From an uncultured Lentisphaerales bacterium (GTDB lineage: Bacteria; Verrucomicrobiota; Lentisphaeria; JABSQK01; UBA12247): a stretch of 64,000 bases of DNA. Shown in pieces: positions 1-64,000 of this stretch. The notes beneath the pieces were generated by a model. That model was not told the origin of the DNA, did no database searches, and was given only the letters and a program-made list of their open reading frames with translations. Position 1 is the stretch's first letter. Each line of letters starts with the position of its first letter. Position numbers and translations under genes: made by a program. The stretch covers positions 36,660-100,659 of the forward strand of contig CALSSJ010000044.1 in the NCBI GenBank assembly GCA_943788985.1, in the 5' to 3' direction.

Positions 1-3000
1 ATGTAGTAGCGCTGCCCGGCCTGCAAGGTGACCGGCTCTGACTCCTGAGCGGCCGTGCGAATCTGCCGCACGCTGTTCCAATCATCCGTAAAGGCAACCA
101 CCGCAGTGTCAGCGGCAGAATCTGTGACGCTCAGTAACAGAGTCGCCTCACGATCGCCGGACACGTAAAAGGTGTACTCGCCGGTGGCCGGCGGATGCAG
201 GTAGCCTCGCACACGCGTGCCGTAGTGGTAGCCCCCAATGACTCGGCCCCTCAAAGGTACTGAGGTGGTCACTGAACGTTGGCGAATCAGGATAGCGCTC
301 GTCTTCTCTACCAAGTCCTCAACCGAGCCACCACGTACGTCCAGCCATACCTCGCGCAGAATGCCACCGACAGCCTGATTCAGCGGCTCAAGCACGGTCA
401 CCATGACCGTGTCACGGTGACTGGCAGCATCACAGGTCACTGTCAGCTCCAGTTCATAAACACCGGGCGCCTGCAAGGTCAACGTGGTCTCGGGATCGCT
501 TGCAGCCAGAAAACCGGCCCCCGCAGGGCCACTCAGCTGCCGCCACCGGACTGCTGGCTCTCCATCTTGGCCACGTCGAAACTGGATTCTGCCAGCCAGC
601 GCCAACTCACTACGTGGGAAATAGATCTCGCGATCTGGTCCGGCGTCTGCGAAGACCTTAATTGCCTCGTCGACAGGCGCGGCGTCCTCTCTACTCCACG
701 GAGAAAGCATACTACCGGGAACAATAGACAGTGCTGGCGACCATGGCGTGGACCAGGCAACGGCCACATGATCACCACCCCAGCCCTCTTTGTGCAGGAC
801 TTCGACATAATACCGCTCACCAGCCTCCAATTCCACCCAGATAGAAAGTTGCTCTTCGTACCGATCCCAATCTTCGGGAGACGTCGCCCCCGGGACCTGC
901 GCGATCAATGTTGCCGTCGCGGGATCGTCGCCAGCCCCCAGCAGCAGTTGACACTCGTCATCCCCCGAAATCGCAAACCTATACTGCCCGCTCACGGGGG
1001 CATGCAGATAGCCACGAATCCGCGTCCCGTAGCCGTCGCTCCAATGAACCGGCGTCGCCAAGCGTGGAAGCAGATCACGAAAATATGGATTGTCCGGGTA
1101 ATTCTCGTGATTCAGCAGTAGCTGTACCTCGTTGTACCAGACATCAGTCCACACCTCGCGTAGAATTGAACCGGTATTTGGTGCCAGTGCGCGGTGCAAA
1201 CGAACGATGACCTCATCGCTATGCACCACCGCACCTTCGATGCTGGCATCCAGGCGGATTACGTATTCGCCCTCAGCCGGGAGCGTCAGTGCGGTAGTCT
1301 CTCCTGTTTGATCGGCGATCGCTGCCTGAGTCGGCCCATCAATCTGCGTCCACCGAAAGGTCACCAGTTCTGGCTCCACGCTCATGGCGAAGACCTGCGC
1401 GGTGAGCGTCGTCTCCTGCTGCGGGCAGTACACCTCCTGATCATCACCGGCATATGCCACAGCGACCGGCAATGCCGTGGCGCGCGGCGCGTCCAAATAG
1501 GGCATCAAAAACACGGAATCAATCACCTGGCGTTCGATGTCCGGCCCTTGCCAGCCGACCGTCAGATAGTCGTGTCCACCGCCGTCCTTGTGAATTGCCC
1601 GAATTAGGTAACTCCGACCGGCCTCAAGCTCGATCTCGGCGGAAGCCTGCGAGTCCCGATAGTCCCAATTCCGGTAGCTGGTCCAGATATTCAGGTGGGC
1701 GATCTGCGTCAGACCAGCAGCGTCTTCGCTGTCGCTGAGAAACAGCGCACTATGGTCGTCGCTAGCGATGAAGAAGCGGTAGGTGCCAGTTGTTGGCGGC
1801 ACCAGCAGCGCAGTCAATTGCTGCCCGTAGTTATCGGCCCAAGGCTCTGGAGTCTCGAACGACTCAAGCGTGTCCACCACCATCGGCGCTTGGAGATACG
1901 CCTCGCTCGAAAGCAAGTTATCCACCCCGCCGCCGGAAACTCCCAGCCACACTTCACGAGTCACGCCCGTCACGCCCTCAATCAGACTCTGCCGGAGAGC
2001 AATTTCCACGTTGTCCACCGCCAGGTTGTAGCCGTCCACTGCCGTGACCTGAAATTCATACACTCCAGCGGCTGGCAAGGCCACCGTCGTCTCAAGCGCG
2101 CTAGGGTCTGCGATGTTCGCAACGCCCAGCCCCGACACTTGCCGCCACTCCACCTCGACTTCGGCATCCCAACGACGCTTAAAATAGTCTGCCTTCAGCC
2201 TGAATGTCTGCCGCGGCAGATAGCCGCTGCTATCCGGCCCGGCTCCAACCGCGAGTTCTACGCGGGGCAACAGCAGGGGCGCTGGCTGAACTGGTGACAA
2301 GTGTGTGCCCCCAATAGCCTGGCGTTCAAACACCCCTTCCAGTTCCCAGGCCACGGACAAACTGTCTCCGCCGCCAGCTTCCTTTTGCAGCCCTTCGATG
2401 TAGTACACTTGGCCAGCCTCCAGGTGGACTGCCACGGAGCGCTGTTCCTGAAATTTATCCCACTCCAGCGCCGCGGTCCAATCGCTCACAGTGGCGATTA
2501 GCACGGCTCCGCTAGGGTGCTCCGAATCAGAAAGATAAAGGGCACACTGGTCATCGCCAGAGACCCAGAACACGTAGTCGCCTGTGACCGGAGGATGAAG
2601 ATAGCCATGGACACGCGCTCCATAGCCCCAGCCCCAATTCACTGGGGTTGCGAAGCTGGTGAGCGCATCGCTAAAAGTCGGATTGTCCGGGTAGGTCGCG
2701 TGCTGCACCAGGTCAACAAGCCGCTTCCCCCAGATCCCTGTCCAGACTTCGCGGGTCACGGTTCCGCGCTCAAGCGCATTCGTGCCAGTTATGTGGGCTG
2801 CGTAGTCCGCAATGTTGGACATCCCGTCAAAATTCACGTCCCGCTCTCTGTCATGGGAGCCCGGATCGAGTCCCTTAGCCAGCTCGTAGGCGTCATGCAT
2901 GCCGTCACTGTCCGCGTCATCAAACATCGGATTTTTGCCCGTAACATACAACTCGTCGACACAAACCGGCCCGGCAAACGTCAGCTCACGAAGGCTCTGC

Positions 3001-3539
3001 GCGGCGCCGCTCAACGGCAGATCTGCGGCGAGCAGCCGTTTGTTGCCATACAAATCCCAGCGTTCCCGCAAAAAATCGATGCGGGCCGTAATCCGCAGCC
3101 AAATCTTCGAATGCCCGGCCGCGTCCACCGGAATCCGGCACTCCGTCAGCAGCCACGCGCTGTTCGCCCAAACCGCCACCACGCCAGCATCTGCACCGTC
3201 TGCCACGAAACCGATCGCCGCGGTGTCCGCAATCAAGAACGGCGTTTCCGCCACGCCGGGCCGGTAGTAGGCATCCACAAACACCGTCGCGGACTCATTC
3301 TCGCGAAAGGGAATTGTCGCCTCACCACTAGCCTCAACCACCAGGCTCTGACTGTGCTTCGCCTGATCGGCTGAGGTGATGGACACCCCACCCGCAACCG
3401 TCCAGCCTAGCTCCGTCAGGTCACTGTCGACCGCGTAGTTCTCCCACGTTTCGAACCGGACTCGCTCCGGTATCTTGTTCTGCGCCTCGGCATAGAAGGC
3501 GGCAAAAGTCATGGCCAGTAGTAATATCCTTGCTGTCAC
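1..3539 (-). CDS. Large secreted protein with >=4 tandem PA14 + PKD/Ig-like modules (3' end outside window)
   Basis: Manual translation from GTG 3539 gives a signal-peptide-like start (MTARILLLAMTFAAFYAEA), DxDxDG-like motifs (DADSDGMHD), then repeated 'REVW...YGxRxxGYLHPP.TG.Y.F.xSGDD...LEAG..YY...KE.GG' PA14 units about every 790-800 bp, separated by 'AGPD...W.Q.SG...G.YE..LTV' PKD-like units. The frame is open to the window edge, so it is absent from the ORF track. Confidence 0.85.
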   Translation of the reverse strand, partial: MTARILLLAMTFAAFYAEAQNKIPERVRFETWENYAVDSDLTELGWTVAGGVSITSADQAKHSQSLVVEASGEATIPFRENESATVFVDAYYRPGVAETPFLIADTAAIGFVADGADAGVVAVWANSAWLLTECRIPVDAAGHSKIWLRITARIDFLRERWDLYGNKRLLAADLPLSGAAQSLRELTFAGPVCVDELYVTGKNPMFDDADSDGMHDAYELAKGLDPGSHDRERDVNFDGMSNIADYAAHITGTNALERGTVTREVWTGIWGKRLVDLVQHATYPDNPTFSDALTSFATPVNWGWGYGARVHGYLHPPVTGDYVFWVSGDDQCALYLSDSEHPSGAVLIATVSDWTAALEWDKFQEQRSVAVHLEAGQVYYIEGLQKEAGGGDSLSVAWELEGVFERQAIGGTHLSPVQPAPLLLPRVELAVGAGPDSSGYLPRQTFRLKADYFKRRWDAEVEVEWRQVSGLGVANIADPSALETTVALPAAGVYEFQVTAVDGYNLAVDNVEIALRQSLIEGVTGVTREVWLGVSGGGVDNLLSSEAYLQAPMVVDTLESFETPEPWADNYGQQLTALLVPPTTGTYRFFIASDDHSALFLSDSEDAAGLTQIAHLNIWTSYRNWDYRDSQASAEIELEAGRSYLIRAIHKDGGGHDYLTVGWQGPDIERQVIDSVFLMPYLDAPRATALPVAVAYAGDDQEVYCPQQETTLTAQVFAMSVEPELVTFRWTQIDGPTQAAIADQTGETTALTLPAEGEYVIRLDASIEGAVVHSDEVIVRLHRALAPNTGSILREVWTDVWYNEVQLLLNHENYPDNPYFRDLLPRLATPVHWSDGYGTRIRGYLHAPVSGQYRFAISGDDECQLLLGAGDDPATATLIAQVPGATSPEDWDRYEEQLSIWVELEAGERYYVEVLHKEGWGGDHVAVAWSTPWSPALSIVPGSMLSPWSREDAAPVDEAIKVFADAGPDREIYFPRSELALAGRIQFRRGQDGEPAVRWRQLSGPAGAGFLAASDPETTLTLQAPGVYELELTVTCDAASHRDTVMVTVLEPLNQAVGGILREVWLDVRGGSVEDLVEKTSAILIRQRSVTTSVPLRGRVIGGYHYGTRVRGYLHPPATGEYTFYVSGDREATLLLSVTDSAADTAVVAFTDDWNSVRQIRTAAQESEPVTLQAGQRYY

Positions 3540-3744
3540 GTCTCATCGCTCTCTGGGTATAGCCTTCTCGGTAACAAAACGATCTTCGATTAACCTACCG
3601 TAGGTAGTTTGTGGCGTTAGGACAATCCCGATTTCCCATAATAACCCGGAAATATCTGCGATGGTTGCCACTTGCCTGTTGCAGGGTGGCTGCCTGAGGG
3701 TAGATTTCAATCTACTCGTTCCTGTCGAACCAGCCGTAGGGGCT

Positions 3745-4524
3745 ATGGAGCAGCTTTCCTTTGATGTTACGTTGTTTTCTGCTGACAGTGCGAATCTGTC
3801 CGCTCACTTGTCGCGAGGAAAGCTCCGACAAGGCGTACTTGCTTGGGTAGCAGCGCAAGGAGCCGACGCGATTGGCCTTGACGTTGTCACCAGAAACCAG
3901 CGGTTTCGTGCTCCCATCGGCGCGTTTTGGAGCAGCCCCGCTCAACTGGCGGCAAAGTCCATGCTTGTGGAAATCAAGACCTCGCGCGCAGCTTGCTGGC
4001 CGGACCATGTTCGTTCTGAGAACCTGCTCCCAGAGCTCCGGAGCCTCAAGCGAGACCGCCAGACTTTGCTGGCAGAGATTCGTGATGCCGAGCCACATCT
4101 CCGCTGTAGCCAGTCGCTCTTCGAAGAGTTTGCAGAGTGGAATTATGAGAAATCTGACAATCCCGCCTATCAGCAACTGAGCGAAGATATCCGGCGCGTA
4201 CAGACTGCCATCTATCGCGGAACCCGCTTCGAGCGGCTCGCTGCCGGGACGATGGCCCACAAACTCTACCTAGCCGTGCCTGAAGGCGCTGTACACCCGG
4301 ACGAGTTGGCCGACGGCTGGGGCCTACTTTGGGTACACGAAGATCAAAGCGTGACCTGCGTCGCTGATGCCACACACCACACCTGCCCCCAGGATGATGT
4401 AAACCGCTTCGCAGTTGCAATTGCGAAGTCCGCAAAAGCCTGCGTGCTGTTTGCCACTGGCATCGACGAGGCGCACGCATGCCGGATTGTGCAACCACCG
4501 CGCCGAAGACGAAAACCCCAATGA
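3745..4524 (+). CDS. Hypothetical protein, MmcB-like PD-(D/E)XK fold with large helical insertion
   Basis: Motifs 'MLVEIKTSRA' and 'HKLYLAVPEGAVHPDELADGWGLLWV'; ATG 3745 follows AGGGG; stop overlaps the next ATG. Confidence 0.55.
   Translation: MEQLSFDVTLFSADSANLSAHLSRGKLRQGVLAWVAAQGADAIGLDVVTRNQRFRAPIGAFWSSPAQLAAKSMLVEIKTSRAACWPDHVRSENLLPELRSLKRDRQTLLAEIRDAEPHLRCSQSLFEEFAEWNYEKSDNPAYQQLSEDIRRVQTAIYRGTRFERLAAGTMAHKLYLAVPEGAVHPDELADGWGLLWVHEDQSVTCVADATHHTCPQDDVNRFAVAIAKSAKACVLFATGIDEAHACRIVQPPRRRRKPQ
4421..4435. repeat. Dispersed palindrome TTGCGRASTYCGCAA, perfect copy
   Basis: TTGCGAAGTCCGCAA inside CDS (encodes IAKSAK). Confidence 0.9.
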
Positions 4525-5501
4525 GCAGAAAACGGGGAAAGGCACTACGGACACGCCTCACAAGGTCACTGCTCAAAAACTGTTTCCCCCTACTGAGCCG
4601 CGCGCTAGCCCTCTGCCCCAGGCTACTGGCCCACGGCCTCGCCAGGCTCGCGTCTTGGATCATCTGGTCCCTTCCCAATGAGCGCAAACTTCTGCGCACC
4701 AATCTGACCATCGCCTTTCCTAAAAAAACATCCAGCCAACGTGCCCGCATCGCTCGGGCCTCGGTCAGTCACCTCATCTACGCCTCTTTTGCCTTCGCTC
4801 GTGCAGCACGAGATCCTAGCCGCATCCTTGAACTCATGACCTACGACGAAGAAGAACTTGCCGCCTTCCAAAATGCCGGTGGAGCCATCCTCATCAGCCC
4901 TCATCTAGGCCACTGGGAAGTGGGACATCTCGCCGTGAACCTACTGGGGATGCAGACCGTCACCGTCTCCCGAAAGCATCGCTACGACGAGGTCGAAAAC
5001 TTTCTTAAAACCGCGCGCACCTGCACCGGTGCCCAAATGGTCTATCAGGCTGGGGCCGTGCGCGGCATGCTCAAAGGGCTGCGGGCTGGCCACAAAATAT
5101 TCATCCTGGTCGACCAGAATATTCGGCCACGAGACGGTGGTGTCTATGCCCCCTTCTTCGGCCTGCCCGCAACCGTCAGCCGGGCCCCCGCCTCCCTCGC
5201 CGCCAAGGCCGCCGGCGGCGTCTGGCTTGGAGCCTGCCTGCTTGAACCTGATGGCAAGTTTCGCCTCACTTGCCGGAAAATTGACCTACTAGGTTCCGAA
5301 AGCGATGAAGCCGCTATGGCACAGGTAAATTCAGCTACAGAAGCCATTGTCCGAGAGTTTCCGGAACAATACCTGTGGTGGTATAAGCGCTGGCTCTTCA
5401 TACCTGACGAAGCCGACACAGCGGACTATCCCTACTACGCACGGACGATCCGCAACTCAGCTGGTTCCATTACGTCAACCCAACGGACGATGAAGCCTTG
5501 A
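4521..5501 (+). CDS. Lipid A late acyltransferase (LpxL/HtrB family)
   Basis: 'SPHLGHWEV', 'ILVDQN', 'PFFG.PA', 'PEQYLWWYKRW' family motifs. Confidence 0.85.
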   Translation: MSRKRGKALRTRLTRSLLKNCFPLLSRALALCPRLLAHGLARLASWIIWSLPNERKLLRTNLTIAFPKKTSSQRARIARASVSHLIYASFAFARAARDPSRILELMTYDEEELAAFQNAGGAILISPHLGHWEVGHLAVNLLGMQTVTVSRKHRYDEVENFLKTARTCTGAQMVYQAGAVRGMLKGLRAGHKIFILVDQNIRPRDGGVYAPFFGLPATVSRAPASLAAKAAGGVWLGACLLEPDGKFRLTCRKIDLLGSESDEAAMAQVNSATEAIVREFPEQYLWWYKRWLFIPDEADTADYPYYARTIRNSAGSITSTQRTMKP

Positions 5502-5518
5502 TTTTCCTGCGTGCCGTT

Positions 5519-5995
5519 TGCCAGAGCGTCGCCTAGGGACTCGAATACCTGCACAACCTAAAACAGCCCGTGATCGACGGCAATGTCCGGCCCCGGCACA
5601 TGCGCATCACTCCCGATGGCGAAATCAAGCTCATCAGCTTTGGCTCTGCTTACTTCGCCTGGAGCGAACCGCCACACCGCGAGCCGGACGAATACGCCGC
5701 ACCAGAACAGTTGCTCTACATGGAGGGCAGGAGGATCAGCCCTGATCTTGAGACAGACCGCTACTCCCTGGCATCCGCGATGAACTACGGATTCTGCGGC
5801 CAGCATCGCTTTCTTAGTGTGCAGAACACCACCGATTCAGCCGCCCGCCTCAAGAGCGCAATCTTTGCTCGCAAAATACCGCTTCGCAAGAAAAACGAAC
5901 GACATGCTGGATGCCAGCCCCGTAAGGCGACCATCCTTCTAAGATCTACATCTCGTCTTGGCAGATCCCTATGGCGAAGACGCATCGGAGCCTGA
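5519..5995 (+). pseudogene. Ser/Thr protein kinase fragment
   Basis: CQSVA*GLEYLHNLKQPVIDGNVRPRHM...IKLISFG...YAAPEQL...TDRYSLA. In-frame TAG at 5534, HRD/DFG degenerate, N-lobe missing. Confidence 0.65.
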
Positions 5996-6073
5996 AGAAC
6001 CACCAGCGGCTGAATGTCCCCCCATACTCCCGCAGGCTCCCCCGGCAGCTGAAGAGTAGCACTGACTGCCATC

Positions 6074-6598
6074 TCACAGGCCCGCCACAGCCAGCGCCTG
6101 CCCCACCAGCTTGCTTGCTTGCTCTGCTGTAATCACCGCACCGTCGGCTAAATCACTGACCACCTTCAAGACAGACAGCGGCAGCTGACCACACGCAGCG
6201 GCAATCGCTCCGGTCTCCATCTCCACCAACGTCTCTACTCCCTCAGTTTGCGGAGTTCGCACCGTCGTCAACGGCCGTGCGGGCATTCCCGGCCACGGAC
6301 GCAGCGGGTACAGCTGTCCGTCCCACGCAACTGCCTCAGCCGTGAACACATCCCCGAACTGCACCTCTGGCGTCCCGCCGCAAATCCCGACGTTGCGAAG
6401 TTCGCAAATCTCGGAAAACTCGCGGAGCAAAGCACCTGTGGCCGCGCTCGCGCGCTCAGGCCCGACCCCCGTGATCGCCACGATGGCGTTATCCTTGCGA
6501 TAGATGCGAAAGCCCAGCGCACTTGGCACGCGCCGTGCCTGCAGCCGCGTCAATATCGGCTGCGCCTCACAGCGTAAGGCACACAACCAGGCAATCAC
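6074..6598 (-). CDS. Nucleoside phosphorylase / MTA-SAH nucleosidase-like protein
   Basis: 'ITGVGPERA', 'NVGICGG', 'VEMETGAI', 'LKVVSD'. Confidence 0.75.
   Translation of the reverse strand: MIAWLCALRCEAQPILTRLQARRVPSALGFRIYRKDNAIVAITGVGPERASAATGALLREFSEICELRNVGICGGTPEVQFGDVFTAEAVAWDGQLYPLRPWPGMPARPLTTVRTPQTEGVETLVEMETGAIAAACGQLPLSVLKVVSDLADGAVITAEQASKLVGQALAVAGL
6393..6407. repeat. Dispersed palindrome TTGCGRASTYCGCAA, perfect copy
   Basis: TTGCGAAGTTCGCAA inside CDS (ICELRN); a 14/15 copy lies at 6248-6262. Confidence 0.9.
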
Positions 6599-6606
6599 CG
6601 CTCAGC

Positions 6607-7263
6607 CTACGCGCCCCAGCGCGCCCGATAGTCCGCGATCGCGCGCAGAATCTCCGCCGAGACCAGCCCATGCTCCGTGACATGTGCCACGATCTCGGAA
6701 AGAGTGACGATCGCAAAGGCAGGCATGTCGTAGGTAGTCGCCAGTTCATCCAGCGCATTGCGCTCACCGGTCCCCTTCTCCTCCCGATCCACGGATACGA
6801 TCAGACCCGCGAGCGTAACGTCCGCCGCGCTGCGCAGCAGCGGTACGGTCTCACGCACAGACGTCCCAGCCGTCACCACATCTTCGACAATCACAACGCG
6901 CTCGCCATCGCCGAAAGGATGCCCGACAAAGACTCCCTTCTCGCCGTGATCCTTCGCTTCCTTGCGGTTGAATGTGAAGTTCACCGTATGATCATGCTCC
7001 GCAGCGAGCGCCATAGACGCGGTCACAACCAGCGGCACCCCTTTGTACGCGGGGCCAAAAAGCGTGTCGTACTCCCGTCCCAGCCGATCAGCCAGCGCCG
7101 CCGCGTAGAACGAGCCCAACTTCGCAATCTGCGGCCCGGTCGCGTATTGCCCGGTATTAATGAAGTATGGGGTTTTCCGCCCGCTCTTTGTCGTGAAATC
7201 CCCGAACCGAAGCCCGCCAGAATCTAGCATAAAGGAAATAAAATTTTGCTTATAGTTCGTCAT
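6607..7263 (-). CDS. pyrE: Orotate phosphoribosyltransferase
   Basis: 'FGDFTTKSGRKTPYF', 'FGPAYKG', 'FNRKEAKDHGE', PRPP loop 'IVEDVVTAGTS'. Confidence 0.97.
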   Translation of the reverse strand: MTNYKQNFISFMLDSGGLRFGDFTTKSGRKTPYFINTGQYATGPQIAKLGSFYAAALADRLGREYDTLFGPAYKGVPLVVTASMALAAEHDHTVNFTFNRKEAKDHGEKGVFVGHPFGDGERVVIVEDVVTAGTSVRETVPLLRSAADVTLAGLIVSVDREEKGTGERNALDELATTYDMPAFAIVTLSEIVAHVTEHGLVSAEILRAIADYRARWGA

Positions 7264-8741
7264 TCGTCAGCAAACTCCCAAGCATGACGTTCGCGCAGAG
7301 CTGGCACAGCGTTACCGCGCCCGGTGGCCTCCAGACGCTCTACATATCGTTTCAGATGGCCACTCGCATGCAACGGGCCACCTTCCGCCATGACCTCCCA
7401 CATCGGGTCTGAGCTACTCGGGCTGCTGGCCATCATGTCATCATGCCAATCCAGTAGCCGGGAAGCGCCCTCACGACAGATCTCCGGATGCGCCTCCGCC
7501 AAGTCAAACTGCTCATGCGGATCGCTCTCAAGATTGTACAGCATCTCCTTCGGGAACAGGTGATAGCCGTCGTGATACGTACGCATGTACAGCCACGGCC
7601 CAAAGCGCACGCTTCGCTGGCAAACATGGGCACATTGGCTGATCACCAGCTGGTCGCGCCCAGTCGCCTCGCCGTCTTGTATCGCAGCAGCAAAACTCTC
7701 GCCATCCCAGCGCGGGCGCGCCGCCACACCGGTCAGTTCTGCCAGTGTCGGGGCCAGGTCCACATTATAATGCAACCCCTCATTCACGCAGGCCTCTTCC
7801 ATGCCGGGCCAGTGTACAATCAGCGGCACTCGGCAGGTGATCGAGTCAGCCGTACCGTGCTCGCCGTAGATCCCAAGCTCGCCCTGGTTCTCACCATGAT
7901 CAGCCGTCACGATCACCACCACATCATCCAGCCCGACTCCCTGGGCCTCCAGCCCTGCCAGGATCCGACCGACATGCTCGTCTGCCCAGTTCACACCGCA
8001 GTCATAGCCATCGATCATCCGCCGCAAATCTTCCATTGTCTGCAACTCACCCGGCTGCCTCGGAAACGCAGGGAGCTCATCTCCGTTGTACATGTTAATG
8101 TCCAACGCAGTGTGCGGTCCTGCCATCTTCTTATGGCCCTCAAGCACATCTTCCGTCAGCCATTCCGGGAGCGGGTCGTCCGCAAAAGGATTCCCTAACT
8201 CTTCTGGCGTTCGGTAGGGCGTATGCGGGTCCCAGTAGTTCACGTAGAGAAACCAGTCATCATCTGCCGCATTGTCTGCGATCCACTTGAGCACAACTGG
8301 AGTGACTTCCTCTGCAGATTCCTGCCCGCCCTTTCCCGTGTTGTGCACTTCATTGAAGCCAGCGTAGAACGTCCAGCAGGTGTGACGTTCGGGAAAAGGG
8401 CTAACCAGCGTGGTTTTCATGCCCAGTTTACGAAAGATGGTAGGCAACGCATCCTCGTACAGCTCCGAGCGAAAGTTACGCCCCGGCCCTTCGAGGCGCA
8501 TATCGGCCGCAGTGCCACCGTGCCCGACCACGCCAGTATGAATCCCAAACCGGCCACTCATCAAGGCTGTACGAGAGGGCAAGCAGGGTGCATCTGAGCA
8601 GTAATAGTTCGTAAATCGAACTGCCCTCTCGGCAATTCGATCAATGTTCGGTGAGGTATTTCGATGGTAGCCGTAGCACCCGAGATGATCGGGCCGAAGG
8701 CTATCAATGTCACACAGAAGTACGCGCATCTGGATCCTCAT
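7260..8741 (-). CDS. Sulfatase (Cys-type)
   Basis: 'DIDSLRPDHL', CxPxR 'CLPSRTALMSG', 'YWDPH', 'TADHGE'. Confidence 0.93.
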   Translation of the reverse strand: MRIQMRVLLCDIDSLRPDHLGCYGYHRNTSPNIDRIAERAVRFTNYYCSDAPCLPSRTALMSGRFGIHTGVVGHGGTAADMRLEGPGRNFRSELYEDALPTIFRKLGMKTTLVSPFPERHTCWTFYAGFNEVHNTGKGGQESAEEVTPVVLKWIADNAADDDWFLYVNYWDPHTPYRTPEELGNPFADDPLPEWLTEDVLEGHKKMAGPHTALDINMYNGDELPAFPRQPGELQTMEDLRRMIDGYDCGVNWADEHVGRILAGLEAQGVGLDDVVVIVTADHGENQGELGIYGEHGTADSITCRVPLIVHWPGMEEACVNEGLHYNVDLAPTLAELTGVAARPRWDGESFAAAIQDGEATGRDQLVISQCAHVCQRSVRFGPWLYMRTYHDGYHLFPKEMLYNLESDPHEQFDLAEAHPEICREGASRLLDWHDDMMASSPSSSDPMWEVMAEGGPLHASGHLKRYVERLEATGRGNAVPALRERHAWEFADE

Positions 8742-8768
8742 ACCCTTCAGGCCGCAAATGGAGGCTCT

Positions 8769-10805
8769 CTACTGTGAGGGCGGCGGCTGTTGACCAGCCG
8801 CTTCCCTCTTTTTCTGGGCAGCGCGCTCCCGCATCAGCCGCTGAAACTCTCTTGCCCGCTTGTTCCCGCTATTTTCTTCCTCAACTGTTTCGTCGACCTC
8901 GGGGCCCAGAAATTCTACCTCAACAGCAGCCTCAGTGTCCTCGGACGTGCCATCGATAGTCACTTCAACAATCTTAATTCTCCCGGTAGACTCGGGAAGC
9001 TCGAGTTTCTCCACACCGGAGATCACTGAGCTATGTCCCGCAGCTGGCATCTTGATAACCTCTCCCATCGTCTGCTCAGAATTCGGGAATTTCACCAACA
9101 CTTTGGTCTCATAGCTCCCAGAGACGCGCTCTCTTGGAGTCAGTCGGTACTGCAGCCAGTACTCGACATCGGCAAGAGTCTTACCGTATTGGTCCAAAGA
9201 GACCAGCTCTTTCGACAGGCCAGTCACGCGGGCCGGACGGGGAGAACGGGATGAGCGATAGCGTGAGCGCGGCGGCAGTTCCTCCTCTTCAGGCGTCTTC
9301 GTCGCTTCGCGCGAACTCCCTGGTTGCCCAACCCGCAACAGGCGATACTTCAACGCGTAGTAGCTCTGATGATCTAGTGACTTCGCATTCCTCCAACTTG
9401 TGAAGCCGTAAACTCTGCGGTTGTCACCCTGCACGGCAGTGGGAAATGCGATATCATCAAACGCCATTTTGATGACGGTCTTTCTGGGCAGCTTGTCTCC
9501 GACCGAGTCTGCGGCCCTTGCGCCCTCAGGCGTCAACCAGCGATAGGCCCGATCAAACGATTCACGAGATGCGGCGAGCTGCTCACGCTCGAGCCGAGCA
9601 GTAGCAATGCTCTGCTGCTCAGCGTTTGCCGTATCGTCCTCTTGCTCGCGAGCGACACGGGCAACCTTCTTCTCCTCAAAAATCTGACGCTGGATCTCAA
9701 TGGCGTATCGCTTCGCCAGGAGTGGTGCCTTGCCAAACTCATTGCGAATTTTAGCCGTCGGCGGCCGAATGCTATCCTCATTCAAACGGAACATGTATGT
9801 AATCTCACTTGTGCGCACGGGCTCCAGCAGCGGAATTGTCGCCTGCGCATTTGCACCAGGGCAGTGAATCACCGTCTTTCCATCGCGATCCAGACTCTTC
9901 TGCGTCCCATCGCACTCGGGGCATGGCTTCGAGTTCGTGCGACCTGGCGTAACATTTGTTGGCCGAGGCACCAGCAGCCAGCTCCCTACCTTGCTATCGA
10001 AACAGAAAATCTTCAGGCTCTTCGACAGCTTTGCGAGACTCCCTGGAACCTGCTCGCGCTTGAGCCGAAACCCGGCGCTCTTCCACTTTTCGCCACCATG
10101 AAACAGCTCTGAAGCTGCGACCACCTTGGAACCAATCAGCAGCATGAACTTCAGATTTTTGTCCGTGTTATTCACCAAGCGCGCCGAGAGATAGCTGCGG
10201 CTCGGATGATCGCGAATTTCCAACAGAATCGTACGGTCTCCCATGTGCTTCCGATAGCGGTACTCGCCATTGACCGCGAGCACTTGCCCAAAGAATTTCT
10301 CCGAGTACCCCGACTCGTGGATGAGCTTCTCCATCTCCACCGTCTCGCGACGGGCTCGTTTCTCAGCCAGCGATAGGCGCAACTCGTTCACCTCAAACGC
10401 AAGCCTTCCACGATTCATTCCGTAATAAAGGCGCTTCCAGTCAAGCTCATCGATGTCATCCTTCAGATAGGTCCGCTGGTCAATCCGTGCATACTTCTCC
10501 CGCTCAATCCCTTTAAAGACGCCACGAATGGTCTGAGTGCCCAGCCCCTTTCGCACCGTTACCACCACCATTTCGCCTACTGGAAACGGGGTATTCAGGC
10601 GCTTGACGAACTCCATATCCTGGCTGAACTCTTCATCCAGAATTGCCTTGATTTGCTCTTTCGCGTCTCCCTTGAACTGCTCGTACGCTGCAATCCGCAT
10701 GTCCACAGGCTCATTCGCGCACACAGTAAATATGCACAACATCAGCAATTGCATCAGGTACTTCACACAGCTACCCTCGTATTCTATTCCGAATTTCGTT
10801 GTCAC
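8769..10805 (-). CDS. Hypothetical exported protein; N-terminal half paralogous to the upstream ORF; contains CxxCxG..HC motif
   Basis: 678-aa ORF, hydrophobic N-terminal segment, 4-nt overlap with upstream ORF; exact start uncertain. Confidence 0.75.
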   Translation of the reverse strand: MTTKFGIEYEGSCVKYLMQLLMLCIFTVCANEPVDMRIAAYEQFKGDAKEQIKAILDEEFSQDMEFVKRLNTPFPVGEMVVVTVRKGLGTQTIRGVFKGIEREKYARIDQRTYLKDDIDELDWKRLYYGMNRGRLAFEVNELRLSLAEKRARRETVEMEKLIHESGYSEKFFGQVLAVNGEYRYRKHMGDRTILLEIRDHPSRSYLSARLVNNTDKNLKFMLLIGSKVVAASELFHGGEKWKSAGFRLKREQVPGSLAKLSKSLKIFCFDSKVGSWLLVPRPTNVTPGRTNSKPCPECDGTQKSLDRDGKTVIHCPGANAQATIPLLEPVRTSEITYMFRLNEDSIRPPTAKIRNEFGKAPLLAKRYAIEIQRQIFEEKKVARVAREQEDDTANAEQQSIATARLEREQLAASRESFDRAYRWLTPEGARAADSVGDKLPRKTVIKMAFDDIAFPTAVQGDNRRVYGFTSWRNAKSLDHQSYYALKYRLLRVGQPGSSREATKTPEEEELPPRSRYRSSRSPRPARVTGLSKELVSLDQYGKTLADVEYWLQYRLTPRERVSGSYETKVLVKFPNSEQTMGEVIKMPAAGHSSVISGVEKLELPESTGRIKIVEVTIDGTSEDTEAAVEVEFLGPEVDETVEEENSGNKRAREFQRLMRERAAQKKREAAGQQPPPSQ

Positions 10806-11989
10806 TCTTCGAGGCCTTGCAGAATTCCAAAATTCAGCTCAACAGGCTCGCCCTCTCTCTCCGTGTAATCGTCCGGGTAAATTTCGATCGGGACGATTTC
10901 GCCAAGTCCCTGCTCCTTCTCGGTCCTCGGCGCAAGGTCACGCGCGGTGCGGAGCTCCGAAGCACGCTTGACGATGCGCTGGAGCATGGCAACCACCTCG
11001 TTTTGATAGGCGATGGCCTCCACTCGCGCAGCCTCATAGTTCGCCTCCGAAAGTGGCTTGGCCAGCGGCACGGTCTGCACAGCGCCCGGCCTGTCATGCT
11101 CGACGATACTGAAGCTCAACTTCGCTTGAATCGCATGACGCCCATTACTGTCCGCGTCACGCGGTGTAAAGCCCGGGTTAACCGCCAAGCGCCAATAGCC
11201 TGCCTCGGACTGGTAGCACCAGATCTCTACGTTCGCTAGATCCTGTTCCGTGAAATCACCACCGAGATCGAGCGAAAGCGCCCGCATTGCCCCAGTCTTA
11301 GTCGAGACAACACTGATCGCTTTACGCCCAACCATTACGATTGGGTTGAACTGCGCTGCGTTGGACATGGTCCCGGTGACAAAACGGCTTCCCGTCACAC
11401 GTTGAAGCACCAGCGAAGCCTTTCCTTCCCCGAGATAGCTCCGCTCGCAGACACTGTCACCGGTTTGAATGTAGGTCGTGGCAAAAATATCCGGCTCCAA
11501 CAGCCCGCGCTCTTCGAACGCGCGCCGCACAAGAAACCGGCTTCGCTTATCAACCTCAGCGTTGATCGCATCCGACCGATTCTGCAACTCCAACTCGCGA
11601 TCCTCAGCCGTCTTAAAAAACGACCACTGCACATGCTCGCGCTCGGATTCCTCAATGTCCTGAATCAGTACCCGCTTATTGCTGACCTTGACATAGTCGT
11701 CACCGATCAGCCCATTCAGACGACCCGATATCGAGCGCGACCCCATCACTAACCGAAAACGAACCTGCTGGCCAATCTCCAGCGGCGTTGCCAGCCGTTC
11801 CAATTGCTCCCTCTCTTGGGAAAATTCACGTTTCAGGTCCCGTTCTGCCTGTGTGGTGGCGTTGTGCTGGAACTCAAGCAGCCACTGGACTGAGAGCACA
11901 CTATTCTGCCCACTCGACTGCACTGCCAAAAGAAAAGTTAGCCAAAGCGACAGGGTACACCAACGTCCATTGCTACACTTCGAAACCAT
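10802..11989 (-). CDS. Hypothetical exported protein, paralog of the downstream ORF
   Basis: 395-aa ORF with signal-peptide-like N-terminus (LWLTFLLAVQSSG). Confidence 0.75.
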   Translation of the reverse strand: MVSKCSNGRWCTLSLWLTFLLAVQSSGQNSVLSVQWLLEFQHNATTQAERDLKREFSQEREQLERLATPLEIGQQVRFRLVMGSRSISGRLNGLIGDDYVKVSNKRVLIQDIEESEREHVQWSFFKTAEDRELELQNRSDAINAEVDKRSRFLVRRAFEERGLLEPDIFATTYIQTGDSVCERSYLGEGKASLVLQRVTGSRFVTGTMSNAAQFNPIVMVGRKAISVVSTKTGAMRALSLDLGGDFTEQDLANVEIWCYQSEAGYWRLAVNPGFTPRDADSNGRHAIQAKLSFSIVEHDRPGAVQTVPLAKPLSEANYEAARVEAIAYQNEVVAMLQRIVKRASELRTARDLAPRTEKEQGLGEIVPIEIYPDDYTEREGEPVELNFGILQGLEE

Positions 11990-12051
11990 TCACGAATTCT
12001 CCGCATTTAAAACTACAGAACTGCGGTCTTACCATACTCCCAGCGCCCCAA

Positions 12052-12789
12052 TCACGCACATGGGTCTCGTAAGATCCGTACGAGGAGACGCGCGAAAAGT
12101 TGCGGTTGTTCCAAGTGCACGTTATGTCCCGCCTGTCCTACTATCGCTGCCCGGACGCCCGCATGCGCCATCTCCAAGCTCTTTGCAATCTCTGCATACC
12201 GCGGATCCAGCGCGCCAGCAATCCACCACACCGGGCACCCTAAAAGCCCCAGATCCTGCTGCAAATCCCCCTGCCCGCCCAGACTGAATGCCCGTAGCGC
12301 GCGGGACAGTTCCTGCGCATTCCCCGTCGCCCTGCGCTGCACCAAGTCAGCTCGCTGCACCACCACGCTCGCAAACAAATCCTGACCGTACCATTTTTGC
12401 AAGAACACATGTAACCCAAATTCGACCAATTCATCTGCCAGTGTCCGATCCGCCGCCAAACGCTCGGCGCGAACTGCGGGGTCCGCAATTCCAGGATTTG
12501 CGGACTCCGCAATCAGGCAGCGAAGGCCCTGTCCATCGTGAACCGCCCAATCCAGCGCCAACCGACCGCCTAGCGAATAGCCCAGCACTGCGAATTCGGC
12601 GAGCCCCAGCGCCGCCACTGTCTCCGCGAACGCCGCGCGAAACCAGGAAATCGAAGCATCTGCGGGGCAACTTGTCTGGCCATGTCCTGGCACAGTCAGG
12701 CAATAGGCATTCAATTCCGGCAGATCCCTGAGCAGCCGATCCCACTCTCCAGCGTCCCCCAGAAAGCCATGAACCAACAGCACCGGCAA
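12052..12789 (-). CDS. menH: SHCHC synthase-like alpha/beta hydrolase
   Basis: 'VHGFLG', 'GYSLGGRLA', 'ESANPG', 'FLQKWY.Q.LF', 'AGHNVHLEQP'. Confidence 0.8.
   Translation of the reverse strand: MPVLLVHGFLGDAGEWDRLLRDLPELNAYCLTVPGHGQTSCPADASISWFRAAFAETVAALGLAEFAVLGYSLGGRLALDWAVHDGQGLRCLIAESANPGIADPAVRAERLAADRTLADELVEFGLHVFLQKWYGQDLFASVVVQRADLVQRRATGNAQELSRALRAFSLGGQGDLQQDLGLLGCPVWWIAGALDPRYAEIAKSLEMAHAGVRAAIVGQAGHNVHLEQPQLFARLLVRILRDPCA
12498..12512. repeat. Dispersed palindrome TTGCGRASTYCGCAA, perfect copy
   Basis: TTGCGGACTCCGCAA (IAESAN); a 13/15 copy lies 24 bp away at 12474-12488. Confidence 0.9.
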
Positions 12790-12834
12790 TCCCGTGCCCG
12801 GCCCGCCGCGTCACCTCCAACGGAGTTCGCCCGA

Positions 12835-15025
12835 TCATGCGTCTACGTCCACCTGGAGCACCACGCCCGTTGGTGTCGGATAGGCGCGCAGCGCCTGCCG
12901 CAGAAAACGGCTCGTCTGCACCACGCGATCCGTGATGATCATCATCTCAAACCGGTATTGATTTCGCAGTCGAGCGACCGCACTGGGATATACCGGAGAC
13001 ACAGTCGCGGTGCCAACCAGCGGCTTGCCGATGTACTGGCGAAACTGCTCGCCCACCTGCTCAGCCTGTAACTCCTGTGGGCCCCGGATGTGAATCATAA
13101 TCAGACGCTTTGTGGGCGGCAGTTGCAGCTGACGCCGGGCCTCGATCTCATGCTCGTAGAATCCCGTATAATCCTGTTTTCGTCCCGCCTCCAGCACCGG
13201 ATGAAACGGCGTAAAGGTTTGCACGATCACCCGCCCCGGAAGATCTCCACGCCCAGCACGACCGGCCACCTGCACGATCAGCTGAAACGTTCGTTCCCCC
13301 GCCCGAAAATCCGTGAGATTCAAACTTAAATCAGCAAACACAATGCCCACCAAAGTGACATTGGGGAAATGTAGGCCCTTGGCGATCATCTGCGTACCGA
13401 TCAGAATATCGACCTCCCCAGCGCGAAAGGACGTGAGTGCCTTGCGATAGGAATCCTTTCCCGTCATCGTGTCCGAATCCATCCGCATCACTCGTGCATC
13501 CGGAAATGCACCGCGGGTCATCCGCTCCAGCTTCTGCGTCCCCAACCCGCCATAGCGTATCTCCTCCGAGCCACAGCCTGGGCACCGTACCGGCGGCGAT
13601 CGCAAGGCACCGCAGAGATGGCAGATCAACCGCTGATTGTGCCGGTGATACGTATAGCTGCAACTGCAGTCATCGCATTCAGCCACGTAATCACACTGCA
13701 TGCAGGTCAGACTACTGCTGTAACCCCGGCGGTTCAGAAACAAAATCACCTGCTCGCAATCGTCCAACGCCTTATGAATCCCGGCGCGCAGAGACGGCGA
13801 GAAAAAGTCGATCTGCCCTGTTGCCGCAGACTGTGCCCCCAGGTCCACCACGGCGATAGTCGGCAGCTCCGCATCATCAACGCGCTCGCTCAAGACTGCC
13901 AGCCCATACTTTCCCAGCTGCGCGTTGTGGTAGGTCTCAAGCGCCGGCGTTGCCGTCCCCAAGACTACCGCAGCCTTTTCCATCTTAGCCCCGCACCACG
14001 GCCACATCGCGAGCCTGATAACGAGGTGCCTTCCCCTGCTTATAGCTGGGCTCGTGCTCCTCATCCACAATGATCAGCCCCAGGCGGTGAAATGGCGCAA
14101 AGATCGCCGAACGCGTCCCGACCACGATGTCTACGTCACCACGGTTGATCGCGCACCACTGCTCAAAGCGCTCGCCGTCACTCAGGCGGCTGTGCATGAT
14201 ACTGACACGCTCGCCAAACCGGCCCCGGAACCGCTCCACCGTCTGCGGCGTCAACGCAATCTCCGGCACCAGTACGATCGCCTGCCGCTCCTGCTCCAAA
14301 CACACCGTGATCGCCTGCAGATACACCTCCGTTTTTCCGCTTCCCGTGATGCCAAACAGCAACGTAGGCTTCGGCTTCTCCGCCTTCAGCTCCACCAACA
14401 CCTGGTCGTAGGCAACGCGTTGCTGATCAGTCAGCGTAAGCGGCTCAGTCTGCATATACTGCAAGGCCGAGAATGGGTCGCGAGAGACAGCCTCCTCGCG
14501 TATCTCGATCAGCTTCTTTTCTTCCAAACGCTTCAAGCTCGGGCGCCCAACCCGCGCTTCTCGGCACAACGATGAAACCGTCATCCGATGGCGCTGCACC
14601 AAGCGTTTTAATGCCTCCGCCTGTCGTGGCGCGGATTGCTCCAGCCTCTGCAGCTCGTCTGGCAGCTTCTCGTTCGCGCATAGCGTTACGATCTGCTGCA
14701 TCTTCGGCTTCACCGATTGTGCCCGCACCGGTGCCGGCAACAACGCCCGCATCGCCTGTTCCCGATTGCAGCAATAATAATCTGCCATCCACTCCCCCAG
14801 CCTCACCAGCGAGGCCGGAATCCGCTCCAGAACCGCCAGGATTGGCGAGAGGTTTTTAGACGTGCTCGCCTCCTCCATGCCCACGACGTAGCCACGGCAC
14901 TCGCGGCGATTGAAGATCACCTGCACCAAGGCTCCTACCGCGACCTGGCCCTCGAGCCCCTCCGGGATTCCATAGTCCCAATGGCGGTCCAGCGACACAT
15001 CCACCAGGAGCTGCGCTACCTTCAT
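12835..15025 (-). CDS. priA: Primosomal protein N' (split by a single frameshift near 13990, probably an assembly error)
   Basis: N part: 'FGITGSGKTEVY', 'DEEHEPSYKQ'. C part: 'LGTATP', Cys-rich zinc module, 'GTQMIAKG', 'QVAGRAGRG'. One extra G at CGGGGCTAAG separates the frames. Confidence 0.93.
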
Positions 15026-15201
15026 TCGGCTAGCCCGGATATTTCATGTGATTTGTCACGATAGGGCCGAAGGTGCGTGGAGTCAGCCAGTTACGGAAGT
15101 GAGTCTGATACGTTCGTGTCGAGACACGTCGAGGCCAGCGAGCAGCGTAGGTCGCTGAATTTGCATGCATTAGGATTTTGCAGAAGAATCTCATGAATGA
15201 T

Positions 15202-15633
15202 TCAGGCTAGGGACTCGCCCGTCAGCGTCACGACAATCCGACGGCCGCCACCGCGAATGCGATGTTCGCACAAGTAAATGCCTTGCCAGGTCCCCAGCTG
15301 AAGCTTGCCGTTCCGAATCGGGATCGTCACCGACGGCCCCAGCAGAGATGCCTTGATATGAGCCGGCATGTCATCCGGCCCCTCATACCTATGCACAAAA
15401 AACGGCGTATCATCCGCCACAGCATGCCTAAAATATCGCTCGAAATCAGCGCGCACCGTCGGATCTGCATTCTCATTCAACGTCAACGCAGCCGAAGTAT
15501 GCTGGATAAAGACATGCGCCAGCCCAATTGCGAACTCCGCAATCTCCGGCACTTGACAGATCAGCTCGTCCGTCACCAGGTGAAACCCGCGGTCGCGACT
15601 CCGCAGCACGATCTGCCGTTGTGCCCAGCCCAT
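15202..15633 (-). CDS. yjbQ: YjbQ / UPF0047 family protein
   Basis: 'HTSAALTLNENADP', 'H..EGPDDMPAHIK', 'LGTWQGIYLCEHR'; TGATG coupling with mraY. Confidence 0.92.
   Translation of the reverse strand: MGWAQRQIVLRSRDRGFHLVTDELICQVPEIAEFAIGLAHVFIQHTSAALTLNENADPTVRADFERYFRHAVADDTPFFVHRYEGPDDMPAHIKASLLGPSVTIPIRNGKLQLGTWQGIYLCEHRIRGGGRRIVVTLTGESLA
15528..15542. repeat. Dispersed palindrome TTGCGRASTYCGCAA, perfect copy
   Basis: TTGCGAACTCCGCAA inside yjbQ (IAEFAI). Confidence 0.9.
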
Positions 15634-16767
15634 CAGCGCAGCTTCAATGTGGCGATACCGATCGCCGCACACAGCAGTGCCACGATCCAGAACCGAATCA
15701 CAATCTGCGTGTCAGCCCATTTATGATCACCACGATCCAGATGGTGATGATACGGCGTGCAGCGAAACGGTCGATAATCCACCTTCAAAATTCGCCGCGA
15801 GAGCTGGCTGCAGATCACCTGCAGAATCACTGACATCGCCTCGATCACGAACACCCCGCCGACAACCACCAACAGCAGTTCCTGCTTCACCAGCACCGCG
15901 ATCAGCCCCACGGCCCCGCCTAGCGCCAAGCTTCCCGTATCGCCCATGTACATGCTCGCCGGAAAACAATTGAACCACAGAAATCCCAACCCAGCGCCCA
16001 TAATCGCTCCCACGATCACCACCACCTCACTAGCCCCAGCCACATGCGGCACCAGCAAGTGTTCAGCAAACAGCCGATGCCCGCAGACGTAAGCAAACAC
16101 ACCGTACGCCGCCGTGCAGATCACCGTGCAGCCAATCGCTAACCCATCCTTACCATCCGTCAAATTCACCGCATTCGAGGAGCCCGTCACCACGATCGCG
16201 CCAAAAATCACAGCCACCCAAAGTGGCATCGACCAGATTGGCTGCTTGAAGAACGGCATGTAGAGCTGCTGCACATGCGCCCCGGCCTCCGGCAACCGAT
16301 CCAGCGCGTACACCGCCAGACAGCCGATCACCACCTGGGCCACCAGCTTCCAACGGCCAGCCAGACCTGAAATATCCGCTTTATGTACCTTCAGAAAGTC
16401 ATCTACAAAACCCACTACGCCCAGCGAAATCAGCAGGACCGCGAATACCGAGACCAGCCCGTTATCCCACCTTGCCCAGAGAAAGATCGAGTTTACCACC
16501 GCCATGATGATCAAGAGCCCACCCATCGTCGGCACCCCTTCATCCAGATTCTCACGCCCGGGATCGCGGCCACGGCCAGTCGCGTTCAACATCTTGAGGA
16601 AGCGGACAAACCATGGACTACAGACCATCATGATCGCAAACGCCATCGCCGCGGCCCCCGCTGCGCGAAATGTCACAAAGCGAAACAGCCGTAAAAAACT
16701 CAGCTCATCCACACCCGACAAAGGCCCGGCTGGGTCCGCAAAAAAAACTATACAAATAATAGAGCAC
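15633..16767 (-). CDS. mraY: Phospho-N-acetylmuramoyl-pentapeptide transferase (frameshift in T8 run near the 5' end)
   Basis: 'PTMGG', 'GFVDDFLK', 'SNAVNLTDGKDGLA', 'MGDTGSLALG', 'PYHHH'. The likely true N-terminus (GTG 16767, MLYYLYSFF) is in another frame, joined at the A8 run 16740-16747. Confidence 0.93.
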
Positions 16768-16977
16768 GCGCCCCTCGCCTGTGGTGAACCGCGCACAACC
16801 GGCGCGCGTCGTAGTTTGCGAAGTTCGCGACCGAATGCAAAGCAAAACCGACAACCCCGACCGCGCGAGTGCAGTCTCCGCCGAACTGAACCGCAAACCC
16901 CCTCGCGGTCTTGCATTGACCACGAACAGGCCGTATTTGTAAAAGCTGTATAACTCCCTTTGAAAAGGATCCGGATT

Positions 16978-17163
16978 ATGGGCGGATTAGGCGAATATTG
17001 GGTCGTGTTGGTGATTGTCGTACTGCTCTTCGGTGCTGGTGCAATTCCAAAGTTGGCAAAGGCGGTCGGCCAAGCCAAGCAGGAATTCAAGAAAGGCATC
17101 GACGAAGGCACAGACGAAACAGCCGAGAGCGATGACAAGAGTAAGGGCACGCTGGACACGTGA
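16978..17163 (+). CDS. tatA: Twin-arginine translocase TatA/E subunit
   Basis: TM helix followed by 'LLFGAGAIPKLAKAVGQAKQEFKKG'. Confidence 0.9.
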   Translation: MGGLGEYWVVLVIVVLLFGAGAIPKLAKAVGQAKQEFKKGIDEGTDETAESDDKSKGTLDT

Positions 17164-18108
17164 GCAACACCCGTGTCGGCGTCATCGGCGTGGGAGTTCT
17201 CGGGAACTTCCACGCAAAACTCTATCAGAACATTGACGACGCGGACTTGGTCGGGATCTACGACGCGAACCCGGAGCGAGCTGCCGAAATTGCAGCGGCT
17301 TACGGCTGCGCAGCGTTCGACGACATCACCACGCTCTGCCGCACCGCAGACGCAGTCAGCATCGCTGTGCCCACCGACCAACACTTTGACGTTGCCCAGA
17401 AGGCTCTCGCCGCTGGCAGCCATGTCCTCGTAGAAAAACCCATTACCGCCACCACAGCCGAGGGCGAACGGCTAGTGCGCCAGGCCAAAGACCTCGGCCT
17501 TGTCCTCCAAGTTGGCCATGTCGAGCGCTTCAATCCCGTCATCACCTACCTCGAGAAACACATCCAGCACCCGCGCTTCATCGAAGCGCATCGCCTGGCC
17601 TCCTTTCCGCCCGCCGCGTGTGGGGATGCTGCCGCGGGGCACCGAAGTCGGGGTCGTCCTTGACCTCATGATTCACGACATCGACATCATCCTTCATTCT
17701 GGTCCGTAGCGAAGTCGTCCAGGTCGACACCGTCGGCATCCCCGTCCTTAGCAAGACCGAGGACATTGCCAATGCCCCGCCTCCAGTTCTCCTGCGGCTG
17801 CGTCGCCAATCTTACCGCGAGCCGGGTCAGCCAAGAACCAGTGCGCAAAATCCGCGTTTTCCAGGAGGACGGCTACCTGTCTCTCGACTACCAGGAACGG
17901 AAGGGGCGAGATGGCCATCCTCGGCCCCGCAGGCGTCACCCGCCAGGAAGTGCCCATACACGACCACAACGCCCTACTTCAGGAACTCGTCGATTTTGTC
18001 GCTGCCGTACGCAGTCCGGCCCCATCGTCCCTGCCGTCACCGGCCAGCACGGCCTCAACGCCCTGCGCATCGCCGAACAAATCACCCCGGCAGATCGCCG
18101 AAGCGTGA
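17160..18108 (+). CDS. Gfo/Idh/MocA oxidoreductase (GnnA-like), broken by several frameshifts
   Basis: 'GVIGVGVLG', 'LVEKPI', 'QVGHVERFNP', 'DLMIHDID', 'ANLTASRVS' spread over ORFs 17160-17663, 17500-17709, 17766- and 17911-18108. Confidence 0.8.
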
Positions 18109-18786
18109 GTCTGCAGGCTCTCCAGGACCAAGTCGTTGCCTGCCGCAAATGCCCGCGGCTCATCGCCTGGTGCGAACATGTCGCTAGCCACAAGCGCGCT
18201 GCCTACCGCCGACGACGACTACTGGGGTGGCCCTGTCCCCGGCTTCGGCGATTTAGCAGCCCGCGTCCTCATCGTCGGCCTCGCCCCTGGTGCCCACGGC
18301 GCCAACCGCACCGGCCGCATGTTCACCGGAGACCGCTCCGGCGACTGGCTCTACCGCTCCCTTCACCGTGCTGAGTTCGCAAACCAGCCACACTCCATCG
18401 ATCGCAACGACGGACTCGTGCTCAGCGACGCCTTCATAACTGCTGGCGTGCGCTGCGCCCCGCCCGACAACAAGCCCACCACCGCGGAGCAAAACACCTG
18501 CCGCGCCTATCTGCAGCAAGAGCTCACCCTTATGCCCCAGCTTCGCGTCATCATCGCTCTTGGCGGGCTTGCCTGGAACAGCCTATTTCGAGCCCTTGCA
18601 GCCGTTGATCTTCACGACTCACCACGGCCCAAGTTTGGGCACGGTGCCGAAGTCAGCGTTGGCCCCTATCTGGTCATTGGCTGCTATCATCCCAGCCAGC
18701 AAAACACCTTTACCGGTCGGCTTACCGAGCCTATGCTAGACGCCGTTTTCCTTCGCGCCCGCGACATCATCCAGCCCCGCATTTGA
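18105..18786 (+). CDS. Uracil-DNA glycosylase family 5 (UdgB-like), one frameshift near 18208
   Basis: 'CRKCPRL' N-terminus from GTG 18105; 'GLAPGAHGANRTGRMFTGDRSG', 'RCAPPDNKP', 'YHPSQQNT'. Confidence 0.88.
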
Positions 18787-18909
18787 GTCCAAGTCGCCCT
18801 GCCCTTCCCTACAGACCGCCCGATAAACCGGCTGGGACCGCAGGCAACTCGCCTGCATCTGCGTGCGTGGGGCGCGCTAGCCTTCCTCCCTACCGGAGTC
18901 CTCTTTTCT

Positions 18910-20103
18910 TCAGCCGCCAGTCTTTGCCCCTGCGCACCCACCGTTAAGCAAGCGCTCAAGGTAGTGATACTCAATATTGTACAGCTTCTTGATTGCCTCG
19001 ATCTCCGCGAGTTTCTTGGACGCCTCCCCTTCGGCATTCTGGTCTTTTATCGCCACGATCATCACATTCTTCGGTGTGTGCTCAGTCGAGATAAACTCGA
19101 ACACCTTGGTCCTGTACCCCTGCGACTCGAGGATAAGCGCACGTAAGCCATCGGTCAGAATCTCTGACTGGCGTTCCTCGAGAATGCCAAAACGGGTGAT
19201 CTCCTGCAACTCATTGCTGGGCTTGATCTGCTCACGCAGTTGTTTGTGACAGCACGGGGCAGAGATGATGATCTTGGCCTGAGCCTGGATGCCCCGATAA
19301 ATGGCATCATCGGTCGCCGTATCGCAGGCATGCAGGGCGATCAATATTTCGATCCCAGCGAGATCCACTTGGTCGATCGCGCCCGCCCGAAACTCCAAAC
19401 CGTCAAACTTCGCAAGCTTGGCAATGCGATTGCAGGTGTCCACCAAGTGGGGACGCAGTTCGATCCCGACAAGCTTGGGATCGAGCCCCAGGGTCTGGCT
19501 CAAGTAGTCATAGAGGGCGAAGGTGAGGTAGCCCTTCCCCGAGCCCATATCGAAAATATTGCCGGTCCCTTCCAGGCCCTGCTTCTGGATGATGCCACCC
19601 ACTACCTCGACAAACTTGTTGATCTGTCGATATTTATCCTCGCTGTTTCGCTTCACCTGCCAATCAGAGGTGATCACGCCCAACTCAAGCAAGTAGATGT
19701 TGTTTTTCAGCTCGATCAAGCGCTTCTTGGTCTTGTCATGCTCAAGGTTCTTCGGGACTACGCGCTGCTTTTCCTTACGCTTGAGGCTCACGTTTCCGCG
19801 TTTATCGATCGTCAAGTGCCACTCACTCTCGGCTCGAAAAAGGTCGGCGTGCACAAATGCATTGCTCACCAATTCCCGAATGACCGCCATTCCCGAATCA
19901 ACGCTGTGGTTTTTAGTCACGTCTCGTGTCGCATGGCGATAGACAAAACAAAGCTGCAGTCCTTTCTTCGTGCGTACCAACCTCACGAAGACATTCTTGA
20001 AATCGAGGCTCTTATCTCGGGGCTTACTGAGCGTAAGCTTGGCAAGATCCTGTTGGGCAATGCTGCCTTCGACAGCAGTAAGAAAGGTGACCATTTTGCT
20101 CAT
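18910..20103 (-). CDS. SAM-dependent methyltransferase (Methyltransf_32-like)
   Basis: 'KYRQINKF', 'DMGSGKGYLTF', 'ALHACDTATD', 'PCCH', 'EFISTEHTPKN'. Confidence 0.88.
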   Translation of the reverse strand: MSKMVTFLTAVEGSIAQQDLAKLTLSKPRDKSLDFKNVFVRLVRTKKGLQLCFVYRHATRDVTKNHSVDSGMAVIRELVSNAFVHADLFRAESEWHLTIDKRGNVSLKRKEKQRVVPKNLEHDKTKKRLIELKNNIYLLELGVITSDWQVKRNSEDKYRQINKFVEVVGGIIQKQGLEGTGNIFDMGSGKGYLTFALYDYLSQTLGLDPKLVGIELRPHLVDTCNRIAKLAKFDGLEFRAGAIDQVDLAGIEILIALHACDTATDDAIYRGIQAQAKIIISAPCCHKQLREQIKPSNELQEITRFGILEERQSEILTDGLRALILESQGYRTKVFEFISTEHTPKNVMIVAIKDQNAEGEASKKLAEIEAIKKLYNIEYHYLERLLNGGCAGAKTGG

Positions 20104-20192
20104 ATCGACAACTCGCTTATCTCTCTAGAACTACGTTTCGCGCTAACCATGCGCCACTATGTAACCGCCCCGAGCCATGGCAAGCCTAGGTT

Positions 20193-20230
20193 GAGTGGCA
20201 GGGGCAGCCCCTTGCCCCTGCACTTCACTC
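20193..20230. repeat. REP-like GC-rich hairpin
   Basis: GCAGGGGCA/TGCCCCTGC stem plus outer GAGTG/CACTC pairing, intergenic. Confidence 0.4.
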
Positions 20231-20497
20231 GAGAAAACGGCTAGCCCCCCAACGGTATTACACCCAGTAGATCGCGCCGTACGCGACGAGCCAGATCCCC
20301 CAGCGAGCGCCAGATATGGTCTCGTCGCTCGTACGTCCGATCCACGCGGCTCGCTGGTCCCGTCTTGAATCCTAGCCACCGCCACTAAACCAATCCCGAA
20401 TTGACCAACTTCCAAAAACAGTTCAGCCGACGCTCCAGAAGATCGGGAGGTTGATCACAACGAGAAATAGTTGCACCCGTTCGGTTTTACGCATCGC

Positions 20498-21250
20498 TCA
20501 AGTTCCGGGCAGCCAGCCGCGCCGGAGGGTCTCGTAGAGCAGAATGGTCGTAGCCTGGGCCACGTTTAGTGATTCCGCCTGCCCGGGCATCGGGATGGTC
20601 ACGCGGGCTCCGGGCAGGTCGCCCACGCCATGCGCCTCGCCGCCAATCACCAGCGCACCACCGCGTGGGTCAAACGCGGCATCCATGCACCGGGCACCTT
20701 CGTGAGGATCGGTCAGCCAAAGGCGCCCATCGGGAAACCGAGTCTGCCATTCCGCCACGGATTGCAGCTTAAATAGGGTTAGTGAGAACTGCGCGCCCAT
20801 TCCAGCGCGGATTGTCTTGGGCGAGTATGGATCGCAGGAGCCGTCAGTCACGCAGACACTGCGGAGTCCGCAAGCCCAGGCAGTGCGGAGGATAGTCCCC
20901 ATATTTCCTGGGTCGCCGACACCATCAAGAATAAGCGTGTAGGGCTCTGGCGAGGGCAGCTCGCTGGCATAGGCGTAGCGCATCACTGCCAGAATTCCCT
21001 GGGCGTTCTGCGTCGTGCTGACGGTTGCAAATTCCGCAACACTGCAGCGATGGATCCGCTCGGCGGAGATGCTGCGGGGGGCCTCAAAGCCCTCGGCCAA
21101 GACGACAAACTCAACCGCTTTGCCAGCGTGGATAAAGGCCTCTTCGCAGCAGCGTTGGCCTTCGACTAGGAACAGCCCTTCCTTGCGGCGGCTGCGGCGA
21201 TCATGGAGGCGCCGGATTAGGGATCCTTGGCGGCGAGTAAGCGCATTCAT
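20498..21250 (-). CDS. TrmH/SpoU-family RNA 2'-O-methyltransferase
   Basis: 'FLVEG', 'DPGNMGTILRTA', 'IGGEAHG', 'IPMPGQAESLNVA'. Confidence 0.92.
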   Translation of the reverse strand: MNALTRRQGSLIRRLHDRRSRRKEGLFLVEGQRCCEEAFIHAGKAVEFVVLAEGFEAPRSISAERIHRCSVAEFATVSTTQNAQGILAVMRYAYASELPSPEPYTLILDGVGDPGNMGTILRTAWACGLRSVCVTDGSCDPYSPKTIRAGMGAQFSLTLFKLQSVAEWQTRFPDGRLWLTDPHEGARCMDAAFDPRGGALVIGGEAHGVGDLPGARVTIPMPGQAESLNVAQATTILLYETLRRGWLPGT

Positions 21251-21364
21251 GGGCAGTAAGTCGGTCGTGGGTTCATAGGTCGAACTGTACGCCGATCCGC
21301 GAACTCTGGCACAGAAGGCGCAGTCCCGAACAGCTACCATTCTACAGGACCGTCGAATAGATTG

Positions 21365-23223
21365 TCTTCCGGCACCGTCACTCAGTTGGTTGAGTCCTTT
21401 CGCAATGACGAGGGGCAGCCGAGGCAGTGCATCATTCTGTCGCTGGGCAGGCCAAAATCAACGAGGACATTCGCCGCGAGGTCGCCAAAGTCGTCGCAGC
21501 CCGCCTGTATCACGAACCAGAACTGCTTGAACGGCCACTGAGGCCAGAGGCCGCCTGTTAGGTTGATCGTATCGTCAACACTGTCCAGCATTATGGAACA
21601 TCGCCCCCCAGGCGCAAACGCCGCGCCCATCAAGACAACACCAGCTCGGAGGCGATTGATGGCGTGTTGTCCGACAAAATCGACCATACCCACAGCACTA
21701 CCTTGGGCCCCGAGCTTCTAGCCTTGCACGCCTGGAAGCAGCTGAATATGCCCGGTCTGCTGGAGACGCTCGGCTTCAACCAAGCACAATGTGACGCCGC
21801 CGCCGTCAGGGTCGTTAACAGACTCGTGGCCCTCTGCAGCGATTATTTCATGCAAACCTGGCTGACCACCAGTTCCCTCGCCGACCTGCTCCGCAGCGAC
21901 ATCTTGAACTTTGCCGATGACCGCGACTATCGCATCGGCGATAAGCTCCTGGCGGCCAAAGACAAGATCGAAGACCACCTTCCACACGCCCAAAAAGAAC
22001 CCTTCAACCTCCAGCGCACTATCATCCTCTACTACCTGACAAATACGCACTTCGCGGGTGTCTGCGCCAAGAATCCAAAAGCCAAGCGCGGCAAGAACAA
22101 GCAGAAGCGCAACGACTGCCCACAGGTCGTTGTCGGCATGGTCTTCGACGAATTTGGCTTCGAACTGGCACACCAGACCTTCAGCCGTAACACCCGGGAC
22201 TCGACCACACTCACGTTCTTGGTAAACACCCTCAAAAAGCTCACCGATAGCGATCAGGAGTTGGCCGACGCCAAGCCCATTGTCGTCGTCGATGCTGGCA
22301 TCGCGACCATAGACAACCTGCGGCGACTGCGTGAAGAAGGTTTTAGTTGCCTCGTCAATGCCAGTCACTAACAGCGAGAGGTCTAGGCCGATCATTTTCG
22401 CGACGATAGCGGCTTTGAGGCAGTGCCCGGTCGCGAGAAAAACGGCCGAGCGCGAGCCCCTGTTTTGGTTAAAGCTGTCGATCATACTTTCACTGAATAA
22501 CCCACCGGATAAGCCACCGAGGCCAGCGACAGCGAAAACACACCAGAGATCATTGCTGCGCGCTTGGTCTTGTGTAAAAGCGACACTCCCGGTGACAAAG
22601 AACGTGCTATGATCAGCAAGGCCGAGGAGAAACTCCTTGAGCGCCTGCAGAAGCTCGCCACCCGCATCGCCATCGGTCGGTTGCGCAGCAACAACTCGCG
22701 AGTGGTCAGATTCTACGACATCGACTTTCAGGAAGCCAATAAACCTGCGAAAGGCGAGCCTGAGGGCGTCTTGCGCTACACCCGCAAAGACCAACTTTTT
22801 GCTGACAGTCAGTTGGTTATGGGCTGCTACGTACTACGAACCGATCAGCAGGATCTGCCTGCCGAGCAACTTTGGCAGCTATACATCACCTTAGTCCTGG
22901 CCGAAGAGGGGTTTCGGCTACTAAAAACCGACTTAGGCCTGCGCCCGAACTTCCATCAGATCCAAGATTGCGTGGACGGGCACATTTTCATCACCGTGCC
23001 TGCCTACCACGTACTGACGCACATCCTGTACACCTTACGCCAAGGCTTTCTGAGGCATCACAGGCGCAGATCTATCGCCACTTCGACATCGACACGACCG
23101 CCTTGCCACAGAGCAAGGTGATCATCACACCAAAATGACACGAGAAGAACCTGCGACTTTGCAGGGATTCTTTCTTATCTCCCTCATTACCAGAGGCTTG
23201 CGATCCTGAGTGCAAAATTCGGG
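21365..23223 (+). mobile_element. Decayed IS1634-family element (transposase pseudogene); boundaries approximate
   Basis: 'QLVESFRNDEGQPRQ', 'GKNKQKRNDCPQVVVG', 'VVDAGIAT', 'EEGFRLLKTDLGLRPNFHQ...GHIF'; several in-frame stops at 22369-22512. Confidence 0.8.
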
Positions 23224-23514
23224 CTAGCGCGCAACGCCGTCGGCGTGATTATGGTCGCCAAGGCTGGCAAGACCACCTGCCATTCCATACGCTACTGCCA
23301 CGGCCAGTTCGTCAATACAAACATCCGCGGCTACGTCCTAAACGGCATCGATTCCGGCGTACGAAGGTACGGCTGTTACTACCGCGGCCAGTACGGCTAC
23401 AAGCCTTATGCCCAGCAACGCACCTACTACCGAGCGGCCCCAGAACTGAAGGAGCTGTCCGAGCGTCAAGCACTACCTGAATGCGCTCCTTCAGCGCCGC
23501 CCGTCCCGGCATAG
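23224..23514 (+). pseudogene. C-terminal remnant of a Wzc/CpsD BY-kinase
   Basis: 'LARNAVGVIMVAKAGKTT...IRGYVLNGID...YGCYYRGQYGYKPY' (Tyr cluster), starting right at the IS end. Confidence 0.65.
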
Positions 23515-23680
23515 CCACATTGGCCTCGCAATCCGCGATGGCAACAGACTCAGAAGTCGGACTCGCTCTACGACTGACACGGCGGGAAATTGACTGAGAT
23601 TGTGTGCGGCAGCGACTGGCACGCGCTCGCCACCACCGTTATCTTCCGGCCAGTCGTAGTGCACGTAGCTGGAGCCTCCC

Positions 23681-25093
<1,413 letters not shown>

Positions 25094-25169
25094 GTCCAGA
25101 TTTGCCGTCAGCGCTGGCGCTCCCATCCCTAGCGGCATCCCTCCATCGCCTCCAGCCCGAATATGGTTC

Positions 25170-25460
25170 CTAAGAGTTTTCGAACAGCTGTGGAACAACC
25201 CGGCCTAGGAGCCGGTAGTGGTCGACGACCAGCACGGCCCGGCCGTCGTCCTCTAGCGCCAGCCTCCCGGTCACCTCAACGGCAAAGCAGAGGTGACGGG
25301 GCATTGACGCACCGCTGACTCCCAACTCGAGCAGGTACTCGCCTTCGCCGTCGGTTTCTAACGCCAACGTCCGCACCTGATCCCCGTCCCAGTCGATCGG
25401 GACCAGAATGCCACGCAGGACATGCGTCGGCGCATCGGTGGAGGTCGATTTCGTCATCAT
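25170..25460 (-). CDS. Small hypothetical beta-rich protein under a sigma-54 promoter
   Basis: 96-aa ORF with GGGAGA RBS, downstream of a consensus -24/-12 element. Confidence 0.7.
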   Translation of the reverse strand: MMTKSTSTDAPTHVLRGILVPIDWDGDQVRTLALETDGEGEYLLELGVSGASMPRHLCFAVEVTGRLALEDDGRAVLVVDHYRLLGRVVPQLFENS

Positions 25461-25599
25461 GGTCTCCCTAGAGGTCGCCCTCCCAGTCGTAAAACATCAG
25501 GGCGGCGGACCAGTTTAGAAACTTGAGACTCCTTTGTCGGGTTCCGTCGGTCATTGGCGAAAGACAGACCTGTTAAGATCCTACCTACTCGCCACCCCT

Positions 25600-25616
25600 T
25601 GCAACTGCCGTGCCAA
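25600..25616 (-). promoter_or_regulatory. Sigma-54 (-24/-12) promoter, leftward
   Basis: Minus strand reads TTGGCACGGCAGTTGCA, matching TGGCACG-N4-TTGCA. Confidence 0.85.
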
Positions 25617-25680
25617 TCGAACCAGACGTCGTCTGCAGCCCCACAAAAGACGCCAAAACGCTCCTCACACCGGGTTTTAC

Positions 25681-25770
25681 TGAACCACGAGATCCGATTC
25701 GATTACCAGGCAGGAACTTCCAGTTCCGAAACACTAATTGCGCTGCCCAGAAAGCGGAACTGCAGCTTCT
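25681..25770. promoter_or_regulatory. Three putative enhancer (UAS) sites GGAAC-N5-GTTCC
   Basis: TGAAC-N5-GATCC (25681), perfect GGAAC-N5-GTTCC (25713), GGAAC-N5-CTTCT (25756); spacings 32 and 43 bp. Confidence 0.55.
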
Positions 25771-25846
25771 ACATCGCGGACTCTTGGTCGCTCCCCGAGA
25801 TGCCTACATGCACCATCTTTCAAGGCTGCGCCATGTGTCCCCAGTG

Positions 25847-25863
25847 TTGGCACGCAACATGCA
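25847..25863 (+). promoter_or_regulatory. Sigma-54 (-24/-12) promoter, rightward
   Basis: TTGGCACGCAACATGCA with GG/GC correctly spaced, about 40 bp before GTG 25904. Confidence 0.75.
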
Positions 25864-25903
25864 AACAAGATGTTGTCCGACCTTTTTTCTAGGAGCGATT
25901 TCC

Positions 25904-26701
25904 GTGCAACACCCAAACTTCTCGCTGGCTATCGGCAACGGCCCGATCGTCGCCGCCGCCCTTCACGCAGGCCATCAACTCCGGTCCGAAGTGGAGGCGG
26001 AAATCACTCTTTGCCCCGCGGATAGGCTTCGTGAAGAAGATCCGTATACCGATCGGTGGACTCAGTTTTCCCCGACCCGGCTAGTTGTCCACACCTCTCG
26101 TTTTCAGGTCGACCTGAACCGTCCTCGCGGCAGCGCAGTCTACCGCACCCCCGCAGACGCCTGGGGCCTGCAGGTCTGGCGCGACCGTTGCCCGGACGGC
26201 ATCCTGCAGCGTTCACGTGCAGAGTACGACTCCTTCTACGGCATGGCCGAGCGCGTTTTCGACGACCTAGCCCGCCGCTACGGCCGGTTCGTCGTCTACG
26301 ACCTCCACACGTACAACCACCGCCGTAACGGCCCGAACGCACCACCGTCTCCCCAGAATGAAAATCCCGATGTGAATCTGGGCACAGGCAGTCTCGACCG
26401 CAGCTACTGGGCTCCGCTAGTGCATGCCTTCACGGGCGCATTGCCCAGCCCCGACTCCGGCCAGACTCTGGATGTACGTGAGAATGTGAAGTTCCAAGGC
26501 GGCCACTTTGCTCGCTGGGTTCACGCCAAGTACCCGCACATTGGGTGCGTCCTCTCCATTGAGGTAAAGAAGACTTTCATGGACGAGTGGACCGGAGTAG
26601 CCGACCCCGCACAGGTCACCTTGATTCGCGACAGTCTTGCTGCCACTGTCGATCCAGTCTTGCGGGTCCTCCATTCCGTCTACAACGCCCAATCCGCGTG
26701 A
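25904..26701 (+). CDS. N-formylglutamate amidohydrolase-family protein
   Basis: AGGAG RBS plus GTG; 'ALHAGH', 'REEDPYTD', 'SRFQVDLNR', 'YDLHTY', 'ENVKFQGG', 'IEVKK.FMDE'. Confidence 0.88.
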   Translation: MQHPNFSLAIGNGPIVAAALHAGHQLRSEVEAEITLCPADRLREEDPYTDRWTQFSPTRLVVHTSRFQVDLNRPRGSAVYRTPADAWGLQVWRDRCPDGILQRSRAEYDSFYGMAERVFDDLARRYGRFVVYDLHTYNHRRNGPNAPPSPQNENPDVNLGTGSLDRSYWAPLVHAFTGALPSPDSGQTLDVRENVKFQGGHFARWVHAKYPHIGCVLSIEVKKTFMDEWTGVADPAQVTLIRDSLAATVDPVLRVLHSVYNAQSA

Positions 26702-26705
26702 CCTG

Positions 26706-28611
26706 ATGGCGCTCGACTCCACCATAGTCCAACGCATCCGGGAACGCCTTGCCACCAACCAGCCGCTGCGTTGTCAGGTTCCCGGAGGCGGCGTGCTGAA
26801 CGTAGACCGGCAACTGCCGTTCCTCTGCGTGTTCCGACGTCCTCGCAACGAAATCGACGCGAGCATGGCCAAGCTCGTGCGCGGCGAGGGCGCATATCTG
26901 GTGGGCCGCGGTGATCGTAGCGGGCGTCGCAACACGCGCGAGCTCGTCCAGTTGACCGTTGCCGAGCTCGCCCCACACTTCGGTGCCTTCCTGATTGTGG
27001 AGCTGTGGGCAGCCGCCGAAGCATCAGCGGACATGGCCCCGCATTTTACCCTCGCCGCGCCGGCAAGAACGCCACAGGCGATGCTCGAAACCTTGCAAGC
27101 CGAGCTAGGACGGATGCGCGTCCAGCGACGCCGGGCGCGAGTCACGGTCGAGCGCCTGCCGCCGGTAGCCCCTGGCTTCTCGCCGCTACTTACGCCGGCC
27201 CAAGCCCAGGCGCACAACGTTTTCGTCATCGGGATCGAAGTCGCACCGATCTTTCGCGATCCCACCACGGGAACAGTCTTCCCTCTGGTGTTGCGACGTC
27301 TCCACCGAGGCTTGAGCCTGGCGCTGCGACGTTGCTTCTACGAGTTTGCGGTCTCCGCAACTACCCACCGCCCCGACCACTTCCACACCCTTGGCCGTCG
27401 CGCTATGGTCAAAGCAGTTTGGGATGCGGACGCGGCGCTCGCCCGCATCGACCAGACCGTGGACTTCCTCCTCCTCGTCACCCCCCACCAATGCGGAAGC
27501 CGCATGGCGACGCTTCCGCCGCGACCATTTCGCCAAGGCCCCTGCCTTTCGCTACCGCTCTTTGCCATTCGACCCGGCCAAACTCAAGCGGTCATTGTTT
27601 GCCATCCCCATCGAGCGCGTAGAGGACCCCATGCTGGCCCGCCTCTTCGGCGACGAACGTCAGGACCTTGAACGACGCCTCAGCATGCTCGTAGATCGCA
27701 ACACGCCCAGCTTCCTCTACGGTAGCCTCCAAGTCTACGGTCCTGTCGACGACGCCCTCCTCGACCTGGCCCGTGACATCCTCCAGCGCCTGCCCCCGCA
27801 CCGCTCCGGCTCGGATATAAGGGGCACGGTGGGGGCTGCGAAGTTCGCAGAAGCAGCCCGCGCTGAGATCGCCCGCTGCACCGCGCGTTGTCCGCAGTTT
27901 CGCGCCCGAGTCGAAATACGCGCCGACCTAACCGGCCTGATGGTCTCGCGCGACTGCCTCTACGTAGGTGCCTCGCTGCAAGTCTCAGCCCGGCGCGTCG
28001 AGGCACTCATCCAGCACGAGATCGGCGTCCATATCGCCACCTACTGTAACGGCGCTGACCAGCCGTTCGCCCAGCTACGCCACGGCCTTACCGGCTATGA
28101 AGAACTCCAGGAAGGCCTCGCAGTCTTTGCAGAATACCTGGTTGGCGGCTTCACCGGCCCCCGGCTCCGTCTGCTTGCCGCCCGCGTCGTGGCCGCCCGT
28201 ATGGTCACCGAAGGAAGCGACTTTCTCTCGATCTTCCATGCCCTCCGCGACGAGGGCCAGTTCGATTCCCGTACCGCCTATCTGGTGACCATGCGCGTGA
28301 CCCGCGGTGGTGGTTTCACCAAAGACGCCGTCTATCTGCGCGGCCTGGTCTCGCTGCTGAAGCACCTAGCGGACGGTGGCGAAATTGAACCGCTGTACGT
28401 CGGAAAAATCGCCGAACAGCACATGGCATTTGTCCGTGAGTTACAATGGCGTCGCGTCCTCCGATCGCCCCTTTTCATCCCCTCCTATCTCACCGACGAG
28501 GCCGGCCGCGAACGTCTTGCTGCCGCTCGCACCGGACTGCATGTCTGCGACCTCGTAGGTATCCGCCCGAACCTAACCAGAACCACCATCCGCAAGGCCC
28601 CCCCCTCATGA
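26706..28611 (+). CDS. DUF1704 / QEGLA-motif metallopeptidase (MATCAP-related); frameshift in C6 run near 27481
   Basis: HExxxH 'HEIGVH', 'QEGLAVFAEYL', 'RGGGFTKDAVYLRG'; ORFs 26706- and -28611 join at LVTP/TNAEAAW. Confidence 0.85.
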
Positions 28612-29651
28612 GAATCGCCTTCTTCGTCAACGACATCGCTACCGAGCTCCCCAACTACACGACCACCCGCTTGGCTATGACCGCCACCAACCGCGGCCAC
28701 GACGTCTGGTATGTCGGCGCTGGTGACTTCGCCTACGACCCGGACGAGAGAGTCCGAGCCCGCGCCCGCGGCGCCACCAAGGGCTCCTACAAGTCGCTGG
28801 CCAGCTATCTCAAAGACGTGCAGGGCACCAAGGCCCGATCTGAGCGAATCACCGTGGACGACATCGACGTCCTCATGCTCCGCAACGACCCGGCGACCGA
28901 CCTGAGCCGCCCTTGGGCGCAGTCCGCAGGCATCACCTTCGGTCGCGTTGCCATGCGCCAAGGCGTCATCGTTCTCAACGACCCTGCGTCACTGGCCACA
29001 GCCATGAACAAGATGTACTTCCAGCTCTTTCCGGAAGAAGTCCGCCCGCGCACGCTCATCACCCGTAACCGAAGCGAGATCAAGGCCTTCGCCAAAGAAT
29101 TAGGCGGCACCGTCGTCCTCAAGCCCCTGCAAGGCTCCGGCGGCTCGAACGTCTTCCTCGTGCGGAAGGACGAAATGGCCAACCTTAATCAAATGATTGA
29201 AGCCGTCTCACGAGACGGCTACATCATCGCCCAGGAGTATCTCGAAGCAGCCGTAGACGGCGACACCCGCTTGTTCTTAATGAACGGCCGGCCGCTCCGC
29301 TACAAGGGTCGCTACGCGGCCTTTCGGCGAGGTCGCGGCGAGGACGATATGCGCAGTAACATCCACGCTGGCGGCCACAAGCTCCAGGCCACCATCACCG
29401 ACGCCCACCTGCAGTTGGCCGAGATCGTACGCCCACGCCTGGTCCGGGACGGAATGTTCTTGGTCGGCCTAGACATCGTCGGTGACAAGCTGATGGAGAT
29501 CAACGTCTTCAGCCCCGGCGGTCTGGGCAGCGCCCAGCAGTACGAGAAAGTGAACTTCTCTCACGCCATCATCGACGCTCTCGAAGCCAAGGTCGAGTAC
29601 ATGCGTTACTACCGCCGCAAGTTCGGGAACATTGAGATGGCCACGCTGTAA
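28608..29651 (+). CDS. Glutathione synthetase-like ATP-grasp ligase
   Basis: 'MLRNDP', 'VLKPLQGSGGSNVF', 'AQEYL', 'DTR', 'RSNIHAGG', 'GLDIVGDKLMEINVFSPGG'; ATGA overlap with the upstream gene. Confidence 0.88.
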   Translation: MRIAFFVNDIATELPNYTTTRLAMTATNRGHDVWYVGAGDFAYDPDERVRARARGATKGSYKSLASYLKDVQGTKARSERITVDDIDVLMLRNDPATDLSRPWAQSAGITFGRVAMRQGVIVLNDPASLATAMNKMYFQLFPEEVRPRTLITRNRSEIKAFAKELGGTVVLKPLQGSGGSNVFLVRKDEMANLNQMIEAVSRDGYIIAQEYLEAAVDGDTRLFLMNGRPLRYKGRYAAFRRGRGEDDMRSNIHAGGHKLQATITDAHLQLAEIVRPRLVRDGMFLVGLDIVGDKLMEINVFSPGGLGSAQQYEKVNFSHAIIDALEAKVEYMRYYRRKFGNIEMATL

Positions 29652-29882
29652 ATTGCGCTCCGTGATCCATCGGCAAGAATTCGGTCTTTCGATTATTGTA
29701 GCTTGCCAGGAGGAGCGTGGAGATCGACACCACAGGCAACGCTCTAGTCGCCCCCTTAAACGAGTGCTGGCTTCTGGAAAACGCAGATCGCAGCGTATGT
29801 GAGGAATTGCGCCGTCACAGCCAGCTGGGCCACGCAAACCTCCTCGGGGACGTCTTGAACGGCATCTGCGCTGCCCCAGACC

Positions 29883-30090
29883 TGAACTAGTTCCATTTGC
29901 ATCCCATATGCCCAAAGGATCCGGCAGCTCAGCCTGAAGGGCCTTTAGTTAGCCAGGGATGCACGAAGAATCCCCGATGGCTAATTTCGCCAGCTTCAAG
30001 GCTGCAGGCGACAGTGCTCATCAAATCAATCACCACCGTAAGTCACGATCCAAGTAGCCTATGGGATGCCAGTGAAGTAGTTCCATTTGC
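29883..30090. repeat. 18-bp direct repeat pair (17/18 identical) enclosing a 10-bp inverted repeat
   Basis: TGAACTAGTTCCATTTGC (29883) and TGAAGTAGTTCCATTTGC (30073); GCATCCCATA (29899) and TATGGGATGC (30060). Confidence 0.55.
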
Positions 30091-30199
30091 GTCGTGCCCT
30101 ACGTCGGGGAAAATAGTCCGGGCCGAGCTGCTTTTCTTGAATCTTTCCCTGCAACGCTTCGTCCAGCTCCCATCCCCAAGCTGAGGTCATCAGCAAAGT

Positions 30200-30523
30200 C
30201 GACTCTGGGTATCGAACGCATCGTTAAAAGCATCCAGCTCTGCTATGCTCATGCCGAGTTAGCCCCCGCCTTCCCGCCAGCCTGCCACTGCCGCGATCAC
30301 TTCGGAGAGAACAGCTTCGCTTCGGGATGGGTTGATCTGGAAATGGGGGGCTTCAGAGTGAAACGCCTCAACGGAAGCCTACGGGCCAACCTCCTCTGAG
30401 ATCCAGTTTTTGAGCTCAGGGTAGCGATCAGGAAACGGGTTCACGTCAAAGGCAGGAGACAGTCGCCATTGCCCGTGCACGACGTGGAGAAATGCGTGAT
30501 TGTGTAGGTGATCATCCATCATT
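30200..30523 (-). pseudogene. HipA-family kinase C-terminal remnant
   Basis: Minus strand reads 'DDHLHNHAFLHVVHGQWRLSPAFDVNPFPDRYPELKNWISEEVGP*'; in-frame stop, N-terminus absent. Confidence 0.7.
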
Positions 30524-31215
30524 ATTTACGGGGATCGAAAAGGCAAGGCGTCGAAAGAACTCCTCAATATCGCGCTGCGTATCGCTGCCATAGCAACGCA
30601 GTGCATCGACAAGCTCGGTGTACGTGTTTTACGCGGGGTCGCCTCTGTCGACACCCAGCAAGTTTGCCGCAGAGCCATACGGGATCCGGCCACCATTGCC
30701 CAGGGTCAAGCCGGCCAATCAGAGCAACTGGCAAGCCGGCGCTCAACACGAGGCACGCTTCTGCTGCGTGGATGCCTGCCCCCATCGCCAACTGCAGGGC
30801 AAGCACTGCTCATTTTGTCATAGCCCGATGGTCGCTAACGCTGGGGAATTTCGCAATCGCCAACTGTCCGTCATCGTCGCGGACCGTACGCTTTGGGCGC
30901 AGGCCGCCGAGTGCTTTAACCGTCGAGAGTAGAAGAGCCTGGATTTGGTGGGCGCGTACTTGCTGACCTGTGCCGAGAGGAAAGGCGCCGCGGGCATATC
31001 CCCAAGTTGGCCATCAGCTTCAGCGTTCAGTGCGTCACTGCCACGGCGCCATGATTCGCCACGAGGCTATGTAGGAGGCCGAGATCTCAGCTAAACGCAG
31101 TCACGAAGGCCTGGAAGATTGGGGCGTCCTCGGTTCGGCGGCGAAGTGTTTCCGAACTGAGAATCCCTGCTAAGGTTTGGCACGCGCGAGACCATGGCCA
31201 TCAGGAACAATTAGA

Positions 31216-32919
31216 ATGCAAGGTAAGCAAGACGCCGTGGGGCGTGAGGAAAATCAGAAACTGAACACAGTGGCCGGGGTGCTGCTGGGCGTGTTTCTGC
31301 TGGCTGCCTGGTGGACGTTGCCCGACTATGGCATCACCTATGACTGCCACGAGTACTTCCTGGGCGATAAGAACCTGGTCTACTTAGTCACGCGAGAGGG
31401 CACGCATCTGGATTATGCAGCAGACAGCGTGCCGATTCATCAGCGAGCGAGCCACTTAGACCTCCATGCGAACTCCGTATTCGCGGCTGAGAATCCGCAG
31501 GAAATATGGCCCTTCGGCGCGGTCGTGACCAGCATCAGCAAGCATGGGCTGTTCGGCCTGGGCCTGGTGGATGATGTGTTTGACGCCCACCACGCAATCC
31601 TGCCGTTGCTGGTCGCACTTCTAGGCTGGTTCGTGTTTCGCTTTGTGGCCCGTGAGATTGGGCCGTGGGCCGGGCTGATCGCGATTGTCTGTCTGCTGTC
31701 CTACCCGCGTTTCTGGGCGCATTTACACAACAATTATAAAGATATCCCCAGCGCGGTGTGGTTCTCGTTGGTGGTGTTGAGCTTCTATCATGGGATCGAA
31801 CATCGGCGGGTGAAGCAGATCATCCTGGCCGCAGTGCTTTGGGGCGCGGCCTTGGCCACCAAGGGCAATGCTCTGTTTCTGCCCTTTGTGGTAGGCGTCT
31901 GGTTCTGGTACGTGATCTACCGACGAGTGCGGAGTTCGCAAACCGGCGAGCTAATCGTGGAGCGGAGAGCGATTATGGCACTGTGCGCCTTCCCGTTCAT
32001 CGGCCTGGCCGTCGCGGCTTTGCTTTGGCCCTATTTGATGCAGAACTTCCCGGACCATCTACTACTGCACTGGGATTACATCCGCGAGCGTGGCGCAACT
32101 GGGCCTGATCATTGGCAGCTGGCAGCGGTGGGCAAGGTGCTCTCGATGACGCCGCCGGTCATGCTGGTGCTGATGGGCTGCGGCCTGGCCTGCATCGCCT
32201 TCCGTAGCGGCCGGGGCCGGGCCGTGAGCAATCTGGACGCATTACTGCTGCTGTGGCTGACTGTGCCGGTGCTGCGGGTGTCGGTCCCGCGGGCGCACGA
32301 TTTCGACGGCATCCGCCATTGGATTGAGTTCGTCGTCCCCGCAGCGATCATCGCAAGTATCGGGGCAACCTGGCTGGGCAAAGCGGTTGCCAGGCGAATT
32401 CCACAGCCGCGCCGCTCGCTAGCGGCCGGTGTGGCCATTTTGCTCATTCACCTGCCTGCCCTCTATTGGAATGCTCGCCTGCACCCGTACCAGATTTGCT
32501 ACTATAACTTTCTGGTCGGCGGCCTCGGTGGGGCCCAGGAACGGATGATCGATCAGTCCACTGACTACTGGGGCTCGTCTTACCGGCAAGGCTGCGCTTG
32601 GCTGAATGAGAATGCCGAGGCGGACGCGGGCCTAGTGGTCGGCATGGGCGAGCACATTGTCCGCTATACCGCAGAGGCCTGGCTGCGCCCCGATATCGTC
32701 CTCATTTCGACGGACGGCATGTTGAAGGATGAGGCACTTGCGGAGTCCGCAAAACACGACGGGCCGGTCTATCTGATGTACATTACGCGCTGGCGACACT
32801 ACAATATGCTGACGCGTTCAGTCGAGGCACGACGCAAACCACCATTACACCAGATTGTGGTCGATGGTGGAGTCATCCTAAAAATCTATCGTTTGGATGC
32901 GGAGCTTACCAAACGGTGA
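31216..32919 (+). CDS. GT-C fold membrane glycosyltransferase (ArnT/PMT-like)
   Basis: 'DYGITYD', multiple TM helices, 'HNNYKDIP', 'LATK', 'DGIRH', 'TDYWGSSY'. Confidence 0.8.
   Translation: MQGKQDAVGREENQKLNTVAGVLLGVFLLAAWWTLPDYGITYDCHEYFLGDKNLVYLVTREGTHLDYAADSVPIHQRASHLDLHANSVFAAENPQEIWPFGAVVTSISKHGLFGLGLVDDVFDAHHAILPLLVALLGWFVFRFVAREIGPWAGLIAIVCLLSYPRFWAHLHNNYKDIPSAVWFSLVVLSFYHGIEHRRVKQIILAAVLWGAALATKGNALFLPFVVGVWFWYVIYRRVRSSQTGELIVERRAIMALCAFPFIGLAVAALLWPYLMQNFPDHLLLHWDYIRERGATGPDHWQLAAVGKVLSMTPPVMLVLMGCGLACIAFRSGRGRAVSNLDALLLLWLTVPVLRVSVPRAHDFDGIRHWIEFVVPAAIIASIGATWLGKAVARRIPQPRRSLAAGVAILLIHLPALYWNARLHPYQICYYNFLVGGLGGAQERMIDQSTDYWGSSYRQGCAWLNENAEADAGLVVGMGEHIVRYTAEAWLRPDIVLISTDGMLKDEALAESAKHDGPVYLMYITRWRHYNMLTRSVEARRKPPLHQIVVDGGVILKIYRLDAELTKR
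32738..32752. repeat. Dispersed palindrome TTGCGRASTYCGCAA, perfect copy
   Basis: TTGCGGAGTCCGCAA (LAESAK). Confidence 0.9.
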
Positions 32920-32947
32920 TTGAACTTCGCGCAAAGATGGGACTGTG

Positions 32948-33832
32948 ATGCAGATTATTCGCTCCATTCAAGACATGCAGGCGTGCTCGCAGCGCTGGCG
33001 TCAGTCCGGCCTACGTATTGGCTGCGTCCCGACGATGGGCTATCTCCATGCTGGGCACACGTCGCTGATCGACATAGCCGCAAAACAGTGCGATGTCGTT
33101 GTCGTGACCCTATTCGTCAATCCGACGCAGTTCGGGCCCAACGAAGACCTGGCCCGCTACCCGTCTGACGAAGCGGGCGACTTGGCGAAGTGCGAGGAGC
33201 ACGGTGCCACCGCCATATTCGCGCCGGCAGCCGCTGAGATGTACGCGCCTGACCAATCGACTTGGGTGGACGAAGCAGCACTCACGCTGGGGCTGTGCGG
33301 GGCCAACCGGCCAGGACATTTCCGTGGTGTCACCACGGTCGTCAGCAAGCTATTCTGGGCGGTGATGCCCGACGTTGCCGTATTCGGGGAGAAAGACGCC
33401 CAGCAATTGCGAGTGATCGAGCGCATGGTCCGCGACTTGAACATCCCTGTGCAGATCGCACGCGGTCCGATTGTCCGCGAACCGGACGGCCTGGCAATGA
33501 GCTCCCGCAACGCCTATCTGAGCGCGGACGAAAGAGCGCGAGCTCTTTGCCTCAGCCGCAGTCTCGATCAAGCCCGCCAGCTGTTCGCCGCAGGCGAGCG
33601 CGACGCCGAGGCGCTGTGTTGCGAAGTTCGCAAAACTCTTGCATCAGCCGACGAGGTCGACTATGTCTCCCTAGTGGACGAGGAAACCCTCGAGCCCGTC
33701 CCAGGGACGATCAGCCGCCCTGCCCTGCTGGCAATCGCCGCCAGATTCAGCAGCACGCGCCTGATCGATAACCTGATTCTAAGAGACAATCAATATCCAA
33801 CAGCCAACACGGAATTTCCAATTACCAATTGA
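32948..33832 (+). CDS. panC: Pantoate--beta-alanine ligase
   Basis: 'VPTMGYLHAGH', 'FVNPTQF', 'RPGHFRGV', 'FGEKDAQQ', 'GLAMSSRN', 'RLIDN'. Confidence 0.97.
   Translation: MQIIRSIQDMQACSQRWRQSGLRIGCVPTMGYLHAGHTSLIDIAAKQCDVVVVTLFVNPTQFGPNEDLARYPSDEAGDLAKCEEHGATAIFAPAAAEMYAPDQSTWVDEAALTLGLCGANRPGHFRGVTTVVSKLFWAVMPDVAVFGEKDAQQLRVIERMVRDLNIPVQIARGPIVREPDGLAMSSRNAYLSADERARALCLSRSLDQARQLFAAGERDAEALCCEVRKTLASADEVDYVSLVDEETLEPVPGTISRPALLAIAARFSSTRLIDNLILRDNQYPTANTEFPITN
33619..33633. repeat. Dispersed palindrome TTGCGRASTYCGCAA, perfect copy
   Basis: TTGCGAAGTTCGCAA inside panC (CEVRK). Confidence 0.9.
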
Positions 33833-33893
33833 AGACGGTAGAGCACGCACTCCAGCCCTTGGCCATCGGAAATTCCGTGTTGGCTGTTGGATA
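33794..33893. repeat. Perfect 26-bp inverted repeat built from 7-bp periodic units
   Basis: TATCCAACAGCCAACACGGAATTTCC (33794-33819) and its reverse complement (33868-33893); 48-bp loop. Confidence 0.85.
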
Positions 33894-33905
33894 ATTGAAT
33901 AATTC

Positions 33906-34400
33906 TCAGTGCCCGCAGTGGCCCGCATTCCCTGCTGGAAATCCGAACTCGCTGTTCTCCGCGGTCTTGCCATTCACCGTCAGCTTGATCAGGGTGCCGT
34001 CGAAATCAGTGACGCCCTTGAGCTCCTCGGCCACGCCCTTGTAGGACGAAAATCCTGCGTCGGCTTTCTCAGCGCCGGAGAGAGTGAGCTCGAAGGCGAC
34101 GAAGCCACGCTTGCATGAGACCACGATGGTCTCCTCATCCGCAACAGTCGGCTCAGCATTCTCATCAAGCACGTATGCCGTTAAGGCACCGGTGGCGCCA
34201 TCGAGCACAAATTCCAGATGTGCCACATTCCCCGACAGCAAGACGAGCGTGCCGCCATGCGGGCTCGCGAGGTGAGTGCATCCCTGGTGCCCTGTTGGCG
34301 CTGCGACGGCTGTTTTTTTTTCTTCCGGCACCTCGGCGGGCGGCTTGCTGCACGCTCCCAATAGAAGTGCGAAAGCAATCAATAGTTGTGGTTTGAACAT
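33906..34400 (-). CDS. Hypothetical lipoprotein, His-containing (possible metal binding)
   Basis: Lipobox 'LLGAC'; 'HLASPHGG...HLEFV'; C-terminal 'GHCGH'. Confidence 0.75.
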   Translation of the reverse strand: MFKPQLLIAFALLLGACSKPPAEVPEEKKTAVAAPTGHQGCTHLASPHGGTLVLLSGNVAHLEFVLDGATGALTAYVLDENAEPTVADEETIVVSCKRGFVAFELTLSGAEKADAGFSSYKGVAEELKGVTDFDGTLIKLTVNGKTAENSEFGFPAGNAGHCGH

Positions 34401-34411
34401 GAGATCCCTTG

Positions 34412-35293
34412 CTATACTCGGTGTGCTTTGTGGCGGGTGCGGTCTGCGAGCGCGGTCTTCCAGGCATCAGACCAGTGGGCATGCGTGAACGCCGAGACTG
34501 AGTCTGGATGATCCGCGCTTCTTACTGGAAAACTTGGTTGCCAATCGCGCCCACTGGGCTGGCCGGTCGGGTGAAAACGCAGGTCTACCGACCAGCGGGC
34601 GTAGTCTGCGACGTTCTCAAGGCCGCGGTGCGGCGTGTACTTGCTCATGACGACCACGTCGCCCGGTTCCGATGCGGCAGTGATGGCCTGCCGCTGCGGC
34701 AGGACATCGTCAGGAATCTCGGTCCCATAGGAGCCGCTCACGTGCGGCAGGCAGCCGCCCGCCACACAGTCAGGCAGGATCTCCATGCATCCGGACTCGC
34801 GAGTGGCCACGCTCAGTGGCAGCCAGAACGTAATGATGTTGCTGTCGTCGCTGTCTTCTGCGGTCACGCCCACATCTTGATGCCAAGGCACCTGCATAAA
34901 GCCACTCTTGGCATCCACGGCGCTTGGCATCTTGGCACGGAGATGTTGGATCGGATTGCAGGAGATCTCGGGCCCGAGAAAGGTCTGGACCAGATCCAGC
35001 AGGCAGCTGTCATGCAGAAAGGAAAAGCAGGCTTCGCCGCGCATATGCATGAGGTCCATGCCCGCCAGTATCGCTTGATTCTGCCTGTAGAGAGCGACAA
35101 CACGATGGTCAAAGTCTAGCTCCTCATAGAGGTCCGTGATTTTCCCGTCCGCGTGTAGGTCACGAGCCTGCTGATCGACCCAGGCACTAAATTCAGCGAC
35201 CAAGGGCTGCAACGTCGCTGGCGGCAGCACGTTCCTGGCGATCACGTACCCGTGATCCTGAAAATGTGCGAACTCCGCACTGAAGTTCCTCAT
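34412..35293 (-). CDS. Phytanoyl-CoA dioxygenase (PhyH) family protein
   Basis: 'FQDHGY', HxD 'WHQD', 'SGCMEILP', 'HRG..N...RWSVDLRF'. Confidence 0.88.
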   Translation of the reverse strand: MRNFSAEFAHFQDHGYVIARNVLPPATLQPLVAEFSAWVDQQARDLHADGKITDLYEELDFDHRVVALYRQNQAILAGMDLMHMRGEACFSFLHDSCLLDLVQTFLGPEISCNPIQHLRAKMPSAVDAKSGFMQVPWHQDVGVTAEDSDDSNIITFWLPLSVATRESGCMEILPDCVAGGCLPHVSGSYGTEIPDDVLPQRQAITAASEPGDVVVMSKYTPHRGLENVADYARWSVDLRFHPTGQPSGRDWQPSFPVRSADHPDSVSAFTHAHWSDAWKTALADRTRHKAHRV

Positions 35294-35369
35294 CAGGCAG
35301 CCTTGTCATTAGAATCTGGAGTACAGAGAGAATACAGTGTGAGACCGCGAACCAACGGCAAGGACGCCC

Positions 35370-36146
35370 ATGGCCTTTCTTCAAATTCAGTGTCATTCAA
35401 GCACTCTGCAGATGGCCATCAGCCTTCAGGCGATCGTCCCGCAGCCCACGAATGGTTCCGAAGTTGGCATCGCGAGCGGAACCAAGCGTGCTCAATACCC
35501 CGTCCTCTATCTGCTCCATGGGATGAGTGACGACGAGACGATCTGGTGCCGACGTACCTCAATCGAGCGCTACGCGGCCGGACGGGATTTGGTGATCGTA
35601 ATGCCGAACGTGCATCGTTCGTATTACATAGACATGCACCATGGTCCGCGCTACTGGACCCTTATCAGCGAAGAACTCCCCGAGCTAGCTGCTCACTTCC
35701 TGCCCATTTCCCAGCGCCGCGAGGATACATTTGTGGCGGGGTTATCCATGGGCGGCTATGGCGCGTTCAAGCTGGGTATCTGCCGTCCTGGCCAGTTCGC
35801 AGCTGCTGCTTCACTTTCCGGCGCTCTCAGCCCGGGCTCATTCAAGAACAGCAGTGGAGCGAGATCGGCCGAGTGGCTCAATACCTTCGGCAGCGCGCAG
35901 CTGTTCAAGGAGAGCGAGAACGATCTGCACGCGCAGCTACAAAAGCGTGTGAATGAGGGGACGGAGCTGCCGCGGCTCTGGCAGCACTGTGGCACCGAGG
36001 ACTTTCTCTATGAGCACAACGTCGACTCCCGCAATGAAGCGCAGCGCCTCGGCGTCCCGCTTGCGTATTCAGAAGGGCCGGGGGACCACTCGTGGGGGCT
36101 CTGGGACGAACAAATTCAGAACGTGCTAGACTGGCTTCCGCTCTAA
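35370..36146 (+). CDS. Esterase (tributyrin esterase / FrmB-like)
   Basis: 'YPVLYLLHG', 'GLSMGGYG', 'CGTEDFL', 'GDHSW'. Confidence 0.9.
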   Translation: MAFLQIQCHSSTLQMAISLQAIVPQPTNGSEVGIASGTKRAQYPVLYLLHGMSDDETIWCRRTSIERYAAGRDLVIVMPNVHRSYYIDMHHGPRYWTLISEELPELAAHFLPISQRREDTFVAGLSMGGYGAFKLGICRPGQFAAAASLSGALSPGSFKNSSGARSAEWLNTFGSAQLFKESENDLHAQLQKRVNEGTELPRLWQHCGTEDFLYEHNVDSRNEAQRLGVPLAYSEGPGDHSWGLWDEQIQNVLDWLPL

Positions 36147-36150
36147 CTGA

Positions 36151-36651
36151 CTATTCGTCCAGAGCAGCCATATAGCCGCCCAAAACGTCGTCCTGGCCAA
36201 GATCATCGAGGATCCCCCGCGCATCCGCGTCGTCGAAACCTAGCTCGCTTAGCTCCAGCGCCAGCATGTCCAACTCCAGCTGTTCGTCCATATAATCAAG
36301 CGCTTCCAGCGTGGACTGCACAATCTTCTCCTGCTCCTGCCACTTCTCAATGGTCGGCAGTTTAGACTTTCCGGCAACGCCGGGCTCAGAGCCTGTGGAT
36401 TGATTCCCAAACTGCAAGGCTACGGCGACAGCGACCACCGCACAGGCAGCCGCTGCGTACCACGTGACCTGCACCAATTTCCCGCGATTACGGCGTTTGG
36501 CTTCCTTGCGAGCGTTGCCAGCCAGATTATCCCAGGCGCTACCACTTGGCACCGCCTCAGGATCCCGCTCAGTGGTCCCCATCAGCTGCTGCATCTCGCG
36601 ATCCAATTCTGCCTCTTCGCGAGACACGTCGTGCTCCGAGTCCGTATTCAT
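36151..36651 (-). CDS. Putative membrane anti-sigma factor
   Basis: Single TM helix; 4-nt overlap directly downstream of the ECF sigma gene. Confidence 0.6.
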   Translation of the reverse strand: MNTDSEHDVSREEAELDREMQQLMGTTERDPEAVPSGSAWDNLAGNARKEAKRRNRGKLVQVTWYAAAACAVVAVAVALQFGNQSTGSEPGVAGKSKLPTIEKWQEQEKIVQSTLEALDYMDEQLELDMLALELSELGFDDADARGILDDLGQDDVLGGYMAALDE

Positions 36652-37241
36652 CGTATGATCTCCTGTTTACTAAATTGTAGTCGCAGCTTGCTTGCTGCCT
36701 GAAAAATTGCCGCCTTCACGGTTCCTACCGAACACTCCTGCACAGCGGCAATCTCTTTGTATGAGAGGCCCCCGACGTACTTCATGCGAAAGGCGGCCTG
36801 CATTCGCTCAGGCAATGCCAGGATCGCTTGGTCGATCTCCGCGCGCCACTCCGCACGCTGTAGATCATGCCCTGGTGCCACGTCATTCGAAGCGATTGAA
36901 TCTGCGGATCTGTCGGTCCAGTCCTCCATCAATATCAGACGCTTGCTGTTCCGGCGGCGCTGGTCGATGCAAAGATTGGTGACCACGCGGTAGAGCCAAG
37001 TTTGCGCGCGGCACGAGAAATTCCACTTTGGCAAGAAGTTGTAAAGTTTGATGTAGGCTTCCTGAACGACATCCAGGGCCGTGTGTGCGTCCTGCGTGTA
37101 CCGAAATGCCAGGGAGTAAGCTGCGCCCCGGGTCCTCTTCACCAACTCGTCAAAGGCGTCATCGTCGCCCGCCATGCAGGCTCGCACCAGCTCTGAATCA
37201 TCAAGCGTCGTCACCGTCCTGGTATCCATTGTCGCGTCCAT
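36648..37241 (-). CDS. ECF RNA polymerase sigma factor
   Basis: 'GDDDAFDELV', 'DVVQEAYIK', 'TWLYRV..N.CID', region 4 'LSYKEIA...SVGTVK'; start 37241 or 37229. Confidence 0.92.
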   Translation of the reverse strand: MDATMDTRTVTTLDDSELVRACMAGDDDAFDELVKRTRGAAYSLAFRYTQDAHTALDVVQEAYIKLYNFLPKWNFSCRAQTWLYRVVTNLCIDQRRRNSKRLILMEDWTDRSADSIASNDVAPGHDLQRAEWRAEIDQAILALPERMQAAFRMKYVGGLSYKEIAAVQECSVGTVKAAIFQAASKLRLQFSKQEIIR

Positions 37242-37335
37242 TTGGTTCACGCAGCCTACGTGCTTCAAAACAGGCCTCTCAGCGGGTAAAGGTATTGTCC
37301 GATACAGCATTGTACGAGCAAGGCGAGAGATGAGT

Positions 37336-39177
37336 TTAGTCCATCCTTGGATTTTCCCAAGAAATTGCATCGGCGATCACGCCCAACGGGGATGCGACAG
37401 CGATCTCGGGGGCTTGCCAGGTGCCGTCCGCGTCCGCCTCCAAGCACCAGCAGCACGCTCCCGGAAGAATCGACCAACCATCAGGAACGGCTGCCTCGCA
37501 CTGCGCGTCGTAGGCCAGCACATACATCCGCTTTGCCTTCCCCTCGCGCAGCGCGAACTCCGCACAACGAAACGCCTCCTGCAATGCCAGCCCCGTCCAG
37601 AACACACAATGAGGGCCAGCTGCCCCGATTTCGATTGCCGCAAGGTTTGCCGCCGCGCTCGCATACGCATGCGGAAAGAGCAACGGGCTCGCCAGACGTG
37701 GCCCCTTCTGCACCAGTTGCTGGTAGAAGGTGTAGCCCGTGTTCAAAGCCCCATAGCCTGTCGCCGCGACAATCCCGCTCTCGCCGTCGTTTTCCTCCTT
37801 CACGCACTGGGCAAGTGCCGCCAGCGCATAGGCCGCGACAGGGTCTAGGTATCCACGTACGCTACTCAAATACGGCTTTGCCGAGAATCCAGCCAGAGTT
37901 GCGGAGTTTGCAACCAAAGCCTCCACCGTTCCTGCGGGAAAACGCTCTCCGCTGCCGACCAATGGCCCAGGCAATACCCAGCCAACTCTGACGAGGGATA
38001 CACCAATAGCTGCCGCGGCAGGCACTTCGGGTCCAGGGGTCCTTTGCAGGCAGACCGCGGCATTGTTCCCACCAATCCCTGCCGAGTTTGTCACTAGGCA
38101 CTCTCCTGGCAACGATCGATTCTGTAAGGCGACATCGACACTGAGCTCGCTGTCCAACTGCTGCAGCCCCTCCACTCCTGGGACGATTCCCGCCTCAAGC
38201 GCGCAGGCGGCAAGCACCACCTCTGCCAAGCCGGCCGCACCCAGCAGATGCCCTAGGTTTCCTTTGAATGCCATTGTCGGTCTGGGCGATCCCAGCAAAT
38301 CCGCGATTGCCTGGCTTTCAGTGAGATCGTTTGCCGTAGTTCCTGTCGCATGCGCACATACCCAGTCAACGGCAGCTGGAGAGATTCCCGCATCCGCCAA
38401 TGCAGCAGCCATCACCCGCCGGGAACCGTCGCCGCGCTTCGCTGGAGCGGTCATGTGAAAGGCGTTGTTATTCAAGGCCGTGCCGCCCACAACCACGCCG
38501 CCTTCCTGAGGCTCAGCAGTGAGCAGAACGGCAACGGCCGCCTCCCCAAAAATGGTCCCTTGCCTGGCGGCATCGAACGGTCGCAGCCGATCGGTAGTAA
38601 TCGTGCGCAAATTTGTCAGCCCGGCCCAGCAGAACTCCGTAAGCAGATCATAGGCAACACAGAGCACGCGCTTAGCCCGACCGGTTTGCAGCCAACGGCA
38701 GCCGGTTGCCACCACGGCGGCACCACTTGCGCAAGACAACGTGAGCTGTGCGCGCGGACCACGCGCACCCAATAAATCCGCCACACGCGCCACCACCTTC
38801 TGGCCTTGCACAAAGGTATCGACATCCATCGTCCCGGTCTCGATCCGCTCCCGCCAGGCCCACTCAAACTGGTCCATCGGCCCAAAGTTCGTCCCCAAGA
38901 TCAAGCCCAGCTCATCATCCGCGCCCCACTCCGCGCTCCCCAGTGCTTCCCGCGCTGCCGCGACGATCATCGCACTCACCGGGCCACCATCCGCCTCGTC
39001 GAAATGATCGACCAGTTCGGGCGGCAGTTCGCCGCCCTCGGGCTGCGGAAAGTCCTGCCCGTGAAATCGAGTAATCGGGCGTATTCCTGCCTCACCACCC
39101 AGCACTGCGGCCCAGTTCGCAGCGACCCCCTGCCCGAGCGGAGAGACCATCCCCGCCCCCTTCATTCGAATCGTCAT
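37336..39177 (-). CDS. Beta-ketoacyl synthase fused to a degenerate KS/chain-length-factor-like domain
   Basis: N-terminal ~380 aa: 'LSCASG', 'AHATGT', 'KGNLGH', 'GIGGNNA'. C-terminal ~200 aa: 'KGPRLASPLLFPHAYASAAA', no catalytic triad. GAGGGA RBS before ATG 39177. Confidence 0.8.
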   Translation of the reverse strand: MTIRMKGAGMVSPLGQGVAANWAAVLGGEAGIRPITRFHGQDFPQPEGGELPPELVDHFDEADGGPVSAMIVAAAREALGSAEWGADDELGLILGTNFGPMDQFEWAWRERIETGTMDVDTFVQGQKVVARVADLLGARGPRAQLTLSCASGAAVVATGCRWLQTGRAKRVLCVAYDLLTEFCWAGLTNLRTITTDRLRPFDAARQGTIFGEAAVAVLLTAEPQEGGVVVGGTALNNNAFHMTAPAKRGDGSRRVMAAALADAGISPAAVDWVCAHATGTTANDLTESQAIADLLGSPRPTMAFKGNLGHLLGAAGLAEVVLAACALEAGIVPGVEGLQQLDSELSVDVALQNRSLPGECLVTNSAGIGGNNAAVCLQRTPGPEVPAAAAIGVSLVRVGWVLPGPLVGSGERFPAGTVEALVANSATLAGFSAKPYLSSVRGYLDPVAAYALAALAQCVKEENDGESGIVAATGYGALNTGYTFYQQLVQKGPRLASPLLFPHAYASAAANLAAIEIGAAGPHCVFWTGLALQEAFRCAEFALREGKAKRMYVLAYDAQCEAAVPDGWSILPGACCWCLEADADGTWQAPEIAVASPLGVIADAISWENPRMD

Positions 39178-39297
39178 TGTTTCCCTCACTGAACTCTCGA
39201 TTGACATCCTCTAACGCACTGCCATGTTACACGGCTTTGCTTTCAAGAAACGAAACAAACCACACTGGCATTCTGCCACTTTACGGAGGATTTACTC

Positions 39298-39534
39298 ATG
39301 GCAACCATCCCAGAACGCGTGAAAGAAATTGTTGTAGACCAACTCGGCGTGAACCCGGAACTTGTCACAACAGACGCTAAATTCATTGAAGACCTCGGTG
39401 CTGATTCGCTCGATACCGTCGAGCTTGTCATGGCACTGGAAGAGGAATTCGACCTTTCGATCGAAGACGACGCAGCTGAAAAGCTTCAAGCAGTATGCCA
39501 CGTCATCAAGTACATCGAATCCGCAAGCCAATAA
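39298..39534 (+). CDS. acpP: Acyl carrier protein
   Basis: '[20 protein letters not shown]'; GGAGGA RBS. Confidence 0.97.
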
Positions 39535-39574
39535 CTTCGATCACCTTATTTCCTCATCTTACAAGGGGCGGGCA

Positions 39575-40822
39575 GTGCCTGAACGACGAGTTGTCATAAC
39601 CGGCCTTGGCGGGCTTTGTAGCGTCGGTCATAACATGGCCGAGATTTGGGATGGAATCTTAAATGGTCAATCCGGCATTCGCCGCATTGTCAGTTTCGAC
39701 CCATCTCCGTTTCGCACCCAGATCGCGGGCGAGGTCCGCGACTGGGACGTAACGGATCACATTGATCGCAAGGAAGCCCGCAGGCTGGATCCATTTTGCC
39801 ACTACGCAGTTGTTACTGCGGAAGAAGCAATTGCCGAATCTGGACTGCTGGACACAGACTTGGATCTTGAGCGGGTCGGCGTGCTGGTCGGCAGCGGGAT
39901 TGGTGGGATCCGAACCATTGAGGAGCAGCACCAGAAACTGCTCAACGGTGGTCCATCCCGTGTCTCTCCGTTTATTGTTCCGATGATGATCGGCGACATG
40001 GCGGCAGGGGCCATCTCAATCCGGCACGGCTTCCAAGGCCCGAACTGGGGCTTGGTTAGCGCTTGCGCAACCGGTGCGCATGCACTGGGTGAGGCTTACC
40101 ACGTCATCCACCGTGGAGACGCGGACGTGATGATTGCTGGTGGCACAGAGGCCTGCGTCACACCTCTGGCAGTCGCTGGCTTTTCGAGCATGAAAGCACT
40201 CTCCACCTGCAATGACGAGCCAGAACGTGCCAGTCGTCCATTCGACGCAACCCGCGATGGCTTTGTACTTGCCGAAGGTGCGGCTACGCTCGTCCTCGAG
40301 ACATTGGAGCACGCACTCGCACGTGGCGCAGACATCAAAGCCGAGCTAATAGGCTATGGTGCCAGCGGCGATGGCCACCATATCACCTCACCGCCAGCAG
40401 ACGGTAATGGTGCAGTGAAGGCCATCCAGCGCGGACTCGCTCACGCGGGAATTTCGCCCGCAGATGTGCAGTACATTAACGCCCACGGCACCAGTACCGT
40501 GATGAATGACCGCATCGAAACACTGGCTATTCGAACAGTATTCGGCGACGCGGCCAATCAGGTTGCTGTATCCAGCACAAAATCGCTTACTGGCCACACG
40601 CTGGGAGCCGCTGGAGCCTTGGAATCAGCATTTTGCGTAAAATCGATTGAGGACGGGATGATTCCGGCTACCTTTAATTATCAGGAGCCAGATCCAAATT
40701 GTGACCTTGACATCGTGCCAAACAAATCTCGCAAAGTCGACGTAAACGTAGCCATCAACATGAACTTCGGTTTTGGTGGGCACAATGCGGTGGTTGTTTT
40801 TCGCAAGTACAACGGCGAATGA
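39575..40822 (+). CDS. fabF: 3-oxoacyl-ACP synthase II
   Basis: 'RRVVITGLG', 'SACATG', 'NAHGTST', 'STKSLTGHTLGAAG', 'FGFGGHN'; GTG start. Confidence 0.96.
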   Translation: MPERRVVITGLGGLCSVGHNMAEIWDGILNGQSGIRRIVSFDPSPFRTQIAGEVRDWDVTDHIDRKEARRLDPFCHYAVVTAEEAIAESGLLDTDLDLERVGVLVGSGIGGIRTIEEQHQKLLNGGPSRVSPFIVPMMIGDMAAGAISIRHGFQGPNWGLVSACATGAHALGEAYHVIHRGDADVMIAGGTEACVTPLAVAGFSSMKALSTCNDEPERASRPFDATRDGFVLAEGAATLVLETLEHALARGADIKAELIGYGASGDGHHITSPPADGNGAVKAIQRGLAHAGISPADVQYINAHGTSTVMNDRIETLAIRTVFGDAANQVAVSSTKSLTGHTLGAAGALESAFCVKSIEDGMIPATFNYQEPDPNCDLDIVPNKSRKVDVNVAINMNFGFGGHNAVVVFRKYNGE

Positions 40823-41517
40823 AACCAGCCATACATGCTGCAGCACTACTTGTCGTTGGATTCCTAGCAGGGTGTGCCCACCATGGGCATCGTTCGCCTG
40901 AGCTTTCTCAGCGGCCGTTCACCCCGCAGGAAGCCGACTGGGCTGCGGCGCAGCACACTTGGTTACCGCAGTGGCAACATCCACAGCGTGCCCCGGTAGC
41001 GCGGCCAATGCCAGGCACGCCGCAAGCAACACACGCCCCGGCGCGGGTTGCAGGGCATTGGACCCCAAAAGCCCAGCCTGCCCGGCCCCCACAGCCTGTG
41101 GCCACCGCGGCTTCAACTCAGCCTCGGATTCCGGTCGCAGCACAAAAGACTGAGGTCCTCGGGCAGCACCGGGCCGCCCAGCGGCCGGCGATGCCTTTGG
41201 CGGTACAGCCAGTCACGACGAAGCAACCCACTAAGCTCGTCCGTTCCCAGTCCCTGCCAGCGGCAGTCATCGATGATCACCGCCGCATCAGACCCGATTC
41301 CCCTCCGGCGTTTTCCACCCCCTATACCTTGATCCCAGATGATGGCGCACGGCGAGCCCCCAAGCCTCATACCCACATCGTGGAAAGTGGTCAGTCGCTT
41401 GCGGAGATCGCAGCCAAGTACTACGGCGATTCTAAGCAATGGCCACGCATTCAACAGGCAAACGGATTGAGAAATCCAAATCAGATCGCCGTCGGGGCGA
41501 AGCTGCTCATCCCCTAA
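40819..41517 (+). CDS. LysM-domain lipoprotein
   Basis: Lipobox 'FLAGC', Pro/Ala-rich linker, C-terminal LysM 'HIVESGQSLAEIAAKYYG...IQQANGL..PNQI..G.KLLIP'. Confidence 0.85.
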   Translation: MKPAIHAAALLVVGFLAGCAHHGHRSPELSQRPFTPQEADWAAAQHTWLPQWQHPQRAPVARPMPGTPQATHAPARVAGHWTPKAQPARPPQPVATAASTQPRIPVAAQKTEVLGQHRAAQRPAMPLAVQPVTTKQPTKLVRSQSLPAAVIDDHRRIRPDSPPAFSTPYTLIPDDGARRAPKPHTHIVESGQSLAEIAAKYYGDSKQWPRIQQANGLRNPNQIAVGAKLLIP

Positions 41518-41599
41518 CCCAGCGTCTGGCCGAAGTCCTTCTAACCGCCCGTACACATCCATGTGGCAGGGAGCGGCGAGCTGCTTGGGCCTGAATTGA

Positions 41600-43966
41600 A
41601 TGCCGTTCACAGAAAAAATCCGTAAGTGGCTAAAAGACCATCAGATGCGCCAGGATGTGCGCGATCGGGACGCCGGACGCCGTTCCGTAGCCACGCCATC
41701 GCAGCGACGGCCCGCAACTCGGTGGCTGGTGGTCGCCGCGGCCTGCTGTGCCATCTGGCTTGTGTGCGCAGTGAACGTCATGTATCACTACGAAGCTGTG
41801 CGCACGGAAAGCCTGGTCGAGAACCAGCAAATTCCGTATAGCATCCTAGCGCAAGTTAGCTTTTCCTACGTGGACCATGCCGAGACCGAAAGGCATCGGG
41901 ACCGCGCCAATGAACGGGTGCTGGACACCTACAACATTGATGACGAGCAGACAGAGAATAATCTGCATGTGTTTAACAACTTGTTTGACGCGCTCTCTGT
42001 GGATCCTCCCCAGATATTCGGCAACGAACTCCTCGCCAGCCTGGATGAAAAGGAGTTGTCAGCACTGCTTCCGCTGTTCGACAGTAGTGATAAGCGAAAC
42101 TTTGTGCTTACTGAGCTTGAGTCCCAGCTGCGACTCGGGGTTGTTTCCGCCGAGGACAAGCGCGCAGCCGAGGCGCAGAATGTCCAAATCATCATCCAGC
42201 AAGAATCCGGAAAATCCCGGGCAGCCGTATCCTCCTTTCCCAGCCCGCGAGAGCTTGCAGATCGCCTGACTTCTAAGTTTTCCGAGGCTTTCCATCTTCA
42301 GCAGCCACAAACGGAATTGGAAAGTGCGGCCTTTCTTCTAGCTCGCCTGATCCAGCCGAATCTTGTCTACAACGTCCCCCTGACCCAAGCTGAGCGTCGG
42401 GTCGCACGGTCTGCAGTCCCCCCCATTCACAAGACCGTGCCCCGCGGCGAGATTCTGATTCATCGTGGAAGTCGGGTGCAGCTGGACGATCTGGAGAAAG
42501 TAAAGTCCCACGAGGCGGCACTGCAAGAGACCAGCGATTCCTACACCCACGCACTGGGAATCATCCGCGTCTTACTTCTTGCCTTTGTTGTCATTGTGGT
42601 GAGCGCGCTCTACTTGCATCAGGCAAATCCGAGCCACTTCACAAACCGGGCAATCCTGTTCACCGCCGCTCTGATCGGGACCAATATCCTGCTGAACCGC
42701 GTGGTTCAGGAGGGATTATCCCACTTGATGGGTGGCACCCTTCCTCTGGCGTATGTTTCGGCAGCGATCCCGACTGCTTTCACCAGCGTCATGCTGGCCC
42801 TGCTCTACGGCTTTCGCCCGGCAATGGGAACCGCGCTCTTTTTCTCAATACTCTGGGCGGTAATGTCTCCGGATCCGATGCGTGCATTTCTGATCGGACT
42901 CACTGCATCCGCCGCCGGTGCCTGGGCACTGCGCAAGGTTCGTACCCGCAAGCAGACGTTTCGCGCCCCTCTCCTGATGGCATTTGCTGTGCTAACCGTT
43001 GAGGGAATTCATTGGTTTGCCCGTTCGTCACCGCCGCACGTTTATCTTGTCATTGCGATCATCGCACTCGCCACCGCCTTTGGCATTGTGATCCTTGCGA
43101 ACTTACTGCTTCCAATGGCGGAGTGGTTCACCGGCACGACTACCGATATCTCCCTGCTGGAGCTCAGCGATCTCAACCACAAGCTGCTCAAGCGCCTACA
43201 ACTCGAGGCCCCCGGCACTTATCACCACACGCAGATGGTAGCGACACTGGCCGAGCATGCTGCCGAGGCCGTGGGCGCAAACCCACTCCTGGCCCGCGTC
43301 GCCGCGTATTTCCATGATATTGGCAAGCTTTACAATCCTAGCTATTTCGCCGAGAACAGCGCCGAAATGAACCGCCACGAGCACTTGCGCCCGCGCATGA
43401 GCGCTCTGGTAATCATCAATCATGTGAAGGAAGGACTCAAACTCGCCGCACGTCATAAGCTCCGCCAGCCGCTGCGCGAGGCCATCGCCACACATCATGG
43501 CACCAGCGTGGTCGCCTGCTTTTACCACAGCGCCTGTCAAGAAGCCGATGAGCGCGGTGAGGAAGTCACGATTGACGAGTTTCGCTATCCGGGCCCGCTC
43601 CCACGGGGCAAGGAAGTATCCATCATCAGCTTGGTGGATGCCTGCGAAGCTGCCTCCCGTTCCCTGGAGAAGCCCACCCCAAAAAAGATCGACAATATGG
43701 TCGCCGAGATTTTTCGCACTCGCATCAGCGATGGTCAATTGAACGAAAGCGAACTCACCCTCGAAGAAATTAGGACTGTCGAAATGACGACGAAAAGAAC
43801 TCTCTGCACCATGCTTCATGGTCGAATCGCGTACCCAAAGGACACGGAAAATGGAAGTATCCTTTTGGAGCCATCAGCCTCTGACTCCGCAAAGCTTGAC
43901 ACAGATCGAGTCAGTAGTTCATCGGATGATGGAGAATCTGGATCTGGTGCACGACTTGTCTCCTGA
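41600..43966 (+). CDS. 7TM-HD phosphohydrolase (PgpH/YqfF-like, candidate c-di-AMP phosphodiesterase)
   Basis: Extracellular domain, 7 TM helices, 'EAPGTYHH', 'YFHDIGK', 'HHGT', 'FRYPGP.P', 'DACEAA'. Confidence 0.9.
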   Translation: MPFTEKIRKWLKDHQMRQDVRDRDAGRRSVATPSQRRPATRWLVVAAACCAIWLVCAVNVMYHYEAVRTESLVENQQIPYSILAQVSFSYVDHAETERHRDRANERVLDTYNIDDEQTENNLHVFNNLFDALSVDPPQIFGNELLASLDEKELSALLPLFDSSDKRNFVLTELESQLRLGVVSAEDKRAAEAQNVQIIIQQESGKSRAAVSSFPSPRELADRLTSKFSEAFHLQQPQTELESAAFLLARLIQPNLVYNVPLTQAERRVARSAVPPIHKTVPRGEILIHRGSRVQLDDLEKVKSHEAALQETSDSYTHALGIIRVLLLAFVVIVVSALYLHQANPSHFTNRAILFTAALIGTNILLNRVVQEGLSHLMGGTLPLAYVSAAIPTAFTSVMLALLYGFRPAMGTALFFSILWAVMSPDPMRAFLIGLTASAAGAWALRKVRTRKQTFRAPLLMAFAVLTVEGIHWFARSSPPHVYLVIAIIALATAFGIVILANLLLPMAEWFTGTTTDISLLELSDLNHKLLKRLQLEAPGTYHHTQMVATLAEHAAEAVGANPLLARVAAYFHDIGKLYNPSYFAENSAEMNRHEHLRPRMSALVIINHVKEGLKLAARHKLRQPLREAIATHHGTSVVACFYHSACQEADERGEEVTIDEFRYPGPLPRGKEVSIISLVDACEAASRSLEKPTPKKIDNMVAEIFRTRISDGQLNESELTLEEIRTVEMTTKRTLCTMLHGRIAYPKDTENGSILLEPSASDSAKLDTDRVSSSSDDGESGSGARLVS

Positions 43967-44348
43967 GAGCGAACTGTCCGTGAGCCTGGTTGAAGCCTCC
44001 TCAATTGCTGAGATGAACGAACGTTTCCTTCAACACGAAGGGCCGACGGACGTGCTTACATTCGACCTGCGCGACGGTACTCCCCCGCATCAAGACTTGG
44101 GCGAGATCATCATCTGCACCGATGTTGCAGCCGAGAATGCGCACGAATATAAGACCAGCCTGTCGCGTGAGCTTACGCTTTATCTGGTCCATGGCCTCCT
44201 TCATCTGGCTGGACACGATGACCACCATGAACCGGCCATTACCAAAATGCGCCAGGCAGAACAAGACGCGCTCGCGCTACTTGCTGACAGGTTCGACCTA
44301 GACCGATTGTTTGCATTCAGTGGAGGTCTCAGCAGCACCGCTGTATGA
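43851..44348 (+). CDS. ybeY: rRNA maturation endoribonuclease YbeY
   Basis: 'GPTDVLTF', 'LGEIII', 'HGLLHLAGHDDH'; start uncertain. Confidence 0.92.
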   Translation: MEVSFWSHQPLTPQSLTQIESVVHRMMENLDLVHDLSPESELSVSLVEASSIAEMNERFLQHEGPTDVLTFDLRDGTPPHQDLGEIIICTDVAAENAHEYKTSLSRELTLYLVHGLLHLAGHDDHHEPAITKMRQAEQDALALLADRFDLDRLFAFSGGLSSTAV

Positions 44349-45616
44349 ATTCGTCGACAATTGTACTATTGATCGTGGGCGTCACCATCGCGATCTGGTG
44401 CCGGACCTGCCTGGAGGCCCTTTCGCGTATCAGCTGGGTCACTATCCGTAAGGAATCGTTCAAACGTACCGGTCTGAGTGACCTGGCTGAAGCGTGGCTG
44501 GAAAGCCGCGATCTATTCCAATCCACGCTGCGCTTCTTCATTTCCGTCAGCCTCTGTCTTTCGGCGGCAATTGCCTACCCTGCAGTACAGCAAAACCTCC
44601 CAAGGGAAGCGTCGCCGTTCACCTTGGTACTACTCACGGCGTTCCTGGTCACAGTTGCATTTTACGCCCTGATCGAGGTTGTAGTTCTAGGTGGATTCGC
44701 TCGATCGAATCCAGTGCTCATGCATGTCGCGGCCCCAATGCTCCGCGCACTAGGCTTGATTCAGCCAATCTTGCAGATCATCAATCAGAGGGGAAGATCG
44801 GAGAATGGCGAGGAAGAAGAGACCACACTTTCCGTGGAGGACGAGATTATCCATCTGGTCGAACAGGACGCACACAGTGATGACCAATCGTCCGAATTGG
44901 AAGACAGCGAACGCCGGATGATTCGCGGAATCTTTGATCTCGATGAGACCCTCGTCAAGGAAATCATGACCCCTCGGGTGGATATGGATGTGCTGAGGGC
45001 AGATGTTGACATGCGCGAGGCCAAGAAGAAGATTGTCGAATGCGGACACAGCCGAATTCCGGTCTACGGCACCACAGTGGATGACATACAGGGAGTGGTT
45101 TATGCCAAAGATTTTCTGGATGAGTCACGCATGGGTGGAAGCGAGGACCTGCTTGCCCTCAGCCACAAGCCACTTTTCGTGCCCGAGTCCAAGAATGTGC
45201 GCGACTTGCTGGACGACTTCAAGCGCAGCAACATCCACTTTGCGGTAATTATCGATGAGTACGGCGGAACTGCTGGCATCGTCACATTTGAAGATATCCT
45301 GGAAGAAATCGTCGGCGAGATTCGTGATGAGTACGATGACGAGGAGGAACTGGCCTTCGACCAGCAGGAAGATGGCAGTTACGTTATTGACGCGCGCACG
45401 CCGGTAGGCACAGTCAACGAGTTCCTTAAATCCGACATTTCGGAAGAAGAAGACTACGATACGATTGGCGGATTTGTGATCAGTAAATTTGGGCGCATTC
45501 CCGCGGTAGGTGAACTGATTGAAGTGGATGGTCTGGCCGTCACGATTTTGGACGCGAACGAACGGTGCGTTGGCCAGATTGCCGTGAAGCAACTGACCTT
45601 GGAAAAAAGTGAGTGA
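44345..45616 (+). CDS. Hemolysin/CorC-type CBS-domain membrane protein
   Basis: N-terminal TMs, 'EIMTPR', 'HSRIPVY', 'DEYGGTAGIVTFEDILEEIVGEI.DEYD', CorC/HlyC C-terminus. Confidence 0.9.
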   Translation: MNSSTIVLLIVGVTIAIWCRTCLEALSRISWVTIRKESFKRTGLSDLAEAWLESRDLFQSTLRFFISVSLCLSAAIAYPAVQQNLPREASPFTLVLLTAFLVTVAFYALIEVVVLGGFARSNPVLMHVAAPMLRALGLIQPILQIINQRGRSENGEEEETTLSVEDEIIHLVEQDAHSDDQSSELEDSERRMIRGIFDLDETLVKEIMTPRVDMDVLRADVDMREAKKKIVECGHSRIPVYGTTVDDIQGVVYAKDFLDESRMGGSEDLLALSHKPLFVPESKNVRDLLDDFKRSNIHFAVIIDEYGGTAGIVTFEDILEEIVGEIRDEYDDEEELAFDQQEDGSYVIDARTPVGTVNEFLKSDISEEEDYDTIGGFVISKFGRIPAVGELIEVDGLAVTILDANERCVGQIAVKQLTLEKSE

Positions 45617-46784
45617 GAAAGTGGAGCATACAGCGGTGACGAAGTGGAATTGGCGCGAGCAGCGGGAAAAACCTGCATTTTTGGCCTTAGAAGACGGCAG
45701 CGTATTTCGTGGCCATGCTTTCGGGAATCGGACAGATCGAGTCGGTGAAGTAGTTTTCAACACCGGTATGTCGGGCTATCAGGAAATTCTCTCCGACCCT
45801 TCATATTGCGGTCAATTCGTGACGATGACCTACCCAGAGATCGGCAATACTGGCATCAACCCAGTGGACCCTGAGTCTCGGAGCGCCTTCCTGAGCGGTT
45901 TGCTTATCCATGCACTCAATGAGCCATCCAACTGGCGGTCGAAAGAGTCGCTAAATGACCACTTAGAGCGAATGGGAGTCCCCGGCCTTGCAGGTTTTGA
46001 CACCCGCGCCCTTACCGTAAAACTGCGCGACCAAGGGACCAAGCGCGCCTATCTCTGTGTGAGTGGCGAGAAGTCGGAAGCAGAAGCAGTTGAGTTGGCC
46101 AAAGCCTGGGAAGGGCTCGACGGCCAGGACTACGCCAGTCGCGTCTCGGTGGATACCAGCTTCACCTGGGATCCAGAGGGCGAAGACAGCGCCTCATGGG
46201 GCCTTCCCGGCCCGCTACCCCCTGCAGACATTAAACTGGTCTCCTACGACTTCGGCATAAAGTGGAACATTCTTCGTTCCTTGAGGCAACAGGGCATGGA
46301 AGTCCAAGTGGTGCCAGCAAAGACAACCGCTGAGGAAGTCTTAGCACTCAACCCGGACGGCGTTTTCTACAGTAATGGCCCCGCCGACCCGGCAGCCGTT
46401 CAGTACGCTGCAGACAACGCCAAAGGGCTTATTGGCAAGGTTCCGATCATGGGGATCTGCCTGGGACATCAACTCCTTAGTTTAGCCTGTGGTGCCGAAA
46501 CCTATCGGCTGAAATTTGGACATCATGGCTGCAATCATCCGGTAAAAGATCTTGAGACTGGAAAGGTCGAAATAACCTCGCAGAATCACAACTTTGCGGT
46601 GTCAGCAGATCCCCTTCCCTCCTGCTTGGAAGTGACTCACATTAACCTGAACGATGATACCGTCGAAGGGATTCGCCATAAGACAAAGCAGATGTTCGCG
46701 GTTCAGTATCATCCCGAGTCTGCACCGGGACCGCATGACCCCTACTATCTGTTCGAGCGTTTCCGGAAGATGATCAAGCGCTAA
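45609..46784 (+). CDS. carA: Carbamoyl-phosphate synthase small subunit
   Basis: 'GEVVFNTGMSGYQE', 'SNGPADP', 'GICLGHQ', 'SQNH', 'QYHPE'. Confidence 0.97.
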   Translation: MSEKVEHTAVTKWNWREQREKPAFLALEDGSVFRGHAFGNRTDRVGEVVFNTGMSGYQEILSDPSYCGQFVTMTYPEIGNTGINPVDPESRSAFLSGLLIHALNEPSNWRSKESLNDHLERMGVPGLAGFDTRALTVKLRDQGTKRAYLCVSGEKSEAEAVELAKAWEGLDGQDYASRVSVDTSFTWDPEGEDSASWGLPGPLPPADIKLVSYDFGIKWNILRSLRQQGMEVQVVPAKTTAEEVLALNPDGVFYSNGPADPAAVQYAADNAKGLIGKVPIMGICLGHQLLSLACGAETYRLKFGHHGCNHPVKDLETGKVEITSQNHNFAVSADPLPSCLEVTHINLNDDTVEGIRHKTKQMFAVQYHPESAPGPHDPYYLFERFRKMIKR

Positions 46785-46847
46785 GGTGCTGACCAGGATG
46801 ACACCCCCTGTCCCCCGTCCTGCTGCCCTCTCGTCGGGACGCGTCAG

Positions 46848-48059
46848 ATGAGGATTGCCCTAAAAAGCCGCCTTACCGCCACTGTTCTCCTACGGGCGGC
46901 TTGGCTGCGCGCCCGACGTGTGAATCTGGCAATGTTGATTTTGGTGGCTGGGGCAATCGTATACGGCGTGGCATTCCTTTATGCCGCAGGGCAACAGAGC
47001 GGCGGCCGCTTTAGTGGGATGTGGGTCCGTCAATGTCTGTACGCAGGAATCGGCAGTGTCTGCATGGTTGGTGTTGCCATGCTCGACTACCGAGTTCTCG
47101 CCCGCTATATCTGGCATCTCTTCTTCCTCACCATCGCCGGGCTTGTGCTGGTGGTCTTGGTGGGGGATGAAATCAATGGCGCAAAAAGTTGGATTGACCT
47201 CGGCCCCGTCACCGTCCAACCTTCGGAGTTCGGCAAGGTCGGCTCGATTCTTCTGCTCGCCTTTCTGGCCTCAAGGCCCTCCTTGGATCCATCCAACTTT
47301 TGGCACAGCGTGCTGATCGGTGGCGTTGCTGCCGGAATTCCCGCGGCCTTAATTCTGTGCCAGCCGGACGTCGGAAGCGCCCTCACGCTGGTCCCGATTG
47401 CTCTGGCGATCCTGTTCCTCTCAGGCTTAAAGCTGCGCTGGCTTTTTTGCCTTGCGGTTATCATCCTCCCGTTTTTACCGTACACTTGGAAGAATCTCGC
47501 GAAGCAGCACCACCGCGATCGAGTCTGGGTCTTCGCCTACCACCTGATGCCCGCAGAAATGCGCCAGAACCACGAGCCCCCGAACATTTCCCGCGAAGGC
47601 TACAACGCGCATCAATCGCTGCTTGCCGTTGGCAGTGGCGGGATTTGGGGCAAGGGCTATATGCAGGGCACCCAGAATGCGCTGGGTTTCTTACCGCGAA
47701 ACGTCGCCCCGTCCGACTTTATCTTCTCCGTCATCGCCGAAGAGTCGGGATTTGTCGGCAGCGTCATCTTGCTGACGATCCAGTGGCTGCTGATCATGTG
47801 CTGCGTTTATGTCTCGATGGTGGCTGGCAATCAGTTTGGCAGGAACATCGCCGTAGGCATCGCAGCCTTGCTCTGCGCCCATTTATATATCAATGTTGGC
47901 ATGACAATCGGCCTTGCGCCGATCATTGGAATCCCATTGCCGTTTGTGAGTCGCGGCGGTTCTTTTATGTTATCACTCTTGATTTGCGTCGGATTGCTCC
48001 AGAGTATCTACATGCACCGCCCGCAACACGTTGATAAGCTGGAACTTACCCATGGCTGA
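46848..48059 (+). CDS. rodA: Rod shape-determining SEDS protein
   Basis: 'GAKSWI', 'QPSEFGK', 'QPDVG', 'GSGGIWGKG', 'DFIFSV..EE.GF', 'GIPLPFVS.GGS'. Confidence 0.9.
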   Translation: MRIALKSRLTATVLLRAAWLRARRVNLAMLILVAGAIVYGVAFLYAAGQQSGGRFSGMWVRQCLYAGIGSVCMVGVAMLDYRVLARYIWHLFFLTIAGLVLVVLVGDEINGAKSWIDLGPVTVQPSEFGKVGSILLLAFLASRPSLDPSNFWHSVLIGGVAAGIPAALILCQPDVGSALTLVPIALAILFLSGLKLRWLFCLAVIILPFLPYTWKNLAKQHHRDRVWVFAYHLMPAEMRQNHEPPNISREGYNAHQSLLAVGSGGIWGKGYMQGTQNALGFLPRNVAPSDFIFSVIAEESGFVGSVILLTIQWLLIMCCVYVSMVAGNQFGRNIAVGIAALLCAHLYINVGMTIGLAPIIGIPLPFVSRGGSFMLSLLICVGLLQSIYMHRPQHVDKLELTHG

Positions 48060-49191
48060 ACTAAACCCGTTCACACTGTCGAATTTGCCGGAGGACGAGC
48101 GCGCTGTTTACGCAGAGGCGCTGGTTTCCGGGCAGTCCGCAGGGCTCGCCTATCTTCTCGAGCGGGCATCCAGTTATCAGGACTTGGTCGAGTTAGAGCT
48201 AGAGGATAACCCAGCGGCTGTCGTCTATCTCCGCGATGGCCGTGCCGCACTCAGTCAGGCCCAGACCCTGCTAGGTACCAGTGATCCTGATCCCGAAGAT
48301 GCAGAGCGTGACTTCGAGGCACTGGACTTAAGCTCGCTGATGCACGGGGTGACCGACCGAATCTCCCGCATCGAGTTAACCGACGCGTCGCTTACCATGC
48401 AGTGCGAGAATGCGGCCGTATGGGGGAACATTCTGCTCCTTCAGCAGGCGATGTTCCAGCTACCCTGTGTCTCCATAGAGTCCAACAAGCACCCGACACT
48501 CAGTGTCAATCTGAACCACGTCAGCGCGGTGCCAGCCCAGCGTGGTACGGACCTAGGCGAAGACGATCGCGAATTTCTGACAGTGACCTGCGGCCCGCAG
48601 GTACCCGAAGAAGAGTTCATCCCCCTGCTCGAGTATATCTCTGCCCACGGCAAGTTCGAGGCTAGCCGCCGCCTGCTGTTCGTCTTCGGGGCACTGCGCC
48701 TGCACAGCGGCGACCTTTTCTGCTCGAGAACCCGTGGGCCCGAGACCTGTCGCGCCTACCTCCCTTTCTCCCGGGGCGAAGGCACCATGTCTGGCGGCGA
48801 GTCCGTAAACGAAGCAGACCTAGGCGGCACCGAGACCATTCTCCTCGTCGACGACGAGGCAATCATCTGGGACGTCGTAATCGACATGCTGCAATCGCTC
48901 GGCTACACCGTAGTCCTAGCGGCGACGGGCAAAGAGTGCGTAGATATCTACGCGGACAATCCCGGCGAGATCGATCTAGTCCTGCTAGACATGATCATGC
49001 CTGAAATGAACGGCTACGACGCATACTTTGCCCTCCATAAGATTGACCCCGATGCAAAGGTTCTACTTTCCAGTGGCTACGTGGCCGAAGAAGATGCCCA
49101 GGACGTCCTCGCCGCAGGCGCTGCTGGCTTCCTCAAAAAGCCCTATCGCCTAATCGACCTTGCGCGCAAAATCCGTCAGGTGCTAAGTTGA
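48052..49191 (+). CDS. Receiver-domain protein with degenerate histidine-kinase-like N-terminus
   Basis: Intact REC 'GTETILLVDDE...LLDMIMP...SG...FLKKP'; upstream HATPase-like remnant. Confidence 0.8.
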   Translation: MAELNPFTLSNLPEDERAVYAEALVSGQSAGLAYLLERASSYQDLVELELEDNPAAVVYLRDGRAALSQAQTLLGTSDPDPEDAERDFEALDLSSLMHGVTDRISRIELTDASLTMQCENAAVWGNILLLQQAMFQLPCVSIESNKHPTLSVNLNHVSAVPAQRGTDLGEDDREFLTVTCGPQVPEEEFIPLLEYISAHGKFEASRRLLFVFGALRLHSGDLFCSRTRGPETCRAYLPFSRGEGTMSGGESVNEADLGGTETILLVDDEAIIWDVVIDMLQSLGYTVVLAATGKECVDIYADNPGEIDLVLLDMIMPEMNGYDAYFALHKIDPDAKVLLSSGYVAEEDAQDVLAAGAAGFLKKPYRLIDLARKIRQVLS

Positions 49192-50870
49192 TCGCAAGCC
49201 TGATGATTCACAATCTGGCCCTCATCGAGGACCTAGAGCTCGAGTTTTCCCCGGGGCTGAACATCGTCACGGGTGAGACCGGTGCTGGCAAGTCCATCAT
49301 CCTTGGCGCCATTCAAATGCTCTTGGGCCAACGCGCGGACCGGACCCGGATCCGGCGGGACGCTACATCCTGCTCCGTGAGCGCTATCTATGAATTAGCT
49401 GGGCGCCCCGAGTTGATTGCAGAGCTGAACCAGTTGCTTGAGCCTAGCGGCTGCCCACCATGTGAGCAGGGGCAACTGCTGCTACGGCGTGTCATCACCG
49501 AGAAAACCAACCGAAACTACGTGAACGGCTGCCCCGTGAACCTCAGCACCTTGAGGGACTTGGGCAACCTCTTGGTGGACATGCACGGCCCCTACGATCA
49601 CCAGTCGCTATTTGACGTAAGACGCCAGCTCCAGGCGCTTGACACCTTTACCGGCGCACAGCTCGCCCGAGCGAGCTGTGCAACAGCCTACGCGGCCTGT
49701 CAGACCGCGCAGAGGGCGCTCGAACATTGGGAGCGTAACGCACCCAATCCCGCCCAACTGGAGAACATGCGCTATCAGCTGGACGAAATCGAAGCGGCAA
49801 ACCTCAACCCAGACGAAGTCGCCGAGCTGTCGCATACTCATTCCGTGGCCTCCAATGCCAGCCAGCTCGTCGGCATTCTCGATCGCTGTCGCACGGCCTT
49901 GGAGGAAGACGACGACGCGGTCCTACAGCAGTTCGGCAGCATGATGCGAGACCTCCAGGACGTCGCCGAGATTGATGATCAGCGCGGCCCCGTTCTGATT
50001 GAGTTGCTCGAGGCAGCAATCGCCCACACCCAGGCCTTTCAAGAAGAACTCACGGTTGTGGTCGGGCAACTCGAGCTGGACCCATTCGCCCTCCAAGCCA
50101 TCGAGGAGCGCCTCTCCGTTGTTCATGGCCTCCTCCGCAAGTACGGACCGACCGTGGAGCGCGTCCAGGAATTTGCCGCCAAGCTCCGCACCGATCTTGC
50201 CAGCTACGACGATGCGGAGCAGACGCGCCAGGAGTTGCAGCACGCAGTGACCGATGCGGAGTCCGCACATCTCCAAATCGCCAAGAAGCTGGGGAAAGCC
50301 CGTCGCAAAGCCGCTCCCGGCCTAGCCACGCAGATCACCGACAAGCTGAAAGTGCTGGGGTTCAAGGACTGCCAATTCGACCTTGCCTTTACCGACGCTC
50401 CTCCGGCTGCCACGGGGATCGACCGCGTGGAGTTTCGGTTTGCCCCGAACCCCGGCGAGGGTGCCCACAACCTGCGCGAGATCGCCAGTAGCGGAGAGAT
50501 CGCGCGCGTCATGCTCGCCCTCAAGACTGTTCTGGCTGCGGCCGACCGGATTCCGGTGCTGATCTTTGATGAGATCGATGCCAACATCGGCGGGACCACA
50601 GCAGCAGCAGTGGGCAGAGAAATGGCACGACTTGGCGGAGAACGCCAAATCCTCTGCATCACCCACACCCCGCAGGTAGCAGCGGGTGGGAGCCGGCATT
50701 TTCGTGTCCAAAAGCACGTCACCTCACAGCGTACCCACGCAGAAGTCTCAATCCTAAAGTCTACAGAAAAAATTGACGAAGTCGCCCGCATGTTGGGCAG
50801 TACCGACAACTCATGCGTGGTAAAAGATCACGCTCGCGAACTCATAAAAATAGCAAAGGCTGCATCATGA
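49188..50870 (+). CDS. recN: DNA repair protein RecN
   Basis: 'TGETGAGKS', 'HGPYDHQ', '[10 protein letters not shown]', 'IFDEID', 'CITH.PQVAA'. Confidence 0.96.
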
Positions 50871-52231
50871 CCAAAATTCTTTGTATCGGAGCTGGCTACG
50901 TAGGTGGCCCAACCATGGCGGTTATCGCCCAAAACTGCCCCGACGTCCAAGTCACAGTGGTGGACATCAATCCAGATCGTATCGCAGCCTGGAAATCCGA
51001 CACCCTGCCCATTTACGAACCAGGCCTCCTCGAGGTCGTGCAGAGCAGTCGGGGCCGAAATCTCATCTTTTCCACCGAAGTAGATCAAGGAATTGCAGAT
51101 GCTGACATTATCTTTGTTAGTGTGAACACGCCCACCAAGACCTTCGGCCGGGGTGCCGGTTGCGCAGCGGACCTCCAGTATTGGGAGAAGACCGCCCGCC
51201 AGATCCTCGAGAACTCCACCAGTGACAAGATCGTGGTCGAGAAGAGTACCCTCCCGGTTCGCACCGCTCGCGCTATGGAACGCATCCTCCACTCGGGCGA
51301 TGGCAACGTACATTTCGAAGTCCTTTCCAACCCGGAATTTCTGGCTGAAGGCACCGCCATCACCGATCTGATGGATCCCGACCGGATCCTCATCGGCGGG
51401 CATGAAACCGAGACCGGACAGGCCGCAATCGAAAAACTCGCGAGTATCTACGCACAGTGGGTGCCACCTGAGAAGATCCTCACCACCAATGTCTGGTCCA
51501 GCGAGCTTTCCAAACTGACAGCCAACGCCTTTCTCGCGCAGCGTATCAGCTCGATCAACAGCATCGCCTCCGTCTGCGAAGCCACCGAGGCAAACGTAGA
51601 TGAAGTCAGCCGCGCAATCGGCATGGATTCCCGCATCGGTGCCAAGTTTCTGCGCGCTAGCGTCGGCTTCGGCGGCTCATGCTTCAAAAAAGACATTCTG
51701 AACCTAGTCTACCTCTGCGAGACCTATGGACTGGATGAAGTGGCCGATTACTGGCGTCAGGTTGTAGCCATGAACTCCTACCAAGGCGAGCGCTTCGTCA
51801 ACCGCATGATTAGCGCCATGTTCAACACCATCGTTGGTAAGCGCATTACGCTGTTCGGCTTTGCCTTCAAGGCAGACACCGGCGACACTCGCGAGAGCCC
51901 AGCCCTGACCGTATCACGCCAGTTGCTCGCTGAACGCGCCGATGTTGTCATCACCGACCCCCAGGCGCTGGTGAATGCAGCGAAGGACCTGAATGAAGAC
52001 GCTGTGACCTATGAACAGGATCCCTACGAAGCCGCCAAGGGCGCACATGCGATCGCAGTCATGACAGAGTGGCAACAGTATCGCGATCTCGACTTTGTCC
52101 GCATCCACGACTCCATGGTCAAGCCCGCGTTCATCTTCGATGGTCGCAACCTGCTGAACCACAAGGAATTGCATGAGATCGGGTTCAACGTCTACCCGAT
52201 TGGCAAGGCCGCACTGACGCATCTCGAATAG
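50867..52231 (+). CDS. ugd: UDP-glucose 6-dehydrogenase
   Basis: 'CIGAGYVGG', 'SNPEFLAEG', '[14 protein letters not shown]', '[10 protein letters not shown]'. Confidence 0.96.
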
Positions 52232-52236
52232 CGGTC

Positions 52237-52402
52237 AGTGTCCTGTCAGGTCTATTTTGGCGAGTAGATTATGGATGATTTCGGATGCTGAAGTGAGCTC
52301 GGATCGGCGACAGCGATCCTGTGGTATTGTTTAGGCGATACGGCTTGCTTCACCGCCGGAAAGGCCGCATCGCACCCGTTAAATTTGGTTTAACAGAACA
52401 CT
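52237..52402. mobile_element. Putative 166-bp MITE / IS-end remnant between convergent ugd and parA
   Basis: Imperfect terminal IR AGTGTCCTGTCA / (rc) AGTGTTCTGTTA (10/12); no ORF; right end coincides with the parA stop (CTAG). Confidence 0.4.
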
Positions 52403-53135
52403 AGACTCGCGCCGCGATCTCTTCCCAGAGGCTCCCAAAGGCCACTGCTGCCTTACTGCGCGGCGAGAAAACCGCGACTGGCTCACGCGTCAGCCCCATC
52501 TTCTCGACCACCGCACTGTACGGTACTGTGGTCTTTAGAAAGCGCTTCCCAGCAGCCTCAGCCATCACGGCCTTGTGCATGGATTTTCGGCGCTCCACCA
52601 TCGAAAAAAACGGGACCAGCTTCCTGCGCGAAATGTCCTGCTCGCGCAAGAACCCAATCAGCTGCTCGTAGGTTCGTGTCGACAGCGTCGTCGGAACAAA
52701 CGGCACCACCAATGCATCCGCGGCCGAAAACACATTCTCCGAAAGTAACGTCAGATTTGGCGGGCAGTCGATGATAATCCAGTCATAGGCCTTGCCGAGA
52801 GGCTGCAGAATGTCCTTGAGCTGCTTTCGCGATCGCTTCTTGCTGTCCAGCGCCAGGTCCAGATTGCGGTAGGACAGATTCGCCGGGAGCAAGTCCAACC
52901 CCTCGTAGTCCGTTCCGCGGATCCCGCGCAACACTTCCTTGCCCCCAGACAGCAGACTTTCCTGATCAAACTTTTTCCTGGGCTGCGTCCGAAAGTAAAA
53001 CGACGCAGATGCCTGTGGATCCAGGTCGATCAGTAAAACATGTGCGCCAGCCTGTTGGGCGCTGAAGGCCAGATTCACGGCGGCGGCAGTCTTGCCCACG
53101 CCTCCCTTGATGCTGTAAAGTGCTAACGTGCCCAT
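52401..53135 (-). CDS. Orphan ParA/Soj-family ATPase
   Basis: 'YSIKGGVGKT', 'DLDPQAS', 'IDCPP'; no parB adjacent. Confidence 0.92.
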   Translation of the reverse strand: MGTLALYSIKGGVGKTAAAVNLAFSAQQAGAHVLLIDLDPQASASFYFRTQPRKKFDQESLLSGGKEVLRGIRGTDYEGLDLLPANLSYRNLDLALDSKKRSRKQLKDILQPLGKAYDWIIIDCPPNLTLLSENVFSAADALVVPFVPTTLSTRTYEQLIGFLREQDISRRKLVPFFSMVERRKSMHKAVMAEAAGKRFLKTTVPYSAVVEKMGLTREPVAVFSPRSKAAVAFGSLWEEIAARV

Positions 53136-53177
53136 GATTTCCCGCTGACGGTTGATAATGTGACTTTCTCGTGCCGG

Positions 53178-53192
53178 TTGCGAAGTTCGCAA
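53178..53192. repeat. Dispersed palindrome TTGCGRASTYCGCAA, perfect intergenic copy
   Basis: TTGCGAAGTTCGCAA about 43 bp upstream of the parA start. Confidence 0.9.
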
Positions 53193-53334
53193 ACACGCTC
53201 CGGCCCAAACCCATGCCAGCCCGCCGTGAACAATCGCCATCCCGGTGTAACGTAGCGCGTTTTCTCGCCGAGCTTCGATCCTCCCAAATAGAGCGCCTAC
53301 TTGCCGTGATTCCAGTTGATTTGCAGCCAGCCAC

Positions 53335-54276
53335 GTGAAAAAGCGGCCTCGTCTCTCCGTAAAAGAAGCCCTCGCTGACGAGACGCTTGCGAAAGCCGCA
53401 GCCGGTGACCTTGACGCCTGCGTCCACCTCGACGCCCTCGGCTTGCTCATCGGCCCCGACGAATCCGGCCCTGACTATGCCGAGCGACTGCGCAAGCTCC
53501 GCGGAAATATCGAAGAACTGCGGACCAAGCTCGAGGAAGGCCCGGTCGAGTTCTACGAGTTCAGCCTCACCCGCGCTGAGCGCATCCGCGAGAAAGCTTA
53601 CCAAGATGCGGTGTCCGCAACCTGGGGGCTTTATGACTTCGCCATCCACTGGGTCCCCGGATTCTACACCAATCAAGGAATGGGCCTTCTTTTTGCTGGC
53701 TGCGCCCTTTACTCCTACGAAGACTTCTTCGCCGTTTTTGTCATTCGAAAAGGCTTCCAGAAGAAAGATCGCTGGCTGATTTACAGCCGCAACGAACTCA
53801 TGGCCCACGAACTCTGCCACATCGCCCGGATTGGCTTTCACAGCCGTGCTTTCGAAGAAATGTTCGCCTATCGAACCGCCAGCTCCGGCTTTCGCAAGTT
53901 CATCGGTGGAATGCTCCGCAGCCCGTTGGACTCCTACCTCCTCGCTGGCGGCGCGCTCTCGCTCCTAGCCGTCCAGTACGCAAACATCTTCCTGCTCACC
54001 GAGCCCCTCCAATGGCTCTATGCCATCCCCGTCGGCCTGTTCGGCTACGTCCTGAGCCGCTTCGGCTGCGGCCAGACAGCCTTTCGCCTGGCCCGCCGCA
54101 ATCTTGCCAAAGTCTTCGACTCCGCAGATGCCCTGCCCGTCCTCTTTCGCTGTTCCGATCGCGACGTCTACGCCATCGCCGCCTGCCTCCGTCCGAGCGC
54201 CCTCCAGCAGTGGCTCCACAAGCGCGCCGCCGAATCGCTGCGCTGGAAGGTCACCCTCCGCCGCTACAACTGCTGA
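53335..54276 (+). CDS. Hypothetical membrane protein with HExxH zinc-metallopeptidase motif
   Basis: 'ELMAHELCHIAR...FEEMFAY'; two TM helices. Confidence 0.7.
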   Translation: MKKRPRLSVKEALADETLAKAAAGDLDACVHLDALGLLIGPDESGPDYAERLRKLRGNIEELRTKLEEGPVEFYEFSLTRAERIREKAYQDAVSATWGLYDFAIHWVPGFYTNQGMGLLFAGCALYSYEDFFAVFVIRKGFQKKDRWLIYSRNELMAHELCHIARIGFHSRAFEEMFAYRTASSGFRKFIGGMLRSPLDSYLLAGGALSLLAVQYANIFLLTEPLQWLYAIPVGLFGYVLSRFGCGQTAFRLARRNLAKVFDSADALPVLFRCSDRDVYAIAACLRPSALQQWLHKRAAESLRWKVTLRRYNC

Positions 54277-54298
54277 ATCACTTCCACCCGAAGGCCAA

Positions 54299-55177
54299 GT
54301 GAAACAACCCAACGTAGTGTTTCTTTTCGCTGACGAATGGCGCGCGTAGGCCACCGGCAACGTAGGCGATCCCAACTGCGAGAGCGCCGTGCTTGATGAG
54401 CTCACTCGGCACAGCCTCAATCTCACACATGCGGCGAGTGGCTGCTTCGTCTGCTGTCCCTTTCGCGGAAGCCTCATGTCCGGCCAGTATCCCCTCACCC
54501 ACGGCGTCTTCATCAACGACGTCGAGTTGTCCCTCGACTGCAACAGCATTGCCCGCGCCTTTAACGATGGCGAATACCACACCGCCTACATCGGCAAATG
54601 GCATCTATACGGCAGTCCTGACGGGCTCTGCGCGCGCCGATCCCTGCCTGCCCGTGGCCGGCTCGCACCAGCTCGGCTTTGATGATTGGAAAGGCGTCGA
54701 GTGCACGCGCGACTACCAGAACTCCGGCTACTATCACAACAAAGCCCACCCTCCATCCATGGGGCGACCACGACGCCTTTGGCCGAAGCCGCACCGCCGC
54801 CCAACACATCCGCGATCACGCCTTCGACATCATGCCCACGCTCCTCCGGCTCTGCGGTTTGCGAACTCCGCAAACCGTCGAAGGTAGAGACTGGTCTCCG
54901 GAGATACGTGGCGAGCAACTCGTAGCCGAAAACGACGCCGCCTTCCTCAACATGCCCGTGCCCCACACCGAGCTGCAATTCAACGACATACTCCCCTTAC
55001 CGCGGCGTGCGCACCATGCGCCACACCTACCTACCTGCCCAAGACGGGTCCTGGCTCCTTCGGGACGACAAGACCGATCCCTACCAAATGAGCAACCTCA
55101 TCAATGCACCCGAGCACGCTGAATTACAGGCCTACCTCGAAGCATTGCTCCAGCAAAAGCTAAGAATTCCACGATAG
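54299..55177 (+). pseudogene. Sulfatase pseudogene
   Basis: 'KQPNVVFLFADEWRA*', 'CCPFRGSLMSGQYP', 'TAYIGKWHL', 'DIMPTLL'; stop, frameshifts and internal deletion. Confidence 0.8.
54859..54873. repeat. Dispersed palindrome TTGCGRASTYCGCAA, perfect copy
   Basis: TTGCGAACTCCGCAA (LRTPQ) within the sulfatase pseudogene. Confidence 0.9.
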
Positions 55178-55680
55178 TACGGGACCAGTTCCGCCTCACT
55201 AGCATTCCGACCAAAGCGGCAACTTACTCCGGCACCCGCGTAATCACCGCAGCAGAAGCAGCAGCTGGCCTGCCCTTCGTGCGCGCCGAAGGCATTAGCA
55301 TCATCGGTCCCAGCACCATCCATCCCATCCGGGTTCGCTCGCAGCAGAACCTTGCGACGGTGGCATAATACTCACTTGGGACCACACCGTAGCCCCTCCA
55401 GAAAGCCGCTAAAGTGTATACCGCAGCGACTCCTCCGGAAAGAACTACGCGAAAATAGCCAGCGCCCCTAGAGGTGTTGCCGTTGCCGGAGCCAGGTGGC
55501 GGCAACTTTTCGTGAATCGCGGGTCGTTGAGTAGTACGTAGTGCCTTTCTATCTGGGTGCAATTTGTTGCAATGACGTGTTTTGGTGTGCGGTGTGGGTG
55601 CCGGAGAAACGGAAGCGAGCTCTGCTGAGTATCAACTCGCCGAGGGATAGCCGGAGCGGTAATGACGCAATGTCGGCAAC

Positions 55681-55706
55681 GTGGGGGAGTCGCTAGACTC
55701 CCCCAC
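55681..55706. repeat. Perfect 11-bp hairpin downstream of the IS3 orfB
   Basis: GTGGGGGAGTC-GCTA-GACTCCCCCAC. Confidence 0.7.
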
Positions 55707-55813
55707 TTTGCTCCCAAGGTGACTGCATTGAAGAGTTGCCGCCATGCCTTCAAAACCTTGGGGTTTGGGGCGAAGCCCCATCACGGCCGAAAGCCGTGGC
55801 CAGCGCAAAGTGG

Positions 55814-56946
55814 TCATGCTGCTTCCTCTGCGTGAAATTGCCGCGGTGTTCGATAGTCGAGTGTAGAATGCGGGCGGGTGGCGTGGTAGCGCTCAAACCA
55901 GTCTGCGAGACCTTTGCCCAATTCACGCGGTGTGGCGTACGCATTGAGGTAAACGTCTTCATATTTGGCACTGCGCCAAAGCCTCTCAATGCGGACATTG
56001 TCGATCCAGCGTCCCGTTCCATCCATGCTGACAAGAGTGCCCGCGTCTTTAACGCGCTTAATCCAAGCCGCGCTGGTGTACCGACTGCCTTGGTCGCTGT
56101 TTATGATCTGCGGGCACCTTCCTGTCGCCAGGGCTATTGTCAATGCATCCAGGCACAGGGTGGTTTCCATCGTGGTGGACACTGCCCACCCTAAGGCTCC
56201 ACGCGTGTGCCAGTCCATGACGCATGCCAAATAGCAAAAGCCGCGGGCCATCGGGATATAGGTGATATCCGTACACCACACCTGGTCAGCCTTGCTGATC
56301 TCCAGGCCGCAAAGAAGGTACGGATAAAATCTTGTGCCCGCCAGCTCGTATCCCGGTGCGCGGGCGGCGGTAGCTGACGCGGATCCTTGCAGCTCTCATC
56401 AGCCGACGCAAGCGTCGGCGTCCCAAGCTGTAACCGTGATCGCGGCGCAGGACCGCGTTCAACCGCCGGGCGCCAAATGTCGGCTCACGCACATGAATGC
56501 TATCCAGCAGCACCATAATCTTCTGGTCTTCGGCATTGGCTGTCGGCTCAACGCCCTGAAGGCGGTTTCGGTTGACGTCAAGCAGCTCACACTGTCTACG
56601 AATAGACAGCAGGGGATGGTCTTTCTCGATCATCTTCTTTCTCATCGATCGATCCCCAGCTGCTCGCACTTTTTTCAAGATACCCCTTCTCCATGACGAG
56701 TTGGCCAACCTTGCGCTCAAGGGTAGCGCACTTCTTCTCGAGAGAGTCTCGCGCATCGTCAACGGCGTTGGTTCTCTCGAACAGCAGTGCCATATTGGCT
56801 TCGAGTTCCTTCTTCCACGCCGAGACCTGGGACACATGGATTTCGTTGTCGCCAGCAATCTCTGCGACAGTCTTGAGCCCTTGAATGGCTTCGCGGGCGA
56901 TGCGCGCCTCGAAGGCGCTACTGTGATTACGTCGGGGGCGTCTCAT
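55814..56946 (-). mobile_element. IS3-family element (orfA/orfB); element probably spans about 55540-57025
   Basis: orfA 'RRNHSSAFEARIAREAIQG.KTVAEIA'; A6G slippery site near 56670; orfB 'WCTDITYIPM', 'NSDQGS', 'DNVRIERLWRS.KYE'; extra frameshift near 56328. Confidence 0.9.
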
Positions 56947-57266
56947 GACAATCCCCTTGAATTGGGCTACTAAAATGCGCCCCGAAATTCACTCGACCAC
57001 TGGCTCCGTTTGGCGGTAGCATTTCTCCCATGAATCGGTTTCTTGCGACGCTCCAACCAGCTCCAACCCCCTTACATCAATCAAATGGCCAACTCAGATC
57101 AGCGTTTTTTCCTCCAAAATCGACAAAAAAAAATGGCCAAATCCGTTTTTTTTTTTAGATAATTGCCTAAAAGGGTTTGCGTAACCTCGCTTAATGCGGG
57201 AAACTACGACATCTCAGTTCGGGATGTTCAGCCATCCCATAAACCCCAGAACGTTCGGGAGGCGTT

Positions 57267-57473
57267 ATGGCCGTCGAATTCTACAACGTCAAAAAGCGCG
57301 CGAAAGTCCAGATTGACGACTCCAAAATCACCAAGGTGAAATGGGAGAAAACCTCGAAAGATGGCAAAGTCCAAGTCCGCTTCGGTCTCAAAGCCAAGGA
57401 TGACGACGGAACCAACCTGACGAAGTTTGTCAAACAAGCAGATTGGGAGGCCAGCTCCGCTAAGGAAGGCTGA
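57267..57473 (+). CDS. Small basic beta-rich protein (candidate nucleoid-associated protein)
   Basis: 68 aa, Lys-rich, GGAGG RBS, own terminator, AT-tract-rich upstream region. Confidence 0.85.
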   Translation: MAVEFYNVKKRAKVQIDDSKITKVKWEKTSKDGKVQVRFGLKAKDDDGTNLTKFVKQADWEASSAKEG

Positions 57474-57490
57474 TCTACCACTGCCTCCAT

Positions 57491-57525
57491 AAAACGGCAG
57501 TTGCCTCGGCAGCTGCCGTTTTTTT
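57491..57525 (+). terminator. Rho-independent terminator (likely bidirectional)
   Basis: AAAACGGCAGTTGCC-TC-GGCAGCTGCCGTTTTTTT. Confidence 0.88.
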
Positions 57526-57562
57526 GTTTTTACAGTCCACCACCACGGGGCCCCCGGCGAGC

Positions 57563-58183
57563 ATGATCGCGATTATTGACTACAGAGCGGGCAACCTCAC
57601 CAGCGTCCGCCTGGCTTTTGACAAGCTGAACATCCTATCCGAAATCACCCGCGACCCAGCGCGTATTCGCGCCGCGGAGAGAGTCGTCTTTCCAGGCGAC
57701 GGCGCAGCCGGAAGCGCCATGGCTAATCTGGACGAACTCGAGTTGCGCGATGTGATCACCGAGGTGTCGGCCGATCGCCCCTTTCTCGGCATCTGCGTCG
57801 GCACTCAGATCATCTTGGATTATTCCCAAGAGAATGGCGGCGTGCCCTGTCTGGGGCTGCTCCCCGGCACCGTAGAGCGCTTTCAAACAGCTGACCCGTT
57901 TACCAAAATCCCACAGATGGGCTGGAACGCAGTCGCGCCCGTGTGCCCGCATCCGCTGTTTGCCGGCATTGAGCCCGGAAGCGAATTCTACTTTATTCAC
58001 AGCTACTATCCTGCTCCCACCAGCCCAGACCACGTGCTGGCGCGGACGGACTACGCAGATGTCGCTTTTGCCTCAGTCGTTGGCCGCGACAATCTCGCTG
58101 CCACCCAGTTTCATCCGGAGCGCTCCGGGCGCATTGGCCTCCAGTTGCTTAAGAATTTTGCAGAGTGGGATGGCGTATGCTGA
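57563..58183 (+). CDS. hisH: Imidazole glycerol phosphate synthase, glutaminase subunit
   Basis: 'IIDYRAGNLTSV', 'LGICVGTQ', 'IPQMGWN', 'YFIHSY', 'QFHPERS'. Confidence 0.95.
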   Translation: MIAIIDYRAGNLTSVRLAFDKLNILSEITRDPARIRAAERVVFPGDGAAGSAMANLDELELRDVITEVSADRPFLGICVGTQIILDYSQENGGVPCLGLLPGTVERFQTADPFTKIPQMGWNAVAPVCPHPLFAGIEPGSEFYFIHSYYPAPTSPDHVLARTDYADVAFASVVGRDNLAATQFHPERSGRIGLQLLKNFAEWDGVC

Positions 58184-58956
58184 CCAAACGAATTGTCCCC
58201 TGCCTCGACGTCCACAACCGCGTCGTCACCAAAGGCGTAAAGTTTCAAAACAACGTCGAAATCGGCGACCCCATCGAGATGGCCGTGGCCTACAGCGATG
58301 GCGGCTGTGACGAATTGGTCTTCTACGACATCACTGCCTCCGCCGAGCGCCGCCCGATCGATATCGAAATGGTGCGCGACGTCGCTAAGGCCGTCCAGAT
58401 CCCGTTTGCCGTCGGCGGCGGGATCTCAGAGTTGGCCGACATGTACCGGGTTCTCGACGCTGGCGCGGAGAAAGTCTCGGTAAATTCCCTGGCGGTGCGG
58501 AGTCCGCAGATCATTGCCGATGGCGCCAAAGCCTTTGGCTCCCAGTGCATCGTGCTGGGTATGGATCCCGTAGCCCACAACGACCGCGAACGCTTTCCGA
58601 GCGGCTACGAGGTCACCACCCAAGGCTTTCGCACCCGCACCGGCATGGATGCGCTCGAGTGGGCCCGACGAGCCGAAGGGCTCGGCGTCGGCGAAATCGT
58701 CGTCAACTCAGTCGATGCAGACGGAACCCGCGACGGCTTCGAGCTCACGCTCACCGGCATGATCGCTCGCGAAGTCCGCATTCCGGTCGTCGCCAGCGGC
58801 GGCGCTGGCACCCCACAGCACCTCGCAGACGTCTTTCTTAAAGCCCGCGCTGACGCTGCGATCATCGCTAGCATGGTGCATACCGGCGACTACACGATCG
58901 CCGTCATCAAACAAGAACTAGACCAAGCTGGCGTGCCCATTCGCCGCCATTGGTAG
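58177..58956 (+). CDS. hisF: Imidazole glycerol phosphate synthase, cyclase subunit
   Basis: 'MLTKRIVPCLDV', 'DELVFYDITAS', 'VGGGI', 'DADGTRDGF', 'VASGGAG'. Confidence 0.97.
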   Translation: MLTKRIVPCLDVHNRVVTKGVKFQNNVEIGDPIEMAVAYSDGGCDELVFYDITASAERRPIDIEMVRDVAKAVQIPFAVGGGISELADMYRVLDAGAEKVSVNSLAVRSPQIIADGAKAFGSQCIVLGMDPVAHNDRERFPSGYEVTTQGFRTRTGMDALEWARRAEGLGVGEIVVNSVDADGTRDGFELTLTGMIAREVRIPVVASGGAGTPQHLADVFLKARADAAIIASMVHTGDYTIAVIKQELDQAGVPIRRHW

Positions 58957-58958
58957 TC

Positions 58959-61055
58959 ATGAAACTAGAAATCGGAACCCGTAGCAGCCAACTTGCCCTG
59001 ACCCAGGCGCAGGATGCACTCGAGCGCTTGATGGCCGAACTGCCACGCCTCGAGCTCTCGCTCCAGCCCATGTCCAGCCCCGGAGACCACGATCGCTCGA
59101 CCGACCTGCGGGTCAGCGATCCAGACTTCTTCACCCGCTTTCTCGACGAGGCCGTCCTCGCGGGCGAGGTCGACGCGGCTGTGCACAGCGCCAAAGACGT
59201 GCCCTACCCTGTCCGCGAAGGACTCGACTGGTTCTGGCTACCCTGGCACGAGGATCCGCGCGATGCCCTCGTACTGCGCGCCGGAGAATCCCGCGCAGAT
59301 CTGCCGGACGCACCAGTTTGCGGCGTTAGCAGCGACCGTCGTGACGAGTGGTGCAAAGCCCAATTTCCAACGGCGGTGCACCAGCCAATCCGCGGCAATA
59401 TCGAAGAGCGCATCGCCCAGCTGGATGCAGGCGACTACGACGCGGTGATCATCGCCGGAGCCGCCCTCAACCGGCTCGGCCTCCAGGATCGTATTAGCGA
59501 GTGGATTCCTTGCGCCGAGCTGCCACCGCCCGAAGCACAGGGCTGGCTCTGCCTGACCTTCCGCGAGGATGACGCCCGCTTTCGCACCATCCGTCAACGA
59601 TTCGTCTATGCCGTGACCCTGATCGGCGGCGGGCCAGGCGCAGACTACTGCACCCAGGCTGGTATCAAAGCGTTGCAGACCTGCGACGTCTGCCTGTACG
59701 ACGCCTTGGTCTCGAAGGACCTGCTGCGCCACATTCCTGCCGACGCCATCGCTATGGATGTCGGCAAGCGCGCCGGACGCTACCAAGTCGAGCGCGTCGA
59801 TGTCGACCGCATGATCAGCGACTACGCCCGCCAAGGCCGCCGCGTAGCGCGCTTAAAAGGCGGTGACCCCGGAATCTTCGGCCGCGCCGCACAGGAAATC
59901 GAATCGCTTCAGGAAATGTCCCTGCCCTGGCGCGTCATTGCGGGCGTCAGCAGCCTCCAGGCCGCGACCAACGAAACTGGCTGGTTTCTCACCCGCCGCG
60001 GCGTAAACACCGGCTTCACGCTGCTGACTTCGCGACTTGCGAACTCCGCAGTTGCCACGATTCAGGGCGAACATCGGCGAGATCTGCCGCTCGCATTCTT
60101 CATGCCGCTCAGAGTCCTAGACGCGTTGGTCAAAGCCCTGATCGATGAAGGGCGCAATCCCTACCAGCCCTCTGCCATGATTTTCGCCGCTGGTTCGCAC
60201 CAGCGCCAAGTGATCTCGGCACCGCTGTGCAAAATTTCTGAGGCCGTGGCCGAGAGCATGATCAACAAGCATCCTGCGCTGTTCATCGTCGGCGATACCA
60301 TGGCCCCCGAGTTTCTGCAGTTGCCGACTGGCCCGCTGCGCAATCGGCGCATCTTGTTGACCGGCAGTACCAACCTGATGCCCGCCCTCACCCAAGACGT
60401 GCTCTGGCGAGCTGGCGTTCCCCTGCCCTGCCCGCTGATCGAGCTGACCACGGAGCCTGCAGCCGGAGAGTTACTGCAGAACGTATCCGACTTTGACTGG
60501 ATTACGGTGACCAGCCCAGCCGCAGTACGCTGCCTGTTTGAGCTGCTGCGTGCCTTGGCGATCGACGTGCGCGAGCTACCCAAGATCATGGTCAGCGGCC
60601 CCGGCTGCGCCCAGGCACTCGCATCTTATTGCGTTTCGCCCGACCTCGGCCCTGAGACAGACTTTGGCGCGGCCGGCCTCGTGGCTGCTGCGGCCACAAC
60701 CGTGCAGCCTGGCGAACGCGTGCTGCGGCTCAAGTCCGACCGCGCGCCAGCGACGCTGAGTGACGGCCTGCGCGCCATCAAGGCAGAGGTGACCGAATGT
60801 GTGTTATACCGCAATCAGGCAGTGGAACAGCCGGAACTCCTCGAGTTCGACGCCGTGCTATTCCTGAGCAGCAGCGCTGTGGATGGCTTTGTCGACCGCT
60901 GGGGCACTGGCCCGCTGGCAGATACCGTGATCGTGGCCATTGGCCCACCGACGGCGGCGACCTGTGAGCACCACGGTCTCACGCCGTTGGTTGCGAACTC
61001 CGCAACCTCAGGCGGCTGCCTCGACACGCTCCAAAACCACTGGGCGTTCGACTAA
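58959..61055 (+). CDS. HemC (lacking domain 3) - uroporphyrinogen-III methyltransferase (CobA) - HemD triple fusion
   Basis: HemC 'IGTRSSQLAL.Q', 'VHSAKD', 'SSDRR', 'IRGNIEERI'; CobA 'GGGPG', 'YDALV', 'VGKRAG', 'RLKGGDPGIFGR'; HemD 'VTSPAAV', 'LY.N', 'FLSSSAV', 'IGPPTA'. Confidence 0.9.
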   Translation: MKLEIGTRSSQLALTQAQDALERLMAELPRLELSLQPMSSPGDHDRSTDLRVSDPDFFTRFLDEAVLAGEVDAAVHSAKDVPYPVREGLDWFWLPWHEDPRDALVLRAGESRADLPDAPVCGVSSDRRDEWCKAQFPTAVHQPIRGNIEERIAQLDAGDYDAVIIAGAALNRLGLQDRISEWIPCAELPPPEAQGWLCLTFREDDARFRTIRQRFVYAVTLIGGGPGADYCTQAGIKALQTCDVCLYDALVSKDLLRHIPADAIAMDVGKRAGRYQVERVDVDRMISDYARQGRRVARLKGGDPGIFGRAAQEIESLQEMSLPWRVIAGVSSLQAATNETGWFLTRRGVNTGFTLLTSRLANSAVATIQGEHRRDLPLAFFMPLRVLDALVKALIDEGRNPYQPSAMIFAAGSHQRQVISAPLCKISEAVAESMINKHPALFIVGDTMAPEFLQLPTGPLRNRRILLTGSTNLMPALTQDVLWRAGVPLPCPLIELTTEPAAGELLQNVSDFDWITVTSPAAVRCLFELLRALAIDVRELPKIMVSGPGCAQALASYCVSPDLGPETDFGAAGLVAAAATTVQPGERVLRLKSDRAPATLSDGLRAIKAEVTECVLYRNQAVEQPELLEFDAVLFLSSSAVDGFVDRWGTGPLADTVIVAIGPPTAATCEHHGLTPLVANSATSGGCLDTLQNHWAFD
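60991..61005. repeat. Dispersed palindrome TTGCGRASTYCGCAA, perfect copy
   Basis: TTGCGAACTCCGCAA (VANSAT); a 14/15 copy lies at 60037-60051. Confidence 0.9.
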
Positions 61056-61127
61056 CAATCACGTATGGCGCAACTCCGTTTGCGCCCAAGCGCCAGCTTG
61101 CAAGATACCTGCAAAAGATTCCACGAC

Positions 61128-61340
61128 TTAGGATGCCCACTCCATCCCAAGCTTGCGATGCTGAAGCGCACAGTCTCGCAGATAGAGATTAATCAGCGTT
61201 TGATAGGGGATCCCGTTCTCCTCAGACATCTTCTTGAAATAGTCGATTACGTCTACCCCAAGGCGAATCGTGACTTGCTTCTTCAGCTTACTGGCGTACG
61301 GATTGGGCTTTGAATCCGAAAAATCGTACTCTTCTCTCAT
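61128..61340 (-). CDS. BrnA-family antitoxin
   Basis: 'MREEYDFS...NPY...KKQVTIRL..DVIDYFK...GIPYQTLINLYL'; coupled to BrnT. Confidence 0.88.
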   Translation of the reverse strand: MREEYDFSDSKPNPYASKLKKQVTIRLGVDVIDYFKKMSEENGIPYQTLINLYLRDCALQHRKLGMEWAS

Positions 61341-61624
61341 AGGAACTGTCCGTATTGCTTGCGTTCGTGTGGCTCTGTCTTGCGAGCAGAGATGACTCGA
61401 ATGACCTCATCATCCCTGTTGCGGTGGCAGTGGCAGACGATGAGTAGCCGTGCAGACGTCGACATGCCAAGCAGGATAAAGTGATCTTCTTCTTCGGAGC
61501 GATCAGGATCGAATATGATCAGGCCAAATGGATCAGCAAACGCGGTCGTCGCCTGCTCAAAGGAAAATCCATGCTTCTGCAGTTTGATTGCTGCTTTGTC
61601 TGGATCCCACTCGAATTCAATCAT
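61337..61624 (-). CDS. BrnT-family ribonuclease toxin
   Basis: 'FEWDPDKA...KHG.SFE.A...F.DP', 'IRVISARK...ERKQY'. Confidence 0.9.
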   Translation of the reverse strand: MIEFEWDPDKAAIKLQKHGFSFEQATTAFADPFGLIIFDPDRSEEEDHFILLGMSTSARLLIVCHCHRNRDDEVIRVISARKTEPHERKQYGQFL

Positions 61625-61717
61625 ATTTACAATGTATTTCTCAGGGGCATACGTCAAGCTTGACTGTCGCGCCGAAATCTTGGCAGAAAAATCTTCCTCG
61701 ACCTACATCCTCGCCTA

Positions 61718-62212
61718 TCAGCCACTATTTAGCTGATCATCCTCGACCGGCCGAGACTCAACGTCGATCACGCCATCGTCCATAGGCTGCTGCGGGTATT
61801 GCGCCCCCCCGAACGGCGGCGCCCCGAATTGCGGGCCAAACTGCATCTTCACATTGGTCCGGTTCTTGAAGTGGCGCACCAGCCAGGCGCGAAACAAGCC
61901 ACGCGTCACCGGGATCAGCAGCAGGAAGCCCAGAGCGTCGGTCACAAAACCCGGCGTCAGCAGAACCAGCCCGGCAGCAAAAATCAACAATGCGTCGAGC
62001 GCCTCAGTCGTCGGAACCCGCCCTGCCGCTAAAGACTCTTGAATCCCGCGCCAAGCACGCGCGCCCTGTCGACGTGCCAGCCAGCTACCGGCGATTCCCG
62101 TCAGGACGATGACAGCGAAGGTATTGCCCCAGCCAATGACGCTGACCTTTAGGATCAGCACCACCTCAATAGCGGGGACAACAATTAGTGCAGTGAGCAG
62201 GTAGAAGAACAC
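61718..62212 (-). CDS. fxsA: FxsA family membrane protein
   Basis: 'VPAIEV', 'AGLVLLTPGFVTDALGFLLLIP.TR', C-terminal 'VIDVE'; GTG 62212. Confidence 0.88.
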   Translation of the reverse strand: MFFYLLTALIVVPAIEVVLILKVSVIGWGNTFAVIVLTGIAGSWLARRQGARAWRGIQESLAAGRVPTTEALDALLIFAAGLVLLTPGFVTDALGFLLLIPVTRGLFRAWLVRHFKNRTNVKMQFGPQFGAPPFGGAQYPQQPMDDGVIDVESRPVEDDQLNSG

Positions 62213-62461
62213 TCTTGGCCTACTGCGAACGCTGAGACTGCACCCGCACCGGCACTGGGCTGGGCGCCGGCGCAAAGAAAAGGACCGAATAAAGAGTTCG
62301 AGCAGTGCGATGAAACGAATCATGGTGGGACATCCTGAATGGGGCTGAGAGAGATACCGCTATCTTGCGACGTGACGTAAGACAGCGTATTCATGCCGAT
62401 TGTTCACTTGCCCCAGAAAACAGCTGGTTGCCGCGGGTAGAAACTCAGTTACAGTTAGCGG

Positions 62462-63010
62462 ATGCATACGCGCACCTTTATCATCGCCTGCGTCTTGTTG
62501 GGCATTCTTGTGTTCCTGGCCCTTCAGAGACAGAGCCAACCCGTGGTCGCGCCGCAGGCGGCCGAGGAGAAGCCAGCTCCCAAGCCGGTGGCCGCCGAGC
62601 ATGTGGTCCGCCAGCCCACCAGTAAGGCCACAGATAGCCCCGGAGCCACTTTTCTGCTGGAAGGCTATGCGGACCCCAAACGCACGATCGTCGACGACCT
62701 CAAACTGGTCGACCACGTCTTCCGCGAGTATCAGGTCGCCTTCCGCGGGAATCCAGTCGGGACCAACGCAGAGATCATGGCCCGGTTTCAGGGACATAAT
62801 TCACGCAAGATCGTATACGTACCTGAGCAACACACCTACATTAATGCAGCGGGAGAACTGCTGGATCGCTGGAGCCGTCCGCTGTTCTTCCACCAACAAT
62901 CCTCGCACCTAATGGAGATCCGCTCCGCTGGACCGGATGGCAGCCATTGGACCGAGGATGACATCGTTTTCCCGCCCCCTGAGCCCGAGCCCCCTGAAAA
63001 AACGCCCTAA
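62462..63010 (+). CDS. Hypothetical membrane-anchored protein with GspG-like C-terminus
   Basis: N-terminal TM; '[11 protein letters not shown]...[15 protein letters not shown]'. Confidence 0.65.
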
Positions 63011-63014
63011 AATC

Positions 63015-64000
63015 ATGTCTGTACCTGCTCCCCTGAATCCCGGTCAACGCGTCCTGATGGGCCCTGGTCCCAGCGACGCCAATCCTCGTGTATTGAGGGC
63101 CATGGCCACGCCGCTCATTGGGCATTTGGACCCGGACTTCATTCAGATCATGGATGAGATCAAGGACATGCTGCGCACAGCGTTTCGGACCCAGAACGAG
63201 CTAACGATCCCGATCTCAGCGCCTGGCAGCGCTGGCATGGAGACTTGCCTGGTGAATCTGCTTGAGCCCGGCGATCGCGCGATCGTCTGCGTCAACGGCG
63301 TGTTTGGCGGACGCATGGCCGACATTGTCGAGCGCTGCGGCGCGACCGCAATCCGAGTCGAGGCCGAATGGGGCCAGCCGATCGCCCCCGAGAAAGTAGC
63401 AGACGCGCTGGCTGCAAACTCTGCAAAGCTCGTTTGCATCGTCCATGCCGAGACGTCGACCGGCGTGCTGCAACCACTGGAAGAGATTGCGAACCTCGCA
63501 CATGAGCACGAAGCGCTCATCGTGGTAGACACAGTCACATCCTTCTGCGGATCCGCGCTGGAAGTCGACGCCTGGGGCTTGGACGCCGTCTACACGGGGA
63601 CTCAAAAGTGCCTAAGCGCGCCTCCCGGAATCTCGCCGGTCACGTTCAGTGAGCGCGCGGTAGCGGTCATGGATGCGCGCAAAACGAAGGTCCAGAGCTG
63701 GTTTCTCGATCTGTCGATGGTGCGGAACTACTGGACAGGTGCCAAACGTGCCTACCACCACACCGCGCCGGTCAGCAGCATGTACGCCCTGCACGAGGCA
63801 CTGCGCATCGTCCTCGAAGAAGGACTCGAGCCGCGCTGGAAGCGCCATCAACAGAATCATGTCCTACTTCGCCATGGCTTGCAGGAACTTGGCTTCAAAT
63901 ACCTGGTCTCACCAGAGTATCGCTTGCCGATGCTGAACGCAGTGCATCTTCCTTCTGGTTGTGAGGATGCCGCCACTGCGCGGCGCACTGTTAGATCGTT
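63015..64000 (+). CDS. Alanine-glyoxylate / class V PLP aminotransferase (partial, runs off window)
   Basis: Manual translation from ATG 63015: 'LMGPGPSD', 'GHLDP', 'NGVFGGR', 'VHAETSTG', 'VDTVTS', '[11 protein letters not shown]', 'YHHT'. Confidence 0.92.

Follow-up and report, generated by a model that had tools for sequence, protein, structure and literature searches.

A 15-bp palindrome, TTGCG-RASTY-CGCAA, recurs inside unrelated genes throughout a 64,000-nucleotide stretch of DNA (the window) from an uncultured Lentisphaerales bacterium. Is its abundance real, how did the copies arise, and what might read them? The original prediction, of a lineage-specific site for a dimeric protein acting in chromosome organisation or self-DNA recognition, was partly supported by the analysis described here. 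It is likely that a paired DNA-binding protein docks on the word throughout the genome, which would make it akin to the few 'genome signature' words, whose role is debated; we found no description of it in the literature searched.

Over-representation of the palindrome

All nine perfect copies and all seven one-mismatch copies predicted by eye were found at their positions. Ten of the 11 weaker copies predicted had two mismatches and one (37551) had three, and three further two-mismatch copies, at 2798, 53606 and 58767, had been missed. With the 37551 copy left out, the total is 29, made up of 9 perfect, 7 one-mismatch and 13 two-mismatch copies. In 100 dinucleotide shuffles of the window the expected number of perfect copies was 0.01, and no shuffle reached nine; for copies with up to two mismatches the expectation was 0.66 and the largest shuffle count 3. 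In an unbiased scan of the window for inverted repeats with 5-bp arms and spacers of 0–9, the 15-bp motif was the sole outlier, and the RASTY centre is present in 20 of the 82 GCG-N5-CGC sites. Codon-preserving shuffles, proposed with the original prediction as a check, were run within the window (300 per scheme, either within genes or window-wide, keeping protein sequence and codon usage). They gave means of 1.06–1.07 perfect and 4.6–5.0 near copies, with maxima of 2 and 10, against 9 and 29 observed; the shuffled gene set leaves out one perfect copy. The over-representation is therefore real, and is not a product of chance or of coding.

The motif carries about 21 bits of specificity. Perfect copies number 0.14 and near copies 0.45 per kb of the window, or one copy per 2.2–7 kb, and their distribution across eight 8-kb bins is even (p = 0.86). 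Extrapolated from this single 64-kb window to the genome, about half of the bacterium's genes would contain the word, far above what chance or coding need would give. In 1,266,911 bp taken from 80 other genomes no perfect or one-mismatch copy was present and just three copies had two mismatches, and by this comparison the motif is lineage-specific. The shuffles, the other genomes and the flanks described below bear out the original view that neither a peptide, a MITE nor chance explains the motif, and indicate a signal at the level of DNA.

Placement in genes and origin of the copies

All 29 copies lie within coding or pseudogene DNA; the 8.9 kb of the window that is non-coding should by expectation hold about 4 but has none (P = 0.013). 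Three of the 29 are near gene starts (background 0.127), so there is no promoter association, and relative positions within genes run from 0.01 to 0.97 with no preference for ends or starts. The predicted occurrence on both strands is uninformative for a palindrome, although the host genes do occupy both. All three codon phases occur, as had been claimed, but unevenly (phases 1, 0 and 2 hold 18, 6 and 5 copies; chi-square p = 0.0045). Eighteen copies read Ala-[EKDN]-[SF]-Ala and the other 11 fall in the two remaining phases. The claimed absence of copies from the IS elements and the methyltransferase gene also held, but it is not significant: the IS3, IS4/IS1634-like and BrnT DNA, about 4.0 kb in all, has none against 1.8 expected (P = 0.16).

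Perfect copies in phase 1 lie at 4421–4435 (IAKSAK) in an ORF of no known family (3661–4524, +), at 12498–12512 (IAESAN) in an alpha/beta hydrolase gene (12052–12789, –), which has a two-mismatch copy in the same phase 24 bp away at 12474–12488, at 15528–15542 (IAEFAI) in a UPF0047/YjbQ gene (15202–15672, –), at 32738–32752 (LAESAK) in a PMT_2 glycosyltransferase gene (31177–32919, +), and at 60991–61005 (VANSAT) in a hemC-cobA-hemD fusion (58950–61055, +). The fusion has a one-mismatch copy at 60037–60051 (LANSAV), and another is at 37899–37913 (VANSAT) in a ketoacyl-synthase-like gene (37336–39207, –), together with the weak three-mismatch copy at 37551–37565 (GCGCGAACTCCGCAC). Two-mismatch copies in this phase are found at 2108–2122 (CTGCGATGTTCGCAA; VANIAD) and 2798–2812 (IADYAA) in a PA14/PKD protein ORF (3–3539, –), at 18368–18382 in a uracil-DNA glycosylase family gene (18136–18786, +), at 21025–21039 in a SpoU methylase gene (20498–21340, –), at 27836–27850 in a MATCAP-family gene, at 35266–35280 in a PhyH-family gene (34412–35293, –), at 41399–41413 in a LysM protein gene (40819–41517, +), at 50254–50268 in a RecN/SMC-like gene (49188–50870, +), at 53606–53620 (DAVSAT) in ORF 53335–54276 (+), whose 313-aa product has no family match and contains HELCH, and at 63487–63501 in a class-V aminotransferase gene (62937–63998, +).

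Phase 2 copies are at 6393–6407 (perfect; ICELRN) in a PNP_UDP_1-like ORF (6074–6598, –), 16816–16830 (one mismatch) in a Glycos_transf_4 gene (15633–17423, –), 20859–20873 (one mismatch) in the SpoU methylase gene, 33619–33633 (perfect; CCEVRK) in panC (32945–33832, +) and 58767–58781 (two mismatches; AREVRI, against SEAVSV or AEAVGV) in hisF (58165–58956, +). A phase 0 copy in hisF at 58495–58509 (two mismatches) reads VRSPQ, against VKNPE or VRRPE in solved HisF proteins. Also in phase 0 are copies at 6248–6262 (one mismatch; VRTPQ) in the PNP_UDP_1-like ORF, 31927–31941 (one mismatch) in the PMT_2 gene, 53178–53192 (perfect; LRTSQ) in the N-terminal extension of a ParA-like ATPase gene (52401–53450, –), and 54859–54873 (perfect; LRTPQ) in ORF 54679–55122 of a degraded sulfatase whose pieces lie in three frames over 54.3–55.18 kb. 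The one-mismatch copy at 27346–27360 opens the MATCAP-family ORF (27346–28611, +); its gene assignment is uncertain because the called start of the ORF is the motif's own TTG.

At six of six sites compared with homologues (one each in PanC and UPF0047, the latter against PDB homologues, and two each in HisF and HemCD) there was no gap. In PanC the site falls in one of the more variable 6-residue stretches (96th percentile), which is gapless in 80 homologues. Of 119 HemCD homologues, 4% and 3% share the motif-encoded N and S at the 60037 site, where the columns are fairly conserved, and 0% and 2% share them at the 60991 site. The one close public relative of HemCD, P0002 (71% identity), lacks the motif peptide at both sites and has none of that type in the rest of its sequence, so this comparison gives no sign of positional conservation. 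Per 1000 aa, A[EKDN][SF]A is found 0.94 times in proteins of the window and 0.24 times in the 119 HemCD homologues. To judge from these alignments, the copies arose by substitution rather than insertion, often against the residues usual for the family.

Symmetry and the candidate reader

The outermost base pair takes 20 of the 33 mismatches in the 29 copies. The centre is dyad-symmetric, with A/T at positions 7/9 and R/Y at positions 6/10, and the combinations at positions 6 and 10 (AC 8, GC 8, AT 7, GT 5, TC 1) vary independently, with no sign of the covariation that pairing would give. Half-sites standing alone are no commoner in the window than expected (22 against 22.1). Together these three properties suggest that duplex DNA is read by a symmetric dimer, and they agree with the dimeric protein originally proposed; we consider such a reader probable. 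A two-fold symmetric homodimer would recognise the half-site TTGCGRA, the two halves joining at the central G/C, with the centres of the arms about one helical turn apart. Within the 64-kb window we found no binding protein that could be linked to the motif, and likewise no such competence gene or DNA methyltransferase.

Function and rival explanations

The density, even spread and lack of promoter proximity of the motif fit the class of HIP1 and the uptake sequences DUS and USS, rather than matS, NBS and SBS. HIP1 (GCGATCGC) of cyanobacteria is likewise a hyper-abundant, lineage-specific palindrome that arose by substitution within unrelated genes. At 8 bp and with every base specified it differs from the motif, which has 13–15 bp, a degenerate symmetric centre and about 21 bits. 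HIP1 can exceed one copy per gene, against about one per 2–7 kb; it is reported to be conserved within and between ORFs, whereas the motif has no intergenic copy; and its hosts are cyanobacteria, whereas PanC places the present host in the PVC group. 'Iterated palindrome' phrases in the literature concern cyanobacteria throughout, among the matches listed. HIP1 has long lacked an agreed function, and the accessible parts of two reports propose both chromosome structure and DNA uptake (PMC5861425, PMC13756078); a possible role as uptake signal is raised in the available text of PMC13756078 and 10.1101/2024.09.10.611283.

DUS of Neisseria and USS of Pasteurellaceae have a density of the same order as that of the motif, and share with it a frame bias, siting at residues of low conservation and encoded peptides that are more frequent than usual; they too are missing from relatives outside their lineage. 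Preferential handling of self DNA is established for both, but neither is a palindrome, and we know of no competence genes or biased uptake in the host lineage. The accessible text of one study gives 1,471, 765 and 1,892 uptake sequences per genome, reports that they have a biased reading frame and sit at weakly conserved residues, and puts 34.5–65% of copies in ORFs (PMC2817400). DUS and USS are thus relatively enriched between genes, whereas all 29 copies of the motif are in ORFs or pseudogenes.

Our first choice, at a probability of roughly 40%, is that the motif is the duplex site of a homodimeric protein, belongs to the genome-signature class, has spread by substitution, and serves as a tag of self DNA in uptake or recombination. 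Copies would be written into resident genes base by base, at tolerant codon phases and protein positions, under a genome-wide pressure on DNA itself and not on proteins. The most likely such pressure would be preferential handling of motif-bearing (self) DNA in uptake or recombination. The lack of non-coding copies counts against a pure drive, which should have filled intergenic DNA wherever that is tolerant. The choice of function is tentative, and nucleoid organisation comes next.

A high-density nucleoid-organising protein, whose dimers on thousands of intragenic sites would compact, bridge or phase the chromosome, is a possible but less favoured explanation; it is a denser version of the leading idea in the original prediction. 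Dyad symmetry suits a dimer, and a role of this kind has already been proposed for the periodicity of HIP1. Xu et al., in the available part of their report, favour chromosome structure for HIP1 (PMC5861425). The lack of non-coding copies and of an excess near gene starts would follow if the bound protein were harmful at promoters. The analogies with matS, NBS and SBS, which the original prediction had put first, were not supported; those with HIP1 and uptake sequences, put second, fit the density better. MatP–matS, Noc–NBS, SlmA–SBS and ParB–parS also use a short, dimer-read and often intragenic palindrome, and matS has the same layout of arms around a degenerate symmetric core. Their sequences are unrelated, however, and a chromosome typically carries some tens of such sites, either restricted to a macrodomain or kept out of it, against 29 evenly placed sites in 64 kb; the motif is 10–100 times as dense as matS, NBS, SBS or parS. 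There is no regional gradient over the 64 kb, and the window offers no candidate protein, its ParA-like ATPase gene having no adjacent ParB-like gene.

It is unlikely that the motif, or its core, is the target of an orphan methyltransferase or restriction-modification enzyme, enriched by biased mismatch repair or by selection for methylatable sites. Enzyme recognition sites typically show a central S and symmetric degeneracy like those of the motif, and Elhai reportedly regards the enrichment of HIP1 as related to methylation or repair. HIP1 has been tied to two methyltransferases in the accessible parts of PMC4390886 and PMC13756078. Restriction-like avoidance is seen elsewhere in the window (GCCGGC at 0.48 and GGCGCC at 0.51 times expectation), but the central pentamers of the motif are neither enriched nor depleted (for example GAGTC, 48 against 54 expected, and AAGTT, 35 against 40). 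To our knowledge methyltransferase sites are far shorter than 13–15 bp, and we know of no way in which short-patch repair could build 21 bits of specificity. The window's sole methyltransferase genes are those of the SpoU RNA methylase and of a Methyltransf_31/32 protein that has no link to DNA.

Being a palindrome, the word would form the same stem-loop in every mRNA that crosses it, and could act in RNA or single-stranded DNA as a site for an RNase or RNA-binding protein, or as a pause signal. All copies are in transcribed coding or pseudogene DNA, and their 25-nt contexts fold as DNA at –5.6 to –6.2 kcal/mol, with z-scores of –2.6 to –5.0; at 54859, where the arms are lengthened by chance to a 9-bp stem, the value is –11.4. 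For the 27 gene-assigned copies in this count, however, sense-strand positions 6 and 10 are AT 7, GC 7, GT 6, unpairable AC 6 and GA 1, and dyad symmetry at 7/9 and 6/10 is not needed in a loop. Gene ends and starts are not preferred, and an Rfam search gave no family match. We therefore regard a hairpin as improbable.

An eroded mobile element (MITE or REP), or a 15-bp mini-insertion, which at five codons would keep the frame, would explain a dispersed repeat but is very improbable. The claim that there is no flanking homology was confirmed: information in the flanks is at most 0.18 bit per position over –11 to 0, which argues against a MITE or REP, and the six compared sites are gapless. REP/BIME, MITEs, Correia and RPE elements are likewise dispersed, multicopy and palindromic, but they are longer, have common flanks or internal sequence, and lie between genes or are inserted as blocks, none of which applies to the motif. 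The shared Ala-[EKDN]-[SF]-Ala reading might speak for a peptide that recurs, or for codon usage or chance, but all of these are already contradicted by both sets of shuffles and by the 11 copies outside that phase.

The source bacterium is poorly sampled. Its relatives have a palindrome of their own, TTCCA-RNNNY-TGGAA, which was considered as a 'dialect' of the motif and rejected; it is promoter-proximal (9 of 13 in L004, p = 1e-4) and therefore lends that idea no support.

Abundance of the palindrome

The palindrome TTGCGRASTYCGCAA is present in the window as nine perfect copies where 0.01 are expected, and none of 100 dinucleotide shuffles reached nine. When up to two mismatches were allowed, 29 copies (here called near copies) were found against an expectation of 0.66, the highest count in any dinucleotide-shuffled window being three. 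All inverted repeats with 5-bp arms and spacers of 0-9 were scanned in the window, and this word was the sole standout. The same unbiased count gave 10 occurrences of TTGCG-N5-CGCAA and 17 of the inner registers TGCGR-N3-YCGCA. The RASTY centre was found at 20 of the 82 GCG-N5-CGC sites in the window. The original prediction had located every perfect copy exactly, and its seven one-mismatch copies were all recovered. Ten of its 11 weaker copies also stood, the one at 37551 having three mismatches; its list lacked three two-mismatch copies, at 2798, 53606 and 58767.

Codon-preserving shuffles had been proposed as a check of the enrichment, and within the window the word proved enriched beyond them. 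Synonymous codons were permuted either within genes or window-wide (300 shuffles each), preserving proteins and codon usage. The shuffled sequences contained on average 1.06 perfect and 4.97 near copies, with maxima of 2 and 10, compared with the 9 and 29 observed. One perfect copy lies outside the gene set used in these shuffles; for coding DNA alone, about eight perfect copies were observed and about 0.06 were obtained after codon shuffling. For comparison with natural DNA, 80 other genomes were searched over a total of 1,266,911 bp; they contained no perfect copy, no one-mismatch copy and three two-mismatch copies. The abundance of the motif is not a by-product of coding.

Placement in genes and effect on proteins

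The genes of the window are an ordinary chromosomal set of a PVC-type bacterium. Gene models were ORF-based, and they include sulfatases, a PA14 protein, a sigma-54 activator, an ECF sigma factor, panC, hisF, carA, recN, priA and a hemC-cobA-hemD fusion. The priA gene (12835-15025, minus strand) is broken by a frameshift or sequencing error, so that one ORF has the 3'BD and DEAD domains (13985-15025, minus strand) and another, which overlaps it in a different frame, has Helicase_C and PriA_C (12835-14070, minus strand).

All 29 near copies lie in coding or pseudogene DNA, including one at 53606 in a 313-aa ORF and one at 54859 in a degraded sulfatase gene. The 8.9 kb of non-coding DNA contains no copy where about four would be expected (P=0.013; 86% coding, for this window only). 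The called start of the ORF at 27346 is the motif's own TTG, and the gene assignment of that copy is therefore uncertain. Relative positions within genes span 0.01 to 0.97, and three of the 29 copies fall between -150 and +30 of ORF starts, against a background fraction of 0.127. Successive 8-kb bins contain 5, 3, 4, 3, 4, 1, 4 and 5 copies, an even distribution (p=0.86). GC skew is negative along the entire window, which therefore contains no origin or terminus switch.

The original prediction had remarked that IS elements carry no copies. This is correct, but the absence is not significant: in the IS3-family element (rve and HTH_21 domains; 55814-56858, minus strand), the IS4/IS1634-like fragment and the BrnT locus together, no copies were found where 1.8 were expected (P=0.16). 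The IS4/IS1634-like fragment is a weak DDE match (21664-23121, plus strand; E=0.004), and the BrnT locus is an ORF with the ribonuclease toxin domain of a type II toxin-antitoxin system (61337-61657, minus strand; E=2.8e-23). For genes without a family match and IS elements, avoidance trends in the expected direction but is not significant.

Copies occur in all three codon phases, as had been noticed, although unevenly, with 18, 6 and 5 in phases 1, 0 and 2 respectively (p=0.0045). Copies in the preferred phase read x-Ala-[EKDN]-[SF]-Ala-x. The corresponding tetrapeptide has a frequency of 0.94 per 1000 aa in window proteins and 0.24 in 119 HemCD homologues, a difference of approximately fourfold.

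Homologues were compared at six of the sites: one in PanC against 80 loci, two in HisF and one in a UPF0047 protein against solved structures, and two in HemCD against 119 homologues. No gap was observed at any of them. The copies are therefore substitutions rather than 15-bp insertions, and in-frame insertion of 15 bp was rejected as their origin. The PanC copy is in a highly variable stretch of the protein (96th percentile). At the HemCD copies the central N and S match 4% / 3% and 0% / 2% of homologues, in columns that are partly fairly conserved. The HisF copy at 58495 encodes VRSPQ, compared with VKNPE and VRRPE in two solved homologues. These atypical residues in HemCD and HisF indicate that the DNA word overrides the customary choice of the protein, and pressure on the DNA itself is therefore needed.

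Relatives and known iterated words

PanC groups the window with Kiritimatiellota, Lentisphaerota and Verrucomicrobiota, at the unresolved base of the group, and shares no more than 60% identity with any of the best 80 loci among the matches listed. Public HemCD matches consist of one near-identical protein, one at 71% identity and then none above 52%, showing that the lineage is barely sampled. Apart from panC, 11 window proteins match any of the 80 panC loci, each in one to three loci and at 27-45% identity. The window shares its HemC-CobA-HemD triple fusion (58950-61055, plus strand) with Kiritimatiellota and Verrucomicrobiota. In a protein-level comparison with one relative, the public HemCD protein at 71% identity (P0002) keeps the motif peptide at neither of the two sites, and no motif-type peptide was found elsewhere in that protein.

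When the 80 panC loci were scanned without bias, another palindrome emerged that has the 5-N5-5 layout of the window motif: TTCCA-RNNNY-TGGAA, abundant in Pontiellaceae-like loci. One of these, L004, contains 13 copies in 20.8 kb (2683-20650), where about 0.13 are expected from arm frequencies; L009, L002, L023, L003, L008, L012 and L030 have two to four each. Some copies form pairs or triplets spaced about 31 bp apart, for example at 6309, 6340 and 6371 in L002, between lysA and dapA. Nine of the 13 copies in L004 lie within -150 to +30 of ORF starts (background 0.19, p=1e-4), compared with 3/29 for the window motif. This makes TTCCA-RNNNY-TGGAA an element of another kind; it was discarded as a sister spelling of the window motif and not counted as support. 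It probably serves a global regulator as operator, or else is a promoter element, and no description of it was found in the literature searched. In two further loci, L010 (7361-7480) and L018 (7369-7488), the palindrome TTTTCCA-N5-TGGAAAA occurs five times each, some 2.3 kb upstream of panC. These copies contain TTTTCCACA, which fits the DnaA-box consensus. The arrays resemble DnaA-box clusters and were rejected as kin of the window motif; they may mark an origin or a promoter under DnaA control.

Hyper-abundant genome words are to our knowledge rare. Most known cases come from the cyanobacteria, with HIP1, and from two families of proteobacteria, with DUS/USS; the role of HIP1 has been open for three decades. 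HIP1 is GCGATCGC, an 8-bp word of cyanobacteria, whereas the present motif is a 15-bp dyad with a degenerate centre in a host that is PVC-type by PanC. As with HIP1, a short palindrome is present in many-fold excess over composition-aware expectation. HIP1 sites are reported to be conserved among related genomes, and HIP1 is associated with cognate orphan DNA methyltransferases acting on its core. HIP1 itself is 15- to 300-fold over-represented and its function is described as unsettled (PMC5861425); recent work proposes that it acts as an uptake signal (PMC13756078; 10.1101/2024.09.10.611283). A search of Elhai's HIP paper found no mention of other phyla. Findlay and Redfield describe frame bias and poorly conserved residues in uptake sequences as well, with 1,471, 765 and 1,892 copies per genome (PMC2817400).

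The motif behaves similarly in its frame bias and poorly conserved residues (18/6/5; 96th percentile in PanC; atypical residues in HemCD). Its local density is 0.14 (perfect) to 0.45 (near) per kb, and DUS and USS, with hundreds to thousands of copies, reach about 0.3-0.9 per kb. DUS and USS, however, are relatively enriched in intergenic DNA and terminators, where the motif has none of its 29 copies. The analogy with HIP1 and DUS that had been suggested extends, within the window, to spread and frame bias and probably to density, but not to the sequence and taxon of HIP1 or the intergenic enrichment of DUS/USS. The motif's local density, even spread, lineage-specific spelling, frame bias and poorly conserved residues fit the class of genome-signature words. 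Since it departs from HIP1 in sequence and taxon and from DUS/USS in one aspect of behaviour, it is a member of neither family, though of the same kind. No description of the exact motif strings or N5 notations was found in the literature searched. Among the matches listed, Kiritimatiell* papers on palindromes contained no such motif, judged by their titles, and 'iterated palindrome' phrases were all cyanobacterial.

Symmetry, possible function and candidate readers

Information at flanking positions -11 to 0 is at most 0.18 bit each, so the word is not part of a longer element, in agreement with the earlier view that the copies share no flanking homology and are not a MITE. The outermost base pair takes 20 of the 33 mismatches among the 29 copies, and the firm core is therefore TGCGRASTYCGCA. 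R at position 6 and Y at position 10 vary independently (AC 8, GC 8, AT 7, GT 5, TC 1). There is no stem-type covariation, yet this degeneracy is symmetric about the centre, and so are A7 and T9. Beyond the full copies there are 22 half-sites (TTGCGRA), where 22.1 +/- 4.8 are expected; enrichment is therefore confined to the full dyad. Isolated half-sites are strand-asymmetric, with 18 TYCGCAA and 4 TTGCGRA on the plus strand, which exceeds the effect of a GC skew of about -0.1. Strand bias among the variants (centre G versus C on the plus strand, 20 versus 8; AC versus GT, 8 versus 5) gave nothing interpretable.

The symmetric 'loop' and the absence of covariation suggest that the motif is read as duplex DNA by a two-fold symmetric dimer. 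The reading we favour, with a probability of roughly 40%, is that copies of this duplex site would be sown by substitution under pressure on the DNA, which would most likely be a preference for self DNA in uptake or recombination. Against a self-DNA tag stand the absence of intergenic copies, unlike DUS and USS; the fact that DUS and USS are not palindromes; the lack of any sign of site conservation, P0002 having the motif peptide at neither site; and the lack of competence genes in the window. A broader proposal, which we hold tentatively, is that a deep-branching PVC lineage has independently evolved a HIP1/DUS-like tag of new design, a 15-bp dyad with a degenerate centre kept out of non-coding DNA. 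A putative homodimer might mark chromosomal DNA as self for uptake, recombination or defence, or might structure the nucleoid on a scale of about a thousand sites.

The main rival to the self-DNA reading is a high-density nucleoid-organising site, which would explain the exclusion from non-coding DNA somewhat better but which we consider rather unlikely. The likeness to matS, NBS and SBS in the original prediction is not supported within the window: such sites number tens per chromosome and are Ter-restricted or Ter-excluded, whereas the motif has 29 copies in 64 kb spread evenly over eight bins. We know of no precedent for this density among matS, NBS, SBS and parS. Genes for MatP, Noc and SlmA were not seen in the 64-kb window. 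An origin in methylation or repair is improbable, and no DNA methyltransferase was recognised within the window. A hairpin role in RNA or single-stranded DNA is more improbable still: modest DNA hairpins (-5.6 to -6.2 kcal/mol) are possible in 25-nt contexts, but the 'loop' is symmetric and positions 6 and 10 do not covary. A mobile element is scarcely credible, as REP and MITE elements have shared flanks, intergenic locations and insertion polymorphism, whereas the motif has uninformative flanks, no intergenic copy and no gap at the six compared sites. The probability of chance is negligible.

If the proposal of an independent tag is correct, the long specific site would serve far better than the 8-bp HIP1 for catching the reader protein. 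Its symmetry all but specifies a dimeric reader. It also offers a cleaner bait for both the protein and the selective force, and the word is strong enough to shift conserved protein positions to atypical residues. An independent example from the PVC group would make hyper-abundant words broader than the known groups. The word would also be a sharp lineage marker for binning and foreign-DNA detection in a poorly sampled clade.

No DNA-binding candidate was found near the densest patch of copies (53.2-54.9 kb), where genes for a ParA-like ATPase and an HExxH membrane protein lie beside a dead sulfatase. At 52401-54276 the gene for the ParA-like ATPase is divergent from the 313-aa ORF, which has an HELCH motif and no family match. 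The ATPase has an N-terminal extension of roughly 100 aa and no adjacent ParB-like gene. Three motif copies (53178, 53606 and 54859) lie within 1.7 kb at this locus. The sulfatase (54290-55180, plus strand) is degraded into at least three frames, which match the Sulfatase domain (E=2.5e-11) and, in fragments, SGSH_C (E=0.0012 and 0.09), and still bears the perfect copy at 54859. Among shorter palindromes in the window, GCCGGC and GGCGCC fall below Markov expectation (0.48x and 0.51x) and GGATCC exceeds it (1.8x), a hint of restriction-modification pressure independent of the 15-mer.

Follow-up and report, generated by a model that had tools for sequence, protein, structure and literature searches.

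A hyper-iterated spaced dyad in the coding DNA of Lentisphaeria and its possible role as a self-DNA tag

Introduction

To our knowledge, the list of hyper-iterated DNA words is short (HIP1, DUS/USS and Chi), and the reason for the existence of HIP1 has been debated for three decades. Chi (RecBCD/AddAB) is short, asymmetric and polarised with respect to replication. For HIP1, GCGATCGC, the accessible parts of the sources propose roles in transformation and in chromosome structure (PMC5861425; PMC13756078; 10.1101/2024.09.10.611283). Uptake sequences are described as lying at poorly conserved residues, being absent in genes without homologues and showing a frame bias; USS and DUS are not palindromes, and coding DNA contains fewer of them than expected (PMC2817400). 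The matS, SBS and NBS sites number about 23-50 and are either restricted to ter or kept out of it (PMC3116907).

In this study we analysed a window of 64,000 nucleotides from an uncultured Lentisphaerales bacterium, together with its source genome and other genomes of the class. The original prediction concerned a repeated 15-bp palindrome in this window, TTGCG-RASTY-CGCAA, of which we found no published description in the literature. It represents an independent case of a hyper-iterated word with a different anatomy, that of an operator-type spaced dyad.

Results

The motif in the window

The copies previously listed by eye were recovered at the same positions (nine of nine perfect, seven of seven with one mismatch and 11 of 11 with two or three, that at 37551 having three), and the caution that the listing might be incomplete was justified by three further two-mismatch copies at 2798, 53606 and 58767. 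Perfect copies are expected 0.01 times (100 dinucleotide shuffles), and the 29 sites with at most two mismatches compare with an expectation of 0.66. Independent gene calling placed 25 of the 30 sites below (window coordinates, no strand assigned) inside called genes, in agreement with the claim that they are mostly intragenic and occur in all three phases.

2108..2122, 2 mismatches, in CDS
2798..2812, 2 mismatches, in CDS, absent from the earlier listing
4421..4435, perfect, MmcB-like hypothetical gene (IAKSAK)
6248..6262, 1 mismatch, nucleosidase-like gene, phase 0
6393..6407, perfect, same nucleosidase-like gene, phase 2 (ICELRN)
12474..12488, 2 mismatches, menH-like gene, 24 bp to the 12498 site
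12498..12512, perfect, menH-like gene (IAESAN)
15528..15542, perfect, yjbQ-like gene
16816..16830, 1 mismatch, outside called genes, assembly indel close by at 16740
18368..18382, 2 mismatches, uracil-DNA glycosylase family gene
20859..20873, 1 mismatch, RNA methyltransferase gene, phase 2
21025..21039, 2 mismatches, same RNA methyltransferase gene
27346..27360, 1 mismatch, outside called genes, assembly indel close by at 27481
27836..27850, 2 mismatches, in CDS
31927..31941, 1 mismatch, in CDS, phase 0
32738..32752, perfect, in CDS (LAESAK)
33619..33633, perfect, panC, phase 2
35266..35280, 2 mismatches, in CDS
37551..37565, 3 mismatches, ketoacyl-synthase-like gene
37899..37913, 1 mismatch, same ketoacyl-synthase-like gene
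41399..41413, 2 mismatches, outside gene calls, within LysM-domain ORF 40819-41517
50254..50268, 2 mismatches, recN, aligning colinearly at 68 homologous loci (identity of 0.26 vs 0.41)
53178..53192, perfect, between called parA-family gene and divergent hypothetical gene
53606..53620, 2 mismatches, in CDS, absent from the earlier listing
54859..54873, perfect, outside called genes
58495..58509, 2 mismatches, hisF, phase 0
58767..58781, 2 mismatches, hisF, phase 2, absent from the earlier listing
60037..60051, 1 mismatch, hemC-cobA fusion gene
60991..61005, perfect, hemC-cobA fusion gene (VANSAT)
63487..63501, 2 mismatches, in CDS

Abundance and anatomy

The 4.58-Mb assembly of the source genome (G000, 83.6% complete) contains 380 perfect copies, 980 with up to one mismatch and 1610 with up to two, and the site total was put at 980-1,749. 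The top-ranking dyad in our test was TTGCG-N5-CGCAA, with an information content of about 20 bits. When spacers from N0 to N11 were scanned, N5 alone was enriched (594 against 4-14 for the 11 others), and after masking the half-sites showed no excess (0.91). The dyad is symmetric, has no strand polarity in G000 (384 vs 348) and in G028 occurs in both orientations either side of dnaA. The unit is a double-stranded dyad in which neither half can be missing and the spacer must be exactly five bases long. The arms of the predicted consensus, (T)TGCG-N5-CGCA(A), are conserved, but RASTY proved to be only a lineage-local spacer preference. Several sites are spanned by contigs from other marine metagenomes, which differ at 0-3 positions in each piece of 1-4 kb, and the motif is therefore not an assembly artefact.

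How sites are written into genes

The expected enrichment over codon-preserving shuffles was borne out, with 801 sites observed against 22-31 after synonymous shuffling and 0-2 after shuffling of codon order, which indicates that the peptides are biased too. In G000 the exact 15-mer occupies 292 of 400 peptide-compatible positions (1.3 expected), realisation being 71-79% in each frame and the N4 and N6 controls at chance. In 2.4 Mb of a second genome (G032) the core is realised at 42 of 44 and 56 of 61 positions in two frames and at 64 of 266 in the third, about two being expected. Realisation in all three frames upholds the view that the constraint is on DNA and not on peptide. Aligned with their homologues, sites prove to be colinear substitutions, and the residues concerned are poorly conserved (identity 0.30 vs 0.47, n=50, p 6e-6). 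The alignments have no gaps at most sites, with a mean gap fraction of 0.05 and 2 of 50 consisting largely of gaps. Sites arise by point substitution wherever the protein tolerates it, even where amino acids are changed. They also turn over between lineages: 170 sites in G000 and 45 in G032 have only two positions in common (448 orthologue pairs).

It is scarcely credible that the motif was left behind by a mobile 15-bp insertion made in frame, or by a REP-like hairpin. The length is a multiple of three and relatives contain some tandem pairs that are exactly duplicated, but conservation extends no further than one base per side, neither arms nor flanks covary, alignments are mostly gap-free and the spacer varies freely, so that this origin is largely refuted. 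A MITE, already doubted in the original prediction, and a REP were rejected, as flanks are unrelated, the position is not extragenic and hairpin covariation is absent.

Distribution along the chromosome

The share of sites in CDS (86%) is the same as the coding fraction and promoters show no excess. Non-coding DNA is not enriched in G000 (16.8 against 23.0 per 100 kb), the figures for G032 (8.1 non-coding vs 6.5) were counted as not enriched, and convergent intergenic gaps are not richer in sites. Density climbs with GC3 from 11.5 to 34 per 100 kb and drops from 39 to 8 with ribosomal-like codon use, realisation being only 43% in the most ribosomal-like quintile. The motif is scarce in islands and highly expressed genes, no copies were found in either of the two rRNA regions, and deserts reach 87 kb. 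Counts per 20 kb have a variance of 10.5 around a mean of 4.2, so that spacing is over-dispersed, and close pairs occur at 2-5 times the Poisson rate. No periodicity was detected on contigs >140 kb (p 0.1, with low power in a fragmented assembly), nor was helical phasing between sites. Tandems at 16 bp number 10 in G000 against 1.0, and this pitch was not replicated elsewhere (4 of 75 among pairs listed in 25 genomes; 1 of 11 in five f9 genomes). Core density is narrow, at 177-382 per Mb across six genomes.

The suggestion of a macrodomain or nucleoid-occlusion site of the matS, NBS or SBS kind did not hold, since sites are 20-70 times too numerous and, in G028, uniform around dnaA. In this near-complete relative, 54 sites are evenly placed from dnaA (10/14/9/13/8 per fifth, p 0.93-0.97), the origin being taken from dnaA and circularity and length being assumed; for 23 sites in G025, distance from dnaA gave p 0.08-0.11. 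Sites occur on both large replicons.

The main rival explanation, although rather unlikely, is that a sequence-specific nucleoid protein coats and bridges the whole chromosome for compaction or segregation, a large population keeping many weakly selected sites and promoters and highly transcribed genes being avoided because bound protein would be a roadblock. The lack of a non-coding excess, the low realisation in ribosomal-like genes, the narrow density band, the clustered pairs, the tandems of G000 and the operator-like geometry all favour this, whereas over-dispersed spacing with no detected periodicity or phasing, the unreplicated 16-bp pitch and the lack of an ori/ter pattern oppose it. 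None of 60 genomes of the class yielded ScpA, against 9 of 14 controls; ParB_N was found in 12 of 46 and not in G000, G017, G025, G028, G032 or G034. These absences also favour a nucleoid protein, yet motif-free genomes likewise lack ScpA and manage without the motif. A chromosome-structure role has been proposed for HIP1 too, in the accessible text of PMC5861425.

Search for a reader and related machinery

The predicted dimeric, sequence-specific reader is likely, but the co-distributed DNA-binding protein expected with it was sought and not found. TTGCG-N5-CGCAA also flanks cI/cro-like XRE genes in unrelated prophages, where 3-6 copies with AT-rich spacers lie in the intergenic DNA around a single repressor gene. 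To judge from their position these dyads are probably operators, and their place beside cI/cro genes makes it plausible that a helix-turn-helix dimer could read the motif. No repressor resembling prophage cI/Cro was found in G000, in which two XRE genes exceed the cut-off and neither is phage-repressor-like; this absence, and the genome-wide, intragenic occurrence of the motif, led us to reject a prophage cI/Cro operator.

It is very improbable that the motif is the operator of a global transcription regulator, whether a domesticated phage repressor, Lrp, LysR or LexA. Prophage immunity regions carry the same dyad, and its 5-5-5 geometry is like that of the Ss-LrpB box (PMC1802622, in the text available). 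Opposed to this are the location in CDS without promoter excess, the unconserved positions and the lack of sites upstream of recA in five genomes and of lexA in G000. Lrp is present in 60 of 60 genomes, without a group-specific helix or an intact upstream site, and a motif scan of G000 found no LysR.

It is unlikely that the motif is a classical uptake sequence, which a pilin or a receptor of the ComEA type would recognise at the cell surface or in the periplasm as the cell undergoes natural transformation. The proteome signature resembles that of USS/DUS, dialects exist between lineages, and G000 carries DprA-, PilB/PilT- and ComF-like genes (motif scan, reading by eye). However, neither type of comEC turned up in the assembly of G000, which is 83.6% complete, while ComEC occurs in 57 of 60 genomes, motif-free ones included. 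A second, longer ComEC-like gene was seen in 7 of 30 genomes with the motif and in 0 of 30 without it, although it is missing in most positives and four of the seven carriers are kin. The palindromic motif, not enriched outside genes, also differs from USS/DUS as described in the accessible part of PMC2817400.

A HIP1-type word made by an orphan methyltransferase with methyl-directed repair or recombination is distinctly improbable. The motif is palindromic, genome-wide and intragenic like HIP1, and it contains GC-N7-GC and, in some variants, GANTC, which are enzyme targets. Yet its ~20 bits far exceed a methyltransferase site, spacer dialects abolish GANTC, and the only C5 methyltransferase found in G000 by motif scan lies in a lower-GC stretch and has a match of just 28% in the 70% of G032 that was covered. 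HIP1 itself acts methylation-dependently, according to the accessible text of 10.1101/2024.09.10.611283.

Spread across the class

The motif occurs in about a quarter of sampled Lentisphaeria and is confined to the class, with a near all-or-none split between sister genera. Motif figures for sister lineages are 131 in G159 against 7 and 1 in G123 and G151, and 216-712 in g18/g15 against 3-6 in g21. The spacer differs freely among genomes, forming lineage dialects. A Mu-like phage is motif-rich, carrying 11 cores within 20 kb and 7 within 11 kb; among about 160 viral records with flanks, only 1-2 are motif-rich. A relative at intermediate distance was sought and none was found, and the sampled population is near-clonal, for which reasons drive and weak selection are not separable here.

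Discussion

It is tentatively suggested, at close to even confidence, that the motif is a position-independent tag of self or resident double-stranded DNA that biases inheritance. A homodimer, probably of helix-turn-helix type, would read both arms one helical turn apart and sense the spacer indirectly, which could give rise to lineage dialects. Site-rich DNA that comes into a cell or passes from one cell to another may survive or recombine more often, either because it is shielded from degradation or because recombination machinery is loaded onto it, and the resulting bias could push sites up genome-wide without gene-specific function. Gain or loss of a single reader locus might produce the near all-or-none distribution, and temperate phages could acquire sites as residents or mimics. 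The high realisation of compatible positions, the excess over both kinds of shuffle, the frame bias, the poorly conserved residues, the few shared positions, the trends with GC3 and codon use, the lack of a half-site excess, the contrast between sister lineages, the phage copies and the prophage dyads count for this self-tag reading, and the earlier idea of HIP1- or DUS-like self-DNA recognition fits, the proteome imprint matching that of uptake sequences. Against it count the failure to find a reader, the failure to find comEC in the G000 assembly and its presence in motif-free genomes alike, the rarity of motif-rich viral records, and the lack of enrichment in non-coding DNA, as under pure drive unconstrained DNA should fill first.

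It is possible, although doubtful, that these features together constitute a new genome-wide identity system, in which one gainable and losable repressor-like dimer reads an unmodified operator-type dyad written about 1,500 times in coding DNA, its coat licensing DNA as self (by protection or recombination, and with mimicry by temperate phage) and perhaps organising the chromosome where the class has no SMC-ScpAB and, for the most part, no ParB. Since sister genera differ in the motif and spacers form dialects, the reader should be findable by profiling and drive against selection testable. A self-tag should govern gene flow and genetic tractability in an abundant marine PVC group; an architectural role would show how chromosomes are organised in a class that does without ScpA and in which most members lack ParB.

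Comparison with known systems

Chi has a similar density, a core-genome bias and the character of a self-mark acting on recombination, but unlike Chi and KOPS the present motif is symmetric and unpolarised. Lambdoid-type prophage operators (cI/Cro XRE) have identical arms and spacer length; they differ in being few, intergenic and AT-spaced at one repressor gene, with a similar repressor not found in G000. Sites of matS-MatP, SBS-SlmA and NBS-Noc are likewise palindromic, 12-15 bp and intragenic, with no regulatory role in the accessible text of PMC3116907, whereas the present sites are 20-70 times more numerous, on both replicons, neither confined to nor excluded from ter, and the ParB family was not found in G000.

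USS of Pasteurellaceae and DUS of Neisseriaceae share the copy number of about 1,000-2,000, the dialects, the scarcity in genes without homologues and the full proteome imprint of frame bias, peptide enrichment and poorly conserved residues. Membership was rejected, as the motif is palindromic and spaced and neither non-coding DNA nor terminators hold an excess of it; the assembly yielded no comEC. HIP1 of cyanobacteria (GCGATCGC) is similarly palindromic, hyper-abundant, genome-wide, mostly intragenic and limited to one lineage with exceptions. HIP1 is a contiguous octamer, however, and the present motif a spaced dyad of 13-15 bp and about 20 bits, with no cognate methyltransferase found by motif scan, no periodicity detected and positions not conserved across orders; identity with HIP1 or another contiguous 6-8 bp palindrome was rejected, the top dyad being spaced and half-sites not enriched. 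On the best reading, the motif works like DUS/USS or HIP1 but is a member of neither.

Abundance of the motif

All nine perfect, seven one-mismatch and eleven two- or three-mismatch copies of the 15-bp dyad TTGCG-RASTY-CGCAA that the original prediction placed in the window are present at the positions it gave, and its list fell short by three further two-mismatch copies. Chance would supply 0.01 perfect copies in the window, and 0.66 with up to two mismatches. The source genome (4.58 Mb in 48 contigs, 58% GC, 83.6% complete) holds 380 perfect copies, 980 with at most one mismatch and 1610 with at most two. TTGCG-N5-CGCAA occurs 594 times in it as against 4-14 times for each of 11 other spacer lengths tested, and the 13-bp core TGCG-N5-CGCA 1,749 times as against 142-205 with other spacer lengths. 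When all 5-mer palindromes with spacers of 0-20 are ranked in this genome, the motif dyad comes first. Dyads of the form CCCCC-N4/5/6-GGGGG are likewise enriched genome-wide (35-67 against 2.5 expected) and are possibly terminator hairpins.

Contigs of other marine metagenomes agree with the source genome apart from few differences, and among the variants listed in the polymorphism comparison they describe a near-clonal population. RecN matches were either 100% or at most 45% identical, with no relative at intermediate distance. The same contigs reveal single-base indel errors in the assembly, and therefore some of the sites scored as intergenic may be coding. The genes priA and recA are seemingly split (window 12835-15025, 16740, 17610-18023 and 27481; recA on contig C23), and at several of these window positions single extra bases are missing from the other metagenome contigs, so that many of the breaks are assembly indels.

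Sites within genes

Using our own gene calls (3,587 genes), 847 of the 980 sites lie within coding sequence, which matches the coding fraction of the genome. Their codon phases (555/127/119) extend genome-wide the earlier observation that copies sit inside genes in all three phases. The control by codon shuffling bore out the enrichment: synonymous shuffles yield 22-31 sites and codon-order shuffles leave 0-2, against 801 observed. At positions where the peptide is compatible and the choice is synonymous, the exact 15-mer is realised in 292 of 400 cases with 1.3 expected, at 71-79% per frame, and N4 and N6 spacer controls are at chance level. In the class relative G032, of which about 70% of the genome was covered, the core is realised at 42/44, 56/61 and 64/266 positions. 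The motif is a DNA-level dyad of exact spacing which comes near to saturating permissive positions.

Comparison with homologues indicates that sites are produced by point substitution, with 50 sites in 39 proteins appearing as colinear substitutions, two of them largely gapped; that the motif is a mobile relic is scarcely credible. Site residues are less conserved than their surroundings (0.30 against 0.47, p 6e-6, n=50 sites). Among 448 orthologue pairs between the source genome and G032, carrying 170 and 45 sites respectively, only two sites coincide, and therefore density is maintained while positions turn over. Sites are depleted in islands and in highly expressed genes. Density climbs with GC3 and drops toward ribosomal-like codon use, starting at 39 per 100 kb and ending at 8, and both rRNA regions have zero sites. 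A cas operon (C46:30788-38002), which by eye looks like type I-C, carries three sites.

It might be proposed that a surface uptake receptor reads the motif, which we regard as improbable. Non-coding DNA is not enriched (16.8 against 23.0 per 100 kb in the source genome, 8.1 against 6.5 in G032), which speaks against a classical uptake drive and counts for an intracellular binder.

Anatomy of the dyad

Conservation ends one base beyond the 15-mer, in keeping with the claim that flanking homology is absent. Information content is about 20 bits, from a matrix of consensus-selected sites that makes the value partly circular. A hairpin or single-stranded DNA model was rejected on finding no covariation between arms or flanks, and half-sites are not in excess after full sites are masked (observed/expected 0.91). 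The unit is therefore a dyad of double-stranded DNA whose half-sites are offset by ten bases, and it may be read by a dimer contacting two successive major grooves. The orientation of asymmetric spacers is unrelated to local GC skew (384 against 348), and an Rfam search gave no match. In G009 (loci L147-L149), a genome from the source genome's order that lacks the motif, AACGC-N5-GCGTT occurs 94 times, in most cases with a single fixed spacer, and we take it to resemble a REP-type repeat.

Position along the chromosome

Site counts in 20-kb bins are over-dispersed, follow GC (rho 0.57) and correlate weakly between neighbours (0.2), with site-free deserts of up to 87 kb and neither significant periodicity nor helical phasing. 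The class relative G028, assembled in three contigs, has 95 RASTY-core sites (a complete list) spread evenly over both large replicons. On its dnaA replicon, assuming circularity and replicon length, there are 10/14/9/13/8 sites per fifth of the distance from dnaA; the corresponding counts in G025, another class relative, are 4/3/10/6, not significant. Known sites of the matS and SBS types number 23 and 50 and are ter-confined and ter-excluded, respectively (PMC3116907, in the part available), and the macrodomain analogy drawn in the original prediction therefore fails. Binding by a protein of whole-chromosome architecture is unlikely, if the most serious of the alternatives; as an essential structural lattice it has the clumped spacing and large deserts against it.

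Close pairs (15-24 bp) are in excess, with 27 against 6.7 in the source genome and 36 against 12.5 in five other genomes, an excess comparable to gene-scale clustering. Head-to-tail pairs at 16 bp are ten-fold enriched in the source genome (10 against 1.0; for example C10:142618, C15:102315 and C36:31104), the two sites of each pair being out of frame with each other. A cooperative 16-bp pitch as a general rule was rejected, as it is strong in the source genome but relatives show no enrichment (4 of the 75 pairs listed, of 93, and 1/11 in another set).

Distribution in Lentisphaeria and in phages

The class label Lentisphaeria was taken in part from an Atlas cluster. Of 201 class genomes, 29 carry the RASTY form in at least 7 copies; of 144, 35 carry the free-spacer form in at least 43 copies, 70 of the 144 having been hand-picked and being enriched for positives. 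In other classes of the phylum none of 147 genomes exceeds 25 free-spacer copies, and a paired-site scan of GTDB genomes gave no further genome-wide case among at least 120 loci listed. Within the class to which the motif is restricted, copy number is largely bimodal, with few intermediates (24-45 copies), and gains and losses are abrupt: in the order of the source genome the motif is present in families f1 and f3 and absent from f2, f4 and f5, in family f9 genera g18 and g15 have 216-712 copies against 3-6 in g21, and in family f24 131 copies in G159 stand against 1-7 in G123 and G151. G111 and G079 against G095 and G149, and G089 against G055, give further tight contrasts of positives with negatives. 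Core density is 177-382 per Mb across six genomes. Spacers form dialects by lineage, RASTY in the source genome, AT-only in G124 and GC-rich in G018.

Some 160 viral loci with flanks included only two motif-rich contigs, possibly of one phage. One comes from a temperate phage of Mu-like type (portal, MuA/MuB-like, Gam) and has 11 cores in 20 kb. Some of these form in-frame doublets, 18 bp apart, that lie in low-complexity linkers of one gene (L111:10001-10033 and about 10295-10327); two further sites lie within gam. The other is a tail region with 7 cores in 11 kb. In many proteobacterial prophages, two clusters of TTGCG-N5-CGCAA, amounting to 3-6 copies and having AT-rich spacers, surround cI/cro-like XRE genes (examples are the viral loci L354-L429, and L245, L278, L283, L287 and L292). 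Judged by their position, these dyads probably act as operators for a type of immunity that is widespread, and therefore it is plausible that an HTH dimer reads exactly TTGCG-N5-CGCAA. That the motif is itself the operator of a regulon is very improbable, and a LexA box was dismissed, no site being found upstream of recA or lexA in the source genome.

Search for the reader

Most candidates were rejected on their distribution. HU and Lrp/AsnC are universal (60/60 class genomes each), and the Lrp/AsnC helix is not group-specific in 13 aligned full-length orthologues from 30 loci. AP2 occurs in 1/60, the source genome alone. ParB_N is found in 12/46 class genomes, none being the source genome, and ScpA in 0/60; motif-free genomes lack both as well. 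Motif scans of the source genome saw no SMC/MukB-like ATPase and no LysR. A prophage-repressor profile placed two of its XRE genes above cut-off, the best (E 0.005) being HipB-like, and XRE repressors were set aside. The hypothetical protein at window 3661-4524 has no Pfam match and is single copy in 43/60 class genomes; its closest named Atlas cluster is MmcB-like (score 0.81), which is a lead only, and as a reader it was rejected, occurring in most negatives and in 0/8 of family f9.

The window contains a ParA-family gene (52401-53135) and no parB. The divergent neighbouring gene (53335-54276) encodes a hypothetical protein that Atlas places near unnamed clusters most frequent in Chlamydiota; it does not adjoin parA in G032. 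Comparing the genes of the source genome with the roughly 70% of G032 covered yielded 715 reciprocal matches, and neither inspection by eye of those listed nor Pfam on 30 picks turned up a convincing reader.

ComEC was also rejected, being present in 57/60 class genomes yet not found in the source assembly at 83.6% completeness. A longer ComEC-like paralogue (open frame of 940-1270 aa), absent from the source genome, occurs in 7/30 positives and 0/30 negatives, and in two genomes it follows a gene of about 670 aa without assigned identity.

Longer ComEC-like gene, by locus
L112:3886-7050, longer ComEC-like gene
L114:5821-8967, longer ComEC-like gene
L115:3910-6744, longer ComEC-like gene
L117:93-2906, longer ComEC-like gene

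Comparison with known systems

Our tentative preference is for a self-DNA tag, in which the motif would be read by a dimeric protein and DNA carrying sites might gain an advantage in inheritance. Searches of the literature outside subscription journals and supplements yielded no description of the motif; the only match to its exact strings is an R.MwoI engineering paper. The available part of the main text of PMC5217627 has neither TTGCG nor Lentisphaer, and its supplements could list the motif. This analysis contributes a replicated realisation test, an ori/ter test, positional turnover, spacer dialects, a connection with the operators of prophages and a set of candidate readers that were excluded.

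The proteome imprint of the motif resembles that of USS/DUS (PMC2817400, in part), and its symmetry and spread are similar to those of HIP1 (PMC5861425; PMC13756078; 10.1101/2024.09.10.611283; each in part), although the motif fails some defining tests of each, and a HIP1-type methylation route is highly improbable. It likewise fails defining tests of matS/SBS/NBS, Chi and REP. The motif is real, undescribed as far as searched, and belongs with the hyper-iterated DNA words.

Follow-up and report, generated by a model that had tools for sequence, protein, structure and literature searches.

The 64-kb window analysed here, to whose positions all coordinates refer, derives from a marine bacterium and carries a probably sigma-54-controlled operon of three tightly coupled genes, which encode, in order, an FGase-family hydrolase, a MATCAP-family metallopeptidase and a GshB-like ATP-grasp ligase (Table 1). 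The initial annotation had described the genes as joined by a 4-bp gap and an ATGA overlap behind a sigma-54 promoter, and this arrangement was confirmed: four bases (CCTG) separate the TGA of gene 1 from the ATG of gene 2, the TGA of gene 2 and the ATG of gene 3 overlap in an ATGA, and the sigma-54-type promoter upstream of gene 1 deviates from the consensus at one position. Gene 1 starts with GTG behind an RBS-like TAGGAG, and a single contig from the public RNA run X11 (25893-28583) covers gene 1 completely and gene 2 almost to its end. Four features had escaped the initial annotation: a break in gene 2, a 260-aa N-terminal domain of the same gene, the upstream activator gene and a second sigma-54 site.

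Table 1. Features of the operon and its upstream region, in window coordinates.
Feature	Position	Strand	Remarks
Sigma-54 enhancer-binding activator, 470 aa	23681..25093	+	PF00158 227.6 bits, AAA_lid_14 87 bits
Orphan 96-aa ORF (P0121)	25170..25460	-	GGGAG ribosome-binding site; faces minus-strand sigma-54 site
Sigma-54-type promoter TGGCACGGCAGTTGCA	25600-25615	-	Perfect consensus match; points at 96-aa ORF
Sigma-54-type promoter TGGCACGCAACATGCA	25848-25863	+	One mismatch to consensus; lies 41 nt upstream of gene 1
Gene 1, FGase-family (N-formylglutamate amidohydrolase-like) hydrolase, 265 aa	25904..26701	+	PF05013 74 bits, cut-off 28.9
Gene 2, N-terminal domain, 260 aa, decayed FGase-like	26706..27485	+	No Pfam hit; hhalign
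C run, six C	27481..27486	+	Frame of gene 2 changes to +1; other assemblies have five C
Gene 2, MATCAP/DUF1704 metallopeptidase domain, 374 aa	27487..28611	+	PF08014, TIGR02421
HEIGVH motif, gene 2	28015-28032	+	HExxxH
QEGLA motif, gene 2	28108-28122	+	(E/Q)EG motif with third-ligand Glu
TKDAVYLRG, gene 2	28318-28344	+	MATCAP domain
Gene 3, GshB-like ATP-grasp ligase, 347 aa	28608..29651	+	NF009110/PRK12458 subfamily

The operon has a GG-N10-GC promoter and an adjacent activator gene, and the DNA-binding domain of rpoN was found in the genome, as expected for sigma-54 dependence. Two sites with at most one mismatch to the consensus occur in the 64 kb, where 0.96 are expected, and at least two were reached in 26 of 100 shuffles, so that the number of sites is not significant by itself. 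What matters is their placing, as both lie in the single intergenic region that adjoins the activator gene. The activator comprises an N-terminal receiver-like region, an AAA+ sigma-54 interaction domain and a weak C-terminal Fis-type HTH (Response_reg, E 0.17, and HTH_8, E 0.14, are both weak matches), and the activators adjacent to the trio at four other loci are 35-40% identical over residues 28-467. Furthermore, among 66 regions scanned, nine had a sigma-54-like site within 300 nt upstream of the FGase gene (0.69 expected), and an activator gene adjoins four of these nine sites. One X11 RNA contig ends at 25579 and the next begins at 25893, leaving 25580-25892 uncovered, which is a weak hint, as contigs cannot fix a transcription start. 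The contig that ends at 25579 covers the 5' part of the 96-aa ORF. Searches of 40 related genomes and, at E<0.5, of the collected loci returned no relative of this ORF, which by this measure is not a conserved part of the module.

The AF2 model of gene 1 (pLDDT 93.7) matched the FGase fold of 2q7s (chain B; Z 23.8, rmsd 3.0, 244 aligned) and the FGase entry 2odf (Z 21.9); the profile search gave no relative of solved structure by sequence. The protein keeps the family-invariant residues H21, H24, E45, D46, R66, D70, N72, R73, D133, H135 and E220, whose individual catalytic roles we presume. Although gene 1 is thus a PF05013 member of the same fold as the HutG family (2q7s, 2odf), its score to the HutG equivalog model TIGR02017 was 28.4 bits against a cut-off of 278.75, so that it is not a member of the HutG (N-formylglutamate deformylase) equivalog. 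After the two FGase entries, the next folds were M14 carboxypeptidases and the poly-gamma-glutamate hydrolases PghP and YndL (Z 10.6-11.2; PghP 11.1, YndL 10.6).

The initial description of gene 2 held in part: the protein belongs to the MATCAP family as proposed, but in the window it does not form a single open frame, and its additional N-terminal domain had been missed. Within gene 2 (26706-28611), frame 0 stays open up to the stop codon at 27671 and the MATCAP sequence is read in frame +1 from about 27487, with six C at 27481-27486 where homologues predict five. One letter was absent at 27481 in all four other public runs compared (contigs from four studies: X3, X6 and X8, DNA; X11, RNA). 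Thus, the gene is intact in nature, encoding 634 aa, and the break is confined to the present assembly, either as an assembly error or as a rare variant.

MATCAP has been known as a tubulin-trimming enzyme since 2022-2023. Thousands of relatives exist in bacteria (2828 proteins with E<=1e-3 among 8000 scored), and our literature search found no function reported for bacterial MATCAP/DUF1704/QEGLA relatives. Gene 2 scored 299.8 bits to PF08014 (MATCAP, formerly DUF1704; cut-off 27) over profile positions 2-354 of 365, and 318.6 to the QEGLA-motif model TIGR02421 (cut-off 338.65), where the frame +1 piece alone was scored and the first 16 model positions fall in the other frame. The counterparts of its HEIGVH and QEGLA in the alignment with human KIAA0895L (7z5g) are HEIGTH and EEGLA, and the model of a 633-aa homologue, P0001, matched human MATCAP (7z6s, chain C; Z 24.5, rmsd 3.3, 295 aligned) over residues 267-633. 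The bacterial peptidase therefore shares PF08014, the aligned HExxxH and (E/Q)EG Glu and the fold with human MATCAP/TMCP1 (KIAA0895L) and TMCP2, whereas pairwise similarity is weak (E 7e-5), it has an extra FGase-like domain, FGase is a third enzyme of its module and no tubulin-like target accompanies it. According to PMC10499314, from which we also take the roles of the HExxxH motif and the (E/Q)EG Glu, TMCP1/MATCAP cuts after acidic tails, the family deglutamylates, and activity is lost in the TMCP mutants E281A and E316A.

The N-terminal domain of gene 2 points to an FGase origin. An hhalign comparison of 80 such domains with 65 FGases gave a probability of 94.9% (E 4e-8, 172 columns), with all three control pairs below 1%. 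Residues 29-231 of the P0001 model, which represents a homologue about 43% identical to the window protein in this domain, matched 2q7s best (Z 12.6, 186 aligned). The His of the FGase 'DLH' aligns with the Trp of 'ELW' in gene 2.

Gene 3 matches the 'glutathione synthetase' subfamily NF009110 over its full length (479.9 bits, cut-off 408), a name that is annotation, and falls below the cut-offs of both glutathione-synthase equivalogs, TIGR01380 (191.9 against 299.05) and NF003573 (208.9 against 272). It aligns along its whole length with E. coli GshB (1gsa; E 1e-38) and scores 136 bits to GshB versus 33 bits to RimK; RimK structures were matched at E 2e-7, the RimK model TIGR00768 gave 78.1 against a cut-off of 143.4, and PF03133 (tubulin-tyrosine ligase) was not among the Pfam families with E<=0.01. 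Both GshB domains are present: the ATP-grasp domain PF02955 (165.6 bits) and the GSH-S_N substrate domain PF02951 (E 2e-12), the part that binds the dipeptide in GshB. The initial annotation had suggested looking at the GshB residues, and a comparison of 86 GshB-like with 13 canonical sequences found the ATP-grasp core kept and canonical-invariant positions changed. The core residues K135, K172, G176, G179, R221, N251, E297 and N299, to which we assign the roles they presumably have in GshB, are common to both sets; 22 columns are fixed differently, and the changes at canonical-invariant positions include VFSPGG for VTSPTC, N8 for D, Y137 for W and two insertions. In the ligase tree the GshB-like enzymes formed a clade separate from canonical GshB with 100% local support.

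The same genome contains a second, canonical gshB (323 bits, versus 191.6-191.9 for the window ligase), which adjoins a GCS2 gene on another contig. The absence of gshA from the window, noted initially, was reproduced among the ORFs scanned; across the genome, PF04262 gave no match and the sole PF04107 match was this GCS2-type candidate beside the canonical gshB. Four module-carrying relatives had no gshA of either family, PF04107 or PF04262, in genomes 86-91% complete, and G007, G012 and G014 each have three GshB-like copies without a canonical gshB and without a match to either family. Gene 3 is thus a GshB paralogue apart from the housekeeping enzyme, and, as far as sequence tells, it is not a ligase that makes glutathione with a genomic gshA, an outcome that, in combination with unrelated substrates for the two hydrolases, the initial annotation had named as fatal to its proposal.

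The recurrence of the trio in other bacteria, which had been put forward initially, was substantiated at 79 loci collected by the long MATCAP protein alone. FGase was present at 67 loci, the GshB-like gene at 73 and both at 65, and the order FGase, MATCAP, ligase was colinear at 55. Where at least 2.5 kb was available on each side, both partners were found at 55 of 59 loci, and the ligase tree spans 14 phylum-level groups. Of the partners, the ligase shows the strongest conservation (72-78% identity within the 120 best matches listed). Fusions join the genes: a 627-aa protein combines FGase with the GshB-like ligase, and a 680-aa FGase-MATCAP fusion keeps 28 of 30 FGase invariants and has H449N, E450Q and H454Q in its MATCAP part, the long-form MATCAP protein of the same locus showing the reverse pattern. 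Ligase and peptidase are furthermore multiplied jointly in relatives, in multi-copy paralogue clusters.

The neighbourhood survey proposed initially, run on the same 79 loci, revealed recurrent mechanosensitive channels and Mg2+ transporters: MscK-type channel (12 loci), MgtE (8), CorA (5), CNNM/CorC (5), MscS-like (5) and SLC12-like (4). An ABC ATPase cluster (9 loci), glutamate dehydrogenase (4) and M28 peptidase (4) also recurred. Photobacterium damselae RM-71 has a 1983-nt QEGLA-protein gene overlapped by a 1029-nt 'glutathione synthase' gene, a pair likened to the module by its product names, gene lengths and overlap, and RNA-seq at 1% versus 3% NaCl showed the synthase gene up 38.4-fold and the QEGLA-protein gene 27.5-fold (PMC10308900, Table 2 and supplementary file 2). 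Induction at low instead of high salt is not what a simple compatible-solute role would predict.

We put the probability at roughly 0.45 that the operon is transcribed as a unit, controlled by a sigma-54 activator of its own, and that its three enzymes set the level of a small acidic (glutamate-type), non-glutathione peptide in an ionic or osmotic response. In such a module the GshB-like ligase would hold a small peptide-like acceptor in its GshB-type N-terminal domain, spend ATP on activating the acceptor's free C-terminal carboxylate and add an amino acid, applying GshB chemistry to other substrates. The MATCAP domain of gene 2 would act as a zinc carboxypeptidase that removes C-terminal residues again, and the gene 1 enzyme would cleave an N-acyl- or gamma-glutamyl-type amide at the opposite end. 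The decayed FGase-like domain would be non-catalytic and may instead dock the active FGase or bind substrate for it, and ionic or osmotic conditions in the cell would govern the whole. A small-molecule acceptor is suggested by the retained GSH-S_N domain, which favours the second option of the initial annotation, a small peptide other than glutathione, over a tubulin-like cycle on a protein tail, and glutamate-type chemistry by the acidic-tail cutting of MATCAP together with the fold of gene 1 near PghP and YndL. Counting against this reading, the ion-transport neighbours are absent from the 64-kb window and occur at a minority of the 79 loci, sigma-54 sites were not found in the four loci of the nearest relatives, and the MATCAP-family enzymes characterised so far work on the tails of proteins and not on small peptides. 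Alternatively, an operon that combines one synthetase with two hydrolases may represent a futile pair or a salvage route.

Known systems offer partial parallels to such a peptide-setting module. An ATP-grasp ligase opposes a carboxypeptidase in the TTL/TTLL tubulin tail cycle as well, but the bacterial ligase is of the GshB and not the TTL type; and with respect to E. coli GshB itself, the gene 3 subfamily is present either in genomes that also have a canonical gshB or in genomes with no detectable gshA. RimK and RimB of Pseudomonas, a ribosomal protein S6 glutamate ligase and its antagonist, an aspartic protease, are likewise an opposed ATP-grasp ligase and peptidase encoded together, although gene 3 scores below the RimK cut-off, the module peptidase is a MATCAP and RimK/RimB come without FGase. 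In glutathionylspermidine/trypanothione synthetase-amidase, synthesis and hydrolysis of one small peptide conjugate occur together and must be regulated against each other (PMC2427367); those enzymes belong to other families and form one bifunctional protein, in contrast to an operon.

The first option of the initial annotation, in which the ligase adds C-terminal residues to a specific protein, like RimK or TTL, and MATCAP removes them, appears unlikely. Characterised MATCAP/TMCP enzymes all trim protein C-termini (PMC10499314), RimK-type ligases share the ATP-grasp core and their structures were matched by gene 3, RimK was induced 52-fold in the same Photobacterium data (PMC10308900), and multi-copy ligase/peptidase paralogues could mean several tail specificities. 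However, gene 3 keeps the GshB N-terminal domain and scores far higher to GshB than to RimK, an FGase-type amidase has no obvious role in such a cycle, and no conserved small protein or other candidate target accompanies the trio, the only small ORF here being the orphan.

Less probable still is salvage or catabolism, in which the hydrolases degrade an imported or stored glutamate-rich compound (a gamma-glutamyl peptide, an N-acyl-glutamate or poly-glutamate fragments) and the ligase only recycles or detoxifies an intermediate, with no regulated cycle. Sigma-54 often controls nitrogen catabolism, the fold of gene 1 is nearest to HutG-type amidases and then to poly-gamma-glutamate hydrolases, and glutamate dehydrogenase and M28 peptidase recur nearby. 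Yet the partner most often kept is an ATP-spending ligase, translationally coupled to the peptidase and multiplied together with it, and no peptide uptake transporter recurs among the neighbours. That gene 3 is an ordinary second glutathione synthetase beside unrelated hydrolases, as its name in all naming sources, NF009110 included, and the GCS2-type candidate gshA might suggest, is very improbable given its scores under both equivalog cut-offs, its separate clade, the changed canonical-invariant positions, the canonical gene beside GCS2 elsewhere in the genome, the four carrier genomes without detectable gshA, and a trio that is kept at 55 of 59 loci and joined by fusions.

Every source that names the partner ligase calls it 'glutathione synthase', a name that is probably wrong and would then distort glutathione-pathway predictions across many genomes. 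For the small acidic peptide that we favour as the product, the channels, the Mg2+ transporters and the salinity response make a salt shift a concrete condition in which to seek it. A more specific version, which we hold to be improbable, is that the module is a reversible store of glutamate-type osmolytes: at low salt the ligase would join free acidic amino acids into a small peptide, and upon upshift a two-headed hydrolase, formed by docking of the FGase on the decayed FGase-like domain that the MATCAP protein carries, would free them. Condensation would then cut osmotically active anions without loss, beside release through mechanosensitive channels and adjustment of Mg2+ and K+. Bacterial MATCAPs would, on the same improbable premise, be ancestral and metabolic, and eukaryotes would later have turned such an enzyme onto acidic tubulin tails.

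The three-gene module recurs well beyond the organism studied here. Proteins of the long MATCAP form, with two domains as in gene 2, numbered 2828 at E≤1e-3 among 8000 scored, and a scan restricted to a single genome for each species gave 584 confirmed stretches, and 79 loci were kept. An FGase gene accompanied the long MATCAP gene in 67 of the 79 loci, a GshB-like ligase gene in 73 and both in 65, and the three were colinear in the order FGase, MATCAP, ligase in 55. Where at least 2.5 kb was available on each side, both partners were present in 55 of 59 loci (the exceptions being L029, L057, L067 and L091), which bears out the recurrence in other bacteria stated in the initial annotation. Cultured carriers include Pontibacter and Sphingobacterium (L032 and L064). 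The sequence also confirms the gene spacing described in that annotation: 4 bp separate gene 1 from gene 2, and genes 2 and 3 overlap at ATGA. Between 29500 and 30600, a search for terminator-like or sigma-70-like sites found none. Upstream of the activator gene, two overlapping opposite-strand ORFs (window 21718-23121; 358 aa on the minus and 185 aa on the plus strand) are possible genes, and neither had a Pfam match.

Features of the module region, in window coordinates
Feature	Position	Strand
sigma-54 activator gene	23681-25093	+
96-aa ORF P0121	25460-25170	
perfect sigma-54 site	25600-25615	minus
gene 1, FGase family	25904-26701	+
gene 2, FGase-like + MATCAP/DUF1704	26706-28611	+
gene 2, frame 0, open to stop	26706-27671	
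gene 2, frame +1, open	27346-28611	
gene 2, six-C run	27481-27486	
gene 3, GshB-like ATP-grasp ligase	28608-29651	+

Gene 1 keeps all family-invariant FGase residues and, by NCBIfam scoring, is not the HutG equivalog. Because neither gene 1 alone nor a profile of 25 sequences retrieved a usable match in PDB sequence searches, we used a fold search. The gene 1 model (pLDDT 93.7) matched 2q7s at Z 23.8 and 2odf at Z 21.9, whereas the next-nearest folds, M14 carboxypeptidases and the poly-gamma-glutamate hydrolases PghP and YndL, followed at Z about 11.

Gene 2 is not one continuous frame in the window: its MATCAP homology lies in frame +1, which joins frame 0 at a run of six C. Homologues of gene 2 read ...DFLLxVTP(T/V)N(A/T)E... 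at this junction, a reading that requires five C. Among public marine and estuary metagenomes, 20 runs (11 studies) contain the stretch at 54-100% of sampled words, and the break was checked against contigs from three DNA runs (X3, X6 and X8) and one metatranscriptome run (X11), representing four studies. All four contigs lacked one letter at 27481 relative to the window, and none carried a second insertion or deletion across 25500-29800. The five-C version encodes 260 + 374 = 634 residues, and intact relatives measure 626-674 aa. Thus, judged by the other assemblies and by the size of its relatives, the extra C is either a rare variant or an error of assembly. Four of four other assemblies, the RNA one included, have five C, and programmed +1 frameshifting at CCC-C was rejected on that ground. 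Further homopolymer errors may be present in the same genome assembly.

The C-terminal 374 residues of gene 2 form a MATCAP/DUF1704 domain (PF08014, 299.8 bits; TIGR02421, 318.6 bits), and its HEIGVH and QEGLA motifs line up with HEIGTH and EEGLA in human KIAA0895L. The N-terminal 260 residues matched no Pfam or NCBIfam model. When a profile of 80 such N-domains was aligned with a profile of 65 FGases, the two matched over 172 columns with a probability of 94.9% (E 4e-8), compared to less than 1% for each of three control pairs. Fold comparison was performed on the AlphaFold model of a 633-aa homologue, P0001 (pLDDT 87.2), and not on the window protein. Residues 267-633 of this model matched human MATCAP (7z6s) at Z 24.5, and the top match of residues 29-231 was the N-formylglutamate amidohydrolase 2q7s (Z 12.6, 186 aligned), with other hydrolases of like general fold trailing at Z 9-10. 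Nothing in the N-domain corresponds to the first FGase motifs, and a Trp takes the place of the FGase 'DLH' His; the domain is therefore read as a decayed, probably non-catalytic FGase copy.

Parts of the trio are also tied together by fusions at two loci. In a Polyangiales MAG (L060:5005-6888), an open frame of 627 aa carries an FGase at residues 13-257 and a GshB-like ligase at 281-627, and this frame is possibly a fusion protein, or else an assembly error. In an Alteromonadaceae MAG (L050:6965-12193), an FGase-MATCAP fusion has an intact FGase half, with 28 of 30 invariants, while its MATCAP half has lost three zinc-motif residues (H449N, E450Q and H454Q in P0001 numbering). The neighbouring long form shows the reverse, a decayed FGase-like domain and a live-type MATCAP domain. 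Such complementary losses suggest that two-domain proteins function in pairs and, by extension, the decayed domain of gene 2 may be a docking site for the free FGase encoded by gene 1.

We next consider the ligase. Gene 3 scored above the cut-off of the NF009110 subfamily model only and below both glutathione-synthase equivalogs; the naming sources all label GshB-like ligases 'glutathione synthase'. The genome that holds the window (4.58 Mb in 48 contigs, 83.6% complete) carries a canonical, housekeeping-type gshB (323 bits) adjoining a GCS2-family ligase gene on another contig (C12:86896-88625; loci L001, L002 and L107), and no PF04262 gene was found in it. The gshB and GCS2 pair is likely the true glutathione pathway of this organism. 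GshB scores over 41 related genomes fell into three groups: a canonical copy at 311-332 bits in 13 genomes, eleven full-length paralogues at 189-228 bits, and a few lower-scoring fragments. The GshB-like group stood apart with 100% local support in a 99-ligase tree; it retains the ATP-grasp core, and 22 of its columns are fixed differently from canonical GshB (VFSPGG versus VTSPTC and two insertions among them). A full colinear trio, with the ligase nearest to the window's in this tree, lies on a contig titled Candidatus Bathyarchaeota archaeon (L094), which may reflect either transfer or the wrong binning of bacterial DNA. In four relatives, G007, G012, G014 and G017 (86-91% complete), neither gshA family was matched and no canonical gshB was found. 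By these comparisons, the ligase of the trio is not the housekeeping glutathione synthetase, and, as far as sequence can tell, this supports the initial annotation's inference of a GshB-like ligase that probably serves another purpose than making glutathione: that it is a plain second glutathione synthetase is clearly disfavoured by the failed equivalogs, the separate clade and the canonical gshB elsewhere in the genome.

The long MATCAP form was present in 5 of 40 relatives, and in some of these the module is expanded. G007 and G012 each have a single cluster with one FGase, three long MATCAPs and three ligases; G014 also has three ligase copies, and in G017 the FGase and long MATCAP genes lie at a contig end. 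Across the 79 loci, more than one ligase was found in five and more than one long MATCAP in two. The ligase paralogues form at least three clades that cross phyla (e.g. a clade of ~343-aa proteins with 99% support), and the copies are thus old and probably differ in specificity. In G007 the cluster is immediately preceded, in the same direction, by genes for a PLP Orn/DAP/Arg decarboxylase and two more ATP-grasp ligases, one of which bears an L-amino-acid-ligase C-terminal domain (L016:770-4805). With no relative of them in the 79 loci at E≤1e-5, these genes were set aside as local neighbours.

Two sites in the window matched the sigma-54 consensus with at most one mismatch, both in the interval that separates the activator gene from gene 1 and both pointing outwards, and rpoN is present in the genome. 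The perfect site faces P0121, a minus-strand ORF of 96 aa that has a GGGAG ribosome-binding site and whose start is covered by an RNA contig. The X11 RNA contigs stop at 25579 and resume at 25893 with nothing between, a gap that is covered in the DNA runs, and this hints at transcription starts at both promoters. P0121 was rejected as a conserved target protein: a search of 40 related genomes found no relative, nor did a comparison with the module loci at E<0.5. Among the other carriers, a sigma-54-like site was found upstream of the FGase in 9 of 66 regions (0.69 expected); four of the nine had an adjacent activator gene, and these activators align to that of the window over nearly their full length. 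No such site was found in the loci of the four nearest relatives (L016-L019), and sigma-54 control is thus a feature of only some carriers.

Among the 79 loci, the neighbouring genes that recur encode MscK-type channels (12 loci), sigma-54 activators (10), ABC ATPases (9), MgtE (8), CorA, CNNM/CorC, MscS-like channels and Ser/Thr kinases (5 each), and SLC12-like transporters and glutamate dehydrogenase (4 each). The G014 cluster is flanked by a cation-chloride cotransporter fragment, an MscS-type channel and CorA; in the window itself, neither these three nor other channel or ion-transport neighbours were found. RNA-seq results reported for Photobacterium damselae RM-71 at 1% versus 3% NaCl list a 1029-nt 'glutathione synthase' gene, A0J47_RS17020, as up 38.4-fold, and an overlapping 1983-nt QEGLA-motif gene, A0J47_RS17025, as up 27.5-fold; the authors take the former as glutathione synthetase (PMC10308900). 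By its sizes (342 and 660 aa) and overlap, this pair fits a two-domain MATCAP protein with a coupled GshB-like ligase.

Literature searches on MATCAP, bacteria and ATP-grasp found no paper, those on DUF1704 found unrelated work only, and of the papers found on QEGLA, TIGR02421 or PA3697, one cites PA3697 solely as a regulator of fhp. Animal TMCP enzymes are described as also deglutamylating, and TMCP substrates with the penultimate glutamate replaced are set apart (PMC10499314). The module could instead run a cycle on protein tails, or serve as a salvage route, and both stand as rivals. The best-supported reading is that the module would synthesise and trim a small acidic peptide other than glutathione in response to ionic or osmotic state.
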